A DNA stretch of 24,000 nucleotides from Oscillospiraceae bacterium (GTDB lineage Bacteria; Bacillota; Clostridia; Oscillospirales; Oscillospiraceae): positions 17,299 through 41,298 of the forward strand of contig JAYFPO010000021.1 in assembly GCA_034927685.1 (NCBI GenBank), written 5' to 3'. Below, piece by piece: positions 1 through 24,000 of the stretch. The notes below the pieces were generated by a model. It searched no databases, was not told the DNA's origin, and saw nothing but the letters and a program-made list of their open reading frames with translations. Positions within the stretch are counted from its first letter, which is position 1. Each line of letters opens with the position of its first letter. Made by a program: the position numbers and the translations under genes.

Positions 1-450
1 GACGCACTCGGCAACGATCCGGCATTTCTCCCACCGACCTTTATTACAGGGATTGCCCCGCAATACACGGCAGGCGACGGCGCAAAGAAAGCGGCAGGCA
101 GCGCTGAAGCGAAACGCGCGCCGACGACCAGGATACAAGCCACCGAAGCGCAGCCATAACGGAAGGCGCGTTGGAAACAGGCTGCAGATTGAAGTAATTT
201 CGGCATCGCAGAGATCAAAACGCAGCATCCTTGCCGCACTGTGCAGACCCCCGCCGATTCTAAGCCGCTCTGTTGCTTGAAGGGTCGGCTTTGGGGCTGC
301 CGGTCGCGCCGATGGACGGCAGTTTCCTCTTTCCCGCTCCGAGGTGATTCGGAGACCGCAAAACGAGCGGAAGCGTCACGGGGAACGGGAACCATGCCCC
401 GTACGATTGTGCGGGACTGCCCGGTTTGGAAGCAGGATCAATTCTCTCTC

Positions 451-511
451 TTTCGAAAACAAAAAGCTGCCGCAGAGCCGAACGGTCCTGACCGTTTTGG
501 CCCTGCGGCAG
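451..511 (-). terminator. Rho-independent terminator closing the minus-strand surface-glycan operon
   Basis: CTGCCGCAG (467-475) and CTGCGGCAG (503-511) are reverse complements, with an inner stem AACGGTC/GACCGTT. On the minus strand the hairpin is followed by CTTTTTGTTTTCG (466-451). It begins 9 nt after the stop of the 520-873 CDS. Confidence 0.6.
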
Positions 512-519
512 CCCTGTGG

Positions 520-873
520 TTATCGGATCGCCGGGCGCGGGCGCAAATAGAAGAGAACGCCCGCCACGGCCAGCGCGGCGCCGACCGGCCAATAGACGCG
601 CACCAGCGGGACTGTGGTGCCGTAGATTTCGAATACGCCCCGCAGGCAGCAGCCCACCGTCAGGGTGGCGACGCCCGCCCGGTAGAGGGCGGCGGGCAGC
701 GGACCCGGCCGCCGCGCACGCGGCAGCACGGAAAGCAGCAGATAGGGCAAAAAGCCGAGCAGCAGTGGGAAGAGGAACAGGTAGACCATGTAGGGCGATT
801 CCACGCCGTGGCTGAAGTGCTCGTAAACCCCGCTGAAGAAGCCGCAGAAGACGGTGATCCAGAGGGCGGTCAT
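520..873 (-). CDS. Small integral membrane protein, unknown function
   Basis: The track ORF 520-912 starts at a TTG that overlaps the upstream gene by 17 nt, so the first ATG (873, MTALWITVF...) is preferred. The product of about 117 aa is mostly hydrophobic stretches (about four TM-like segments). No family motif recognised. Confidence 0.55.
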   Translation of the reverse strand: MTALWITVFCGFFSGVYEHFSHGVESPYMVYLFLFPLLLGFLPYLLLSVLPRARRPGPLPAALYRAGVATLTVGCCLRGVFEIYGTTVPLVRVYWPVGAALAVAGVLFYLRPRPAIR

Positions 874-895
874 CGCCCGTCTTTGCAGCGCTTTT

Positions 896-1843
896 CTATC
901 CGATGTAGACAATGTCGCTCACACTCCGTTCTTTGATCGTCCGGCCGTCTGTGGTCGGGTCGTTGAGGACAGTTCCGCAAAACACCATGGTGGAAGAGCC
1001 GCCGCCGTCAAGGTTGTAGGCGGTCTGCACGCCGAGAGTCTGCATAAATTCGGCCAACTGGTACAGCGACAGCCCTTCGCTCTCGCTCGTCCGGCCGTCC
1101 GAGACGACCATGACATAGTGGAGGCTGTCAATGACGCCGATGGCGGTTCTGGGGTTGCTGGTCATGGATTTGTCCACCTCCGTGCTTGTGCCCACGGAAA
1201 CTTCACCATCCGTCAACAGCGCAGGTCCGAAGGAGAGCACCTGCTGCGCGCCCTGCGCCAGCAGTTCCTCTGCGGTCACGTCTCCCTCCAATATTGTGGA
1301 ACAGGAACCGTCCGCCCAGATCACCAGGTCCTGCTGCTCGTCGTCGGAGGAGGAATTGCGGTAGAGCACGCCGTTTCGGATCACATAGCCGCTGCGCACG
1401 CCGTAGTAGTCGCCGTTGATCGCCAGGATCGCGCCCACGTCCGAGGCGATTGAGGAGGCAGTTTCCGTGATGTTCTTGCCGTAGGTGCTCTGGGCGAAGG
1501 CGGTTTGCAGACTGTCGGCGCTCTCCAGCGTGATGTCCGCCACATAGATGTTCGTGTCGTACTCCCGGTAGGTCGTGATCGTAATGGAGATCCCGTTTCC
1601 GTCGTAGGAGGTGTCCGTCACGGTCACAGCCGTTTCCGTCGCGCGATCTGTTTCGCTCTCGGTGCTGCTGCCCGTATTGTTCAGGGCGGTAGACTGCGCC
1701 GCAGTCTCGTCGGAGGTGTCCGCCATGCTTTGAGGGACAACCTGATATGCCCGCGGGATCACGAGCGCGTCCAGCAGCACATAGGCCGTAAAGGCCAGCA
1801 GCAGGACAAAATAGAGGAGGGAGGCGAGTTTGATTCGCTTCAT
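896..1843 (-). CDS. Phosphodiester glycosidase family (DUF2233/NAGPA-like) exported protein
   Basis: N-terminal signal anchor (LASLLYFVLLLAFTAYVLL), then AINGDYYG, GPALLTDGEV, NPRTAIGV..VVSDGR and NLDGGGSSTM motifs typical of this family. AGGAGG lies upstream and the ATG abuts the stop of the GT2 gene. Confidence 0.8.
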   Translation of the reverse strand: MKRIKLASLLYFVLLLAFTAYVLLDALVIPRAYQVVPQSMADTSDETAAQSTALNNTGSSTESETDRATETAVTVTDTSYDGNGISITITTYREYDTNIYVADITLESADSLQTAFAQSTYGKNITETASSIASDVGAILAINGDYYGVRSGYVIRNGVLYRNSSSDDEQQDLVIWADGSCSTILEGDVTAEELLAQGAQQVLSFGPALLTDGEVSVGTSTEVDKSMTSNPRTAIGVIDSLHYVMVVSDGRTSESEGLSLYQLAEFMQTLGVQTAYNLDGGGSSTMVFCGTVLNDPTTDGRTIKERSVSDIVYIG

Positions 1844-2896
1844 TTATCCCGCCTCCTTTGGCGTGCGGAAGATCCAGAACCGCTGGGCAAGGAAGCTCAG
1901 CGTAAAAAAGGTCAGCTCCGTCAGCAGCTTGGCCGCAAACCGGTTCCAGCCGAGCAGGTTAACCAAAGCGCTCAGCAGCAGCGTGTTTCCGAGCAGGATG
2001 CAGGCAGCCACCAGAAAGTACTGCGCGCCGGTTTTGAGCGCGCTGTCCTGATTCCGAAATACCAGGCGCTTGTTGATCGTGAAATTCGTGGCTGCGCTGA
2101 CAATGCGTGCCGTGACGTTGGAGACCGGAACGCTGACAGCAGTGCCGAGGCCGTTCAGTGCGACCACAAGAATGCTGTAGAGGCCGTAGTCCACAAGAAA
2201 CCCCGTCAGCGAGGAGGCCGCGAATTTGAAAAATTTTCCATAGACCAGATAGGAATCGCGGATCGTGCGGAAATGGGAGCTCTGATTGCCGCTTAGATAG
2301 ATCGTCTCGATGGGTTCCTCCCGCATCGGGATGCCGAGCTGCGGGCTCTGCAGGAGCATATTCATCTCGTATTCATAGCGTTCGCCGGGAATTTGCAGCA
2401 GCGTGGGGATCTGCGCCGCCGAGAAGGCGCGCAGGCCGGTCTGCGTATCGCTGACGCGCACGCCGGTGGAGAGGCGGTAGACCGTCCTTGTGACGGTGTT
2501 GCCGAATTTACTGCGCAGCGGCGTTCCCTTGCCGAAGCCGCGGACGCCGAGCACCAGCGCGTCCGGCTCCGCCTGCGCGCGGCGCGCGACCTTCCAGGCG
2601 TCGGAGACCGTGTGCTGGCCGTCGGCGTCCAGCGTGACGACGGTACTGTCCGCCGGGGCATAGGCCAGCAGATGGGAGAGTCCCAGCTTGAGCGCGTAGC
2701 CCTTGCCGCGGTTTTCCGCGTAGGAGAGCACCTCCGCCAAGGGTGCGAGGGAAGAAAACACATCCCGGTAGGCGGCGCCGCTGCCGTCGTCCACCACCAG
2801 GACGGAAAACCCGGAGGCAGCCAACTGTCCGGCAACCTCAAGCAGCACCGGCTCCGGCTCATAGGCGGGAATCAGCGCGTAGATGGAATCGGCCAT
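1844..2896 (-). CDS. Bifunctional family-2 glycosyltransferase / GtrA-like membrane domain protein
   Basis: The N-terminal half has a GT-A pattern (IPAYEPE, VVDDGS, TLDADGQH). The C-terminal ~130 aa has four hydrophobic helices with a GtrA-like pattern (FKFAASSLTGFLVDYGLY...INKRLVF). RBS AGGGGGAG is upstream of the ATG at 2896. Confidence 0.85.
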   Translation of the reverse strand: MADSIYALIPAYEPEPVLLEVAGQLAASGFSVLVVDDGSGAAYRDVFSSLAPLAEVLSYAENRGKGYALKLGLSHLLAYAPADSTVVTLDADGQHTVSDAWKVARRAQAEPDALVLGVRGFGKGTPLRSKFGNTVTRTVYRLSTGVRVSDTQTGLRAFSAAQIPTLLQIPGERYEYEMNMLLQSPQLGIPMREEPIETIYLSGNQSSHFRTIRDSYLVYGKFFKFAASSLTGFLVDYGLYSILVVALNGLGTAVSVPVSNVTARIVSAATNFTINKRLVFRNQDSALKTGAQYFLVAACILLGNTLLLSALVNLLGWNRFAAKLLTELTFFTLSFLAQRFWIFRTPKEAG

Positions 2897-2996
2897 TGAC
2901 AGGCTCCCCCTTTCTCGGATTGGATGTCCTTAGTTTACGACAGGATTGTTTCGCAATTCGGAAGGGAGGGTGAAGATTTTGTGAAAAATCATGGAA

Positions 2997-3036
2997 ACAC
3001 GGTCGTGCGGGCCGCTCCCGGTCCGCACGACCGTGT
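2997..3036 (-). terminator. Stem-loop terminator after the TIM-barrel::ligase gene
   Basis: Perfect 14-bp stem ACACGGTCGTGCGG (2997-3010) / CCGCACGACCGTGT (3023-3036), 21 nt downstream of the stop at 3058. The minus-strand T-run (TTTTT) is offset by about 7 nt, so efficiency is uncertain. Confidence 0.5.
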
Positions 3037-3057
3037 TTGATCGCTGATTTCCCCCGC

Positions 3058-5577
3058 TCAGGGGGTTTCGTTTCCCTTCGCGGTGTCGATGCCAGCCGCG
3101 TTTTCCAGATGCAGGCGCGCAATCGCATCCTCGCGCATCTTGTATTTCAGGATTTTCCCCGCGGCGTTCATGGGGAAAGCGTCCACAAACTCGATATACT
3201 TCGGCACCTTATGCCGCGCCATGCTGGCTTTGATGTAGTCGAGCAGCTCCTGCTCCGTGACGCTGCCGGACTGCTTCAGGATGACGCAGGCCATGGCCTC
3301 CTCGCCGTACTTTTTGTCCGGCACGCCGACCACCTGCACATCCCGGACCGCCGGATGGGTATAGATGAATTCCTCGATCTCCTTGGGGTAGATGTTCTCG
3401 CCGCCGCGGATAATCATATCCTTCAGGCGGCCCGTGATCCGGTAGTTGCCGTCCTCGTCCCGGCAGGCCAGGTCGCCGGAATGGAGCCAGCCCTCGCGGT
3501 CCACGGTGTCCCGCGTGGCCTCCGGCATTTTGTAGTAGCCCTTCATGGTGTTGTAGCCCCGGGAGCAGAACTCGCCGTTCACGCCCGCCGCCACCGCTTC
3601 CCCGGTCTCCGGGTCGATGACCTTACACTGGACATGCGGGAAGTCGTAGCCGACGGTCTCTGTGCGCAGCGCGAGCGGATCGTCCCAGGCGGACATGGTG
3701 CTGCCGGGCGCGGACTCCGTCTGGCCGTAGACGCTGACGATGCCGGTCATGTTCATCTCACTTGGCTGCGCGGCCCGGCGCATGAGCTCCGCCGGACAGC
3801 CGGAGCCGGCCATGATGCCCGTGCGCATGTGGGAAAAGTCGGTCTTCCGGTAGTCGGGATGGCTGAACATGGCGATGAACATGGTGGGCACGCCGTTGAA
3901 GCAGGTGATCCGCTCCTGGTTGACGCAGGCCAGCGACGACTTCGCGGAAAAATAGGGCAGCGGACAGAGCGTCGCGCCGTGGGTCATGCACGAGGTCATG
4001 GAGAGAACCATGCCGAAGCAGTGGAACATCGGCACCTGGATCATCATTCGGTCCGCCGTGGAGAGATCCATGCGGTCGCCGATGCACTTGCCATTGTTGA
4101 CCACGTTGTAGTGGGTCAGCATGACGCCCTTGGGGAAGCCGGTGGTGCCGGAGGTGTACTGCATATTGCAAACATCGTCCGCATGCACCCGCGCCGCCAT
4201 TCTGGCCACTTCCTCCCGGGGGACCAGATCCGCCCGCTCCATGGCCTCATCAAAGGTCAGGCAGCCGGGCTGCCGGAAGCCGACGGTGATGACGTTGCGG
4301 AGGAACGGCAGGCGCTTGCAGTGGAGCGGTGCGCCGGGCTTACTGCTCCCAATTTCCGGGCAGAGCTCGTTGATGGTCGCCCGGTAATCGGAGTCCAGAC
4401 AGGATTCGATCATGACGAGCGTGTGCGTGTCGGACTGCCGGAGCAGATACTCCGCCTCATGGATCTTATAGGCCGTGTTGACCGTCACCAGCACCGCGCC
4501 GATCTTCGTGGCGGCCCAGAAGGTCAGATACCACGCGGGCACGTTGGTGGCCCAGATGGCCACTTTGCCGCCGGCCCGGACGCCCATGGAGATGAGCGCG
4601 CGCGCGAAGGTATCCACATCCTCGCGGAACTCCTCATAGGTCCTCGTGTAGTCGAGCGTCGTATACTTGAAGGCATACTGGTCCGGGAACTCCTCCACCA
4701 TCCGGTCCAGCACCCGGGAAAAGGTCAGGTCGATCAGCTCATCCTTCTTCCAGACGTACCGGCCCGTGTGGGCGTGGTTGTCATACAGGTCCTTTTTCTT
4801 GCCGCGGGGATTGTCGAACCTGTGCATATAGTTCACGAAGTGCGGGAAAATAACGTCCTTTTCCTGTAGGTCCCCCATCCATTCCGGCTTCCACTCCAGC
4901 GAGATAAAGCCGTCATAGTTGATGGAGGAGAGGGCGCGCATCATCTCGGCAACCGGCAGATTGCCCTCGCCGATCAGGTTATAGGTGTCCCTGTCGTCGG
5001 AGTCCCGCAGGTGGACATGGCGCACATAGGCGCCGAGATTCTTGATCGTCGCGTCCGCGCTCTCGCCGTGGTCCCGGTAGGGGTGGTGCATATCCCAGAG
5101 GGCCGCGAGCTGGTCGCAGGCAAATTCGTCCATCAGCGCGCGGAGCCGCGCCGTGTCGGCGTAGATGCCGCTGGTCTTCAGCAGCAGCACCGGGCCCAGC
5201 GCCTCCGCCGCGGGCAGAAGCTCCCGCAGCGCCGCGCGGACCCGCGCCTCGTCGTCGCAGAGCGCGACGCATGACACGCAGGGTACCTGCAGATCGCGCG
5301 CCAGCTCCAGCAGATTCAGGAGCGTCCGCACCGCGTCCCCGTCCGCGGATACGTCGCAGGAGGTATCCAGGCAGGAAATCCGGATCTGCTTTTCCCGCAG
5401 CAGGCGGACCGTGGCCGCGGCGGTAACTTTGTGGAGCGGGCCGCCTCGCTCAAACCATTCCGGCCTTTTCTGAACATTATACAGCTCGACGCCGCCGAAG
5501 CGCATCTCCTGCGCGGTATCCAGCAGTTCTTCCCAACGCAGGGCCTCCCAGCCTCTTGTGGAAAAGGAGAGATTCAT
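3058..5577 (-). CDS. Fusion protein: xylose-isomerase-like TIM barrel (N-terminal) :: adenylate-forming acyl-CoA ligase (C-terminal)
   Basis: 839-aa ORF with GAGGAGG RBS. Its ATG overlaps the upstream stop (ATGA at 5574-5577). Residues 1-~250 resemble the AP_endonuc_2/sugar-phosphate-isomerase TIM barrel (HVHLRD, FISLEWK). Residues ~280-839 carry ligase motifs YTSGTTGFPKGVMLTH, VYGQTES, GRLKDMIIRGGENIYP and AAGKILK. Confidence 0.85.
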   Translation of the reverse strand: MNLSFSTRGWEALRWEELLDTAQEMRFGGVELYNVQKRPEWFERGGPLHKVTAAATVRLLREKQIRISCLDTSCDVSADGDAVRTLLNLLELARDLQVPCVSCVALCDDEARVRAALRELLPAAEALGPVLLLKTSGIYADTARLRALMDEFACDQLAALWDMHHPYRDHGESADATIKNLGAYVRHVHLRDSDDRDTYNLIGEGNLPVAEMMRALSSINYDGFISLEWKPEWMGDLQEKDVIFPHFVNYMHRFDNPRGKKKDLYDNHAHTGRYVWKKDELIDLTFSRVLDRMVEEFPDQYAFKYTTLDYTRTYEEFREDVDTFARALISMGVRAGGKVAIWATNVPAWYLTFWAATKIGAVLVTVNTAYKIHEAEYLLRQSDTHTLVMIESCLDSDYRATINELCPEIGSSKPGAPLHCKRLPFLRNVITVGFRQPGCLTFDEAMERADLVPREEVARMAARVHADDVCNMQYTSGTTGFPKGVMLTHYNVVNNGKCIGDRMDLSTADRMMIQVPMFHCFGMVLSMTSCMTHGATLCPLPYFSAKSSLACVNQERITCFNGVPTMFIAMFSHPDYRKTDFSHMRTGIMAGSGCPAELMRRAAQPSEMNMTGIVSVYGQTESAPGSTMSAWDDPLALRTETVGYDFPHVQCKVIDPETGEAVAAGVNGEFCSRGYNTMKGYYKMPEATRDTVDREGWLHSGDLACRDEDGNYRITGRLKDMIIRGGENIYPKEIEEFIYTHPAVRDVQVVGVPDKKYGEEAMACVILKQSGSVTEQELLDYIKASMARHKVPKYIEFVDAFPMNAAGKILKYKMREDAIARLHLENAAGIDTAKGNETP

Positions 5578-6992
5578 ACTTCCGCCTCCTCATAGACGAT
5601 TTTGTTGAGCGCGCTCAGGTAGGCCAGGATGCTGGCCCCCAGAATATCGGTGGAAATGCCGCGGCCGGAATAGAGCTTGCCGTTCGAGCGGAGCTTGACC
5701 ACGGTTTGGCCCATGGCCTCGCGGCCCTCGGTGACGGCCTGAATCTGGAAGTCGTCCAGCTCGTAGTGGCGGCCGGCGATCTGCTCGATGGCCAGGAACG
5801 CGGCGTCAATGGGGCCGTCGCCGACGGAGATGCCCTCCAGCACCCGATCCTGCCGGCGCAGCTTCATATGCGCCGTCGCGGTGATGATATTGCCGGTGTT
5901 GATGACGTAGCTCTCCATCTTATAGGTGGGCGGCACCTGTAGGGCCGCCGCGGCCACGATGGCGTCCAGCTCCTTGGAGCCGACCCGCTCCTTGCGGTCG
6001 GCGATCCGGCAAAACGCCTCGTAGACCTTGACGCCGTCCTCCTCGGAGAGATCATAGCCCAGCCGGGCCACGGCCTTCAGGACCGCGCTCATCTCGTCGT
6101 GGCTGGTCAGGGTCACGCTCTCGCCGCTCTCCTCCACGCCGTTGTCAAAGGGCGAATTCTTGCTGCGGTTCGTCTGGCACATCCAGACGATCTGGCTGAG
6201 AATGCGTTTCATCTCCGTCATGCGGACCGCGCAGCAGGCGTCGAATTTGTCCCCTTTGGCCGCCAGGACCCGGGCCACATTCTCCAGCGCCGCCGTACCC
6301 ACGGGATAGGAGGCCACCTTGACCTCCCCCGCCCCGCAGCGCACGGCCGCAATGGCGCAGGAATCGGCCATGGACAGCGTGTCGGCGCAGGAGACGCCCA
6401 GACAGACGCCCCGCAGCGCGGGCACGGCCGCGTAGAGCTTTTGCAGGAACGCCGCGAACTCATCGGGCAGCATGGCCCCGGCGGTGTCGCAGACCGTGAC
6501 GGTGGAGGCGCCTGCCTCGATGGCGGCCGAAACGGCCGCGTGCAGGAATTCCTCGTCGCTGCGGGTTGCGTCATCGGCCAGGAACTCCACGTCCCCGCAG
6601 CACGCCCGGCAGGCGGCAACGGTCTCGCGGATGGCCGAAAGCATCGCCTCCGGCTTTTTGTGGTGCAGGTATTCCATCTGCACGGGGCTGACCGGCGCCG
6701 CCACCTGAAGCCGGGGACACGCCGCCTCACGCAGGGCGTTCCAGGTCGTCTGCACGCTCTCCTCGGAAAGCTGCACCGGCACGGCCACGGCGCAATGCCG
6801 GACCGCCGCCGCCACGGACTTGACGAGCAGGCTGTCGATCTTCGGATTCTGAATGGTCTCCAGCTCGACGACGGACACGCCCAGCCGGTCCAACAGCTTG
6901 GAAAGCTCAATTTTCTCTTTAAAGGTCAGGGTAAAGCCGGCGGCTCTCCCCGTCTGTTTCATGGTGACGTCGCTGATTCTGATTTCGTTCAT
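5574..6992 (-). CDS. 2-isopropylmalate synthase-like protein with degenerate catalytic site and intact LeuA-type C-terminal regulatory domain
   Basis: 472 aa with AAGGAGAG RBS. The HMGL-like N-terminal half aligns to LeuA. DTTLRDGEQ is replaced by DVTMKQTGR and HxHNDxG by SCADTLS. DT.G (CDTAG) and E..DD..R (EFLADDATRS) are kept. The C-terminal GDGPIDAAFLAIEQI...GREAMGQTVVKLRSNGKLYSGRGISTDILGASILAYLSALNKI matches the LeuA dimerisation/regulatory domain. Confidence 0.8.
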   Translation of the reverse strand: MNEIRISDVTMKQTGRAAGFTLTFKEKIELSKLLDRLGVSVVELETIQNPKIDSLLVKSVAAAVRHCAVAVPVQLSEESVQTTWNALREAACPRLQVAAPVSPVQMEYLHHKKPEAMLSAIRETVAACRACCGDVEFLADDATRSDEEFLHAAVSAAIEAGASTVTVCDTAGAMLPDEFAAFLQKLYAAVPALRGVCLGVSCADTLSMADSCAIAAVRCGAGEVKVASYPVGTAALENVARVLAAKGDKFDACCAVRMTEMKRILSQIVWMCQTNRSKNSPFDNGVEESGESVTLTSHDEMSAVLKAVARLGYDLSEEDGVKVYEAFCRIADRKERVGSKELDAIVAAAALQVPPTYKMESYVINTGNIITATAHMKLRRQDRVLEGISVGDGPIDAAFLAIEQIAGRHYELDDFQIQAVTEGREAMGQTVVKLRSNGKLYSGRGISTDILGASILAYLSALNKIVYEEAEV

Positions 6993-7020
6993 CGCCGTAT
7001 CTCTCCTTTTTGTATGGAAT

Positions 7021-7296
7021 AAAAAAACGTCCCTGAGGCTATTTTGCCTCAGGGACGAACTTTCCTGTTCGCGGTACCACCCTGCTTATTCCCGCCGCGC
7101 GGGAATCCCTCTCGGACTCCGATAAGTCCATAGCCTGTAACGGGGCGGCCGGGTTCCATTACTCGCGGAGCTTTCACGGAACCGACTCGGGAAGCAGAAT
7201 GCAGCTCTCTTCGGTACCGGCTCGCACCACCCGCCGGCTCTCTGAAACGCGAACTGAGAACGCAAATTTCCGTCATCGTCTTTTGCAGTTTAGATT
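7021..7296 (-). promoter_or_regulatory. T-box riboswitch leader (specifier read as CUG, Leu; tentative)
   Basis: Read on the minus strand: K-turn GATGACGGAA...TTCCCGAGTC, AG bulge CAGAGAG (rc of 7238-7244), distal loop CGGGTGGTGCGA, F-box-like CCGTTAC. T-box core GGGTGGTACCGCG is the rc of 7070-7082. Terminator CGTCCCTGAGG/CCTCAGGGACG (7028-7057) is followed by T7 (7027-7021). The triplet next to the basal helix is CUG (rc of 7195-7197), followed by C rather than the usual purine. Confidence 0.85.
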
Positions 7297-7302
7297 TCTG
7301 TC

Positions 7303-7331
7303 ATTTAAGCACAGATTGGTCCGTTTGTCAA
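7303..7331 (-). promoter_or_regulatory. Sigma-A-type promoter for the Leu T-box operon
   Basis: Minus strand reads TTGACA (rc of 7326-7331), a 17-nt spacer, then TTAAAT (rc of 7303-7308), just upstream of the T-box Stem I. Confidence 0.5.
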
Positions 7332-7378
7332 CGGGTAATTTGAAGAAAAATTTGGAGGCGCGTTTCTGAAAAAAGGAT

Positions 7379-7407
7379 TTGACATTTTGGATGCGGCATG
7401 ATATAGT
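7379..7407 (+). promoter_or_regulatory. Sigma-A-type promoter for the Ile T-box unit
   Basis: TTGACA (7379-7384), a 17-nt spacer, then TATAGT (7402-7407). Divergent from the minus-strand promoter, with 47 bp between the two -35 hexamers. Confidence 0.55.
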
Positions 7408-7412
7408 TGGCC

Positions 7413-7689
7413 CAACATAAAAAAGGCTTTGACGAAGACGGTTGGATTCTCAAATGTTCAGAGAGCCGGTGGTTGGTGTGAACCGGTGATTTTGAGTCCT
7501 CAGACCTATCACTTCCGAGCTGGAGACCCGAACGGCCAAAGGCCAAGTAGATATCTCCCGTACGCCCGCGTTAAGGGATAGGACTTATCGGAGTCTGAAG
7601 TGGCGGCAGGAATGCCGCAAATTGAGTGGTACCGCGGGTTATGCAGTTTTTGCAGCTCGTCTCAAGAATATCTTGGGGCGAGCTTTTTT
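7413..7689 (+). promoter_or_regulatory. T-box riboswitch leader (specifier read as AUC, Ile)
   Basis: K-turn TTGACGAAG...CTTCCGAGC, AG bulge CAGAGAG (7459-7465), distal stem CCGG/CCGG with loop TGGTTGGTGTGAA. AUC (7508-7510) plus A lies directly 5' of the basal helix. T-box core GAGTGGTACCGCG is at 7624-7636. Terminator GCTCGTCTCAAG/CTTGGGGCGAGC (7655-7683) is followed by T6 (7684-7689). Confidence 0.9.
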
Positions 7690-7715
7690 GTCGCCCGGAA
7701 TCAGGAGGATTCACA

Positions 7716-9983
7716 ATGAAAGAACAGACCAGCAGCAGCCAGCTCATGGAGGTCGCCCTCCGGATCCGCGAAATGCGGGAGATCGACGGCTACACCGCCC
7801 AGGAGATGGCACAGAAAACAGAGGTCAGCACAGAGCTCTATCAGTCCTATGAGGACGGCCTCACCGATCTGCCCTTTACCTTTATTCACAAGTGCGCCAA
7901 AACCTTCGGCATTGAAATTGCCGACCTGCTGGAGGGGCAGAGCGCCCATCTCTCCTCCTATACCGTGACGCGCCGCGGCACGGGCAGCCAGACCGCCAAG
8001 GAAAACGGCATCTCCATTGTCAACCTGGCCCCGCGCTTCCGCCAGAAGCTGGCAGAGCCGTACTGGGTCACCTACGACTATGACAAGGAGCAGGAGCAGC
8101 GCCCCATCCACCAGACCACCCACGGCGGGCAGGAGTTCGACCTGATTCTCAGCGGCCGCCTCAAGGTGCAGATCGGCAGCCACACCGAGTTTCTGGAAGA
8201 GGGCGACAGCATTCTTTATAACTCCTCCATCCCCCACGGCATGATCGCGGTCGGCGGCACGAGCTGCCAGTTCTGCGCCGTGATTTTGCCGGGCGAGGAG
8301 GTCGAGGAGACGGCTGTCCGCCGGAGCCTGCTCCCCGAAAAGCGCGCCGAGCCCTACGTCTGTCAGGAGTTCGTCGACGCCGCGGAGAATGCCGACGGGA
8401 CGCTGAATTCCATCTATTTTAAAAACGAGGACACGTTCAACTTTGCCTTTGACATCGTCGACGCTCTTGGCAAAAAATACCCGAAAAAGCGGGCCATGCT
8501 CCACCTCGACAAGCATCAGGTCGAGCGGGATTTCTCCTTTGAGGACATGAAGAAGGAGTCCGCCCGGGCCGCCAACTACTTTAAGGCGCTCGGCATCCAG
8601 CGGGGCGACCGCGTCATGCTGGTCCTGAAGCGGCACTACCAATTCTGGTTTGCCATCCTGGGACTCCACAAGCTGGGCGCCATCGCCATTCCCGCCACCA
8701 ACCAGCTCCTCGAGCACGACTTCGTCTACCGCTTTGACGCAGCGGGCGTCAGCACCATTCTCTGCACTGCGGACGGCGATACCGCCGACTGTGTGGACGC
8801 GGCCGCGCAGCAGTGCCCCCAGCTCCATACGAAAATCCTGGTGGGCGGCAAGCGGGACGGCTGGCACGACTTCGACGCCGAGTGTCCCATGTACAGCAGT
8901 CACTTCCCCAGAACGGACGACAGCCCCTGCGGCGACGACCCCATGCTGATGTTCTTCACCTCCGGCACCACCGGCTACCCGAAGATCGCCACGCACAACT
9001 ACAAATATCCGCTCGGTCACTACATCACCGCCAAATACTGGCACTGCGTCTCCCCCAACGGTCTCCACTTCACCATCTCCGAAACCGGCTGGGGCAAAGC
9101 CCTCTGGGGCAAGCTATACGGACAGTGGCTCTGCGAGGGCGCGGTCTTTACCTACGATTTCGACCGGTTCGACGCCGTGGAGATCCTCCCGATGTTTGCG
9201 AAGTACCACATCACCACCTTCTGTGCGCCTCCCACCATGTACCGCATGATGATCCGGCAAGATCTCAGCGTGTACGATTTCAGTTCCCTGGACCACATCA
9301 CCACCGCGGGCGAGGCGCTGAATCCGGAGGTATACCGGCTCTTCGAGAAACAGACCGGCCTGCAAATCATGGAGGGCTACGGTCAGACCGAGCTGACGCT
9401 CACCATCGGCAACCTGATCGGCACGCAGCCCCGCCTTGGCTCCATGGGCAAGGCCATGCCGCTCTACGACATCCACCTGCTTGACCCGGACGGCAACCAC
9501 TGCGGCGCGGGCGCCAGCGGCGAAATCTGCGTGAAAACCGACGAGAAACTGCCCTGCGGCCTCTTTATGGGCTACTACCGCGACGAAAAGCGGACCAAAG
9601 ACGTCTGGCACGACGGCTACTACCACACCGGCGACGTGGCCTGGCGGGACGAGGACGGTTACTACTGGTATGTGGGGCGGGTGGACGACGTCATCAAGTC
9701 CTCCGGCTACCGGATCGGGCCTTTTGAGATTGAGAGCGTCATCACCGAGCTGCCCTATGTCCTCGAGTGCGGCGTCTCCGCCGCGCCGGATGAGGTCCGC
9801 GGGCAAGTCGTCAAGGCCAGCATCGTGCTGGTCCCGGGCACGGAACCCTCGGAAGCGCTGAAAAAAGAAATTCAGGATTACGTCAAGCACCACACCGCAC
9901 CCTATAAGTATCCGCGCATCGTGGTGTTCCGCGACGACCTGCCCAAGACCATCAGCGGCAAGGTCATCCGAAATCAGCTCTAA
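7716..9983 (+). CDS. Fusion protein: XRE-type HTH + cupin sensor domain :: medium-chain-type (ACSM-like) acyl-CoA synthetase, paralog A
   Basis: The track ORF begins at 7626 inside the T-box terminator. The ATG at 7716 (MKEQTSSS) has an AGGAGG RBS. Residues ~10-72 are an HTH_3-like domain and ~95-191 a cupin (HGGQEFDLILSG...GDSILYNSSIPHGM). Residues ~215-755 are a ligase (FNFAFDIVD, FFTSGTTGYPK, GYGQTE, GRVDDVIKSSGYRIGPFEIE, PKTISGKVIR). There is no stop or internal start at the domain junction. Confidence 0.9.
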   Translation: MKEQTSSSQLMEVALRIREMREIDGYTAQEMAQKTEVSTELYQSYEDGLTDLPFTFIHKCAKTFGIEIADLLEGQSAHLSSYTVTRRGTGSQTAKENGISIVNLAPRFRQKLAEPYWVTYDYDKEQEQRPIHQTTHGGQEFDLILSGRLKVQIGSHTEFLEEGDSILYNSSIPHGMIAVGGTSCQFCAVILPGEEVEETAVRRSLLPEKRAEPYVCQEFVDAAENADGTLNSIYFKNEDTFNFAFDIVDALGKKYPKKRAMLHLDKHQVERDFSFEDMKKESARAANYFKALGIQRGDRVMLVLKRHYQFWFAILGLHKLGAIAIPATNQLLEHDFVYRFDAAGVSTILCTADGDTADCVDAAAQQCPQLHTKILVGGKRDGWHDFDAECPMYSSHFPRTDDSPCGDDPMLMFFTSGTTGYPKIATHNYKYPLGHYITAKYWHCVSPNGLHFTISETGWGKALWGKLYGQWLCEGAVFTYDFDRFDAVEILPMFAKYHITTFCAPPTMYRMMIRQDLSVYDFSSLDHITTAGEALNPEVYRLFEKQTGLQIMEGYGQTELTLTIGNLIGTQPRLGSMGKAMPLYDIHLLDPDGNHCGAGASGEICVKTDEKLPCGLFMGYYRDEKRTKDVWHDGYYHTGDVAWRDEDGYYWYVGRVDDVIKSSGYRIGPFEIESVITELPYVLECGVSAAPDEVRGQVVKASIVLVPGTEPSEALKKEIQDYVKHHTAPYKYPRIVVFRDDLPKTISGKVIRNQL

Positions 9984-9991
9984 AATTTTAA

Positions 9992-10020
9992 TTGACAACT
10001 TCATATTTGCGTGCTATGAT
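9992..10020 (+). promoter_or_regulatory. Sigma-A-type promoter for the Val T-box unit
   Basis: TTGACA (9992-9997), a 17-nt spacer, then TATGAT (10015-10020). It is preceded by the AT palindrome TAAAATTTTA (9981-9990), which includes the stop codon of paralog A. Confidence 0.55.
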
Positions 10021-10026
10021 TCTTTG

Positions 10027-10310
10027 CAATAAAGGCTTTGACGGAGAGGGCCGGATACATCCCGTATCTCAGAGAAATGGCGGTTGGTGCGAGCCATGGA
10101 TACGCGTACCCGGTTTGTAGCTCCCGAGCCGGAGAGAAGAACGCGAAAGCCAGTAGACCTCTCCCGTGTCAGCCGCGTCAGAGCTTAGGGCTTATTGGAG
10201 CCCAATGAGGGGTGTTCGCTGTAAGACGGACACAATTTGAGTGGTACCGCGGGTTGCATTCGCAGCTCGTCTCAAAGAATCATTTCTTTGAGACGAGCTG
10301 TTTGTTTTTG
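10027..10310 (+). promoter_or_regulatory. T-box riboswitch leader (specifier read as GUA, Val)
   Basis: K-turn TTGACGGAG...CTCCCGAGC, AG bulge CAGAGAA (10071-10077), distal stem ATGGC/GCCAT with loop GGTTGGTGCGA. The 7-nt 3' specifier-loop side is TTTGTAG, with GUA at 10118-10120 followed by G. T-box core GAGTGGTACCGCG is at 10240-10252. A perfect 17-bp terminator CAGCTCGTCTCAAAGAA/TTCTTTGAGACGAGCTG (10264-10301) is followed by TTTGTTTTT. Confidence 0.9.
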
Positions 10311-10335
10311 TCTCAAAAACGAAGGAGATCGCCCT

Positions 10336-12633
10336 ATGCAAGAACAGAACATCACAGGCCTCGAATACAAAATCCGCGAAATGGCGGGCCGTATCCGCGA
10401 GCTGCGGGAGATCACCGGCCTCACTGTCCCGGAAATGGCCGCGCGCACCGGCGTCACCGAGGCGGAATACCTCCTGTGCGAAAACGGCGAGCGCGACCTC
10501 AACATCGCCTTCCTTTACCGCTGCGCCCTGAGCTTCGGCGTCGACGTGACGGACCTGATCGAGGGCCAGAGCCCCAAACTCCGCTCCTACACCCTGACCA
10601 GGGCCGGCGCCGGCCAGAAAATCGAACAGGCGCACCGGATGACCTACTACAATCTGGCCGCCGACTTCCAGGACCGCGTGGCGCTGCCGCTCTATGTCGT
10701 CATCCAGCACAGCAAGGAGGCCGAGCACGAGGACATCGAGCTGACCACGCACGACGGGCAGGAATGCGACCTCGTCGTCTCCGGCCATATGAAGGTCCAG
10801 ATCGGCGAGCATACGGAAATCCTTCACGCCGGCGACAGCGTCTATTACGATTCCTCCACGCCGCACGGCATGATCGCCGTGGACGGCCAGGACTGCTGCT
10901 TCTATGCCATCGTGCTGAACCCGGCCGAAACGCCCGCTCCCATCGGCGAACGGCCCGCCGAAAAGGCGCTTCCGGACCGCGACTCCCCGGAAAAGGACGA
11001 AGAGAGCCGGATTTATCAGGACTACGTCATCCCCACGGAGGAAGACGGCCGACTGACGAAGATCGCCTTTCAAAACGAGGACACCTTCAACTTTGCCTTC
11101 GACGTGGTGGACGCCCTCGGCCAGAAGAAGCCGAACAAGCTCTGTATGCTGCACGTCTCCGGGGACGGCACCGAGCGCCGCTTCACCTTTGCGGATATGA
11201 AAAAAGAGTCCGCCCGGGCCGCCAACTACTTCAAATCCCTCGGCATCCGGCAGGGCGACCGGGTGATGCTGGTTCTCAAGCGCCACTGGCAGTTCTGGCC
11301 CGCCATTCTGGGCCTGCACAAGCTGGGCGCCATCGCGATTCCCGCCACCAATCAGCTCCAGACCCACGACTTTTCCTACCGCTTCGACGCCGCGGACGTT
11401 TCCGCCATTCTCTGCACCGCCGACGGCCAGACCGCCGACTGCGTGGAAGAAGCCGCCGCGGAACGCCCGCAGGTCAGAACGAAAATTCTGGTGGGCGGCA
11501 GCCGGAAGGGCTGGCACGACTTCGATGAGGAGTATACCCTCTATAGCAGCCACTTTCTCCGCGCGGAGGACGCCCCCTGCGGCGACGACCCCATGCTGAT
11601 GTTCTTCACCTCCGGCACCTCGGGCTACCCGAAGCTGGCGGCGCACAACTATAAATACCCGCTCGGACACTTCATCACGGCCAAATACTGGCAGCGCGTC
11701 GACCCCGAAGGTCTGCATCTGACGATCTCCGACACCGGCTGGGCCAAGGCTCTCTGGGGCAAGCTCTATGGCCAGTGGCTCTGCGAGGGCGCAACCTTTG
11801 TCTACGACTTCGACCGCTTCGACGCCGAGAAGATTCTCCCGATGTTCGCGAAATACCACATCACCACCTTCTGTGCGCCGCCCACCATGTACCGGATGCT
11901 GATTAAGTGCGACCTCAGCCGGTTCGACCTCTCCTCCGTCGAGCATGCCTCCATCGCGGGCGAGGCGCTGAACCCCGAGGTGTTCCGCCAGTTCTACAAG
12001 GCCACGGGGCTGCGGATCATGGAGGGCTTCGGCCAGTCCGAATCCACGCTCATCATCGGCAACCTGGCCGGCGAAAAGCACAAGATCGGTTCGATGGGCA
12101 AGCCGGTGCCGCTCTATGACGTCTGTCTGCTGACCCCGGAGGGCGACGAAGCCGCCACCGGCGAGAACGGCGAAATCTGCGTCAACCTTGCAAACGGCCT
12201 GCCATGCGGCCTCAGCTACGGCTATGACGGCAGCCCGGACATCACCGCCCAGACCTGGAGGAACGGGTTCTACCACACCGGAGACCTGGCCTGGAAGGAT
12301 GAGGACGGCTTCTACTGGTACGTCGGCCGGGCCGACGACGTCATCAAGTCCTCGGGCTACCGCATCGGGCCATTTGAGATTGAAAACGTCATCATGGAGC
12401 TGCCCTATGTGCTCGAGTGCGGCGTCTCCGCCGCGCCGGACGAGGTCCGCGGCCAGGTGGTCAAGGCCAGCATCGTGCTGGTCCAGGGCACAGAGGGGAC
12501 CGACGCGCTCAAGAAGGAAATTCAGAGCTACGTCAAGGCCCACACAGCCCCCTACAAATACCCCCGCATTGTGGAATTCCGGGATGAACTCCCCAAGACC
12601 ACCAGCGGCAAGATTATCAGAAAGCAGTTGTGA
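10336..12633 (+). CDS. Fusion protein: XRE-type HTH + cupin sensor domain :: ACSM-like acyl-CoA synthetase, paralog B
   Basis: The track ORF begins at 10237 within the T-box. The ATG at 10336 (MQEQNITG) follows AAGGAG. It has the same three-domain architecture and ligase motifs as paralog A (FFTSGTSGYPK, GFGQSE, GRADDVIKSSGYRIGPFEIE, PKTTSGKIIR). Confidence 0.9.
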   Translation: MQEQNITGLEYKIREMAGRIRELREITGLTVPEMAARTGVTEAEYLLCENGERDLNIAFLYRCALSFGVDVTDLIEGQSPKLRSYTLTRAGAGQKIEQAHRMTYYNLAADFQDRVALPLYVVIQHSKEAEHEDIELTTHDGQECDLVVSGHMKVQIGEHTEILHAGDSVYYDSSTPHGMIAVDGQDCCFYAIVLNPAETPAPIGERPAEKALPDRDSPEKDEESRIYQDYVIPTEEDGRLTKIAFQNEDTFNFAFDVVDALGQKKPNKLCMLHVSGDGTERRFTFADMKKESARAANYFKSLGIRQGDRVMLVLKRHWQFWPAILGLHKLGAIAIPATNQLQTHDFSYRFDAADVSAILCTADGQTADCVEEAAAERPQVRTKILVGGSRKGWHDFDEEYTLYSSHFLRAEDAPCGDDPMLMFFTSGTSGYPKLAAHNYKYPLGHFITAKYWQRVDPEGLHLTISDTGWAKALWGKLYGQWLCEGATFVYDFDRFDAEKILPMFAKYHITTFCAPPTMYRMLIKCDLSRFDLSSVEHASIAGEALNPEVFRQFYKATGLRIMEGFGQSESTLIIGNLAGEKHKIGSMGKPVPLYDVCLLTPEGDEAATGENGEICVNLANGLPCGLSYGYDGSPDITAQTWRNGFYHTGDLAWKDEDGFYWYVGRADDVIKSSGYRIGPFEIENVIMELPYVLECGVSAAPDEVRGQVVKASIVLVQGTEGTDALKKEIQSYVKAHTAPYKYPRIVEFRDELPKTTSGKIIRKQL

Positions 12634-12637
12634 CACC

Positions 12638-13327
12638 ATGGAACCAAAACGCCTGACTCTGTTTGCCGGACACTACGGCAGCGGGAAAACCAATATTGCG
12701 GTCAATTACGCCGTCTATTTAAGGCGGCAGGGGAAGTCCGTGACCATCGCCGATCTGGACATCGTAAACCCCTACTTCCGCACCAAGGACAGCGCCGCGC
12801 TGCTGGAGCAGCTCGGCATCTCGCTGATCTGCTCGCAGTTCGCCAACAGCAACCTGGATATGCCCGCCATGCCCAAGGAGGCCTACGAACTGGTGGACGA
12901 CCGGCAGGAATACGGCGTGCTGGACATCGGCGGCGACGACCGCGGCGCGCTGGCGCTCGGCCGGTACACCCCGGCGATTCTGGAGGAAAACAACTACGAG
13001 ATGCTGTTCGTCATCAACCGTTCCCGCCCCCTGACCAGAACGCCGGAAGACACAATGGACGTGCTGCGGGAAATTGAGACCGCCTGTCGCCTGCCCTTCA
13101 CGGGCATCGTCAACAACACGAATCTGGGCCGCCAAACCACCGCGGAGGATGTGCTCCGCAGCCGGGACTACGCGGAGGAAATCTCCCGCGTCTCCGGCCT
13201 GCCGCTCAGAATGACCACCGTCAACCACCCGCTGCAACAAGCGCTGGAAGAAGATATCCCGAATCTGTTCCCGCTCCATCTGCAGGAGCAGTACTATGAA
13301 ATCAGAATGGAGGAAACCCATGGCTAA
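12638..13327 (+). CDS. P-loop NTPase (MinD/ParA/CooC-like SIMIBI class), unknown role
   Basis: The ATG at 12638 lies 4 nt after the paralog B stop. The longer track ORF (12188) is an out-of-frame overlap. Walker A FAGHYGSGKTN, then DLDIVNPYF and a Walker-B-like LDIGGDDRG. The 3' end overlaps the next gene by 8 nt. Confidence 0.7.
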   Translation: MEPKRLTLFAGHYGSGKTNIAVNYAVYLRRQGKSVTIADLDIVNPYFRTKDSAALLEQLGISLICSQFANSNLDMPAMPKEAYELVDDRQEYGVLDIGGDDRGALALGRYTPAILEENNYEMLFVINRSRPLTRTPEDTMDVLREIETACRLPFTGIVNNTNLGRQTTAEDVLRSRDYAEEISRVSGLPLRMTTVNHPLQQALEEDIPNLFPLHLQEQYYEIRMEETHG

Positions 13328-13526
13328 GCTGACATTTCGGGAAGAATTATGCAAGGGCTGCGGCCTCTGCGTAAATGCCTGTCCAAAGGGCATTCTCACG
13401 CTCTCCCGGACCAGACTCAATCAGAAGGGGCTCTCGCCCGTAGAACTGACCCAGCCCGACCTGTGCATCGGCTGCGCGTTCTGCGCCACCATGTGCCCGG
13501 ACTGCGTCATCACGGTAGAAAAATAG
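13320..13526 (+). CDS. 2-oxoacid:ferredoxin oxidoreductase delta subunit (2x[4Fe-4S] ferredoxin)
   Basis: 68 aa starting at the ATG at 13320 (GGAGGA RBS). Two CxxCxxCxxxCP motifs are present (CKGCGLCVNACP, CIGCAFCATMCP). Confidence 0.85.
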   Translation: MAKLTFREELCKGCGLCVNACPKGILTLSRTRLNQKGLSPVELTQPDLCIGCAFCATMCPDCVITVEK

Positions 13527-13541
13527 GAAAGGAGCACGTTC

Positions 13542-14600
<1,059 letters not shown>

Positions 14601-14602
14601 GT

Positions 14603-15340
14603 ATGGTAGTATTTGAAAAACCAAAGGCGTTAACCGACGCTGTTCTGCACTACTGCCCCGGCTGCACCCACGGCATCGTCCACCGTTTGGTGGCGGAGGC
14701 CATTGACGAGCTGGGCATCGAAGGAAAGACCATCGGCATCGCCCCCGTCGGCTGCGCCGTGCTGGCCTACAACTATTTCACCTGCGACATGCTGGAGGCC
14801 GCCCATGGCAGAGCGCCCGCCGTCGCCACCGGCGTCAAGCGCTCCCTGCCCGACCATGTGGTCTTCACCTATCAGGGCGACGGCGACCTGGCCTCCATCG
14901 GCATGTGCGAGACCGTACACAGCGCCGCCCGCGGCGAAAACATCACCATTATCTTCATCAACAACGCGATCTATGGCATGACCGGCGGCCAAATGGCCCC
15001 CACCTCCCTGGTGGGGCAGGTCACGCAGACCTCTCCCTACGGCCGCGACGCCGCCACGCAGGGCTATCCCATCCGCGTCTGCGAAATGCTCAGCGAGCTG
15101 GACGGCCCCTCCTATCTGGAGCGCGTCACCGTCAACAGCGTCAAAAACGTCAAAAATGCCAAGAAGGCGATCAAAAAGGCCTTCCAGAATCAGCTCGACG
15201 GCAAGGGCTTCTCGCTGGTCGAGGTTCTTTCCTCCTGCCCCACCAACTGGGGCCTCACGCCGCAGAAGGCGCTCGAGTGGATCGACGAGAAGATGATTCC
15301 CTACTATCCGCTTGGCGTTTACCGGGACAAGGAGGGTTAA
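14603..15340 (+). CDS. 2-oxoacid:ferredoxin oxidoreductase beta subunit (TPP-binding)
   Basis: Start at ATG 14603 (MVVFEKPK), 2 nt after the alpha stop. The longer track ORF overlaps alpha. Cys motif HYCPGCTHG and TPP motif GDGDLASIG...[11 protein letters not shown]. Confidence 0.9.
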
Positions 15341-15343
15341 GCC

Positions 15344-15883
15344 ATGGCTGAACATCAAATCGTAATCGCGGGCTTCGGCGGACAGGGTCTGCTGTTCTCC
15401 GGCAAGGTGCTGGCCTACGCCGGCCTCATGGAGGACCGCCAGATCAGCTGGCTGCCGTCCTACGGCCCCGAAATGCGCGGCGGCACCGCCAACTGCAATG
15501 TCATCCTCAGCGACAGCCCCGTCGGCTCCCCCATCGTCGACCACCCCGACATTCTGATGGTCATGAACGCCCCGTCCCTCGACAAATACGAGGACGCGGT
15601 GCGGCCCGGCGGCATGATCTTCCTGGACTCCACCCTGATCGGCCGGAAGGTCAACCGGTCCGACGTCACCGCCTGCTACATTCCCGCCACGCAGATGGCG
15701 AACGACATGGGCGCGCCCGCGCTGGCCAATATGATTCTGCTGGGCGCGCTGGTGCGGCACACCGCCTGCGTCTCCGACGAGATGCTGGAGGCCGGACTGC
15801 GGAAGGTCGTCCCCGCCCGGAAGGCCGACATGATCGACCTGAACCTCAAGGCCCTGCTGGCAGGAAAGGATTTCTCGGAATGA
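15344..15883 (+). CDS. 2-oxoacid:ferredoxin oxidoreductase gamma subunit
   Basis: 179 aa. VIAGFGGQGLLFSGKVLA and SYGPEMRGGTANC are typical of the gamma subunit/domain. The start lies 3 nt after the beta stop. Confidence 0.9.
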   Translation: MAEHQIVIAGFGGQGLLFSGKVLAYAGLMEDRQISWLPSYGPEMRGGTANCNVILSDSPVGSPIVDHPDILMVMNAPSLDKYEDAVRPGGMIFLDSTLIGRKVNRSDVTACYIPATQMANDMGAPALANMILLGALVRHTACVSDEMLEAGLRKVVPARKADMIDLNLKALLAGKDFSE

Positions 15884-16665
15884 AAATTTCCTGCATCCAG
15901 ATGGATATGCAGCTTGGCCTTCCCGATGAAAACTTCGGGAAGGCCGCCCGGCTGATCGAAGCCGCCATGGCGGAGGCGCCCGACGTGATCGTGCTGCCTG
16001 AGACGTGGAACGTGGGCTTTTTCCCGAAGGATGCCCTCGCGTCCCTCTGCGACCGGGACGGCGCGCGGGTCCGGACTGAGCTGGGTACGCTGGCAAAAAA
16101 ACACGGGGTCAATCTCGTGGCCGGCAGCGTCGCCAACCTGCGGGGCGACAAGGTATACAATACCGCCCTGGTCTTTGACCGCGGCGGCGCCTGCGTCGCC
16201 GCCTACGACAAGACGCACCTCTTCACCCCCCTGGGCGAGGACCGGTTCTTTACCCCCGGCGACCACCTGTGCAAGTTTACGCTGGACGGCGTCCCCTGCG
16301 GCCTCATCATCTGCTACGACATCCGGTTCCCGGAGCTGACGCGCACCATGGCCCTCAGCGGCATGGACCTGATGTTCGTGGTATCCCAGTGGCCGAAGGT
16401 GCGGATTTCCCACCTGCGGGCGCTGACCACGGCCCGCGCCATTGAAAACCAGATGTTCCTCTGCTGCTGCAACTCCTGCGGCACGGCGGGCAAGACCGTC
16501 TACGGCGGCGCCTCCGCGATTCTGGACCCCTGGGGCGAAACTCTGGCGCTGGCGGGCGAAGGCGAGGAAATTCTCTCCGCCGACTGCGACTTCTCCATCG
16601 TAACCCACATCCGCGAGACCATCAATGTCTTTGCAGACCGGAAAAGCGGCCTGTACCAGCTATAA
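15880..16665 (+). CDS. Carbon-nitrogen hydrolase (nitrilase superfamily; omega-amidase/YafV-like)
   Basis: 261 aa. The Glu-Lys-Cys triad contexts are present (LPETWN, YDKTHLF, IICYDIRFPE). The ATG overlaps the gamma subunit stop (ATGA at 15880-15883). Confidence 0.85.
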   Translation: MKISCIQMDMQLGLPDENFGKAARLIEAAMAEAPDVIVLPETWNVGFFPKDALASLCDRDGARVRTELGTLAKKHGVNLVAGSVANLRGDKVYNTALVFDRGGACVAAYDKTHLFTPLGEDRFFTPGDHLCKFTLDGVPCGLIICYDIRFPELTRTMALSGMDLMFVVSQWPKVRISHLRALTTARAIENQMFLCCCNSCGTAGKTVYGGASAILDPWGETLALAGEGEEILSADCDFSIVTHIRETINVFADRKSGLYQL

Positions 16666-16682
16666 GAAAGAAGGAACTTACC

Positions 16683-17771
16683 ATGTCCTACCATTTTCCC
16701 GTCACCAGAACCACAAGCCCCAAGCCCCGTCCCGAGGATGTGAGCAAGCTGGGCTTTGCCAAATACTTCACGGACCACATGTTCGTCATGGAGTACGACG
16801 AGGGCCAGGGTTGGCACGACGGCCGCGTGGTCCCGCACGCGCCGTTTCTGATCGAGCCGGCCTCCGCCGTGCTGCATTATGCGCAGATGATGTTCGAGGG
16901 TATGAAGGCCTACCGCCGCCCCGACGGCACGATCCAGCTCTTCCGCCCCGACATGAACATCGCCCGGATGAAGCGCACCTGCGAGCGGATGTGCATGCCG
17001 GAGATTCCCGGCGATCTGTTCCTGGCCGCCGTCGAAGCCGTCCTCCACGAGGACCGCGACTGGGTCCCCTCCGAGCCAGGCACCGCCATGTATATCCGGC
17101 CCTTCCTGTTCGGCGACGAGGTCTCCTTCTCCGTCCTGCCGGCGAAGCATTATAAGTTCCTCATCATTCTGAGCCCGACCGGCTCCTACTACGCAGCGAA
17201 CAACGGCGGCCTGGTCACCACCCGGATCTTCGTCGAGGACGAATACATCCGCGCCGCGCCCGGCGGCACCGGCTACGCCAAGGTCGGCGGCAACTACGGC
17301 GGCGGCATGCGCGCCTCCCAGAAAGCCCTGCAATACCAGTGCAAGGACGTGCTGTGGCTGGACGCCATGGAGCACAAGTACGTCGAGGAAATCGGCACCT
17401 CCAACGCCTTCTTCCGCATCGCGGACGAGGTCATCACCGCCCCGCTGGACAGCGGCACGATTCTGCCCGGCATCACGCGCAACTCCGTCATTCAGCTGTT
17501 AAAAAGCTGGGGCGTCCGGATCTCCGAGCGCAGGCTCTCGATTGACGACGTCATGGCCGCCTCGAAAGACGGCAGTCTGCAGGAGGTCTTCGCCTCCGGC
17601 ACCGCCGCGGTCATCTCCCCGATCGGCTTTTTGAGCTACCTCGACGAAGATCATCCGGTCGCCGACACCAAGGTCGGCCCCATCGCCCAGAAGCTCTACG
17701 ACACGCTCTACGGCATCCAAACCGGCACCCTGCCCGACACGATGGGCTGGACCTATCCGCTCGGTTTTTGA
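16683..17771 (+). CDS. ilvE: Branched-chain amino acid aminotransferase (fold-type IV, long form)
   Basis: 362 aa. MFEGMKAYR, IRPFLFG, the PLP-lysine context GGTGYAKVGGNYG, GTSNAFF, ILPGITR and GTAAVISPI are typical of YbgE/YwaA-type BCATs. Confidence 0.9.
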   Translation: MSYHFPVTRTTSPKPRPEDVSKLGFAKYFTDHMFVMEYDEGQGWHDGRVVPHAPFLIEPASAVLHYAQMMFEGMKAYRRPDGTIQLFRPDMNIARMKRTCERMCMPEIPGDLFLAAVEAVLHEDRDWVPSEPGTAMYIRPFLFGDEVSFSVLPAKHYKFLIILSPTGSYYAANNGGLVTTRIFVEDEYIRAAPGGTGYAKVGGNYGGGMRASQKALQYQCKDVLWLDAMEHKYVEEIGTSNAFFRIADEVITAPLDSGTILPGITRNSVIQLLKSWGVRISERRLSIDDVMAASKDGSLQEVFASGTAAVISPIGFLSYLDEDHPVADTKVGPIAQKLYDTLYGIQTGTLPDTMGWTYPLGF

Positions 17772-17881
17772 GTTCTGATTTTCCTCCGGAACAGCGCCCG
17801 CCGCATTCCGGAAAGGATGTCGAATGGCCCCTTCCCGACTGTGCGGACCTTGCGAACCGTGCGCATGCGAAACTAGGAAAA

Positions 17882-17919
17882 CGCCCCCATGAGCTGCCCT
17901 GCGGCAGTTCATGGGGGCG
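17882..17919. terminator. Bidirectional stem-loop terminator between ilvE and the convergent symporter gene
   Basis: CGCCCCCATGAGCTGCC (17882-17898) pairs with GGCAGTTCATGGGGGCG (17903-17919) with one G-U pair. On the minus strand it is followed by TTTTCC. The plus-strand T tract is weak (TCGTATTTC). Confidence 0.65.
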
Positions 17920-17968
17920 TCGTATTTCAGAAAAAGCGCGGCGCTTTCGCACGGAGCAGGAGTTTCCG

Positions 17969-19459
17969 TTACGCCCGCTGTTTTGGCATACGGCCAAACC
18001 ACAGGTTGATGATGCCGTAGGGCGTTTTGGGCGTCAGCCGGCTGACCAGGACGGTCAGGATCAGGGAAACCAGCGTGCCAATGATAATGGAATTCATGCC
18101 CAGCTTCCAGTTTACGATACCGGCCGCATTGACCAAATAGGTAGCCAGGCCACCGATCATGCCCGCGAGCGCACCCCACTCATTCGCACGCATCCAATAG
18201 ATGCCCAGCATCAGCGGGATGTAGAACGCGGAAATCATTCCGCCGACCGCGTAGACAACCACGTCCTGCAAATTATCGGGAGGCGTCAAAGCCAGGACAA
18301 AAATGACCAGCATAATCACAATCGTTACGACATTGGTCATTCTCTTCATGGTCGTCGGAGAAGCGTCCGGCTTGATCATAGTTTGATAAACGTCCTTCAC
18401 AACCGACGCGCTCATGACGATGACCATGGTGCCGACAGTGGACTGCAGCGCGCCAACCACGCCGGCCAGGGTCAGACCCGCCACCCAGGAGGGCAGCGCC
18501 ATCACCGCGAGCGTGGGCAGCGCATAGTCGGAAACCGCCAAATCGGGGAATACGTTGCGGATCACACCGGCCAACAGGGACAGCGAAATGCTCCAAAAGG
18601 CAACCAAAACAATGCCGATCTTGATGGCGGTATTCATGGCGCGGGTATTGTTGTAGGTCATGCAGCCAATGACCGCGTGCGGATAGCCGGGATTGAAAAA
18701 GCCGAACATCATAAACAGGCTCAGCATCATCAGCGGACTATATACGGCGCTGCCGGAAACAAGATCCGGATTCTGTTTCGCAATCGCATGGAACGCGGCT
18801 TCGCCGCCGCAGTATCCAAAGCCCAGAAACAGCAGCAGGAAGCAGGCCAGCGTCATGATACAGCCCTGCAAAACGGTCGCGGCAGCCACGCCATGCAGCC
18901 CGCTGAACGCGGCAACGACCATGACGACGACAGTAAATGCCGCCAGACCTACCCAGTAGGGCAGACCGGTCATGACTTCAAAAAGGCGGCCGCCGCCAAT
19001 AAACTGAGAGGAAGTATAGCAGCCGACAAAAACCAGAAGAATGATGGCCGCAGCAACCGCGAGAAATTTATTGTTGTTGTATCGATTGTACAGCAGCCCC
19101 ACAAAGGACTGCAAATTCCCTCTGCGGGATACAATGGCTATTTTTTTGCCGACGACGCCGAGAACCATCAGATTCATCAGCATCTGGCCTGGAACCACAG
19201 CGCCCCAGGAGAGGCCAACCTTATAAATGGACCCGGGGGAACCGACAAAAGTACCGGCGCTGCAGATGCCTGCCGCAACCATCATCGCCACCAGCAGTGC
19301 GCCCATGGCACGGCCGCCTGTATAAAAGTTCTCCGTGTATTGTTCCTTCGACTTCTTTTCGAGCTTTCTCTTATACACCCAGCCGATTGCAAGCATGCCG
19401 ATGGTATACAGAATAAAAACAGCGATGATCACAAGTTTCGTCGTTGACGATATTTCCAT
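17969..19459 (-). CDS. Sodium:solute symporter family transporter (PanF-like)
   Basis: 496 aa and polytopic. FYTGGRAMGALLVAMMVAAGICSAGTFVGSPGSIYKVGLSW, GKKIAIVSRR and FIGGGRLFE align with E. coli PanF-type SSF proteins. GGAGG RBS. Confidence 0.85.
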   Translation of the reverse strand: MEISSTTKLVIIAVFILYTIGMLAIGWVYKRKLEKKSKEQYTENFYTGGRAMGALLVAMMVAAGICSAGTFVGSPGSIYKVGLSWGAVVPGQMLMNLMVLGVVGKKIAIVSRRGNLQSFVGLLYNRYNNNKFLAVAAAIILLVFVGCYTSSQFIGGGRLFEVMTGLPYWVGLAAFTVVVMVVAAFSGLHGVAAATVLQGCIMTLACFLLLFLGFGYCGGEAAFHAIAKQNPDLVSGSAVYSPLMMLSLFMMFGFFNPGYPHAVIGCMTYNNTRAMNTAIKIGIVLVAFWSISLSLLAGVIRNVFPDLAVSDYALPTLAVMALPSWVAGLTLAGVVGALQSTVGTMVIVMSASVVKDVYQTMIKPDASPTTMKRMTNVVTIVIMLVIFVLALTPPDNLQDVVVYAVGGMISAFYIPLMLGIYWMRANEWGALAGMIGGLATYLVNAAGIVNWKLGMNSIIIGTLVSLILTVLVSRLTPKTPYGIINLWFGRMPKQRA

Positions 19460-19497
19460 GAAGACACCTCCATACTATTCGCAAAATGACTTGGGTC

Positions 19498-19842
19498 CTA
19501 TCCGCGGTCCTTTTTTTTAGTTGCCTCCAGCTCTCCGTCCGCTTCCAGACTCATGTGCCGGAAGCATTTGTCCAGAAGGATGGAGACCGCGACCGCAGTA
19601 AGCACGCAGACCACAACGATGGCAAAGTACCACTGCGGAATTCCCAGAATATAGATATAATTGCTCGGGTCGCCTCCGCCGATCACAAAGACGCAGAAGA
19701 GCATCGCTGCCGCGAAAACCACAAAGATCACGCAGCAGAAAAGAAATTCTCTCCTACAAACTTGAAAGCGCGGGTCAATATCGACGTCTTTTACATCATA
19801 GTCTCTGCTCTGCGGGTCAATTTTTTTCTTTACGTCGCTCAT
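19498..19842 (-). CDS. YhdT-like (DUF997) small membrane protein, the usual partner of PanF-type symporters
   Basis: The track ORF starts at TTG 19848. The ATG at 19842 sits 7 nt after AGGAGGG. It has two hydrophobic helices and lies immediately upstream of the symporter, as with yhdT-panF in enterobacteria. Confidence 0.65.
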   Translation of the reverse strand: MSDVKKKIDPQSRDYDVKDVDIDPRFQVCRREFLFCCVIFVVFAAAMLFCVFVIGGGDPSNYIYILGIPQWYFAIVVVCVLTAVAVSILLDKCFRHMSLEADGELEATKKKDRG

Positions 19843-19854
19843 AATCAATCCCTC

Positions 19855-21129
19855 CTAATCCTTATTTTGCAATATCTCGAGGATGGTTTTCTCCGTGCCC
19901 TCCATGCCGGGGGAGGCAATCCGTCCCATATTGCGCATGGTTTCCTCCGGTGTGCCGCCGCAAATGCCGTGGACGCTGTCCACGCAAACGCCGTTCCGGG
20001 CAAGCGCCTCCGCGCGGAAGGCGGCGTCTACGGCAAGAATGCTCTTCATGACGCAGCCCTGATTGCCGCCGTCGCAGATCATGCCTGTGATGCCGGCGGC
20101 GAGATTGTTGATTACCCGAGTCATCGTCTCCACACCGCCGCCATGTAACAGGGAAAGACCGCATGCCATACCCGTGCCGCCGGCAATGGCGCAGCCGCAG
20201 AACGCCGAGAGCCTGCCGGAGTACTCCTTGATGTAGGTGCAAATCAAACAGCTCAGCGCAGCGGCCCGCGTCAGCAGTTCCTCGGAGCACTGCTCCGCGC
20301 TTGCCGCCGCGTAAAGGGGCAGCGTGGCAATGATGCCGTGGGCGCCGGACCCGGTGATGCTCATGGCCGGCTTGCTCAGCCCCAGCACGCGCGCCTCAAC
20401 GGCGCCGCCGCACAGCAGGGAAGCGGTCTTCCGCGCGTCGCCGGAGAGAACCGTTCCGCCATTTTCCGCCAGCAGATACGGCAGGAAGGTAAGCCTCACG
20501 TCGCGCCGCCCTTCCTCAAACAGCTCCAGATTGACGCGAAAGGCTTCCCGAATAAAGGAAAGTTCGGATGCGTCGACGCTTTGCGCGTACGCAAGCAGGT
20601 CCGCAAGCGTGTTACTGCGGATATCGGCGGAGACTTCGCTCGTCTCGGCGTCTGTCTGCGCGGCGGATTCCGTCAGGACGGTTCCGTTGACCTCCACGCG
20701 CGTGATGTTGGTGTGGCTGTCCTGAATGATAACCCGGGCGATATCCCGCGCCGTGCAAACCTCCGCGCAAATGTAAATCCGGCTGGTGACCTCGCTGACG
20801 CTGACGCGGACCTTCCCGGCCGCGATCAGCAGCTCCGCCGCGGAATTGTCCTCCGGGCGAATGTCCGAAAGCGCCTCCAGCTTTTTTTCCGCCCGACCGG
20901 CCACTGCGCCCAATGCGGCCGCATATTTGGTGCCCACTTGACTGCAGTTGGGAATGCCGCAGGTAAACGCGTTTTTGTACATACCGCTGTTCATAGCGAC
21001 GTCGACGGAGCAGATTTCGCCGCGGGTATGGCTTCTGGCCACGGCGGCGGCATAGGCGATGGCGCCCGGCTCGGTTACGCCGAGCGCGGGCCGCATATCT
21101 GCGCGAAGCAGCGCGGTGAGATGATGCAT
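19855..21129 (-). CDS. UPF0597 / serine-dehydratase-alpha-like protein (YhaM/CyuA-type L-cysteine desulfidase family)
   Basis: 424 aa. PALGVTEPGAIAYAAA, TGSGAHGIIATLP and GMICDGGNQGCVMK match conserved blocks of E. coli YhaM (ALGCTEPISLALAAA, SGSGNQGITATMP, GMICDGASNSCAMK). GGAGGAAGGA RBS. Confidence 0.8.
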   Translation of the reverse strand: MHHLTALLRADMRPALGVTEPGAIAYAAAVARSHTRGEICSVDVAMNSGMYKNAFTCGIPNCSQVGTKYAAALGAVAGRAEKKLEALSDIRPEDNSAAELLIAAGKVRVSVSEVTSRIYICAEVCTARDIARVIIQDSHTNITRVEVNGTVLTESAAQTDAETSEVSADIRSNTLADLLAYAQSVDASELSFIREAFRVNLELFEEGRRDVRLTFLPYLLAENGGTVLSGDARKTASLLCGGAVEARVLGLSKPAMSITGSGAHGIIATLPLYAAASAEQCSEELLTRAAALSCLICTYIKEYSGRLSAFCGCAIAGGTGMACGLSLLHGGGVETMTRVINNLAAGITGMICDGGNQGCVMKSILAVDAAFRAEALARNGVCVDSVHGICGGTPEETMRNMGRIASPGMEGTEKTILEILQNKD

Positions 21130-21132
21130 GGT

Positions 21133-22731
21133 TTACTTCCTTCCTCCATTTGGCTTACGCAGGACACGACCGGCGCAGACGGGCTGAAAAACGCCGTCAT
21201 CCAAAGCAATTTGGCCGTTGATGAGCACATAGTCGATGCCGTCGGAACCCGCATTGTAGTTCCTATAGTCCGCGTTGTCGTGAATCCGGCCCATGTCCAG
21301 CACCAACAGATCGGCCTTGTTCCCCTCGTCCAGCCAGCCGCGATCCGTCAGGCCCAGCTTGGCGGCCGGCATCCCGCTCATTTTGTAAATTGCCTGCTGC
21401 AGGGAGAGCAGATTATCCTGCTTGACATACTTCTCAAGAATGCGGGTGAAGCCCGCGGTATAGCGGGGATGATAGGGGCCGAGGCCGGGGAAGCCATCCG
21501 TGCAGATCATGGAATTCGGGTCCTGAATGACGCGGGAAACGTCCTCCTCGCTCATGGTGAACACAATCATCATGACGTTGTTTTTGCAGTTTCGGATGAT
21601 ATCAAGCGCCATTTCATAGGGATCTGTGTGGTTTTCCTCGGCAATTTGCTGAACGGTTTTGCCCTCATATTCCTTCACCGTGCATTCATTAATCAGAATT
21701 CTGCTCCAGGAACCGGCATACTGGAAGAAATTTTCATAGGGCGGAACTTCACATTTCACGTCTGCAAGGATGCGGGCGCGTGTTTCCGGGTCGGAAACGC
21801 GCGCAACCAGCTTGTCTACGCCGCCCTCCAGCGCCCAGGGCGGCAGAACCGCGCTGAACTGCGTGCTCGCGGCAAGATAGGGATATACGTCGCAGTTGAC
21901 ATGGAGTCCTCTGGCATTTGCCTCTTGAATCAGACGCAGCGTTGTTTTTGTTTTCCCATAGTTCCTGACGCCCTGGGCCTTGTGATGGGAGATTTCGACG
22001 CTGGTACCTGTTTCCTCCGCCACCTGGATGATCTCCTGCACCGCCTCTACCAGCTGGGAGCTTTCGCTTCTCATGTGGGAGGCATAGATGCCGTTTCCGG
22101 CCTTTACGACCTTCGCCAGATGCATCATCTCGTCCTGATTCGCAAAGACGCCGGGGGGATAGATCAAGCCGGAGGAAAGGCCATATGCGCCCTCCTCCAT
22201 GCTGGCCTCCAGGAGCTCGTCCATCTGCTCCATCTCCCCTGCCGTCAAAGGTCTTGCCTCGAACCCCGATACCGCAATCCGCAGCGTACCGTGTCCGACC
22301 AGGCCGACGGTGTTCAGCATGGGCTTATGCGCCTCCAGCTCGTCCAGATATTCCCCGTAGGATTTCCAGTTGTAGGGAAGGGGAACATTGGAGTAGAACG
22401 GCGCGCAATACTTACGCAATAGTTCCAGGTTTTTTGGTGAAACCGGCGCCGCAGAGATGCCGCAGTTCCCGATTACCTCCGTCGTAAAGCCCTGGCGAAG
22501 ACGAAGCGGGTTTTTGGCTTCATGAAACACAATTGCATCCGAATGACAATGAATGTCGATAAAGCCGGGCGTGACGATTTTTCCCTTCGCGTCAATGATT
22601 CGCTTTGCCGGCTCCTCCAGCTTGTCTGCTATTTTGACAATCTCGTCGCCCGTAACGGCGATATCCGCGTAGTAAGGCGCGTTGTTTTGTCCGTCAATTA
22701 CCTTTCCGTTTTTTATCAGAATATCATACAT
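21133..22731 (-). CDS. N-acyl-D-amino-acid deacylase family amidohydrolase (D-aminoacylase-like)
   Basis: The track ORF begins at TTG 22746. The ATG at 22731 (MYDILIKNGKVIDG) follows GGAGG by 8 nt. The N-terminal pattern with GFIDIHCHSD (metal HxH) and its length (~532 aa) fit the D-aminoacylase family. Confidence 0.8.
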   Translation of the reverse strand: MYDILIKNGKVIDGQNNAPYYADIAVTGDEIVKIADKLEEPAKRIIDAKGKIVTPGFIDIHCHSDAIVFHEAKNPLRLRQGFTTEVIGNCGISAAPVSPKNLELLRKYCAPFYSNVPLPYNWKSYGEYLDELEAHKPMLNTVGLVGHGTLRIAVSGFEARPLTAGEMEQMDELLEASMEEGAYGLSSGLIYPPGVFANQDEMMHLAKVVKAGNGIYASHMRSESSQLVEAVQEIIQVAEETGTSVEISHHKAQGVRNYGKTKTTLRLIQEANARGLHVNCDVYPYLAASTQFSAVLPPWALEGGVDKLVARVSDPETRARILADVKCEVPPYENFFQYAGSWSRILINECTVKEYEGKTVQQIAEENHTDPYEMALDIIRNCKNNVMMIVFTMSEEDVSRVIQDPNSMICTDGFPGLGPYHPRYTAGFTRILEKYVKQDNLLSLQQAIYKMSGMPAAKLGLTDRGWLDEGNKADLLVLDMGRIHDNADYRNYNAGSDGIDYVLINGQIALDDGVFQPVCAGRVLRKPNGGRK

Positions 22732-22969
22732 TACGATCGCCTCCAATTCTACAGTCCGGTCCGGCGAATCAGGCGTTTTCCCATCACAGGCGTCATGCCG
22801 GACATCGTTGCTTTGCAGCTTGGGACAAGGTCTTATGCGGCGTTAAGGACTCCGCGCGCTGGAATCCTGGCCGATTTACCTCGCTCCGCAGGAAAGAATC
22901 CGGGTCCCTTCTGGTTTCACCATAGCACAAGTCCTCCCAAATATGGTAGTTCTTATTTTGATAGAGGTT

Positions 22970-22987
22970 ATACCGAAATCGCGGTAT
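22970..22987. promoter_or_regulatory. Inverted repeat ATACCG-N6-CGGTAT, candidate LysR-type operator
   Basis: A perfect 6-bp-arm palindrome in the AT-richer divergent intergenic region between the deacylase operon and the LysR gene. It fits the loose T-N11-A logic. No other support. Confidence 0.3.
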
Positions 22988-23161
22988 TTTCATTTTTCTA
23001 TAGGGGTTATGTCGAAGAAGCATGGGCCCGCCGCTGATTTGCGTTGCGTTCGGTTGTTTCTTCAATATAGAATGGTGTCAATCCAATCAGCGTTTTGCGG
23101 TTGATTCACGCGGCAAACGCGCGCCCCTGAGGATGCGCCTTGAATTTCGGGCGTCTGACGA

Positions 23162-23190
23162 TTGAAATGTCTGTGTTTTTGTATCATAAT
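23162..23190 (+). promoter_or_regulatory. Candidate promoter of the LysR gene
   Basis: TTGAAA (23162-23167), a 17-nt spacer, then CATAAT (23185-23190), about 30 nt upstream of the ATG. AGGAGGG RBS at 23206-23212. Confidence 0.45.
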
Positions 23191-23219
23191 GTAATTGACT
23201 TGACGCAGGAGGGCTCAAA

Positions 23220-24000
23220 TATGAACATCAACTTTATTCGTTATGCGCTTGAAATTGACCGATGCGGTTCCATCAATCGGGCGGCAAAGCAGCTGTTTAT
23301 CTCGCAGTCTTCTCTGAGCCGTGGAATCAAGGAGCTGGAGGCCGAAATTGGGATCCGTATTTTTACCCGATCCAGCGCCGGTATCATAACGACCCATCAG
23401 GGCCGGGAATTTCTCAACCACGCGCAGAAGCTGGAAATGCAGTGTAAGCATTTGGAGGAGATGTACTTCAGCGGATATCAGCCGGATGTACTCCATTTGA
23501 GCGTGTCCTCCGTACGCTATTCCGTGGCCTGCCGCGCTTTGATTCAGGTGTATCTCCGTCACAGCGACTGCGGGTTCCAGAACATTTGCTTTGAAGAGGG
23601 ATCCGTCGAGGAGGTCATTGACCATATCTACGATGGCCTGTTCAGTATCGGAATTGTGATCTCTCCCGTCGGCAAACGGGATTACTGGATGGCCGTGGCC
23701 TCCAACCGGGACCTGTCCTTTACGGTATTGGACACGCAGAACGCCTATATTTTTATTGGAGATCATCATCCGCTGGCCAGCCAGTCGGTGATCCGGGTAG
23801 AACAGTTGATGGACTATCCCCATGCCACCATGGCTCAGAGCGATGTGTCGCCCATCTATTATTGCTCCGGCGTCAACAACTATGACTTCCGCACCGTCGC
23901 CCGCCGTATCCTTGTAAGCGACCGTGCCGCGCTCTACGACATTCTGCGAGACACAAATGCCTATTATGTCGGCTTAAATCTCGGCGATACGTCACGCTGC
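23220..24000 (+). CDS. LysR-family transcriptional regulator (5' partial; continues past the window end)
   Basis: Not in the ORF track because it has no stop inside the window. I translated it by hand from ATG 23220: MNINFIRYALEIDRCGSINRAAKQLFISQSSLSRGIKELEAEIGIRIFTRSSAGIITTHQG... This is the LysR HTH signature, followed by a substrate-binding-domain-like region. The frame stays open for 260 codons. Confidence 0.85.

Follow-up and report, generated by a model that had tools for sequence, protein, structure and literature searches.

The locus lies within a 24,000-nt stretch of DNA from an Oscillospiraceae bacterium, referred to here in its entirety as the window, and consists of three T-box leaders with their terminators, three AMP-forming acyl-CoA ligase genes, a gene for a LeuA-like protein, and a run of genes for a P-loop NTPase, a four-subunit 2-oxoacid:ferredoxin oxidoreductase (OFOR), a carbon-nitrogen hydrolase and the aminotransferase IlvE (Table 1).

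Table 1. Features of the locus (coordinates in the window; strand relative to the window)
Feature	Coordinates	Strand	Basis
TIM barrel (xylose-isomerase-like) fused to AMP-forming acyl-CoA ligase; candidate isovalerate-CoA ligase	3058..5577	-	Pfam, NCBIfam
LeuA-like protein, predicted pseudoenzyme	5574..6992	-	Pfam: degenerate HMGL-like barrel, intact LeuA_dimer
Leu leader intrinsic terminator	7028..7057	-	12-bp stem, then T7
Leu T-box leader	7048..7285	-	Rfam RF00230, 98.9 bits, full length
Ile leader promoter-like site	7379..7407	+	TTGACA-17-TATAGT, TG extension
Ile T-box leader	7420..7667	+	Rfam RF00230, 90.2 bits, E 1.4e-19
Ile leader intrinsic terminator	7654..7684	+	terminator-like hairpin
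HTH-cupin-acyl-CoA synthetase, Ile clade; candidate 2-methylbutyrate-CoA ligase	7716..9983	+	Pfam, clade 1
Val leader promoter-like site	9992..10020	+	TTGACA-17-TATGAT
Val T-box leader	10029..10277	+	Rfam RF00230, 76.6 bits, E 4.3e-16
Val leader intrinsic terminator	10262..10301	+	terminator-like hairpin
HTH-cupin-acyl-CoA synthetase, Val clade; candidate isobutyrate-CoA ligase	10336..12633	+	Pfam, clade 2
SIMIBI-type P-loop NTPase, uncharacterised	12638..13327	+	weak CbiA/ParA Pfam match
OFOR delta subunit, 2x[4Fe-4S] ferredoxin	13296..13526	+	Pfam Fer4_7, Fer4
OFOR alpha subunit, VorB-named subfamily	13542..14600	+	NCBIfam NF005507
OFOR beta subunit, binds TPP	14603..15340	+	Pfam TPP_enzyme_C; 2-oxoacid:ferredoxin oxidoreductase beta models
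OFOR gamma subunit	15344..15883	+	Pfam POR
Carbon-nitrogen hydrolase, Nit2/omega-amidase branch	15880..16665	+	Pfam CN_hydrolase
Branched-chain amino acid aminotransferase IlvE	16683..17771	+	NCBIfam NF009897

Three T-box leaders and the genes behind them

The initial annotation had described three T-box leaders with terminators, and the Rfam search bore this out, with matches that cover RF00230 model positions 1-219 in every leader. Only the Leu leader exceeds the gathering score of 93 bits; the Ile and Val leaders fall under this curated cut-off, yet their E-values are far beyond chance. The terminators overlap the T-box matches at their 3' ends and are the three strongest terminator-like hairpins within positions 2800-18200. 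Every leader has a promoter or a divergent intergenic region, and the promoters ahead of the Ile and Val leaders are near-consensus. In the Rfam alignment the Leu specifier CUG+C (reverse complement of 7195-7197) and the Ile specifier AUC+A (7508-7510) are the same as first annotated; the Val specifier is GUA+G as proposed, with the triplet at 10117-10119 instead of 10118-10120. The UGGU antiterminator bulge reported earlier is seen in all three leaders, whereas the single core sequence ascribed to all of them is not: the Ile and Val leaders carry AGUGGUACCGCG, and GGUGGUACCGCG occurs only in the Leu leader. These are transcription-attenuating T-boxes: their specifiers are for Ile, Val and Leu, each has a UGGU bulge, and each is overlapped by its terminator.

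Each leader had been proposed to control a distinct ligase. This holds for the Ile and Val leaders; the first gene after the Leu leader encodes the LeuA-like protein, and the ligase comes second. The gene set assigned to the Val leader (ligase, P-loop protein, delta-alpha-beta-gamma OFOR, carbon-nitrogen hydrolase and ilvE) is as described, joined by overlaps or spacers of no more than 17 nt.

The OFOR alpha subunit passes NF005507 (VorB) at 532.6 bits (cut-off 399), and among solved structures it comes closest to 1YD7 and 8YS5, a generic Pyrococcus furiosus 2-ketoacid enzyme and a 2-oxoglutarate enzyme; by model name the OFOR would be of the VOR type, although its substrate range and direction are not readable from sequence. 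IlvE passes the equivalog model NF009897 (446.8 bits; cut-off 307). The hydrolase matches PDB 3P8K best (169 bits), with Nit2 (2W1V) and Nit3 (1F89) next, and its gene adjoins an IlvE of the window type in 6 loci. The P-loop gene, annotated at source as "hypothetical protein", immediately precedes the OFOR in relatives; its product has no conserved cysteines, and its AF2 model bears only generic similarity to SRP54, FtsY and HypB.

Specifiers and wiring in related loci

We located the specifier with a Stem-I covariance model in 168 leaders from 80 related loci of gut and rumen Oscillospirales MAGs. The triplet is AUC in all leaders ahead of an Ile-clade ligase (60/60), GUA or GUC ahead of a Val-clade ligase (64/64), and CUG, CUC or CUU ahead of the Leu module (43/43). 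The remaining leader, an unrelated one upstream of pheST, reads UUC and serves as an internal control. The triplet is thus a branched-chain amino acid (BCAA) codon in 167/167 orthologous leaders, in agreement with the initial reading; variation among these 167 is synonymous (GUA/GUC; CUG/CUC/CUU) and never changes the amino acid. Stem I also covaries: 97.5% of cells are paired (slid controls, 29-43%), and in 12 of 15 pairs both sides have changed.

The modules stay linked in dozens of genomes despite rearrangements, with synteny kept across 80 loci, and one genome has its Leu module ~355 kb away, still with a CUG T-box. In the window, OFOR and IlvE sit behind the Val leader only, so that a response to Ile- or Leu-only starvation would need read-through, basal expression or further copies. 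Ten loci lack a Val leader and have one Ile leader ahead of both ligases and the OFOR. One relative carries a Tyr (UAC) T-box ahead of a ligase, a symporter and IorA; by analogy, this arrangement would apply the same logic to an aromatic acid. Neither this module nor the variable wiring between genomes had been noticed in the initial annotation.

Ligases and their additional modules

The Ile and Val ligases of the window are paralogues (64% identity) and belong to two clean clades; across the related loci each clade always goes with its own specifier, Ile or Val. In the catalytic domain a single position discriminates the clades: the Ile clade, like MacsMa, has Gly there, and the Val clade has Ala; in the Ile ligase of the window this Gly follows the GW motif, likewise in MacsMa. 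MbcS is the best NCBIfam model for both (Ile 414 bits; Val 407 bits), with both scores short of its equivalog cut-off of 850 bits, and the Val ligase matches the MacsMa structure (PDB 3ETC) at 596 bits. By these comparisons, the two ligases are closest to both characterised branched short-chain acyl-CoA synthetases, namely MacsMa, which prefers 2-methylbutyrate (PMC10455477), and Staphylococcus aureus MbcS, whose short-chain acyl-CoA synthetase activity supports the synthesis of branched-chain fatty acids (PMC10026030).

Both ligases also carry an N-terminal HTH-cupin module of ~245 residues, which had escaped the initial annotation. The His/Glu/His residues of the cupin are invariant. The module matches HTH_19, HTH_3 and HTH_31 in Pfam, and its nearest structure is the XRE-cupin transcription regulator 1Y9Q, which would fit BirA-like bifunctional enzyme-repressors, able to bind DNA and so regulate transcription of the locus. 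We think this unlikely, since the HTH matches lie under the Pfam cut-offs, the HTH region is acidic in 144/144 ligases (net charge -1 to -10), the promoters yielded no inverted repeats, and the enzymes HppE, HEPD and MPnS, which share the fold and are not known to bind DNA, are equally good structural matches.

Behind the Leu leader, the stop of the LeuA-like gene overlaps the ligase start by 4 nt. The LeuA-like protein scores 303 bits against the LeuA equivalog model (cut-off 532), reads KQTGR in place of RDGEQ and SxA in place of HxH, and lacks metal ligands in ~51 of 52 orthologues; its regulatory domain is better conserved than its barrel (0.70 vs 0.50). It appears from these replacements to be a catalytically dead LeuA homologue that has kept the LeuA regulatory domain. 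Its partner is a fusion of a TIM barrel (residues 1 to ~270; AP_endonuc_2) to a ligase (AMP-binding, AMP-binding_C) whose best NCBIfam match is PRK12583-like (677 bits; cut-off 832), and the two genes occur as a pair in 51 loci, their tblastn matches a median of 5 nt apart. Neither the dead LeuA nor the TIM-barrel fusion had been picked up earlier.

The fusion probably activates isovalerate. A Leu-codon T-box precedes the module in 43/43 cases, the module is usually linked to the VOR/IlvE cluster, and VOR-type enzymes are known to accept 2-oxoisocaproate. Isovalerate, moreover, is the known rumen precursor of Leu (PMC7356843). These points weigh against an action of the module (dead LeuA, TIM barrel and ACSF2/FadD-like ligase) on another Leu-related acid or at another step, which we hold to be a considerably less probable reading; it is favoured by a ligase family different from that of the Ile and Val ligases (25% identity), by the lack of any characterised close relative among the matches found, and by the TIM-barrel and LeuA-like parts, which have no assigned role.

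A candidate salvage route and its closest known counterparts

We consider it likely that the locus forms a salvage regulon for the production of Ile, Val and Leu from branched short-chain fatty acids, which abound in gut and rumen. The initially proposed route, from branched acid through acyl-CoA and 2-oxoacid to amino acid, is supported because the Ile and Val ligases are nearest to MacsMa and MbcS and because both the alpha subunit (VorB) and IlvE (equivalog) pass their models; wherever computation could put the proposal to a test, the outcome was favourable. In rumen physiology isovalerate is converted to Leu, 2-methylbutyrate to Ile and isobutyrate to Val (PMC7356843), and there is an archaeal precedent through IOR (PMC4162585). 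With MbcS the best NCBIfam match of both HTH-cupin ligases and its published role primer supply (PMC10026030), the ligases might instead mainly provide branched acyl-CoA primers for membrane fatty acids, the T-boxes reporting primer scarcity; this would leave unexplained the VOR-type OFOR and IlvE co-transcribed behind the Val leader, the one amino-acid-specific leader per ligase and the analogous Tyr-ligase-IOR module. Primer supply as the main function is in our view improbable, though it and BCAA salvage are not mutually exclusive.

The direction of the route is suggested by its control and its chemistry. T-boxes turn genes on when the cognate tRNA is uncharged, i.e., when the amino acid is scarce, and AMP-forming ligases are effectively irreversible acid activators; this combination argues for assimilation and not degradation. 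OFORs of this kind and IlvE do run oxidatively in many fermenters, as they would in a catabolic operon that oxidises BCAAs to acyl-CoAs with the ligases reversed or otherwise used. Scarcity-induced leaders and irreversible ligases both speak against such an operon, as does the absence from the locus of a phosphotransacylase/kinase or ADP-forming synthetase, and we regard it as very improbable indeed.

In the salvage mechanism that we propose, an uncharged matching tRNA would bind the specifier and the bulge and stabilise the antiterminator, so that RNA polymerase would transcribe into the genes, as in the established T-box mechanism. The Ile leader would switch on the 2-methylbutyrate-CoA ligase; the Val leader, the isobutyrate-CoA ligase, the P-loop accessory protein, the four-subunit VOR-type OFOR, the omega-amidase-like hydrolase and IlvE; and the Leu leader, the dead LeuA homologue and the TIM-barrel-ligase fusion, probably isovalerate-activating. 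The AMP-forming ligases would make acyl-CoA at the expense of ATP, the OFOR, operating in the reverse direction, would use reduced ferredoxin and CO2 to give the 2-oxoacid, and IlvE would aminate it, while the hydrolase may remove a 2-oxo-amide by-product and so pull transamination forward. The extra ligase modules would most simply be allosteric sensors on the committed step, the LeuA regulatory domain acting in trans on the Leu ligase and the fused acidic HTH-cupin on the Ile and Val ligases. For the P-loop protein, TIM barrel, dead LeuA and HTH-cupin, these are roles that we infer.

Among known systems, T-boxes control BCAA genes in Firmicutes, e.g., the Leu T-box of the Bacillus subtilis ilv-leu operon and those of aminoacyl-tRNA synthetases and BCAA transporters. 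The locus shares with these regulons RF00230, the terminator/antiterminator logic and Ile/Val/Leu specifiers; it differs in controlling acid-CoA ligases, OFOR and IlvE in place of ilv/leu, synthetase or transporter genes, and in having one ligase paralogue per specifier. We found no paper linking T-boxes to acid-CoA ligase, OFOR or IlvE genes.

The path from acid to acyl-CoA, then through ferredoxin-dependent carboxylation and transamination, is shared with rumen reductive carboxylation (PMC7356843) and with the IOR route by which Methanococcus maripaludis turns aryl acids into aromatic amino acids (PMC4162585). Here, in contrast, the hosts are gut and rumen Oscillospirales, and the genes of the candidate route are clustered, with paralogue-specific ligases and a putative tRNA-charging gate. 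MacsMa (Methanosarcina acetivorans, 3ETC) and MbcS (S. aureus) have homologous catalytic domains and use branched C4-C5 acids; unlike them, the window ligases carry an HTH-cupin, form two specialised clades, sit behind T-boxes and miss the MbcS equivalog. The LeuA-like protein has the HMGL-like and LeuA_dimer architecture of 2-isopropylmalate synthase LeuA, with well-conserved regulatory-domain motifs, whereas RDGEQ has lost its Arg and Asp and HxH both of its His, at positions that vary among orthologues, the LeuA equivalog cut-offs are missed, and the partner is always the TIM-barrel-ligase fusion and not leuBCD. The HTH-cupin module shares its two-domain fold, an HTH-like helical domain plus a cupin, with HppE/HEPD-type enzymes and XRE-cupin regulators (1Y9Q); here, in contrast, strict anaerobes carry it as part of an acyl-CoA synthetase.

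T-box leaders and their specifiers

Scanning the window with Rfam at gathering thresholds returned one T-box, the leader facing the LeuA-like gene, and a permissive scan of positions 6900-10400 added two more, ahead of the Ile-type and Val-type ligases. The initial annotation had described three T-box leaders here, and all three matched the Rfam model full-length, each covering model positions 1-219. In the Rfam alignments and with a Stem-I model, Stem I displayed the K-turn base, the codon-bearing specifier loop and the distal AGAGA/GGUG motif. The conserved T-box sequence, with an (A/G)GUGGUACCGCG core and a UGGN bulge, was present in every leader, and the bulge read UGGU in each as had been claimed; the core originally described as common to the three, GGUGGUACCGCG, occurs in the Leu leader only, the Ile and Val leaders carrying AGUGGUACCGCG. 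The triplets preceding the basal Stem I helix read as Leu, Ile and Val codons, in agreement with the initial annotation, except that the Val codon GUA lies at 10117-10119 and not at 10118-10120. In a simple scan of positions 2800-18200, the top three terminator-like hairpins were the intrinsic terminators already assigned to these leaders, each overlapping the 3' strand of its own T-box match. The same scan placed near-consensus promoters before the Ile and Val leaders and detected no terminator between the stop of the Ile ligase (9983) and the Val leader, indicating that transcripts starting at the Ile leader extend into the Val switch. Weak Rfam matches to mir-4524 on both strands at 10263-10300 are the palindromic Val terminator hairpin and no separate RNA. 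The window contained no tRNA genes.

Features of the window, with positions in nucleotides of the window
Feature	Position	Strand	Description
Leu T-box	7285..7048	-	Rfam RF00230, 98.9 bits, over the 93-bit gathering cut-off
Leu specifier	reverse complement of 7195-7197	-	CUG, then C; Rfam alignment
Leu leader terminator	7057..7028	-	hairpin and T-run
LeuA-like protein, 472 aa	6992..5574	-	HMGL-like and LeuA_dimer; first gene after Leu leader
TIM-barrel-ligase fusion, 839 aa	5577..3058	-	xylose-isomerase-like TIM barrel and AMP-forming ligase; 4-nt overlap with LeuA-like gene
Promoter, near-consensus	7379-7407		before Ile leader
Ile T-box	7420..7667	+	RF00230, 90.2 bits, E 1.4e-19; below 93-bit cut-off, full-length
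Ile specifier	7508-7510	+	AUC, then A; Rfam alignment
Ile leader terminator	7654..7684	+	hairpin and T-run
Ile-type ligase, 755 aa	7716..9983	+	HTH (XRE-type, below Pfam cut-offs), cupin, AMP-binding and AMP-binding_C
Promoter, near-consensus	9992-10020		before Val leader
Val T-box	10029..10277	+	RF00230, 76.6 bits, E 4.3e-16; below 93-bit cut-off, full-length
Val specifier	10117-10119	+	GUA, then G; Rfam alignment
Val leader terminator	10262..10301	+	hairpin and T-run
Val-type ligase, 765 aa	10336..12633	+	paralogue, 64% identical to Ile ligase
P-loop protein, 229 aa	12638..13327	+	SIMIBI-type
OFOR delta	13296..13526	+	Fer4; 2x[4Fe-4S]
OFOR alpha	13542..14600	+	POR_N and PFOR_II; VorB-named subfamily NF005507, 532.6 bits (cut-off 399)
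OFOR beta	14603..15340	+	TPP_enzyme_C
OFOR gamma	15344..15883	+	POR
CN hydrolase	15880..16665	+	CN_hydrolase fold
IlvE	16683..17771	+	NF009897, 446.8 bits (cut-off 307); TIGR01123, 360 bits (cut-off 250); over both equivalog cut-offs
Converging gene set	17969-22746	-	SSF sodium:solute symporter and DUF997 partner, SDH_alpha-like, amidohydrolase (Amidohydro_3, D-aminoacylase-like)

Scanning a single genome for each GTDB species, we obtained at least 586 stretches encoding a relative and analyzed the best 80 of these loci more closely, by mapping the window's proteins onto them; they come from Faecousia, Acutalibacteraceae, Oscillospiraceae and other Clostridia metagenome-assembled genomes of the ruminant, horse and human gut. 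Since two regular-expression parsers of the specifier proved unreliable (the strict one left 30 leaders unparsed or misparsed, the lenient one gave many false readings), we turned to a covariance model of Stem I trained on 27 leaders, ran it over all loci and took as codon the triplet at a constant distance from the model's 3' end. Among the best 80 loci this gave 168 full-length matches. The codon was AUC before Ile-type ligases (60 of 60 leaders), GUA or GUC before Val-type ligases (47 and 17, respectively; 64 of 64) and CUG, CUC or CUU before LeuA-like genes (24, 18 and 1, respectively; 43 of 43). Thus, the codon column was consistent with the amino acid in 167 of 167 leaders of salvage units, no codon outside the branched-chain amino acids appeared, and the Ile, Val and Leu identities first proposed for the window are upheld; synonymous changes that leave the amino acid unaltered are what a functional specifier predicts. 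The sole other match among the best 80, UUC (Phe) before pheS/pheT (L074:965-4665), served as our internal positive control. In an alignment that is model-fitted and therefore favours structure somewhat, 97.5% of Stem I cells were paired, as against 29-43% when partners were slid, and 12 of 15 pairs had changes on both sides. The base 3' of a specifier is usually a conserved purine; at this position (window 7511 and its equivalents in the 80 loci) 28 of 60 Ile leaders among the best 80 loci carry C, as do 6 of 43 Leu leaders, that of the window included.

Acyl-CoA ligases and their partner modules

A distinct adenylate-forming ligase had been placed under each leader, and this holds for the Ile, Val and Leu units, with the amendment that in the Leu unit the LeuA-like gene comes first. 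Both HTH-cupin ligases have the ANL adenylate-forming fold (in Pfam, the AMP-binding domains score 194 bits each and AMP-binding_C scores 74 bits). The top NCBIfam model for the two was MbcS (414 and 407 bits, under its 850-bit equivalog cut-off); by these scores they appear to be relatives of MbcS and not its orthologues. The nearest solved structure was 3ETC (596 bits), that of MacsMa from Methanosarcina acetivorans, an enzyme that prefers 2-methylbutyrate (PMC10455477). The S. aureus enzyme MbcS, a short-chain acyl-CoA synthetase, supports the synthesis of branched-chain fatty acids (PMC10026030). A pure lipid-primer role of this kind for the ligases of the window fits less well, as it does not account for OFOR and IlvE genes under the same leader.

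The 144 HTH-cupin ligases of the best 80 loci fell into two clades (identity 72-73% within, 63% between). Ile-clade genes occurred behind Ile specifiers only, and Val-clade genes only behind Val specifiers or, in shared operons, immediately after an Ile-clade gene. Only seven alignment columns told the clades apart at a level of 95% or more, six of them in the HTH-cupin region (residues 61, 80, 96, 99, 102 and 119 of the Val ligase). The seventh, in the catalytic domain, immediately follows the GW of the conserved motif TGW(G/A)K; the Val clade has Ala there, and the Ile clade, like MacsMa, has Gly. By analogy with acetyl-CoA synthetase, this residue may line the acyl pocket; that the smaller residue goes with the larger acid is suggestive. 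Together, the concordance between clade and specifier and the Gly/Ala difference point indirectly to the Val-type and Ile-type enzymes as candidate isobutyrate-CoA and 2-methylbutyrate-CoA ligases, respectively.

An AlphaFold2 model of the HTH-cupin module (pLDDT 78.7) most resembled the XRE-cupin regulator 1Y9Q, along with HppE, HEPD, MPnS and Psf4, with which the module is predicted to share an HTH-like-plus-cupin fold; these four proteins are not known to bind DNA. The cupin residues His139, Glu143 and His177 were invariant, the HTH region was acidic in 144 of 144 ligases of the best 80 loci, and no inverted repeats were found at the promoters. The acidic HTH and the lack of promoter repeats make a DNA-binding role for the HTH unlikely, and we favour a putative metal- or ligand-binding sensor.

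The LeuA-like protein departs from 2-isopropylmalate synthase LeuA at its active site, since the catalytic Arg-Asp (RDGEQ) and HxH ligands of LeuA are missing: in a HMMER alignment to the Listeria and Neisseria enzymes, KQTGR stands in place of RDGEQ and SCA in place of HCH. Among 52 LeuA-like orthologues, none had the Asp or the second His and a single one had the first His, with free variation at these positions. By contrast, the LeuA_dimer domain was well conserved (mean 0.70 vs. 0.50 for the barrel). The best LeuA equivalog model scored 303 bits against a cut-off of 532, and the NCBI name is 'alpha-isopropylmalate synthase regulatory domain-containing protein'. Loss of the ligands alongside a conserved LeuA_dimer domain marks the protein as a conserved pseudoenzyme or a repurposed protein. 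Its gene was always paired with that of the TIM-barrel-ligase among the best 80 loci (median gap between tblastn matches, 5 nt). Within the fusion, the ligase domain is better conserved (0.77) than the TIM barrel (0.52), whose only matches among solved barrels, MJ1311 for example, are weak at the sequence level. The ligase domain is 25% identical to the Ile and Val ligases, and its nearest model was PRK12583, 'fatty acid CoA ligase family' (677 bits vs. a cut-off of 832); we found no characterized close relative, and a literature search on isovalerate-CoA ligase or a link to YngI produced nothing usable. Isovalerate as its candidate substrate comes from genomic context, and the Leu ligase is the weakest link of the proposed route.

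The Val operon and the organization of related loci

Four adjacent genes of the Val operon encode a delta-alpha-beta-gamma OFOR, placed with the VOR type by its subunits and its VorB-named alpha subunit; the nearest solved alpha subunits belong to generic or 2-oxoglutarate enzymes. OFORs are reversible, AMP-forming ligases activate acids essentially irreversibly, and T-boxes read through on uncharged cognate tRNA. A catabolic role for the locus fits less well, as it contradicts both the logic of the T-boxes and the chemistry of the ligases. We therefore prefer the biosynthetic direction, in which starvation would leave cognate tRNA uncharged, the leader would bind it and read-through into the salvage genes would follow, with an OFOR of putative branched-substrate range working in a putative carboxylating direction.

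The P-loop protein is 'hypothetical' wherever a source names it, and its structural model (pLDDT 80.7) resembled generic SIMIBI NTPases only (SRP54, FtsY and HypB; TM ~0.55). We considered a NifH-like, ATP-driven electron pump for the uphill carboxylation and rejected it, because the protein has no conserved cysteine and its fold is that of generic SIMIBI NTPases; a role as OFOR maturation factor would be a guess. The CN hydrolase was closest to 3P8K, followed by the omega-amidases Nit2 and Nit3 among its best PDB matches, and scored 115.6 bits against the 249-bit cut-off of the Nit2/YafV equivalog PRK10438. Two types of IlvE were present in the best 80 loci, one 66-82% identical to that of the window and always preceded by the CN hydrolase, the other ~47-53% identical, without the hydrolase and the commoner in relatives. 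By analogy with MtnU/MtnE, the hydrolase may act as an omega-amidase that removes 2-oxoglutaramate after glutamine-dependent transamination, which would render the last step irreversible.

Three units recurred together in the best 80 loci: an Ile-type ligase behind a T-box; a Val-type ligase behind a T-box with the P-loop protein, OFOR (delta, alpha, beta, gamma), in some cases the CN hydrolase, and IlvE; and the LeuA-like gene with the TIM-ligase behind a T-box. The Leu unit varied in place and orientation: it lay upstream, either divergent or on the same strand, or else followed ilvE. Each unit had its own leader in 32 of these loci, including the window. The initial annotation had cautioned that the shared OFOR and IlvE lie behind the Val leader alone, and for the window this reservation about Ile- or Leu-specific induction stands; 10 of the best 80 loci solve the problem otherwise, as they lack the Val leader and carry a single Ile leader before both ligases, the OFOR and everything else. 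Three of the best 80 had no leader (L062, L078 and L036). All genes of L062 and L078 share one orientation, beginning with LeuA-like and TIM-ligase, continuing with the Ile ligase, the Val ligase, CN hydrolase and IlvE, and ending with P-loop and OFOR.

One genome has its Leu unit ~355 kb from the Ile/Val/OFOR cluster and retains there a T-box with a CUG specifier (L084:7726-11938). This Leu unit adjoins a molybdenum hydroxylase-type gene set (Ald_Xan_dh_C/MoCoBD, FAD_binding_5 and Fer2). Genes for a GT2/GtrA glycosyltransferase and NAGPA (phosphodiester glycosidase) flank the Leu module in the window (896-2896, minus strand), and the same pair lies a few kb from the relative's module (L084:1-1294). 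The flanks of two other loci (L033 and L042) contained no ilv/leu genes and one further degenerate LeuA-like gene. The converging gene set at 17969-22746 was absent from the best 80 related loci, so we did not count it in the salvage system, to which it is probably unrelated.

A proposed tRNA-gated salvage route and its aromatic counterpart

It has been known for some sixty years that rumen and gut anaerobes need or use isobutyrate, 2-methylbutyrate and isovalerate for Val, Ile and Leu, and the genes for this salvage are poorly assigned. Rumen microbes convert the three branched acids to these amino acids (PMC7356843). The locus offers a concrete and widespread gene set (at least 586 stretches in species-representative genomes), in which each RNA switch names the amino acid served by its ligase; this built-in functional label makes an old physiological question directly testable. 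The single parts are of known kinds and the assembly is new, namely a tRNA-gated, paralogue-specific salvage route with sensor-like additions; our literature searches turned up no account of acyl-CoA ligases or OFORs under T-box control, and none of the gene cluster itself; T-box catalogues may mention them. The locus bears on predictions of auxotrophy and cross-feeding in the gut, where genomes without ilv/leu may be non-auxotrophic given branched acids and the dead homologue of LeuA could be mistaken for leuA in gene counts, and on isoacid supplementation in ruminant nutrition. The dead LeuA, HTH-cupin, TIM barrel and P-loop protein are candidate regulatory or maturation factors, and we know of no study of these accessory modules.

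A joint reading of these additions, which we put forward as a tentative and rather doubtful possibility, is that every ligase has an end-product sensor, acting in trans for Leu and fused for Ile and Val. The dead LeuA, with its conserved Leu-binding domain, would serve as a trans-acting regulatory subunit of the non-homologous TIM-barrel-ligase fusion, and the acidic XRE-cupin-derived module, with its invariant His/Glu/His and clade-specific residues, would sense the amino acid or 2-oxoacid. Control would then operate in two tiers, through tRNA charging at the level of transcription and through free metabolite acting on the ATP-spending committed ligase. If so, the branched-chain units and the Tyr module of a relative would be members of a general class of tRNA-gated modules that lead from acid to amino acid in Oscillospirales of the gut.

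In that relative (JGI 3300001784, 1.94-Mb contig), whose genome is also the one with the Leu unit ~355 kb away, ilvE is directly followed by a fourth T-box, which scored 97.6 bits and has UAC (Tyr) as its specifier (L082:15797-20702, also in L081). Behind it lie genes for an AMP-forming ligase of 545 aa, a sodium:solute symporter and an indolepyruvate:ferredoxin oxidoreductase subunit of IorA type. This module is the aromatic-acid counterpart of the branched-chain modules, built to the same design, and it strengthens the biosynthetic reading of the branched-chain locus. It matches a known system, the aryl-acid/IOR route of Methanococcus maripaludis (PMC4162585).

Follow-up and report, generated by a model that had tools for sequence, protein, structure and literature searches.

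A LeuA-like protein that has lost its catalytic motifs is paired with an acyl-CoA ligase behind a leucine T-box: a possible leucine-sensing subunit for isovalerate activation

Catalysis by LeuA, the type I bacterial IPMS from the superfamily of DRE-TIM metallolyases, depends on its accessory domain, and LeuA dimers are domain-swapped, in which accessory plus regulatory domains from one chain cap the active site of the other (PMC9860122). The leucine carboxylate is held by two loops at helix N-termini (PMC11057210), and R80K alone is listed as abolishing the activity of M. tuberculosis IPMS (PMC10464499). Some leuA genes lie behind a leucine T-box. ATP phosphoribosyltransferase (HisG), the first enzyme of its amino acid's pathway, receives its histidine sensitivity from the regulatory subunit HisZ, a dead paralogue of HisRS. 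HMGL-like barrel proteins are found in stable complexes with CoA-dependent partner enzymes in DmpG-DmpF and AmnG-AmnH.

In the classic branched-chain acid pathway of rumen and gut anaerobes, which was defined physiologically, an acid is converted to its acyl-CoA, then to the 2-oxoacid by a ferredoxin-dependent oxidoreductase, and then to the amino acid. The carboxylation of isovalerate to leucine is established physiology according to the Allison references as cited in PMC7356843. The S. aureus methylbutyryl-CoA synthetase MbcS activates 2-methylbutyrate and isobutyrate, and isovalerate hardly at all (PMC10026030). We found no paper that assigns the genes described below, control by three T-boxes, or a LeuA-like subunit to this pathway.

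We analyzed a window of 24,000 nucleotides from an Oscillospiraceae bacterium (contig JAYFPO010000021.1), whose features are listed in Table 1. It encodes a 472-aa protein with the fold and domain order of LeuA; both proteins have an HMGL-like barrel, accessory subdomain II, a C-terminal allosteric/dimerisation (LeuA_dimer) domain and, at the leucine site, the same ligand-loop motifs. Unlike LeuA, the 472-aa protein lacks the metal ligands and the Arg-Asp motif, has part of GERAGN deleted and is about 40 aa shorter, and its gene is always accompanied by an acyl-CoA ligase gene, not by leuBCD.

Table 1. Features of the LeuA-like/ligase locus and its neighbors (positions in the window).
Feature	Position	Strand	Details and basis
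LeuA-like protein, predicted pseudoenzyme	5574..6992	-	472 aa; ORF, Pfam, alignments
HMGL-like TIM barrel, degenerate active site	6252..6983	-	aa 4-247; Pfam PF00682, E 4.9e-32
DVTMKQTGR, opposite DTTLRDGEQ	6945..6971	-	aa 8-16; alignments
SCADT, opposite HCHND	6378..6392	-	aa 201-205; alignments
Accessory subdomain I remnant	6111..6185	-	aa about 270-294; alignments
LeuA allosteric/dimerisation domain	5598..5981	-	aa 338-465; Pfam PF08502 (LeuA_dimer), E 8.8e-31
Obligate partner, TIM barrel + acyl-CoA ligase fusion	3058..5577	-	839 aa; Pfam, NCBIfam, motifs
Xylose-isomerase-like TIM barrel of partner	4753-5577	-	residues 1-275; Pfam AP_endonuc_2
ATGA stop/start overlap, LeuA-like gene/ligase gene	5574..5577	-	ORF coordinates
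Leucine-specific T-box leader	7048..7285	-	Rfam RF00230, 98.9 bits vs. gathering 93, full model 1-219
Specifier CUG, then C7194	7195-7197	-	sequence reading
Stem I helix TTCC	7190-7193	-	sequence reading
K-turn GAG	7186-7188	-	sequence reading
T-box sequence GGGUGGUACCGCG	7070-7082	-	sequence reading
Intrinsic terminator	7028..7057	-	12-bp stem, 9 G-C pairs, then TTTTTTT
RBS AAAAGGAGAG	7001-7010	-	
Second T-box (Ile)	7420..7667	+	RF00230, 90.2 bits, E 2e-20, just under gathering
Ile specifier AUC, then A7511	7508-7510	+	
Ile T-box terminator	7654-7684	+	
HTH-cupin-ligase 1	CDS 7716-9983	+	real ATG 7716; downstream of Ile T-box
Third T-box (Val)	10029..10277	+	RF00230, 76.6 bits, E 7e-17; sub-threshold
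Val specifier GUA, then G10120	10117-10119	+	
HTH-cupin-ligase 2	CDS 10336-12633	+	real ATG 10336; downstream of Val T-box
Downstream module, whole	12650..17771	+	Pfam, ORFs
P-loop CbiA/ParA-like protein	12650-13327	+	
2x[4Fe-4S] ferredoxin	13296-13526	+	
2-oxoacid:ferredoxin oxidoreductase alpha/beta/gamma	13542-15883	+	
CN-hydrolase	15880-16665	+	
Class IV (branched-chain) aminotransferase	16683-17771	+	

A sequence-only reading of the window had described the protein as aligning with LeuA along its full length. The LeuA fold and both Pfam domains were recovered (the LeuA_dimer match spans positions 3-130 of the 131 in the model), but compared with genuine LeuA a deletion has removed about 30 residues from accessory subdomain I, the GxNAFxHxSGIHQDG...TYEI motif among them. 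The AF2 model had a pLDDT of 90.9, with low confidence only at residues 275-289. Foldseek matched it to full-length M. tuberculosis LeuA, including the Leu-bound structure 3fig (E about 1e-23), and its barrel to 3ewb with an rmsd of 1.7 A and a TM of 0.93. The LeuA, CimA and NifV equivalog models all scored far under their cut-offs (303 bits vs. 532 for the best LeuA model). The expectation that automatic annotation would call the gene leuA was not borne out: no LeuA equivalog cut-off is reached, and the identical protein is listed at NCBI as an [quoted passage not shown].

The catalytic motifs were aligned with those of the solved LeuA catalytic domains 3ewb and 3rmj and of A4, a genuine LeuA encoded in a related genome. 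All alignments agreed with the two replacements noted in the sequence-only reading. In DVTMKQTGR, Lys stands for the Arg and Gln for the metal-binding Asp of DTTLRDGEQ; in SCADT (Ser-Cys-Ala-Asp-Thr for His-x-His-Asn-Asp) both metal-binding His are gone, which brings the loss to 3/3 metal ligands. Changes additional to those in that reading are the replacement of EAGFP by ELETI, the deletion of four residues from GLGERAGN and the truncation of subdomain I. The alignments showed that every element required for divalent-metal binding and Claisen condensation has been lost; judged by its sequence, the protein is a paralogue of 2-isopropylmalate synthase that no longer has catalytic function.

Relatives of the protein occur in at least 591 species genomes. 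The replacement motifs were 90–98% conserved in 120 homologues (ISDVTMKQTG >90% among 120 close homologues), and the motif losses are common to about 105 diverged representatives with identities as low as 34%; most of these carry another residue at the metal-Asp position, and five keep Asp. This conservation and spread, and the folded AF2 model, mark the losses as family traits under purifying selection, not decay. The regulatory domain, earlier described as well conserved, is intact and in fact the best-conserved part, with a family mean pairwise identity of 0.57 vs. 0.33 in the barrel; three genuine LeuAs gave 0.36 and 0.42, respectively. Constraint in the LeuA-like family has moved from the barrel to this domain. 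It retains the two helix-N-terminal loops, with the motifs GDGPIDAAF and GRGISTDI; these and TEGREAMG were also present in genuine LeuA.

The partner encoded downstream contains AP_endonuc_2, AMP-binding and AMP-binding_C domains, matches NCBIfam PRK12583 with 677 bits and has intact motifs of AMP-forming acyl-CoA ligases (YTSGTTGFPKG, YGQTE, SGD, GRLKDMIIRGGENIYP, and AGKILK). Its N-terminal TIM barrel was modeled with a pLDDT of 87.4 and gave generic fold matches. The stop/start overlap pointed out earlier is present, and in nearly all related loci the spacing of the two genes falls between an overlap of 4 nt and a gap of about 30 nt. The proposed coupling proved strict in both search directions. 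The ligase fusion was the next gene in 81 of the 84 loci found via the LeuA-like gene (the other 3 are contig ends), and the LeuA-like gene preceded in 79 of the 80 loci found via the ligase TIM domain (the remaining one is a contig end). The LeuA-like gene is strictly paired with the ligase fusion, and the analysis shows the two genes to be co-transcribed and usually translationally coupled.

The T-box upstream of the pair, also part of the sequence-only reading, is real and complete, and the antiterminator shares its 3' side with the 5' arm of the terminator. Among about 55 homologous leaders, essentially every one carries CTG or CTC at the specifier, a synonymous variation. The pair lies behind a leucine-specific T-box and so is expressed when tRNA-Leu is uncharged. 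At one related locus (L041), a leuC-leuD-leuA-leuB operon opens with the pair and contains a genuine leuA (691 bits vs. cut-off 532); the Leu specifier and this operon strengthen the link to leucine.

The two neighboring ligases stand behind T-boxes of their own. In 30 orthologous leaders ATC was found at the Ile specifier position, and the Val position holds GTA (6) or GTC (5). MbcS is the closest named family for these ligases (414 and 407 bits, under the equivalog cut-off of 850), and its substrates 2-methylbutyrate and isobutyrate match their Ile and Val T-boxes. They differ from MbcS in their N-terminal HTH-cupin modules; MbcS supplies the synthesis of lipids and not that of amino acids, and the ligase paired with the dead LeuA falls in another, PRK12583-like clade. 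A leucine branch would need a different type of ligase, since MbcS hardly activates isovalerate. The Ile and Val T-boxes fit the analogy drawn earlier, and the data are consistent with the HTH-cupin modules being counterparts of the dead LeuA. Of the 84 related loci, 36 have the downstream module beside the LeuA-like/ligase pair, and 14 more have a single-chain PFOR-type enzyme 3' of the ligase. An oxidoreductase lies within 10 kb of the pair in 50/84 loci, in some of them inside the same Leu T-box operon. It was not found in the sequence available for about a third of the loci; roughly half of these contigs end no more than about 1 kb from the ligase gene, but others show none across 2–7 kb beyond it.

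From gene context and carbon-skeleton logic we infer a pathway, the substrate of the ligase included, in which the ligase fusion would convert isovalerate to isovaleryl-CoA, the 2-oxoacid:ferredoxin oxidoreductase would reductively carboxylate this to 4-methyl-2-oxopentanoate, and the class IV aminotransferase would yield leucine. The MbcS-like ligases would feed parallel routes, the one behind the Ile T-box from 2-methylbutyrate and the one behind the Val T-box from isobutyrate. This predicted chemistry is that of the classic pathway, and the locus looks like its genetic basis. We give an even chance to the reading, by analogy with HisZ, that the dead LeuA is the leucine-sensing subunit of an isovalerate-activating ligase in this route. 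It would dimerise through its regulatory domain, bind leucine there in the manner of LeuA and pass the signal to the bound ligase, a fast feedback inhibition layered over slower T-box control. The likeness to HisZ-HisG is in how the system may work, with a non-catalytic paralogue of an amino-acid-handling enzyme as end-product sensor; ancestor (HisRS) and partner enzyme differ, and complex formation and histidine binding, which are demonstrated for HisZ, are here predictions for the dead LeuA. The T-box already gives leucine control, so that an allosteric layer, though plausible, need not be present. The ligand could also be another compound; CimA, for example, binds Ile through its homologous domain.

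The strict gene pairing would fit equally well if the protein did not sense leucine and were an obligate subunit with a structural or activating role, its regulatory domain being only a dimerisation module; it would stabilize, activate or dimerise the ligase or tether it to the oxidoreductase for acyl-CoA channelling. DmpG-DmpF and AmnG-AmnH, channelling complexes of HMGL-like barrels with CoA-dependent partners, are among the fold matches, and the ligase has an extra TIM barrel, the role of which the sensor model leaves unexplained. DmpG is an active metal-dependent aldolase with a dehydrogenase as partner, and these complexes lack an allosteric amino-acid domain. The ligand-loop motifs GDGPIDA and GxGxSTDI are 80–100% conserved in the LeuA-like family, beyond what dimerisation alone should need, and we regard this subunit role as rather unlikely. 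The sensor model likewise does not explain the role of a well-folded, moderately conserved dead barrel. Such a barrel might have acquired a new metal-independent catalysis or ligand binding directed at an intermediate of the leucine pathway, for example isovaleryl-CoA or 2-oxoisocaproate: its fold is confident, the LeuA substrate-side motifs DATR, DT[AV]G, and VEF are retained across the family, and ISDVTMKQTG is very conserved among close homologues. The former active-site positions are variable across the wide family, though, with no new invariant polar constellation seen there. Of the two halves of the protein the barrel is also the less conserved one, the acetyl-CoA and accessory-subdomain elements are deleted, and a new barrel function seems quite improbable.

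The domain-swapped architecture of LeuA dimers and the shared operon at L041 would suit a heterodimer with genuine LeuA that tunes de novo leucine synthesis while salvage is on. We consider this very doubtful: a genuine leuA was seen nearby in 1 of 84 loci whereas the ligase is a universal neighbor, and the regulatory domains of the family are only about 38% identical to those of genuine LeuAs. The overall LeuA fold is what speaks for a still-working isopropylmalate, citramalate or homocitrate synthase with alternative ligands; with the Asp, both His and the Arg missing along with the GERAGN and accessory-domain motifs, all equivalog models far under cut-off and a genuine LeuA in the L041 operon, there is hardly any chance of this. 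The description of a LeuA look-alike without catalytic metal ligands holds family-wide. If the leucine-sensor reading is true, gut and rumen anaerobes probably control leucine synthesis from scavenged isovalerate via a dead LeuA.

The metal ligands of DRE-TIM metallolyases are an Asp and two His. When the LeuA-like protein of the window was aligned with the solved catalytic domains 3ewb and 3rmj, DTTLRDGEQ of LeuA corresponded to DVTMKQTGR, with K12-Q13 at the positions of the substrate Arg and the metal Asp, and HCHND corresponded to SCADT, with S201-C-A203 in place of the absent strand-7 HxH metal motif. A five-way alignment with a genuine LeuA from a related genome (above its NCBIfam equivalog cut-off) revealed further losses: EAGFP is changed to ELETI, GLGERAGN is four residues short, and ∼30 residues of accessory subdomain I with GxNAFxHxSGIHQDG...TYEI are missing. 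The best LeuA equivalog model in NCBIfam, NF002086, scored 303 bits (cut-off 532), and TIGR00973 scored 276 bits (cut-off 599). The two replacements, the additional motif losses and the scores under cut-off uphold the pseudoenzyme call of the sequence-only reading. The substitutions R80K and R80A are recorded as abolishing M. tuberculosis IPMS activity (PMC10464499), and catalysis in IPMS requires the accessory domain (PMC9860122). Since the metal ligands, the Arg and the accessory-domain motif have all been lost, Claisen condensation by the LeuA-like protein is predicted to be very unlikely. An active LeuA, CimA or NifV was ruled out by the motifs and model scores.

The Pfam profile check proposed in that reading matched both domains, the HMGL-like barrel (PF00682, residues 4-247, E 4.9e-32) and the LeuA allosteric/dimerisation domain (PF08502, residues 338-465, E 8.8e-31), and the barrel plus C-terminal LeuA_dimer arrangement that marks LeuA membership was found by Pfam and Foldseek. 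The AF2 model had a pLDDT of 90.9 and was poor at residues 275-289 only, with the remnant of accessory subdomain I below 50. Foldseek matched it to full-length M. tuberculosis LeuA, including the leucine-bound form (E ∼1e-23), and superposed the barrel on 3ewb at 1.7 Å. The full-length alignment with LeuA is confirmed with one qualification: it has gaps, because the catalytic accessory subdomain is truncated. When the regulatory domain by itself was searched against PDB sequences, no useful match came up. In LeuA, the leucine carboxylate is held between the N-termini of two regulatory-domain helices (PMC11057210). The motifs GDGPIDAAF, TEGREAMG and SGxGxSTDIxxAS are common to the regulatory domains of the dead family and genuine LeuA, and the first and last of them lie at the N-termini of helices H394-406 and H450-471 predicted by AF2.

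The dead LeuA belongs to a large family. The NCBI entry identical to the window protein is named 'alpha-isopropylmalate synthase regulatory domain-containing protein [Oscillospiraceae bacterium]', so the expectation that automatic annotation would call it leuA was not borne out. More than 120 clusters of ∼470 aa each are 71-87% identical to it, and across these close homologues ISDVTMKQTG and LGxSCADxLSMAD are 90-98% conserved. An exhaustive HMMER search returned 393 representatives at E <1e-30, and genuine LeuAs (∼505-516 aa) came up only below ∼260 bits. We compared ∼105 full-length representatives (453-497 aa, identity down to 34%). The HxH pair is missing in all of them, with a single His kept in one; the subdomain I deletion is common to all; and the metal-Asp position lacks Asp in most, five having kept it. 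Mean pairwise identity in the dead family was 0.33 for the barrel, 0.27 for the linker and 0.57 for the regulatory domain, compared with 0.42, 0.32 and 0.36 for genuine LeuAs in the same alignment (n = 3). This contrast indicates that constraint has shifted onto the regulatory domain, which is conserved in dead LeuA. The LeuA-like protein is thus a paralogue that has lost its catalytic residues yet is under purifying selection. A decaying pseudogene was ruled out by the intact ORF, the large conserved family and the conservation of the altered motifs themselves.

The gene is obligately and closely coupled to that of the ligase fusion, and its stop overlaps the ATG of the partner ORF; the link to the ligase made in the sequence-only reading holds. 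Starting from the LeuA-like protein, we found 84 loci, 4 of them on metagenome contigs and 80 in GTDB species genomes; in 81 the ligase fusion is immediately 3', and the remaining three contigs end too early. Among 80 metagenome loci found with the TIM domain of the ligase fusion, the LeuA-like gene is directly 5' in 79, the remaining contig beginning within the gene. In nearly all cases the gap between the two genes is at most ∼30 nt, down to a 4-nt overlap. In the samples taken, the pairing is obligate both ways. The pair occurs in gut and rumen Oscillospiraceae, Lachnospiraceae, Acutalibacteraceae, Eggerthellaceae/Coriobacteriaceae, Synergistaceae and some Bacteroidales MAGs; Bacteroidota and Abditibacteriota MAG matches may include mis-binned contigs and were excluded from phylum claims.

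The partner (839 aa) consists of a xylose-isomerase-like TIM barrel (residues 1-275) followed by an AMP-forming ligase (Pfam AMP-binding, E 6.8e-86; AMP-binding_C, E 5.1e-19). On reading the sequence, its ANL-superfamily ligase core motifs are intact, including the C-terminal catalytic Lys. The top NCBIfam match was PRK12583, 'fatty acid CoA ligase family', and the NCBI name is 'AMP-binding protein', nothing more specific. In the TIM barrel, which retains most metal/catalytic positions, D162, H187, H189, D192, E204 and E228 are conserved (71 homologues). Position 134, that of the first Glu of the Glu-Asp-His-Glu tetrad, is occupied by Lys in 36 of the 71 homologues, the window protein among them, and by Glu in 31. 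A fold search with this domain, whose AF2 model was built from a less diverse alignment, gave generic sugar isomerase/epimerase-type matches only (13-21% identity). The barrel might be a putative docking site for dead LeuA. On the same strand 3' of the ligase are genes for a GT2+GtrA glycosyltransferase and a NAGPA-like phosphodiester glycosidase; both are located elsewhere on the contig of L001, a related locus with the pair, so they are probably outside the unit.

Features of the window (positions in the whole stretch)
Feature	Position	Strand	Remarks
GT2+GtrA glycosyltransferase and NAGPA-like phosphodiester glycosidase	896-2896	-	
Ligase fusion	3058-5577	-	839 aa
Xylose-isomerase-like barrel of ligase fusion	4753-5577	-	
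LeuA-like pseudoenzyme	5574-6992	-	472 aa
T-box terminator	7028-7057	-	12-bp stem with T7 tail, then RBS
Leucine T-box leader	7048-7285	-	RF00230, 98.9 bits (gathering 93), full covariance-model match
Ile T-box	7420-7667	+	Specifier AUC; 90.2 bits, under Rfam gathering; 5' of HTH-cupin-ligase 1
HTH-cupin-ligase 1	7716-9983	+	
Val T-box	10029-10277	+	Specifier GUA; 76.6 bits, under Rfam gathering; 5' of HTH-cupin-ligase 2
HTH-cupin-ligase 2	10336-12633	+	
P-loop CbiA/ParA/NUBPL-like protein	12650-13327	+	
2x[4Fe-4S] ferredoxin	13296-13526	+	76 aa
CN-hydrolase (nitrilase superfamily)	15880-16665	+	
Class IV aminotransferase	16683-17771	+	
Sodium:solute symporter, serine-dehydratase-alpha-like protein, amidohydrolase	17969-22746	-	

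Dead LeuA is under leucine-specific transcriptional control. The T-box noted upstream in the sequence-only reading was confirmed by its Rfam score and terminator, and all leucine-class RF00230 features are present: the Stem I specifier loop, the UGGUACC T-box sequence and the competing terminator. Specifiers were taken as the three bases 5' of the last unpaired specifier-loop base, read in register; an automated specifier-loop parser was noisy where several helices fit, and we relied on the register-aligned reading, with which it agrees. The window specifier is CUG. The T-box core sequence was found in 52 of 85 regions upstream of the pair, and the specifier is CTG or CTC in essentially every leader, including those of Actinobacteria, Synergistaceae and the Lachnospiraceae loci L085-L087. 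Such synonymous variation is the behaviour expected of a true leucine specifier. T-box specifiers agree with downstream gene function wherever tested (PMC2494555). In L041, an Eggerthellaceae MAG locus (10001-18546), a single array runs from the pair through leuC, leuD and a genuine leuA (691 bits, NCBIfam equivalog cut-off 532) to leuB, and no T-box core motif was found upstream of the pair.

The Ile and Val T-boxes were detected by a permissive Rfam search. In related loci the leaders of ligase 1 carry ATC in 30 cases, and those of ligase 2 carry GTA in 6 and GTC in 5. The window thus has one specific T-box per branched-chain amino acid, each before its own acyl-CoA ligase, and the three ligases of the locus respond to Leu, Ile and Val. 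The two leaders move the true start codons of the HTH-cupin-ligases to 7716 and 10336, 90 and 99 nt past the first in-frame start given by the ORF finder. MbcS is the best named family of both ligases. Purified MbcS is active on 2-methylbutyrate and isobutyrate and barely on isovalerate (PMC10026030). This substrate range agrees with the two MbcS-like ligases being under Ile and Val control, and the poor use of isovalerate explains a different ligase clade in the leucine branch. Both MbcS-like ligases have XRE-type HTH and cupin modules at the N-terminus; a DNA-binding and ligand-binding module on an acyl-CoA synthetase already behind a T-box is unusual.

The window also encodes 2-oxoacid:ferredoxin oxidoreductase alpha, beta and gamma subunits and a class IV aminotransferase. 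Among the 84 loci, 50 have an oxidoreductase within reach of the pair, of the four-subunit type in 36 and of the single-chain PFOR type (∼1,160-1,185 aa) in 14. The single-chain enzyme is directly 3' of the ligase in those 14 GTDB loci (e.g., L011, L026, L037, L038, L051, L078); many Lachnospiraceae carry it, and other lineages too. In L085-L087 (8589-16166) it lies inside the same Leu-T-box operon as the pair. Leucine synthesis via isovalerate carboxylation is classical rumen physiology, as presented in the Allison references cited in PMC7356843. A biosynthetic direction is indicated by the AMP-forming ligases, by T-boxes that switch expression on under amino-acid starvation, and by the aminotransferase within the same cluster. 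The P-loop protein and the small ferredoxin are encoded between ligase 2 and oxidoreductase alpha, and the former may serve the oxidoreductase in Fe-S maturation or as an Fe-S carrier. The CN-hydrolase gene is directly 5' of the aminotransferase gene, an adjacency that recurs in several related loci; the product might be an omega-amidase, which would pull glutamine-dependent transamination toward amino-acid synthesis. Further downstream are three minus-strand genes (table), and G+C is 0.51-0.57 in parts of 18000-24000 vs. ∼0.60-0.66 in the ligase locus.

That a pseudoenzyme can serve as a regulatory subunit is known from HisZ. We hypothesize that dead LeuA has a sensor role and would exert feedback in the manner of HisZ on HisG, here reasoned from the genes: the partner ligase would activate isovalerate, dead LeuA would dimerise and bind leucine, and the leucine-bound form would impose feedback inhibition on the ligase. 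For a putative stable complex the evidence is genomic, namely the two-way obligate adjacency and the start/stop overlap. The ligand-loop motifs are retained, and end-product binding is predicted. We tentatively propose, with somewhat less than even confidence, that the window holds the hitherto unassigned Allison-Bryant gene set for turning branched-chain fatty acids into branched-chain amino acids, with Leu, Ile and Val T-box units each with its own ligase and a shared oxidoreductase and aminotransferase, and that dead LeuA is a detachable leucine-sensing allosteric subunit of an isovalerate-CoA ligase, the first LeuA-derived pseudoenzyme regulator and one widespread in gut and rumen anaerobes.

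Other roles for dead LeuA were considered. Residual synthase activity is very unlikely. The sensor model leaves the roles of the dead barrel and of the ligase's TIM barrel unexplained, and dead LeuA may instead be a purely structural or channelling subunit, or its barrel may have taken on a new function; the constraint within the family lies on the regulatory domain. It may also heterodimerise with genuine LeuA, and the L041 array shows that the dead copy coexists with a live LeuA within a leucine operon.

A literature search returned no description of the dead-LeuA family, its pairing or the three-T-box arrangement, and no genes or control logic assigned to the route from branched-chain acids to amino acids. 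That gut and rumen bacteria make leucine, isoleucine and valine from isovalerate, 2-methylbutyrate and isobutyrate has been known for sixty years. To our knowledge, there is no known regulatory subunit that is a LeuA-derived pseudoenzyme. The family is plentiful in metagenomes from the human gut and the rumen, a single ligase cluster having >5,000 member sequences. The locus offers a concrete, testable gene set for the branched-chain-acid route, with a clear regulatory design of three T-boxes with matching specifiers. It is relevant to branched-chain-acid cross-feeding and ruminant nutrition, and to preventing the mis-annotation of LeuA-like proteins in metabolic reconstructions. Dead LeuA would tie de novo to salvage leucine synthesis, and it would be a new case of an enzyme recycled to sense the end product on behalf of another enzyme.

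What the first reader, a model, noticed from the sequence alone, without database searches (positions are those of the whole stretch)
3058..5577. Unusual fusion of a xylose-isomerase-like TIM barrel to an acyl-CoA ligase under a Leu T-box
Seen: a single 839-aa ORF joins an AP_endonuc_2-type TIM barrel of about 250 aa (HVHLRD, FISLEWK) through a basic linker (NPRGKKKDLYDNH) to a complete FadD-like ligase. Established: this TIM-barrel family contains isomerases, epimerases, dehydratases and dioxygenase-like enzymes that act on keto or hydroxy acids and sugars. I do not recognise a characterised fusion to an adenylating enzyme. Inference: either the barrel modifies the acid substrate or product (for example a keto-enol or isomerisation step on a C5-C6 acid), or it is a docking domain. 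The third ligase of the locus is thus built differently from the two HTH-cupin paralogs, so the Leu branch may need extra chemistry.
Basis: partly seen in the sequence, partly recalled or inferred. Interest (0 to 1): 0.6.

Follow-up and report, generated by a model that had tools for sequence, protein, structure and literature searches.

The report
Leucine-controlled barrel–ligase with dead LeuA partner
The barrel–ligase fusion is real and common in gut and rumen Clostridia; it most likely activates isovalerate for leucine synthesis, and its barrel, which has lost a metal ligand, seems to couple the ligase to a neighbouring catalytically dead LeuA copy that probably senses leucine.

Summary
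The 839-aa ORF exists as described, on the minus strand (3058..5577). It is not a frameshift artefact. All 120 best homologues share the architecture, and at least 590 species genomes encode it.

It is gene 2 of a bicistron under a Leu T-box. Gene 1, which looks like LeuA, is a dead isopropylmalate synthase (IPMS). It lacks the Arg-Asp, HxH and GERAGN catalytic motifs in 72/72 copies compared (window plus 71 loci), yet its Leu-binding regulatory domain is its best-conserved part.

The fused barrel is a confident xylose-isomerase-like TIM barrel. In the window protein the first metal ligand is Lys instead of Glu. Across 79 fusions (78 loci plus the window) only about 35 keep the Glu-Asp-His-Glu tetrad, whereas free-standing relatives all keep it. 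The barrel is still under purifying selection, and it co-varies with the dead IPMS barrel more than with any control protein.

Paralogous ligases under Ile and Val T-boxes, VorDBAC and IlvE place the protein in a branched-chain acid to amino acid salvage locus.

Best reading (confidence 0.5): an isovalerate–CoA ligase whose barrel is a docking or regulatory module for a leucine-sensing pseudo-IPMS. Substrate, complex formation and allostery are inferred. The protein is uncharacterised, and no paper in the library describes it.

The parts
7018..7285 (-). Leu T-box leader: specifier CUG, UGGU bulge, intrinsic terminator at 7057->7028 plus a T-run
   Evidence: Rfam RF00230 scores 98.9 bits against a gathering score of 93, at 7285..7048. 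CUC or CUG sits at the same position in 38 of 42 orthologous leaders parsed.
5574..6992 (-). Pseudo-IPMS (472 aa): a LeuA-like TIM barrel without catalytic residues, plus a conserved LeuA_dimer regulatory domain (aa 336-472)
   Evidence: Pfam finds HMGL-like and LeuA_dimer. It scores below every NCBIfam IPMS cut-off (303 vs 532). RDGEQ is MKQTGR, HCH is SCA, and GERAGN is deleted. The same holds in 72/72 copies compared, window plus 71 loci. PGAP names it 'alpha-isopropylmalate synthase regulatory domain-containing protein'.
3058..5577 (-). Barrel–ligase fusion ORF (839 aa plus stop); its start overlaps the stop of the pseudo-IPMS gene (ATGA)
4813..5577 (-). N-terminal xylose-isomerase-like TIM barrel (aa 1-255)
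   Evidence: Pfam PF01261. AF2 model with pLDDT 93.5. Foldseek TM about 0.75 to Art22, AsbF, UlaE, IolI and MJ1311.
5176..5178 (-). Codon for K134, at the position of the first metal-ligand Glu of the family (C-terminal end of the strand at aa 130-134)
   Evidence: Alignments. The residue is E in all free-standing relatives and in distant fusions, and K in the window clade.
4723..4812 (-). Basic linker (aa 256-285, includes NPRGKKKDLYDNH)
   Evidence: pLDDT is low in both models.
3058..4722 (-). ANL acyl-CoA ligase module (aa 286-839), ACSF2/PRK12583-like
   Evidence: Pfam. NF009233 scores 677 bits. Motifs: TSGTTGFPKG 475-484, YGQTE 617-621, SGDLA 700-704, GRLKD 716-720, AAGK 805-808.
7420..9983 (+). 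Context: Ile T-box (AUC) plus an HTH-cupin-ligase paralogue (CDS 7716..9983), MbcS-like
10029..12633 (+). Context: Val T-box (GUA) plus a second HTH-cupin-ligase paralogue (CDS 10336..12633)
13296..17771 (+). Context: vorD (13296-13526), vorB (13542-14600), vorA (14603-15340), vorC (15344-15883), CN-hydrolase (15880-16665), ilvE (16683-17771)
   Evidence: VorB scores 532.6 (cut-off 399) and IlvE 446.8 (cut-off 307).

Best explanation
The ORF is a genuine, conserved two-module enzyme. It has an ANL-superfamily acyl-CoA ligase (ACSF2/PRK12583-like) with an N-terminal xylose-isomerase-like TIM barrel. It is the second gene of a bicistron switched on by a Leu-specific T-box when tRNA-Leu is uncharged.

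Shown:
- the T-box;
- the domain make-up;
- the tight gene coupling;
- the loss of catalytic residues in both TIM barrels;
- the conserved neighbourhood.

Inferred:
- The ligase converts isovalerate (3-methylbutanoate) to isovaleryl-CoA. The neighbouring VorDBAC 2-oxoacid:ferredoxin oxidoreductase reductively carboxylates this to 4-methyl-2-oxopentanoate, and IlvE transaminates that to leucine.
- The first gene is a catalytically dead isopropylmalate synthase that keeps the leucine-binding regulatory domain. It acts as a leucine-sensing subunit (feedback control).
- The fused barrel has lost the first metal ligand in this lineage (Glu->Lys). It is not an isomerase here but the docking or regulatory module that couples the ligase to that sensor. 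This mirrors the HTH-cupin modules on the Ile and Val ligases.
For: - The fusion is real and widespread: all 120 best hits share the architecture and at least 590 species genomes encode it.
- Leu control: the T-box is in the window. CUC or CUG specifiers occur in 38/42 parsed orthologous leaders, with more T-boxes found by Rfam. Even a distant fusion without the pseudo-IPMS has a CUC T-box. In L028 the cassette sits directly before leuC-leuD-genuine leuA-leuB.
- Pathway context: VorB, VorA, VorC, IlvE and MbcS-like ligases lie within 10 kb in about half of 80 loci. The paralogues sit under Ile (AUC) and Val (GUA/GUC) T-boxes in the window and elsewhere. MbcS is a proven 2-methylbutyrate/isobutyrate CoA ligase (PMC10026030).
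- The pseudo-IPMS has lost its catalytic motifs in 72/72 copies compared (window plus 71 loci). Its regulatory domain is its most conserved part, with an invariant GDGPxDA motif. R80K alone is listed among the substitutions reported to destroy MtIPMS activity (PMC10464499).
- Coupling: the pseudo-IPMS stop and the fusion start overlap in 33/72 loci and lie 15 nt or less apart in 63/72. Only one locus with enough upstream DNA lacks the partner.
- Barrel: K134 replaces the Glu ligand. Only about 35/79 fusions keep the tetrad, while free-standing relatives and distant fusions all keep it. dN/dS is nonetheless 0.055-0.08.
- Co-variation: partial r(pseudo-IPMS barrel, fused barrel | ligase) is 0.56-0.70, against 0.03-0.39 for five control proteins or domains.
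Against: - No biochemical data exist. Substrate, complex formation and allostery are all inferred.
- E31, E172, H187, H189 and D192 are invariant, and all lie in or next to strands of the model. A residual ligand-binding or catalytic site is therefore possible.
- About 35/79 orthologues, and the distant fusions, keep a complete metal tetrad, so the barrel may be catalytic in some lineages.
- Fusions exist without a pseudo-IPMS (L077, L083, L084), so the barrel cannot serve only as its dock.
- Mirror-tree correlations are indirect and sensitive to rate effects.
- The full-length AF2 model was too poor to show any domain packing (pTM 0.39).
- The ligase scores below the PRK12583 cut-off (677 vs 832), and no substrate-defining residues were analysed.
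Confidence: 0.5

Rival explanations
1. The barrel is an active enzyme that performs an extra chemical step on the ligase's substrate or product, such as keto-enol tautomerisation, isomerisation or epimerisation of a C5-C6 oxo or hydroxy acid.
For: The barrel is under purifying selection. Invariant acidic and His residues lie in or next to strands of the model. About 35/79 orthologues and all distant fusions keep the Glu-Asp-His-Glu tetrad. Free-standing relatives sit in sugar-utilisation clusters and look like real enzymes. The fold matches isomerases, epimerases and dehydratases.
Against: The window protein and all its 78-86 % identical relatives have Lys at the first ligand position. Other clades have Arg or Tyr there, or Asn162 with Val228. 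An essential catalytic metal site would not vary like this. K/R interchange argues against a Schiff-base Lys. The isovalerate to isovaleryl-CoA to 2-oxoisocaproate to Leu route needs no such step.
Confidence: 0.2
2. The cassette serves leucine supply but not through isovalerate. Either the ligase activates a different acid, or the pseudo-IPMS acts mainly on the de novo pathway, for example by forming heterodimers with genuine LeuA to tune its feedback. In that case the fusion is only co-regulated.
For: The substrate is assigned from context only. The ligase is a medium-chain-type ANL enzyme rather than MbcS-like. IPMS is a domain-swapped dimer (PMC9860122), so a dead paralogue could pair with a live one. 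In L028 the cassette abuts leuCD-leuA-leuB.
Against: The pseudo-IPMS is linked gene-to-gene with the fusion in 71 of 72 loci that have upstream DNA, and the link is usually an overlapping stop/start. A genuine leuA is nearby in only one of 80 loci. The pseudo-IPMS barrel co-varies with the fused barrel. The three-ligase, three-T-box symmetry with VorDBAC and IlvE is conserved.
Confidence: 0.15
3. The fusion is a sequencing, assembly or frameshift artefact that joins two separate genes.
For: None found. A few database entries of 250-500 aa look like separate barrels, but they lie at contig ends.
Against: The same continuous ORF occurs in 79 of 80 independent genome loci and in all 120 best protein hits. 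The linker sequence is conserved.
Confidence: 0.01

Closest known systems
MbcS of Staphylococcus aureus (branched short-chain acyl-CoA synthetase; PMC10026030)
   Same: It is an ANL ligase that activates branched short-chain acids derived from branched-chain amino acids. It is the best NCBIfam match of the two paralogous ligases in this window, so it is the nearest functional analogue of the proposed role.
   Different: The fusion's ligase module is only about 25 % identical to the MbcS-like paralogues. It belongs to the ACSF2/PRK12583-like branch. MbcS feeds fatty-acid synthesis, has no N-terminal barrel and has no pseudo-IPMS partner.
PRK12583 / ACSF2 / FadD-type acyl-CoA ligases (NF009233; PDB 8weu, 8wev, 3r44)
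   Same: Full-length match of aa 280-824 (677 bits). All ANL core motifs are present. The best solved relatives are fatty-acyl and feruloyl-CoA synthetases.
   Different: The score is below the subfamily cut-off (832). The protein carries a 255-aa TIM barrel, is under T-box control, and its substrate is unknown.
Xylose-isomerase-like TIM barrels (PF01261): Art22, AsbF, UlaE, IolI, MJ1311, and free-standing 'sugar phosphate isomerase/epimerase' proteins of Clostridia and Paenibacillus
   Same: The fold matches (TM about 0.75). Sequence is 28-37 % identical to free-standing 265-275-aa relatives. Shared motifs are LWDxHHP, HVHxKD and SLEW.
   Different: The free-standing relatives keep the Glu-Asp-His-Glu tetrad, and the two whose neighbourhoods were examined lie in sugar-utilisation clusters. 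The window barrel has Lys134, is fused to a ligase and sits in an amino-acid locus.
Allosteric feedback of 2-isopropylmalate synthase by leucine through its C-terminal regulatory domain (PMC9860122)
   Same: The partner protein has the same domain order (TIM barrel, linker, LeuA_dimer). Its regulatory domain is strongly conserved.
   Different: The catalytic barrel is dead. If the model is right, the regulatory domain controls a different enzyme in trans. This has not been described.
[quoted passage not shown]
   Same: The locus holds every activity that route needs: three ligases, VorDBAC and IlvE. It comes from gut and rumen Clostridia.
   Different: To my knowledge and in the searched library, neither the genes nor their regulation have been assigned. 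The barrel and the pseudo-IPMS have no place in the classical scheme.

Membership tests
ANL adenylate-forming enzymes / acyl-CoA ligases | AMP-binding and AMP-binding_C domains above Pfam gathering scores | tested here: met
   288.9 bits (cut-off 29.9) and 69.4 bits (cut-off 24.5)
ANL adenylate-forming enzymes / acyl-CoA ligases | Core motifs: P-loop-like T[ST]GTTGxPKG, YGxTE, the GD motif, hinge GRxKD, C-terminal catalytic Lys | tested here: met
   TSGTTGFPKG 475-484, YGQTE 617-621, SGDLA 700-704, GRLKD 716-720, AAGK 805-808
PRK12583 fatty-acid CoA ligase subfamily (NF009233) | Score at or above the curated cut-off of 832 bits | tested here: not met
   677 bits. It is the nearest subfamily but not a member by NCBI's threshold.
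Isovalerate-CoA ligase activity | ATP- and CoA-dependent activation of 3-methylbutanoate | not testable with these tools
   Inferred from the Leu T-box and from VorDBAC/IlvE and the Ile/Val paralogues
Xylose-isomerase-like TIM barrel (PF01261) | Pfam score above gathering, and the (beta/alpha)8 fold | tested here: met
   71.8 bits vs 31.1. AF2 pLDDT 93.5 with eight strands. Foldseek E of 5e-12 or weaker, TM about 0.75, to family members.
Xylose-isomerase-like TIM barrel (PF01261) | Glu-Asp-His-Glu metal-binding tetrad at the C-terminal ends of the last four strands | tested here: not met
   The window has K134-D162-H189-E228. The tetrad is intact in only about 35/79 fusions but in all free-standing relatives examined.
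2-isopropylmalate synthase (the upstream gene) | NCBIfam equivalog cut-off | tested here: not met
   The best match is NF002086 at 303 bits vs 532
2-isopropylmalate synthase (the upstream gene) | DRE-TIM catalytic residues: Arg-Asp of RDGxQ, the HxH metal ligands, GERAGN | tested here: not met
   MKQTGR, SCA, and a deletion. Absent in 72/72 copies compared, window plus 71 loci.
2-isopropylmalate synthase (the upstream gene) | C-terminal LeuA_dimer regulatory domain | tested here: met
   PF08502 at 107 bits, aa 338-465. It is the most conserved region and GDGPxDA is invariant. Leucine binding itself was not tested.
T-box leader (RF00230) | Rfam gathering score, specifier loop, UGGN bulge, terminator | tested here: met
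   98.9 bits vs 93, CUG specifier, UGGU. Terminator hairpin plus T-run.
2-oxoisovalerate:ferredoxin oxidoreductase plus BCAT (pathway partners) | NCBIfam cut-offs for VorB and IlvE | tested here: met
   VorB NF005507 at 532.6 vs 399; IlvE NF009897 at 446.8 vs 307

The most novel reading that the evidence does not exclude
Two pseudoenzymes together form a transferable leucine-sensing regulator of an unrelated enzyme. One is a dead isopropylmalate synthase that keeps only its allosteric leucine-binding domain. The other is a sugar-isomerase-type TIM barrel with an eroded metal site. The dead IPMS docks barrel-to-barrel on the ligase's N-terminal module and shuts off ATP-consuming isovalerate activation when leucine is plentiful. 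The T-box then supplies transcriptional control and the pseudo-IPMS supplies post-translational control of the same committed step.
Probability: 0.3. Interest if true: 0.75.

Novelty: new variant of a known kind. Interest (0 to 1): 0.6.

Why it matters
Branched-chain volatile fatty acids have been known for decades as growth factors for rumen and gut Clostridia, but the genes and their control are poorly assigned. This cassette occurs in hundreds of gut and rumen species. It gives a concrete candidate for the leucine branch, and its paralogues do the same for the isoleucine and valine branches.

If the pseudo-IPMS proves to be a leucine sensor acting in trans on a ligase through a degenerate TIM barrel, it would be a new way of recycling an allosteric domain, and a clear case of pseudoenzymes with regulatory roles in bacteria.

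The finding also corrects an annotation trap. The upstream gene looks like leuA but cannot be an isopropylmalate synthase, which matters for metabolic reconstructions of leucine prototrophy in metagenome-assembled genomes.

Tried and rejected
- Frameshift or assembly artefact: rejected.
- Genuine LeuA upstream: rejected.
- Rosetta-stone evidence from free-standing barrels: the two examined (P0278, P0286) lie in sugar-utilisation clusters, not next to ligases, so they gave no link.
- Triple fusion of pseudo-IPMS, barrel and ligase: none among 72 loci or the 120 best pseudo-IPMS hits.
- Full-length AF2 model to judge barrel–ligase packing: poor (pTM 0.39, ligase core pLDDT < 50) and not used.
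- phmmer of the regulatory domain alone against the PDB gave only a weak hit to the citramalate synthase regulatory domain (E 1.7), so I rely on the Pfam match instead.
- Literature searches for the fusion, for isovalerate-CoA ligase, and for T-box control of branched-acid salvage found nothing relevant.
- My regex for T-boxes undercounts: Rfam found two more among 11 'negative' loci.
- dN/dS is usable only for the closest pairs. High-GC distant pairs give inflated ratios.
Full report
**1. Observation**

The window has about 61 % G+C. The ORF 3058..5577 lies on the minus strand, starts with ATG and encodes 839 aa.

- Pfam places an AP_endonuc_2 (xylose-isomerase-like) TIM barrel at aa 20-232, an AMP-binding domain at 291-682 and AMP-binding_C at 733-808, all well above gathering scores.
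The ligase carries every ANL core motif: TSGTTGFPKG 475-484, YGQTE 617-621, SGDLA 700-704, GRLKD 716-720 and AAGK 805-808.

**2. The fusion is real, and common**

- The window protein is NCBI MEA4965550.1, 'AMP-binding protein [Oscillospiraceae bacterium]'.
- All 120 best hits among 5.8 billion proteins are 825-841 aa with the same three Pfam domains, at 78-100 % identity.
They include Oscillospiraceae, Faecousia, Acutalibacteraceae, Lachnospiraceae, Ruminococcus, Eggerthellaceae and the isolate Anaerobacterium chartisolvens DSM 27016.
- In 79 of 80 retrieved loci the ORF is continuous across the junction.
- A frameshift artefact is excluded.

**3. Operon and regulation**

- A T-box leader (RF00230, 98.9 bits) lies at 7285..7048 on the minus strand. 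Its specifier is CUG (Leu), its bulge is UGGU, and it ends in a terminator hairpin (7057->7028) with a T-run.
- The T-box precedes not the fusion but a 472-aa LeuA-like gene (5574..6992). That gene's stop overlaps the fusion's start (ATGA).
- In the 80 loci the LeuA-like gene lies immediately upstream on the same strand wherever upstream DNA is available. The only exception is L077.
- Stop and start overlap in 33/72 loci and are 15 nt or less apart in 63/72.
- Of 42 orthologous leaders with a recognisable T-box motif, 38 have CUC or CUG at the specifier position. Rfam found further T-boxes that my regex had missed.
- A distant fusion without the LeuA-like partner (L084) also sits behind a CUC T-box.
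- In an Eggerthellaceae genome (L028) the cassette is followed directly by leuC, leuD, a genuine leuA and leuB.
- The link to leucine supply is therefore robust.

**4. Wider locus**

- Two more T-boxes on the plus strand, Ile (AUC) and Val (GUA), precede two HTH-cupin-ligase paralogues. Their best NCBIfam match is MbcS, the proven 2-methylbutyrate/isobutyrate CoA ligase of S. aureus.
- Downstream lie vorD, vorB, vorA, vorC, a CN-hydrolase and ilvE. VorB and IlvE score above their curated cut-offs.
- The same genes are within 10 kb in about half of the loci.
- The Ile and Val specifiers track the two paralogue types in other genomes: 16/21 and 8/12.
- This is the gene set expected for making Leu, Ile and Val from isovalerate, 2-methylbutyrate and isobutyrate by reductive carboxylation. 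That route is classical rumen physiology, cited from my own knowledge. The library holds no gene-level description of it.

**5. The 'LeuA' is a pseudoenzyme**

- It scores below all NCBIfam IPMS cut-offs (303 vs 532). PGAP calls it only 'alpha-isopropylmalate synthase regulatory domain-containing protein'.
- Aligned with solved IPMS structures (3ewb, 3rmj), RDGEQ reads MKQTGR, the HxH metal ligands read S-C-A, and GERAGN is deleted.
- In 72 copies compared (window plus 71 loci), none keeps the Asp/His/His ligands and all lack GERAGN.
- R80K is listed among the MtIPMS substitutions reported to destroy activity (PMC10464499).
- By contrast, the C-terminal LeuA_dimer domain is the best-conserved part: mean top-residue frequency is 0.75 against 0.46-0.59 elsewhere, and GDGPxDA is invariant.
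- In IPMS this domain hosts the leucine site and acts across a domain-swapped dimer (PMC9860122).
- A genuine LeuA coexists with the pseudo-IPMS in L028.

**6. The fused barrel**

- An AF2 model built on 57 sequences is confident (pLDDT 93.5, pTM 0.89) and shows eight strands.
- Foldseek against the PDB returns the whole xylose-isomerase-like family at TM about 0.75 and 13-19 % identity: Art22, 3tva, AsbF, SCO6571, UlaE, MJ1311, IolI and DgpB/C. No single close relative stands out.
- By sequence, the nearest relatives are free-standing 265-275-aa 'sugar phosphate isomerase/epimerase' proteins. The two examined lie among sugar transporters, kinases and glycosidases.
- Positions 134, 162 and 189 end the strands at aa 130-134, 157-162 and 185-190 of the model, and 228 directly follows the last strand (aa 224-227). 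I equate these four with the family's Glu-Asp-His-Glu tetrad from my own knowledge of its solved members.
- All free-standing relatives and the distant fusions have E-D-H-E. The window protein and all its close relatives have K-D-H-E.
- Among 79 fusions (78 loci plus the window):
  - position 134 is E50/K24/R4/Y1;
  - position 162 is D62/N11/other 6;
  - position 228 is E63/V12/I2/other 2.
- Only about 35 keep the full tetrad, and the changes are scattered over the tree.
- The barrel is not decaying. For the closest pairs dN/dS is 0.055-0.08, against 0.014-0.042 for the ligase. This includes pairs from the K134 and N162/V228 groups.
- E31, W161, E172, H187, H189, D192, G203, G205 and P208 are invariant.
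- So the barrel has a selected function that does not depend on the canonical metal site.

**7. Coupling between the two degenerate barrels**

- The pairwise distances of the pseudo-IPMS TIM domain correlate with those of the fused barrel (r 0.77) as well as the barrel correlates with its own ligase (0.76).
- Controlling for ligase distance, the partial correlation is 0.56-0.70.
- For VorB, IlvE, the HTH-cupin N-domains and the paralogue ligases on the same taxa it is 0.03-0.39.
- This is indirect evidence, but it points to the barrel as the partner surface.

**8. Mechanism proposed**

Shown: a Leu T-box controlling a translationally coupled pair; an intact ANL ligase; a dead IPMS with a conserved regulatory domain; a barrel with a broken metal tetrad under purifying selection; and a conserved Vor/IlvE/Ile/Val context.

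Inferred:
- The ligase makes isovaleryl-CoA for reductive carboxylation and transamination to leucine.
- The pseudo-IPMS binds leucine and feeds back on the ligase.
- The barrel is the docking or regulatory module, analogous to the HTH-cupin modules on the paralogues.

Confidence is about 0.5.

Rivals:
- A catalytic barrel (0.2). It is favoured by the invariant polar residues in or next to the barrel strands and by the intact tetrads in many orthologues. It is disfavoured by the K/R/Y and N/V variants.
- A different substrate, or a pseudo-IPMS that acts on genuine LeuA (0.15).
- An artefact (0.01).

**9. Known or new**

- The domain architecture is present in databases under generic names, so it is not rare.
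- No characterisation was found.
- The pairing with a pseudo-IPMS, the erosion of both active sites and the conserved Leu T-box control appear to be undescribed.
- I rate it a new variant of a known kind: an ANL ligase with a novel accessory system. Interest is 0.6.

**10. Limits**

- There is no biochemistry.
- The full-length model failed.
- Two structure libraries were unavailable.
- T-box counts from the regex are lower bounds.
- Fusions without a pseudo-IPMS exist, so the barrel's role cannot be only to dock it.

Noticed in passing
window 5574..6992 (-): The gene that looks like leuA is a catalytically dead IPMS paralogue with a conserved Leu-binding regulatory domain. Metabolic reconstructions would wrongly score it as LeuA.
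   Followed up: yes
window 7420..9983 (+) and 10029..12633 (+): Two MbcS-like ligases each carry an N-terminal HTH (XRE) plus cupin module and sit behind Ile (AUC) and Val (GUA) T-boxes. The likely true starts are 7716 and 10336; the ORF listing starts fall inside the T-boxes. This architecture also appears to be uncharacterised.
   Followed up: partly
window 15880..16665 (+): A CN-hydrolase (omega-amidase / Nit-like) gene lies between vorC and ilvE, also in L003 and L010. It could remove 2-oxoglutaramate if glutamine is the amino donor.
   Followed up: no
window 12638..13327 (+) and 13296..13526 (+): A P-loop CbiA/ParA/Mrp-like ATPase lies directly after the Val ligase and before a 76-aa 2x[4Fe-4S] ferredoxin-type subunit (vorD). 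It may be an Fe-S maturation or carrier factor for the oxidoreductase.
   Followed up: no
window 17969..22746 (-): A sodium:solute symporter (SSF) is convergent with ilvE and is followed by SDH_alpha-like and amidohydrolase genes. The symporter could import the branched acids, but this was not examined.
   Followed up: no
L028 12411..17131: In an Eggerthellaceae genome the pseudo-IPMS/fusion cassette is followed directly by leuC, leuD, a genuine leuA (RDGEQ, HCH and GERAGN intact) and leuB.
   Followed up: yes
L081 8001..8804 (protein P0278): NCBI names a free-standing 267-aa TIM barrel of Caldicoprobacter guelmensis 'fatty-acyl-CoA synthase'. This is probably an annotation carried over from the barrel–ligase fusions.
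   Followed up: partly
window 7190..7200 (-), T-box specifier loop: The CUG specifier is followed by C rather than the usual purine. In orthologous leaders the following base varies (A, G, C or T).
   Followed up: partly
L077 (Anaerobacterium chartisolvens DSM 27016) 9050..12532: A cultured isolate carries the fusion (tetrad E-D-H-E intact) with no pseudo-IPMS and no T-box upstream. A ZTP riboswitch lies elsewhere in the locus. It is a useful natural contrast for experiments.
   Followed up: partly
L004 about 8590..10000: The pseudo-IPMS copy is interrupted (267-aa ORF, 606-nt gap before the fusion). This may be a frameshift or a decaying copy.
   Followed up: no

Follow-up and report, generated by a model that had tools for sequence, protein, structure and literature searches.

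Features of the locus

The window (the whole stretch of DNA that was analysed, 24,000 nucleotides in length) contains two long open reading frames, A and B, which are 64% identical end to end. Both encode an XRE-type HTH, then a Cupin_2 domain, and then a complete AMP-forming acyl-CoA ligase; the first-pass annotation was correct in reporting this fusion as present twice. The likely start of A is the ATG at 7716, with AGGAGG just before it, and that of B is the ATG at 10336, which follows closely upon GAAGGAG. The features of the locus are:

3058..7285, minus strand: divergent Leu-T-box operon, with the T-box at 7048-7285, a LeuA-like gene at 5574-6992 and a TIM-barrel + AMP-binding fusion at 3058-5577
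7379..7407, plus strand: promoter of gene A (TTGACA at 7379-7384, 17-nt spacer, extended -10 TGaTATAGT at 7399-7407)
7420..7667, plus strand: T-box leader of A (RF00230, 90.2 bits, E 1.4e-19), Ile specifier AUC at 7508-7510
7716..9983, plus strand: fusion protein A, 755 aa, candidate 2-methylbutyrate-CoA ligase
7743..7949, plus strand: HTH-like (XRE-fold) domain of A, five helices, net charge -7 (Pfam HTH_19/HTH_3)
8061..8300, plus strand: cupin barrel of A (Pfam Cupin_2), with the H136/E140/H174 triad
8418..9980, plus strand: predicted MbcS/MacsMa-type acyl-CoA ligase domain of A (3ETC homology, NCBIfam MbcS, ANL motifs)
9992..10020, plus strand: promoter of gene B (TTGACA at 9992-9997, 17-nt spacer, extended -10 TGcTATGAT)
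10029..10277, plus strand: T-box leader of B (RF00230, 76.6 bits, E 4.4e-16), Val specifier GUA at 10117-10119
10336..12633, plus strand: fusion protein B, 765 aa, of A-like architecture, candidate isobutyrate-CoA ligase
12640..17771, plus strand: downstream operon genes by Pfam, namely a ParA/NUBPL-like ATPase, VorD ferredoxin, VorA, VorB, VorC, a CN hydrolase and IlvE

In amino acid coordinates, protein A comprises the HTH-like domain (about 10-78), a connector (79-115), the cupin (116-195), a linker (about 196-234) and the ligase (235-755).

The fused reading frames

Pfam confirms the architecture. In A, HTH_19, HTH_3 and HTH_31 match at residues 13-74 with E values of 4e-5 to 2e-4, slightly below their gathering scores, Cupin_2 matches at 132-189 with 38 bits (exceeding the cutoff of 27), AMP-binding at 253-621 with 194 bits, and AMP-binding_C at 671-749; the layout of B is the same. 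The three domains had been described as running continuously, and this holds: neither frame contains a stop codon, and neither junction contains an ATG. Only GTG and TTG codons occur there, at residues 189 and 191 of A and 193 of B, with a Shine-Dalgarno match of just 2/6. Among 102 orthologs, the junction has no meaningful surplus of in-frame starts preceded by a Shine-Dalgarno sequence (0.16 versus 0.09 per gene per 66 codons).

Clustering at 90% identity places the fused architecture in more than 120 distinct clusters, 752-757 aa in length, and in 80 genomes plus the window all 122 module-bearing ORFs are fused. Its carriers amount to at least 536 species-level genomes, all of them gut or rumen Clostridia. 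Recurrence across clusters and genomes rules out a frameshift artefact, and on this and the junction start counts an internal start was rejected as well; the first-pass annotation had named both as possible sources of separate proteins. The in-frame fusion is real and widespread. The same annotation allowed for a common, already characterised family. Common it is, but no description of it was found: literature searches on HTH-cupin-ligase fusions and on MbcS relatives with extra domains returned nothing on such an architecture.

Leader RNAs, operon and pathway

Both fusion genes lie behind the T-box RNA layer that had been reported for them. The two RF00230 matches are full-length and score slightly under the Rfam gathering score of 93, and the terminator hairpin of the B leader is at about 10266-10310. 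A T-box core motif precedes 121 of 122 fusion genes, and the promoter layout (-35, 17-nt spacer, extended -10) recurs in 107 of 112 orthologous leaders. Specifiers were read from Stem I geometry: AUC (Ile) is present in 72 of 80 A-type leaders on one count and 74 of 80 on another, and GUA or GUC (Val) in 29 of 41 B-type leaders, the other 12 not being resolvable by this heuristic.

Downstream, VorDABC corresponds to a 2-oxoisovalerate:ferredoxin oxidoreductase (VOR). The NCBIfam models for VorB (532.6 bits, cutoff 399) and IlvE (446.8 bits, cutoff 307) are both exceeded, and the order ligase-VorDABC-IlvE is kept in 14 of 15 loci. With this cluster the cell probably converts branched fatty acids to branched-chain amino acids. 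The divergent operon holds a third ligase, which is fused to an AP_endonuc_2 TIM barrel, a metal-dependent enzyme fold. A literature search combining T-box, VOR and isobutyrate also found nothing on the HTH-cupin-ligase architecture.

The ligase domain

The closest solved relative of the ligase half is the Methanosarcina acetivorans Macs structure 3ETC (E 6e-186). ACSM2A matches at 2e-99, so that the earlier label "ACSM-like" was apt, though 3ETC is closer. MbcS is the best NCBIfam model, at 414 bits, which is below its equivalog cutoff of 850. The ANL motifs A3 (P-loop), A5, A7 (YxTGD), A8 (hinge) and A10 (Lys) are intact in A and B and in 82-102 of 102 orthologs, and W442 aligns with the Trp of "AKYW", Trp259 of MacsMa, a conserved pocket residue. 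The pocket position after W459 is Gly in A and Ala in B; we take it to be equivalent to the pocket residue of Acs. By homology and motif content, the ligases of A and B are predicted to be MbcS/MacsMa-type branched short-chain acyl-CoA synthetases.

The M. acetivorans enzyme prefers 2-methylbutyrate (PMC10455477), while MbcS selectively activates 2-methylbutyrate and isobutyrate, and isovalerate poorly (PMC10026030). From its Ile T-box, its homologs and the pocket Gly, A would convert 2-methylbutyrate towards isoleucine; B, with its Val T-box, homologs and pocket Ala, would convert isobutyrate towards valine. Both assignments are drawn from the T-box specifiers, the homologs and one pocket residue, with the VOR/IlvE context also cited. 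S. aureus MbcS and MacsMa are close homologs of the ligase halves, in which the pocket Trp of MacsMa is kept and the ANL motifs are intact, but they are stand-alone proteins of about 525-580 aa that have no N-terminal module. Their context is fatty-acid priming, whereas the window ligases, from their T-box, VOR and IlvE context, appear to serve amino-acid synthesis.

The N-terminal module

The AlphaFold2 model of the module consists of five helices and a barrel (pLDDT 84); the helices of the HTH-like domain of A, at residues 3-24, 28-34, 39-46, 54-64 and 68-73, are modelled at pLDDT above 90. A full-length model was built from a shallow alignment (33 sequences, 72-85% identity) and reached a mean pLDDT of 61.7, with the cupin below 50; it was unusable for the domain interface and was not used in the fold search. 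The tether between module and ligase, of about 20 aa, is poorly conserved and predicted to be disordered, which would allow the module to work apart from the ligase.

A PDB search with the single N-terminal sequence gave no match, and a family profile was needed to recover relatives. By E value the best of these is 1Y9Q, a putative regulator (3e-10); HppE is matched end to end over positions 9-182 (8e-8). Foldseek with the module model places HppE (1ZZ9) first at 3.3e-13 and 1Y9Q second at 6.5e-13, and HppE, Psf4, HEPD and MPnS are the leading fold matches. Identity to HppE is 18-20%. The domain pair had been likened to that of PuuR-type XRE-cupin proteins, and Pfam, the model and the match to 1Y9Q by both sequence and fold agree with this.

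The module therefore has two sets of relatives, each of which it resembles in part.

The XRE-cupin regulators (E. coli PuuR and SutR, P. aeruginosa ErfA, PsdR and PauR, and 1Y9Q) share the five-helix XRE fold and the Cupin_2 domain in about 185 aa, and their genes adjoin a related metabolic gene. Their HTH carries a charge of +3 or +4, whereas that of the fusions is at -6 or -7. The module also differs in its tie to a partner enzyme, by a covalent bond in the fusions and by translational coupling in the split pairs, and no operator for it was found. HppE/Psf4 and HEPD/MPnS likewise combine an HTH-fold alpha-domain and a cupin beta-domain in a unit of about 190 aa, with the His/Glu/His ligands aligned, and the alpha-domain of HppE is acidic with an "E-x-x-E-...-aromatic-E-x-G" helix 3, as in the module of A and B. 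The HppE family, however, performs oxidative chemistry on phosphonates in aerobic actinomycetes and pseudomonads, while the fusions occur in anaerobic hosts with an acyl-CoA ligase as partner. No phosphonate genes were seen near fusion loci or split pairs, the context being ligase/VOR/IlvE or the ligase alone.

Among the 280 family members compared, all 66 A-type and all 36 B-type proteins have the H136/E140/H174 triad, as do 171-175 of 178 stand-alone relatives; the nearby G138, Q139 and D164 are likewise invariant. In the alignment the triad falls on the H-x-G-x-E-F ... P-H motifs of HppE, and the cupin probably binds a metal. Since the regulator PuuR retains a similar motif (H-x-G-E-E ... 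P-H), a sensor and a regulator cannot be told apart by the metal triad, and its use to discriminate enzymes from regulators was dropped.

Fitness of the HTH-like domain for DNA binding

The net charge of the HTH-like domain is -7 in A and -6 in B. The DNA binders used as controls are at +3 (PuuR), +4 (SutR), +3 (1Y9Q) and +1 (PezA), and the enzyme HppE is at -4, so that by charge A and B group with this non-DNA-binding enzyme and apart from the validated DNA binders. Helix 3 reads xVSxEEYxxYExG, with acidic residues at its start; the exposed positions of this putative recognition helix vary among orthologs and its structural positions are conserved. The polar or basic helix 3 and the "SSP" turn of the XRE-cupin regulators are missing from A and B. 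In BLAST the HTH shows no similarity to PuuR, the cupin alone matching (31% over 55 aa). An acidic HTH does not prove that DNA binding has been lost. A literature search on the HTH of HppE and DNA found nothing on the fused architecture, and the HTH-cupin subfamily at hand falls outside the DAP-seq paper on C. thermocellum.

Two AT palindromes near the promoters had been put forward as weak operator candidates. Both are where they were reported: TAAAATTTTA at 9981-9990, which includes the stop codon of gene A and lies two bases 5' of the -35 hexamer (9992-9997), and AATTT-N6-AAATT at 7337-7352. A role as operators is not supported for them: they belong to a generic A/T-rich zone 5' of the -35 that has no fixed register or consensus. 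No conserved operator was found, by register or by sequence, in 96 non-redundant fused-gene promoters (68 A-type, 28 B-type). An information profile of about 100 promoters anchored on the -35 hexamer has as its conserved elements the -35, the extended -10 and the A-tract, and no more. Compared with local shuffles, inverted repeats are in excess in A-type promoters, where they are composed of A/T runs, and show no excess in B-type promoters. A/T-rich dyads 5' of the -35 are in modest excess in the A-type (34 of 68, versus 22 +/- 3.7), yet the centres of the best dyads are scattered from -46 to -6 and give no consensus. The A/T tracts occupy the usual place of an UP element. CodY boxes as a source of the palindromes were rejected as too few (5 of 68, 1.1 expected). 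Upstream of 22 split pairs, word enrichment recovered ribosome-binding sites only and no shared motif. Operators could co-evolve fast with the variable helix 3 and so escape a consensus search.

Stand-alone partners and origin of the fusion

Stand-alone HTH-cupin homologs of 184 aa are encoded directly 5' of a gene for a 552-aa ligase in 25 of 28 informative loci; a further 33 loci in this survey are fused. The ligase gene was also next in 3/3 split contexts inspected separately. The gap between the paired genes has a median of 18 nt and 6 of the 25 pairs overlap at their stop and start codons, as expected of stoichiometric partners. Split and fused versions are 35% identical in the HTH-cupin half and 53% in the ligase half. 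No T-box turned up in three of the pairs when these were scanned with Rfam, so that their control must lie elsewhere, and no VOR genes lie near the pair in three contexts. To judge from these comparisons, the N-terminal module is a captured partner protein and the fusion derives from a two-gene module.

Within-type identity is 0.66-0.70 for the HTH and 0.70-0.75 for the cupin, equal to that of the ligase N-domain (0.72), and the module is under purifying selection. It is mainly in the module that A and B have diverged from each other (ratio 0.66-0.81 versus 0.94-0.99), and 14 of 16 type-specific positions fall at residues 45-189. The HTH-cupin family is large and unstudied. It comprises thousands of clusters, and its members, whether encoded by a coupled gene or fused as a domain, are devoted to a single type of acyl-CoA ligase.

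Proposed role of the module

We tentatively propose that A and B are fused two-gene modules, an HTH-fold and metal-cupin unit joined to an MbcS/MacsMa-type ligase, which work in a salvage pathway and in which the module regulates the ligase and not DNA. Both fusions would open a route from gut branched-chain fatty acids to amino acids: the ligase would form the acyl-CoA, VorDABC would convert it to the 2-oxoacid by reductive carboxylation, and IlvE would transaminate this to the amino acid. T-box riboswitches would control the output of strong, constitutive-looking promoters. On the available sequence comparisons the module is most likely a metal- or ligand-sensing regulatory domain acting on the ligase; it would bind a small molecule or metal and regulate the attached ligase 1:1, for example by fast feedback or by substrate gating at the ATP-consuming first step. 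We infer that this regulation of the enzyme acts at the protein level. The HTH-fold domain may be structural, an HppE-like lid or oligomerisation element. Allosteric gating of the ligase by the cupin, which the first-pass annotation had offered as its second choice, is what the evidence at hand suggests. The C-terminal domain of LeuA and the ACT domains of IlvA and AHAS follow a like logic, a ligand domain placed on the first committed, energy-consuming enzyme of branched-chain amino acid synthesis atop RNA control; the LeuA_dimer and ACT folds differ from HTH and cupin, and an allosteric effect in the fusions is a proposal.

The first choice of that annotation had been a BirA-like enzyme-repressor, as in BirA, PutA or NadR, in which an HTH-cupin dimer would sit on an operator at its own promoter, tuned by the cupin ligand or by ligase occupancy, and add a loop above the T-box. 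We consider this unlikely. Characterised XRE-cupin proteins are indeed local repressors, which as dimers occupy palindromic sites and shut down the metabolic genes beside them (PMC7901475), and the split pairs have the same gene arrangement. The best PDB sequence match is a putative regulator, and a stand-alone homolog comes first in a two-gene ligase operon at three loci without a T-box, which fits autoregulation; the HTH is under purifying selection and carries type-specific residues, and the modest dyad excess of the A-type promoters points the same way. The acidic HTH with its variable helix 3 argues against it, as do HTH scores under the Pfam thresholds, the lack of BLAST similarity to PuuR, the generic A/T tracts, B-type promoters without a repeat excess, and the failure to find a conserved operator in about 100 promoters or a motif shared by the split pairs. 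Coupled genes and recurrent fusion also imply a 1:1 ratio to the ligase, unusual for a repressor given that the enzyme is abundant. BirA shares with A and B an N-terminal domain of a DNA-binding type on an acyl-adenylate-forming enzyme, although in A and B its competence to bind DNA is doubtful, and BirA, PutA and NadR are enzymes that double as regulators. BirA, however, combines a winged helix with a class II aaRS-like fold, where the fusions have XRE, cupin and ANL domains, and it has a defined operator, bioO, and dimerises in response to its adenylate; neither was found for the fusions. Most likely the N-terminal module does not act as a repressor on DNA. The variant in which the fused proteins are enzyme-regulators, their HTH-cupin dimers sitting on lineage-specific, fast-evolving operators at the strong promoters, with a branched acid, amino acid or acyl-adenylate tuning the binding, we regard as somewhat less probable again. 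The salvage pathway would then have a two-input gate, with initiation under the protein as substrate sensor and elongation under the T-box as sensor of uncharged tRNA.

Still more doubtful is a bifunctional enzyme, in which the module would be an HppE-like metalloenzyme with a ligase-coupled reaction such as isomerisation, hydrolysis or proofreading. The end-to-end HppE match with its aligned metal ligands, the leading fold matches, the invariant triad with G138, Q139 and D164, and an HTH that is acidic, like that of HppE, are all consistent with catalysis; the third ligase of the window is also fused to a metal-dependent enzyme fold, and split pairs resemble a two-enzyme operon. But the route through ligase, VOR and IlvE is complete without an extra chemical step, MbcS and MacsMa work without such a partner, identity to HppE is just 18-20%, and PuuR, a regulator, has a similar motif. 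Because the hosts are strict anaerobes, the O2/H2O2-dependent chemistry of the HppE family is unlikely.

A pure scaffold, docking ligases to each other or to VOR through a cupin-mediated dimer or tetramer and sensing no ligand, would suit the oligomerisation that cupins often mediate, the stoichiometric coupling and repeated fusion of the genes and the flexible tether, but it is improbable, for if no metal or ligand were bound the invariant triad and its polar neighbours would be difficult to account for, a split pair exists without VOR genes nearby, and type-specific residues in the cupin strands suggest specificity rather than mere assembly.

Significance

A module that is an allosteric sensor, as we favour, would represent a new means of regulating ANL enzymes and could be put to use in the engineering of enzymes that activate acids. 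One that binds DNA would make the fusions a new case of the rare enzyme-repressors and, should the enzyme-regulator reading be true, they would form a new BirA-like class of bifunctional ANL ligases across hundreds of gut species. Either way, caution is advised against automatic annotation of HTH + cupin proteins as transcription factors, because the fused subfamily resembles the enzyme HppE in features relevant to DNA binding. The metabolites of the gut and rumen include branched short-chain fatty acids in abundance, and the Oscillospiraceae, together with their relatives, are dominant commensals that for the most part have not been cultured. That branched acids are converted to branched-chain amino acids has long been known, and the locus offers a model of this at the level of genes, in which three ligases under separate Leu, Ile and Val T-boxes would feed VOR and IlvE.

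Fusion genes and their distribution

Two tandem paralogs of the window, genes A and B, encode a helix-turn-helix (HTH) fold and a cupin, together termed the module, followed by an AMP-forming acyl-CoA synthetase, the ligase:

7716-9983, +, fusion gene A, 755 aa, ATG start with AGGAGG ahead
10336-12633, +, fusion gene B, 765 aa, ATG start with GAAGGAG ahead

The first-pass annotation had described an in-frame HTH, cupin and AMP-binding protein, present twice, and Pfam bears this out: both ORFs have the same four pieces (XRE-type HTH, Cupin_2, AMP-binding and AMP-binding_C) in the same layout and are 64% identical over their full length. Cupin_2 scored over its cutoff (38 and 44 bits) and the AMP-binding domain reached ~194 bits; the HTH matches (HTH_19/HTH_3/HTH_31, E 2e-6 to 1e-3) are slightly under gathering scores. 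The ANL catalytic motifs are all intact. Neither A nor B has a break in frame or an ATG at the HTH-cupin/ligase junction; alternative starts near the junctions occur only at aa 189/191 (A) and 193 (B), without a Shine-Dalgarno (SD) sequence, and among 102 complete orthologs SD-preceded starts showed no meaningful enrichment there.

Among 5.8 billion proteins searched there were >120 distinct fusion clusters of 752-757 aa with the identical domain set and 72-85% identity, one of them identical to protein A. Their source assemblies are all Oscillospiraceae or Eubacteriales, and the sole name given is 'AMP-binding protein'. When one genome per GTDB species was scanned, at least 536 genomes encoded a relative of the N-terminal module, the hosts listed being all gut or rumen Clostridia. 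In the best 80 loci plus the window, 122 of 122 module-bearing ORFs are fusions, and over half of these loci carry the tandem A-B pair. Given this recurrence in clusters and ORFs, a sequencing artefact is excluded as the origin of the fusion; the recurrence and the lack of meaningful SD-start enrichment at the junctions also argue against a frameshift or internal start giving separate proteins. The architecture is thus common, as the first-pass annotation had allowed, but, as far as we found in the literature, uncharacterised. Its component families are known; we found no study of their combination or of its dedication to a single type of ligase. One related locus (L027) carries at 12596-14396 (+), downstream of a normal A-type fusion (ortholog of A), a B-type ligase copy lacking the HTH-cupin (~600 aa stop to stop, 64% identical), which suggests that the module can be lost.

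Operon, T-boxes and substrates

Gene B is followed, in order, by genes for a ParA/NUBPL-like ATPase, VorD, VorA, VorB, VorC, a CN hydrolase and IlvE, an order kept in 14 of the 15 loci reaching far enough. IlvE and the match of 13542-14600 to a VorB-named NCBIfam model are both above curated cutoffs. The opposite strand carries:

7048-7285, -, third T-box, Leu specifier, driving the LeuA-like gene and the third ligase
5574-6992, -, LeuA-like gene, missing all NCBIfam isopropylmalate synthase cutoffs (303 vs 532 bits)
3058-5577, -, AP_endonuc_2 (xylose-isomerase-like TIM barrel) and AMP-binding fusion, 839 aa, following the LeuA-like gene

The ATPase (~12640-13327, +), a ParA/CbiA/NUBPL-like P-loop protein matching no NCBIfam model, lies immediately before VorDABC in 14/15 loci and may supply the oxidoreductase with Fe-S clusters. 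The nitrilase/omega-amidase-like CN hydrolase (15880-16665, +), between VorC and IlvE, is found in 6/15 related loci; it could split 2-oxoglutaramate and so pull glutamine-dependent transamination.

Separate promoters close to the sigma-70 consensus, both with an extended -10, serve the two fusion genes, and a T-box leader comes immediately after each. The T-box core occurs upstream of 121 of the 122 fusion genes; the RNA layer of regulation recognized in the first-pass annotation stands. Specifiers, inferred by Stem I geometry, were AUC (Ile) in 72/80 A-type leaders and GUA/GUC (Val) in 29/41 B-type leaders, the reading giving no codon for the remaining 12, and a second reading bore these assignments out; the Leu specifier is CUG in the window and CUC in nine other loci. 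No terminator separates the gene A stop (TAA, 9981-9983) from the gene B promoter/T-box (9981-10029, +). Promoter-A transcripts should therefore enter the Val T-box, and to express VOR/IlvE they would have to read through the Ile as well as the Val T-box. Gene B is additionally under a strong promoter of its own.

In a GC-rich clade (L002-L009, L014-L022, L037, L043) the initial part of the A-type leader holds an invariant 'GCAAGTGAATA(A)GAAAAGCG', about 5-25 nt past the -10, the promoter spacer being fully diverged. A similar 'CAAG(T/C)GAAT' also follows the -35 in L003 and L036. Absent in the window, it could act in the RNA or be a site for a protein of that clade.

The ligase halves have as nearest relative of solved structure Methanosarcina acetivorans Macs (PDB 3ETC, E 6e-186), whose preferred substrate is 2-methylbutyrate (PMC10455477), and as nearest NCBIfam model Staphylococcus aureus MbcS, selective for 2-methylbutyrate and isobutyrate and activating isovalerate poorly (PMC10026030). 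Only two ligase positions separate A from B, one being the residue after 'GW' of TGW[G/A]K, which is Gly in A and MacsMa and Ala in B. It may correspond to an acyl-pocket residue of acetyl-CoA synthetase; isobutyrate, the smaller substrate, would suit a tighter pocket in B. The third ligase belongs to a different subfamily. In 45/48 loci its TIM barrel fusion, a candidate isovalerate-CoA ligase, adjoins the HTH-cupin fusions; in L084 the two parts are encoded by separate genes. Gene content, the specificities of homologs and classical rumen physiology lead us to infer that the locus is a conserved unit leading from 2-methylbutyrate, isobutyrate and isovalerate to Ile, Val and Leu. The pathway would run through CoA activation, reductive carboxylation by VOR and transamination, with each of the three ligases licensed by its cognate uncharged tRNA through its own T-box.

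Origin of the module

With aa 1-235 as query, exhaustive searching of 1.84 billion cluster representatives gave 2313 relatives. Below the fusions come stand-alone proteins of ~184 aa, a large family 32-42% identical and aligned across the whole module, which carry its signatures H.GQEF..VL.G and GDSIYFDSS.PHGM; their profile retrieved >5000 Clostridia clusters with generic annotation only. In three unrelated contexts the stand-alone gene is directly upstream of, and on the same strand as, a gene for a 552-aa AMP-binding protein (a split pair); identity of the products to the halves of protein A is 35% for the module and 53% for the ligase. The 80 profile-matched metagenomic loci comprise 33 fusions, 25 split pairs in which the ligase gene comes next, 3 loci without a ligase, 1 ambiguous locus and 18 contigs too short. 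The median gap in split pairs is 18 nt, and stop and start codons overlap in six. Since split pairs occur as coupled adjacent genes, A and B are, on the sequence evidence, Rosetta-stone fusions: the two genes joined in each form a dedicated pair coupled in stoichiometry.

A T-box motif lies upstream of 6/25 split pairs; an Rfam check of three others revealed none, and one of these three loci also has the TIM barrel and ligase as separate genes. In the six T-box-bearing pairs (metagenome loci L091-L094, L111 and L118) the ligases resemble the fused ones most (53-59% identity). The suggested order of events is split pair, T-box acquisition, then fusion.

Does the module bind DNA?

The first-pass annotation had proposed a BirA-like enzyme doubling as repressor. 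Mean within-type identity is 0.66-0.70 for the HTH, 0.70-0.75 for the cupin and 0.72 for the ligase catalytic N-domain; being conserved as strongly as the catalytic domain within each paralog type, the module is functional. The between/within identity ratio of A and B is 0.66-0.81 for the module vs 0.94-0.99 for the ligase, and 14 of 16 type-specific positions fall at aa 45-189. Beyond promoter-level control, the distinction between A and B thus resides mostly in the module.

Among orthologs the outward-facing positions of helix 3 vary and the structural ones are fixed. The HTH is strongly acidic (net charge -7 in A, -6 in B), likewise in the stand-alone relatives, whereas validated DNA binders are positive (PuuR +3, SutR +4, 1Y9Q +3, PezA +1). 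Helix 3 of the latter is of the 'VSKAMLGQIERGESSP' type; that of the module family, '(V/I)SxExYxxYExGxxDI', resembles 'ETPETVAAWENGEGGEL' of the epoxidase HppE (net -4).

When 68 non-redundant A-type and 28 B-type promoters were aligned at the -35, conservation was confined to that element, the extended -10, the A-rich start and an A-tract (~-45 to -41), the spacer columns holding ~0.1 bit. A-type promoters exceed local shuffles in inverted repeats (98 vs 38 +/- 7 perfect hexamer pairs) and strong dyads (34/68 vs 22 +/- 3.7), all of these being A/T runs with centres spread from -46 to -6 and no consensus; the 28 B-type promoters showed no inverted-repeat excess. No shared motif precedes 22 split pairs. 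CodY-like boxes are rare at these promoters. The two AT palindromes put forward earlier as weak operator candidates are real sequences, but they lie in the generic A/T zone upstream of -35, one including the gene A stop codon. Lastly, overlapping genes and repeated fusion place the module 1:1 with an abundant enzyme.

None of these four lines (selection, HTH surface, operator and stoichiometry) is decisive; together they make a classical repressor role unlikely. The acidic HTH, variable helix 3, lack of a conserved operator at the promoters aligned and 1:1 stoichiometry disfavour the BirA-like reading, to which we would give perhaps one chance in a handful.

Structure and proposed role

A module model from a diverse alignment (pLDDT 84) has five helices followed by a cupin barrel, with residues 198-219 disordered; the full-length model was poor and holds no information on the module-ligase interface. 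The family profile matched the XRE-cupin regulator 1Y9Q in two stretches (E 3e-10). Its match to HppE ran end to end (E 8e-8, positions 9-182) and brought the metal-ligand motifs, His/Glu/His, into register. Foldseek ranked HppE (3.3e-13) before 1Y9Q (6.5e-13), then Psf4, HEPD and MPnS. H136/E140/H174 are invariant in 66/66 A-type and 36/36 B-type proteins and kept in 171-175 of the 178 stand-alone relatives, which makes it very likely that the cupin has a site for a metal or ligand. PuuR has a similar motif, and the triad therefore cannot separate sensor from enzyme; that the cupin is itself catalytic, as its likeness to HppE might suggest, we consider improbable, somewhat more so than the enzyme-repressor. 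A purely scaffolding module is the least probable.

HppE is an HTH-fold and cupin unit that functions without DNA, and its alpha-domain contributes to the substrate site in a neighbouring subunit. A similarly shared site would explain why the cupin strands and the HTH-fold domain alike have type-specific residues. As the likeliest reading, though at slightly less than even odds, we propose that transcription is governed by the T-boxes and that the module is a metal/ligand-binding regulatory domain acting on the tethered ligase. The most plausible ligand would be either the amino acid that the route yields or the acid/acyl-CoA; its binding would allow quick control of an initial step that uses up ATP and CoA.

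Three results stand on firmer ground: the module and ligase derive from a split pair, the HTH is HppE-like in character, and a conserved pathway, by which branched fatty acids would become branched-chain amino acids, is organised around three ligases with three T-boxes.
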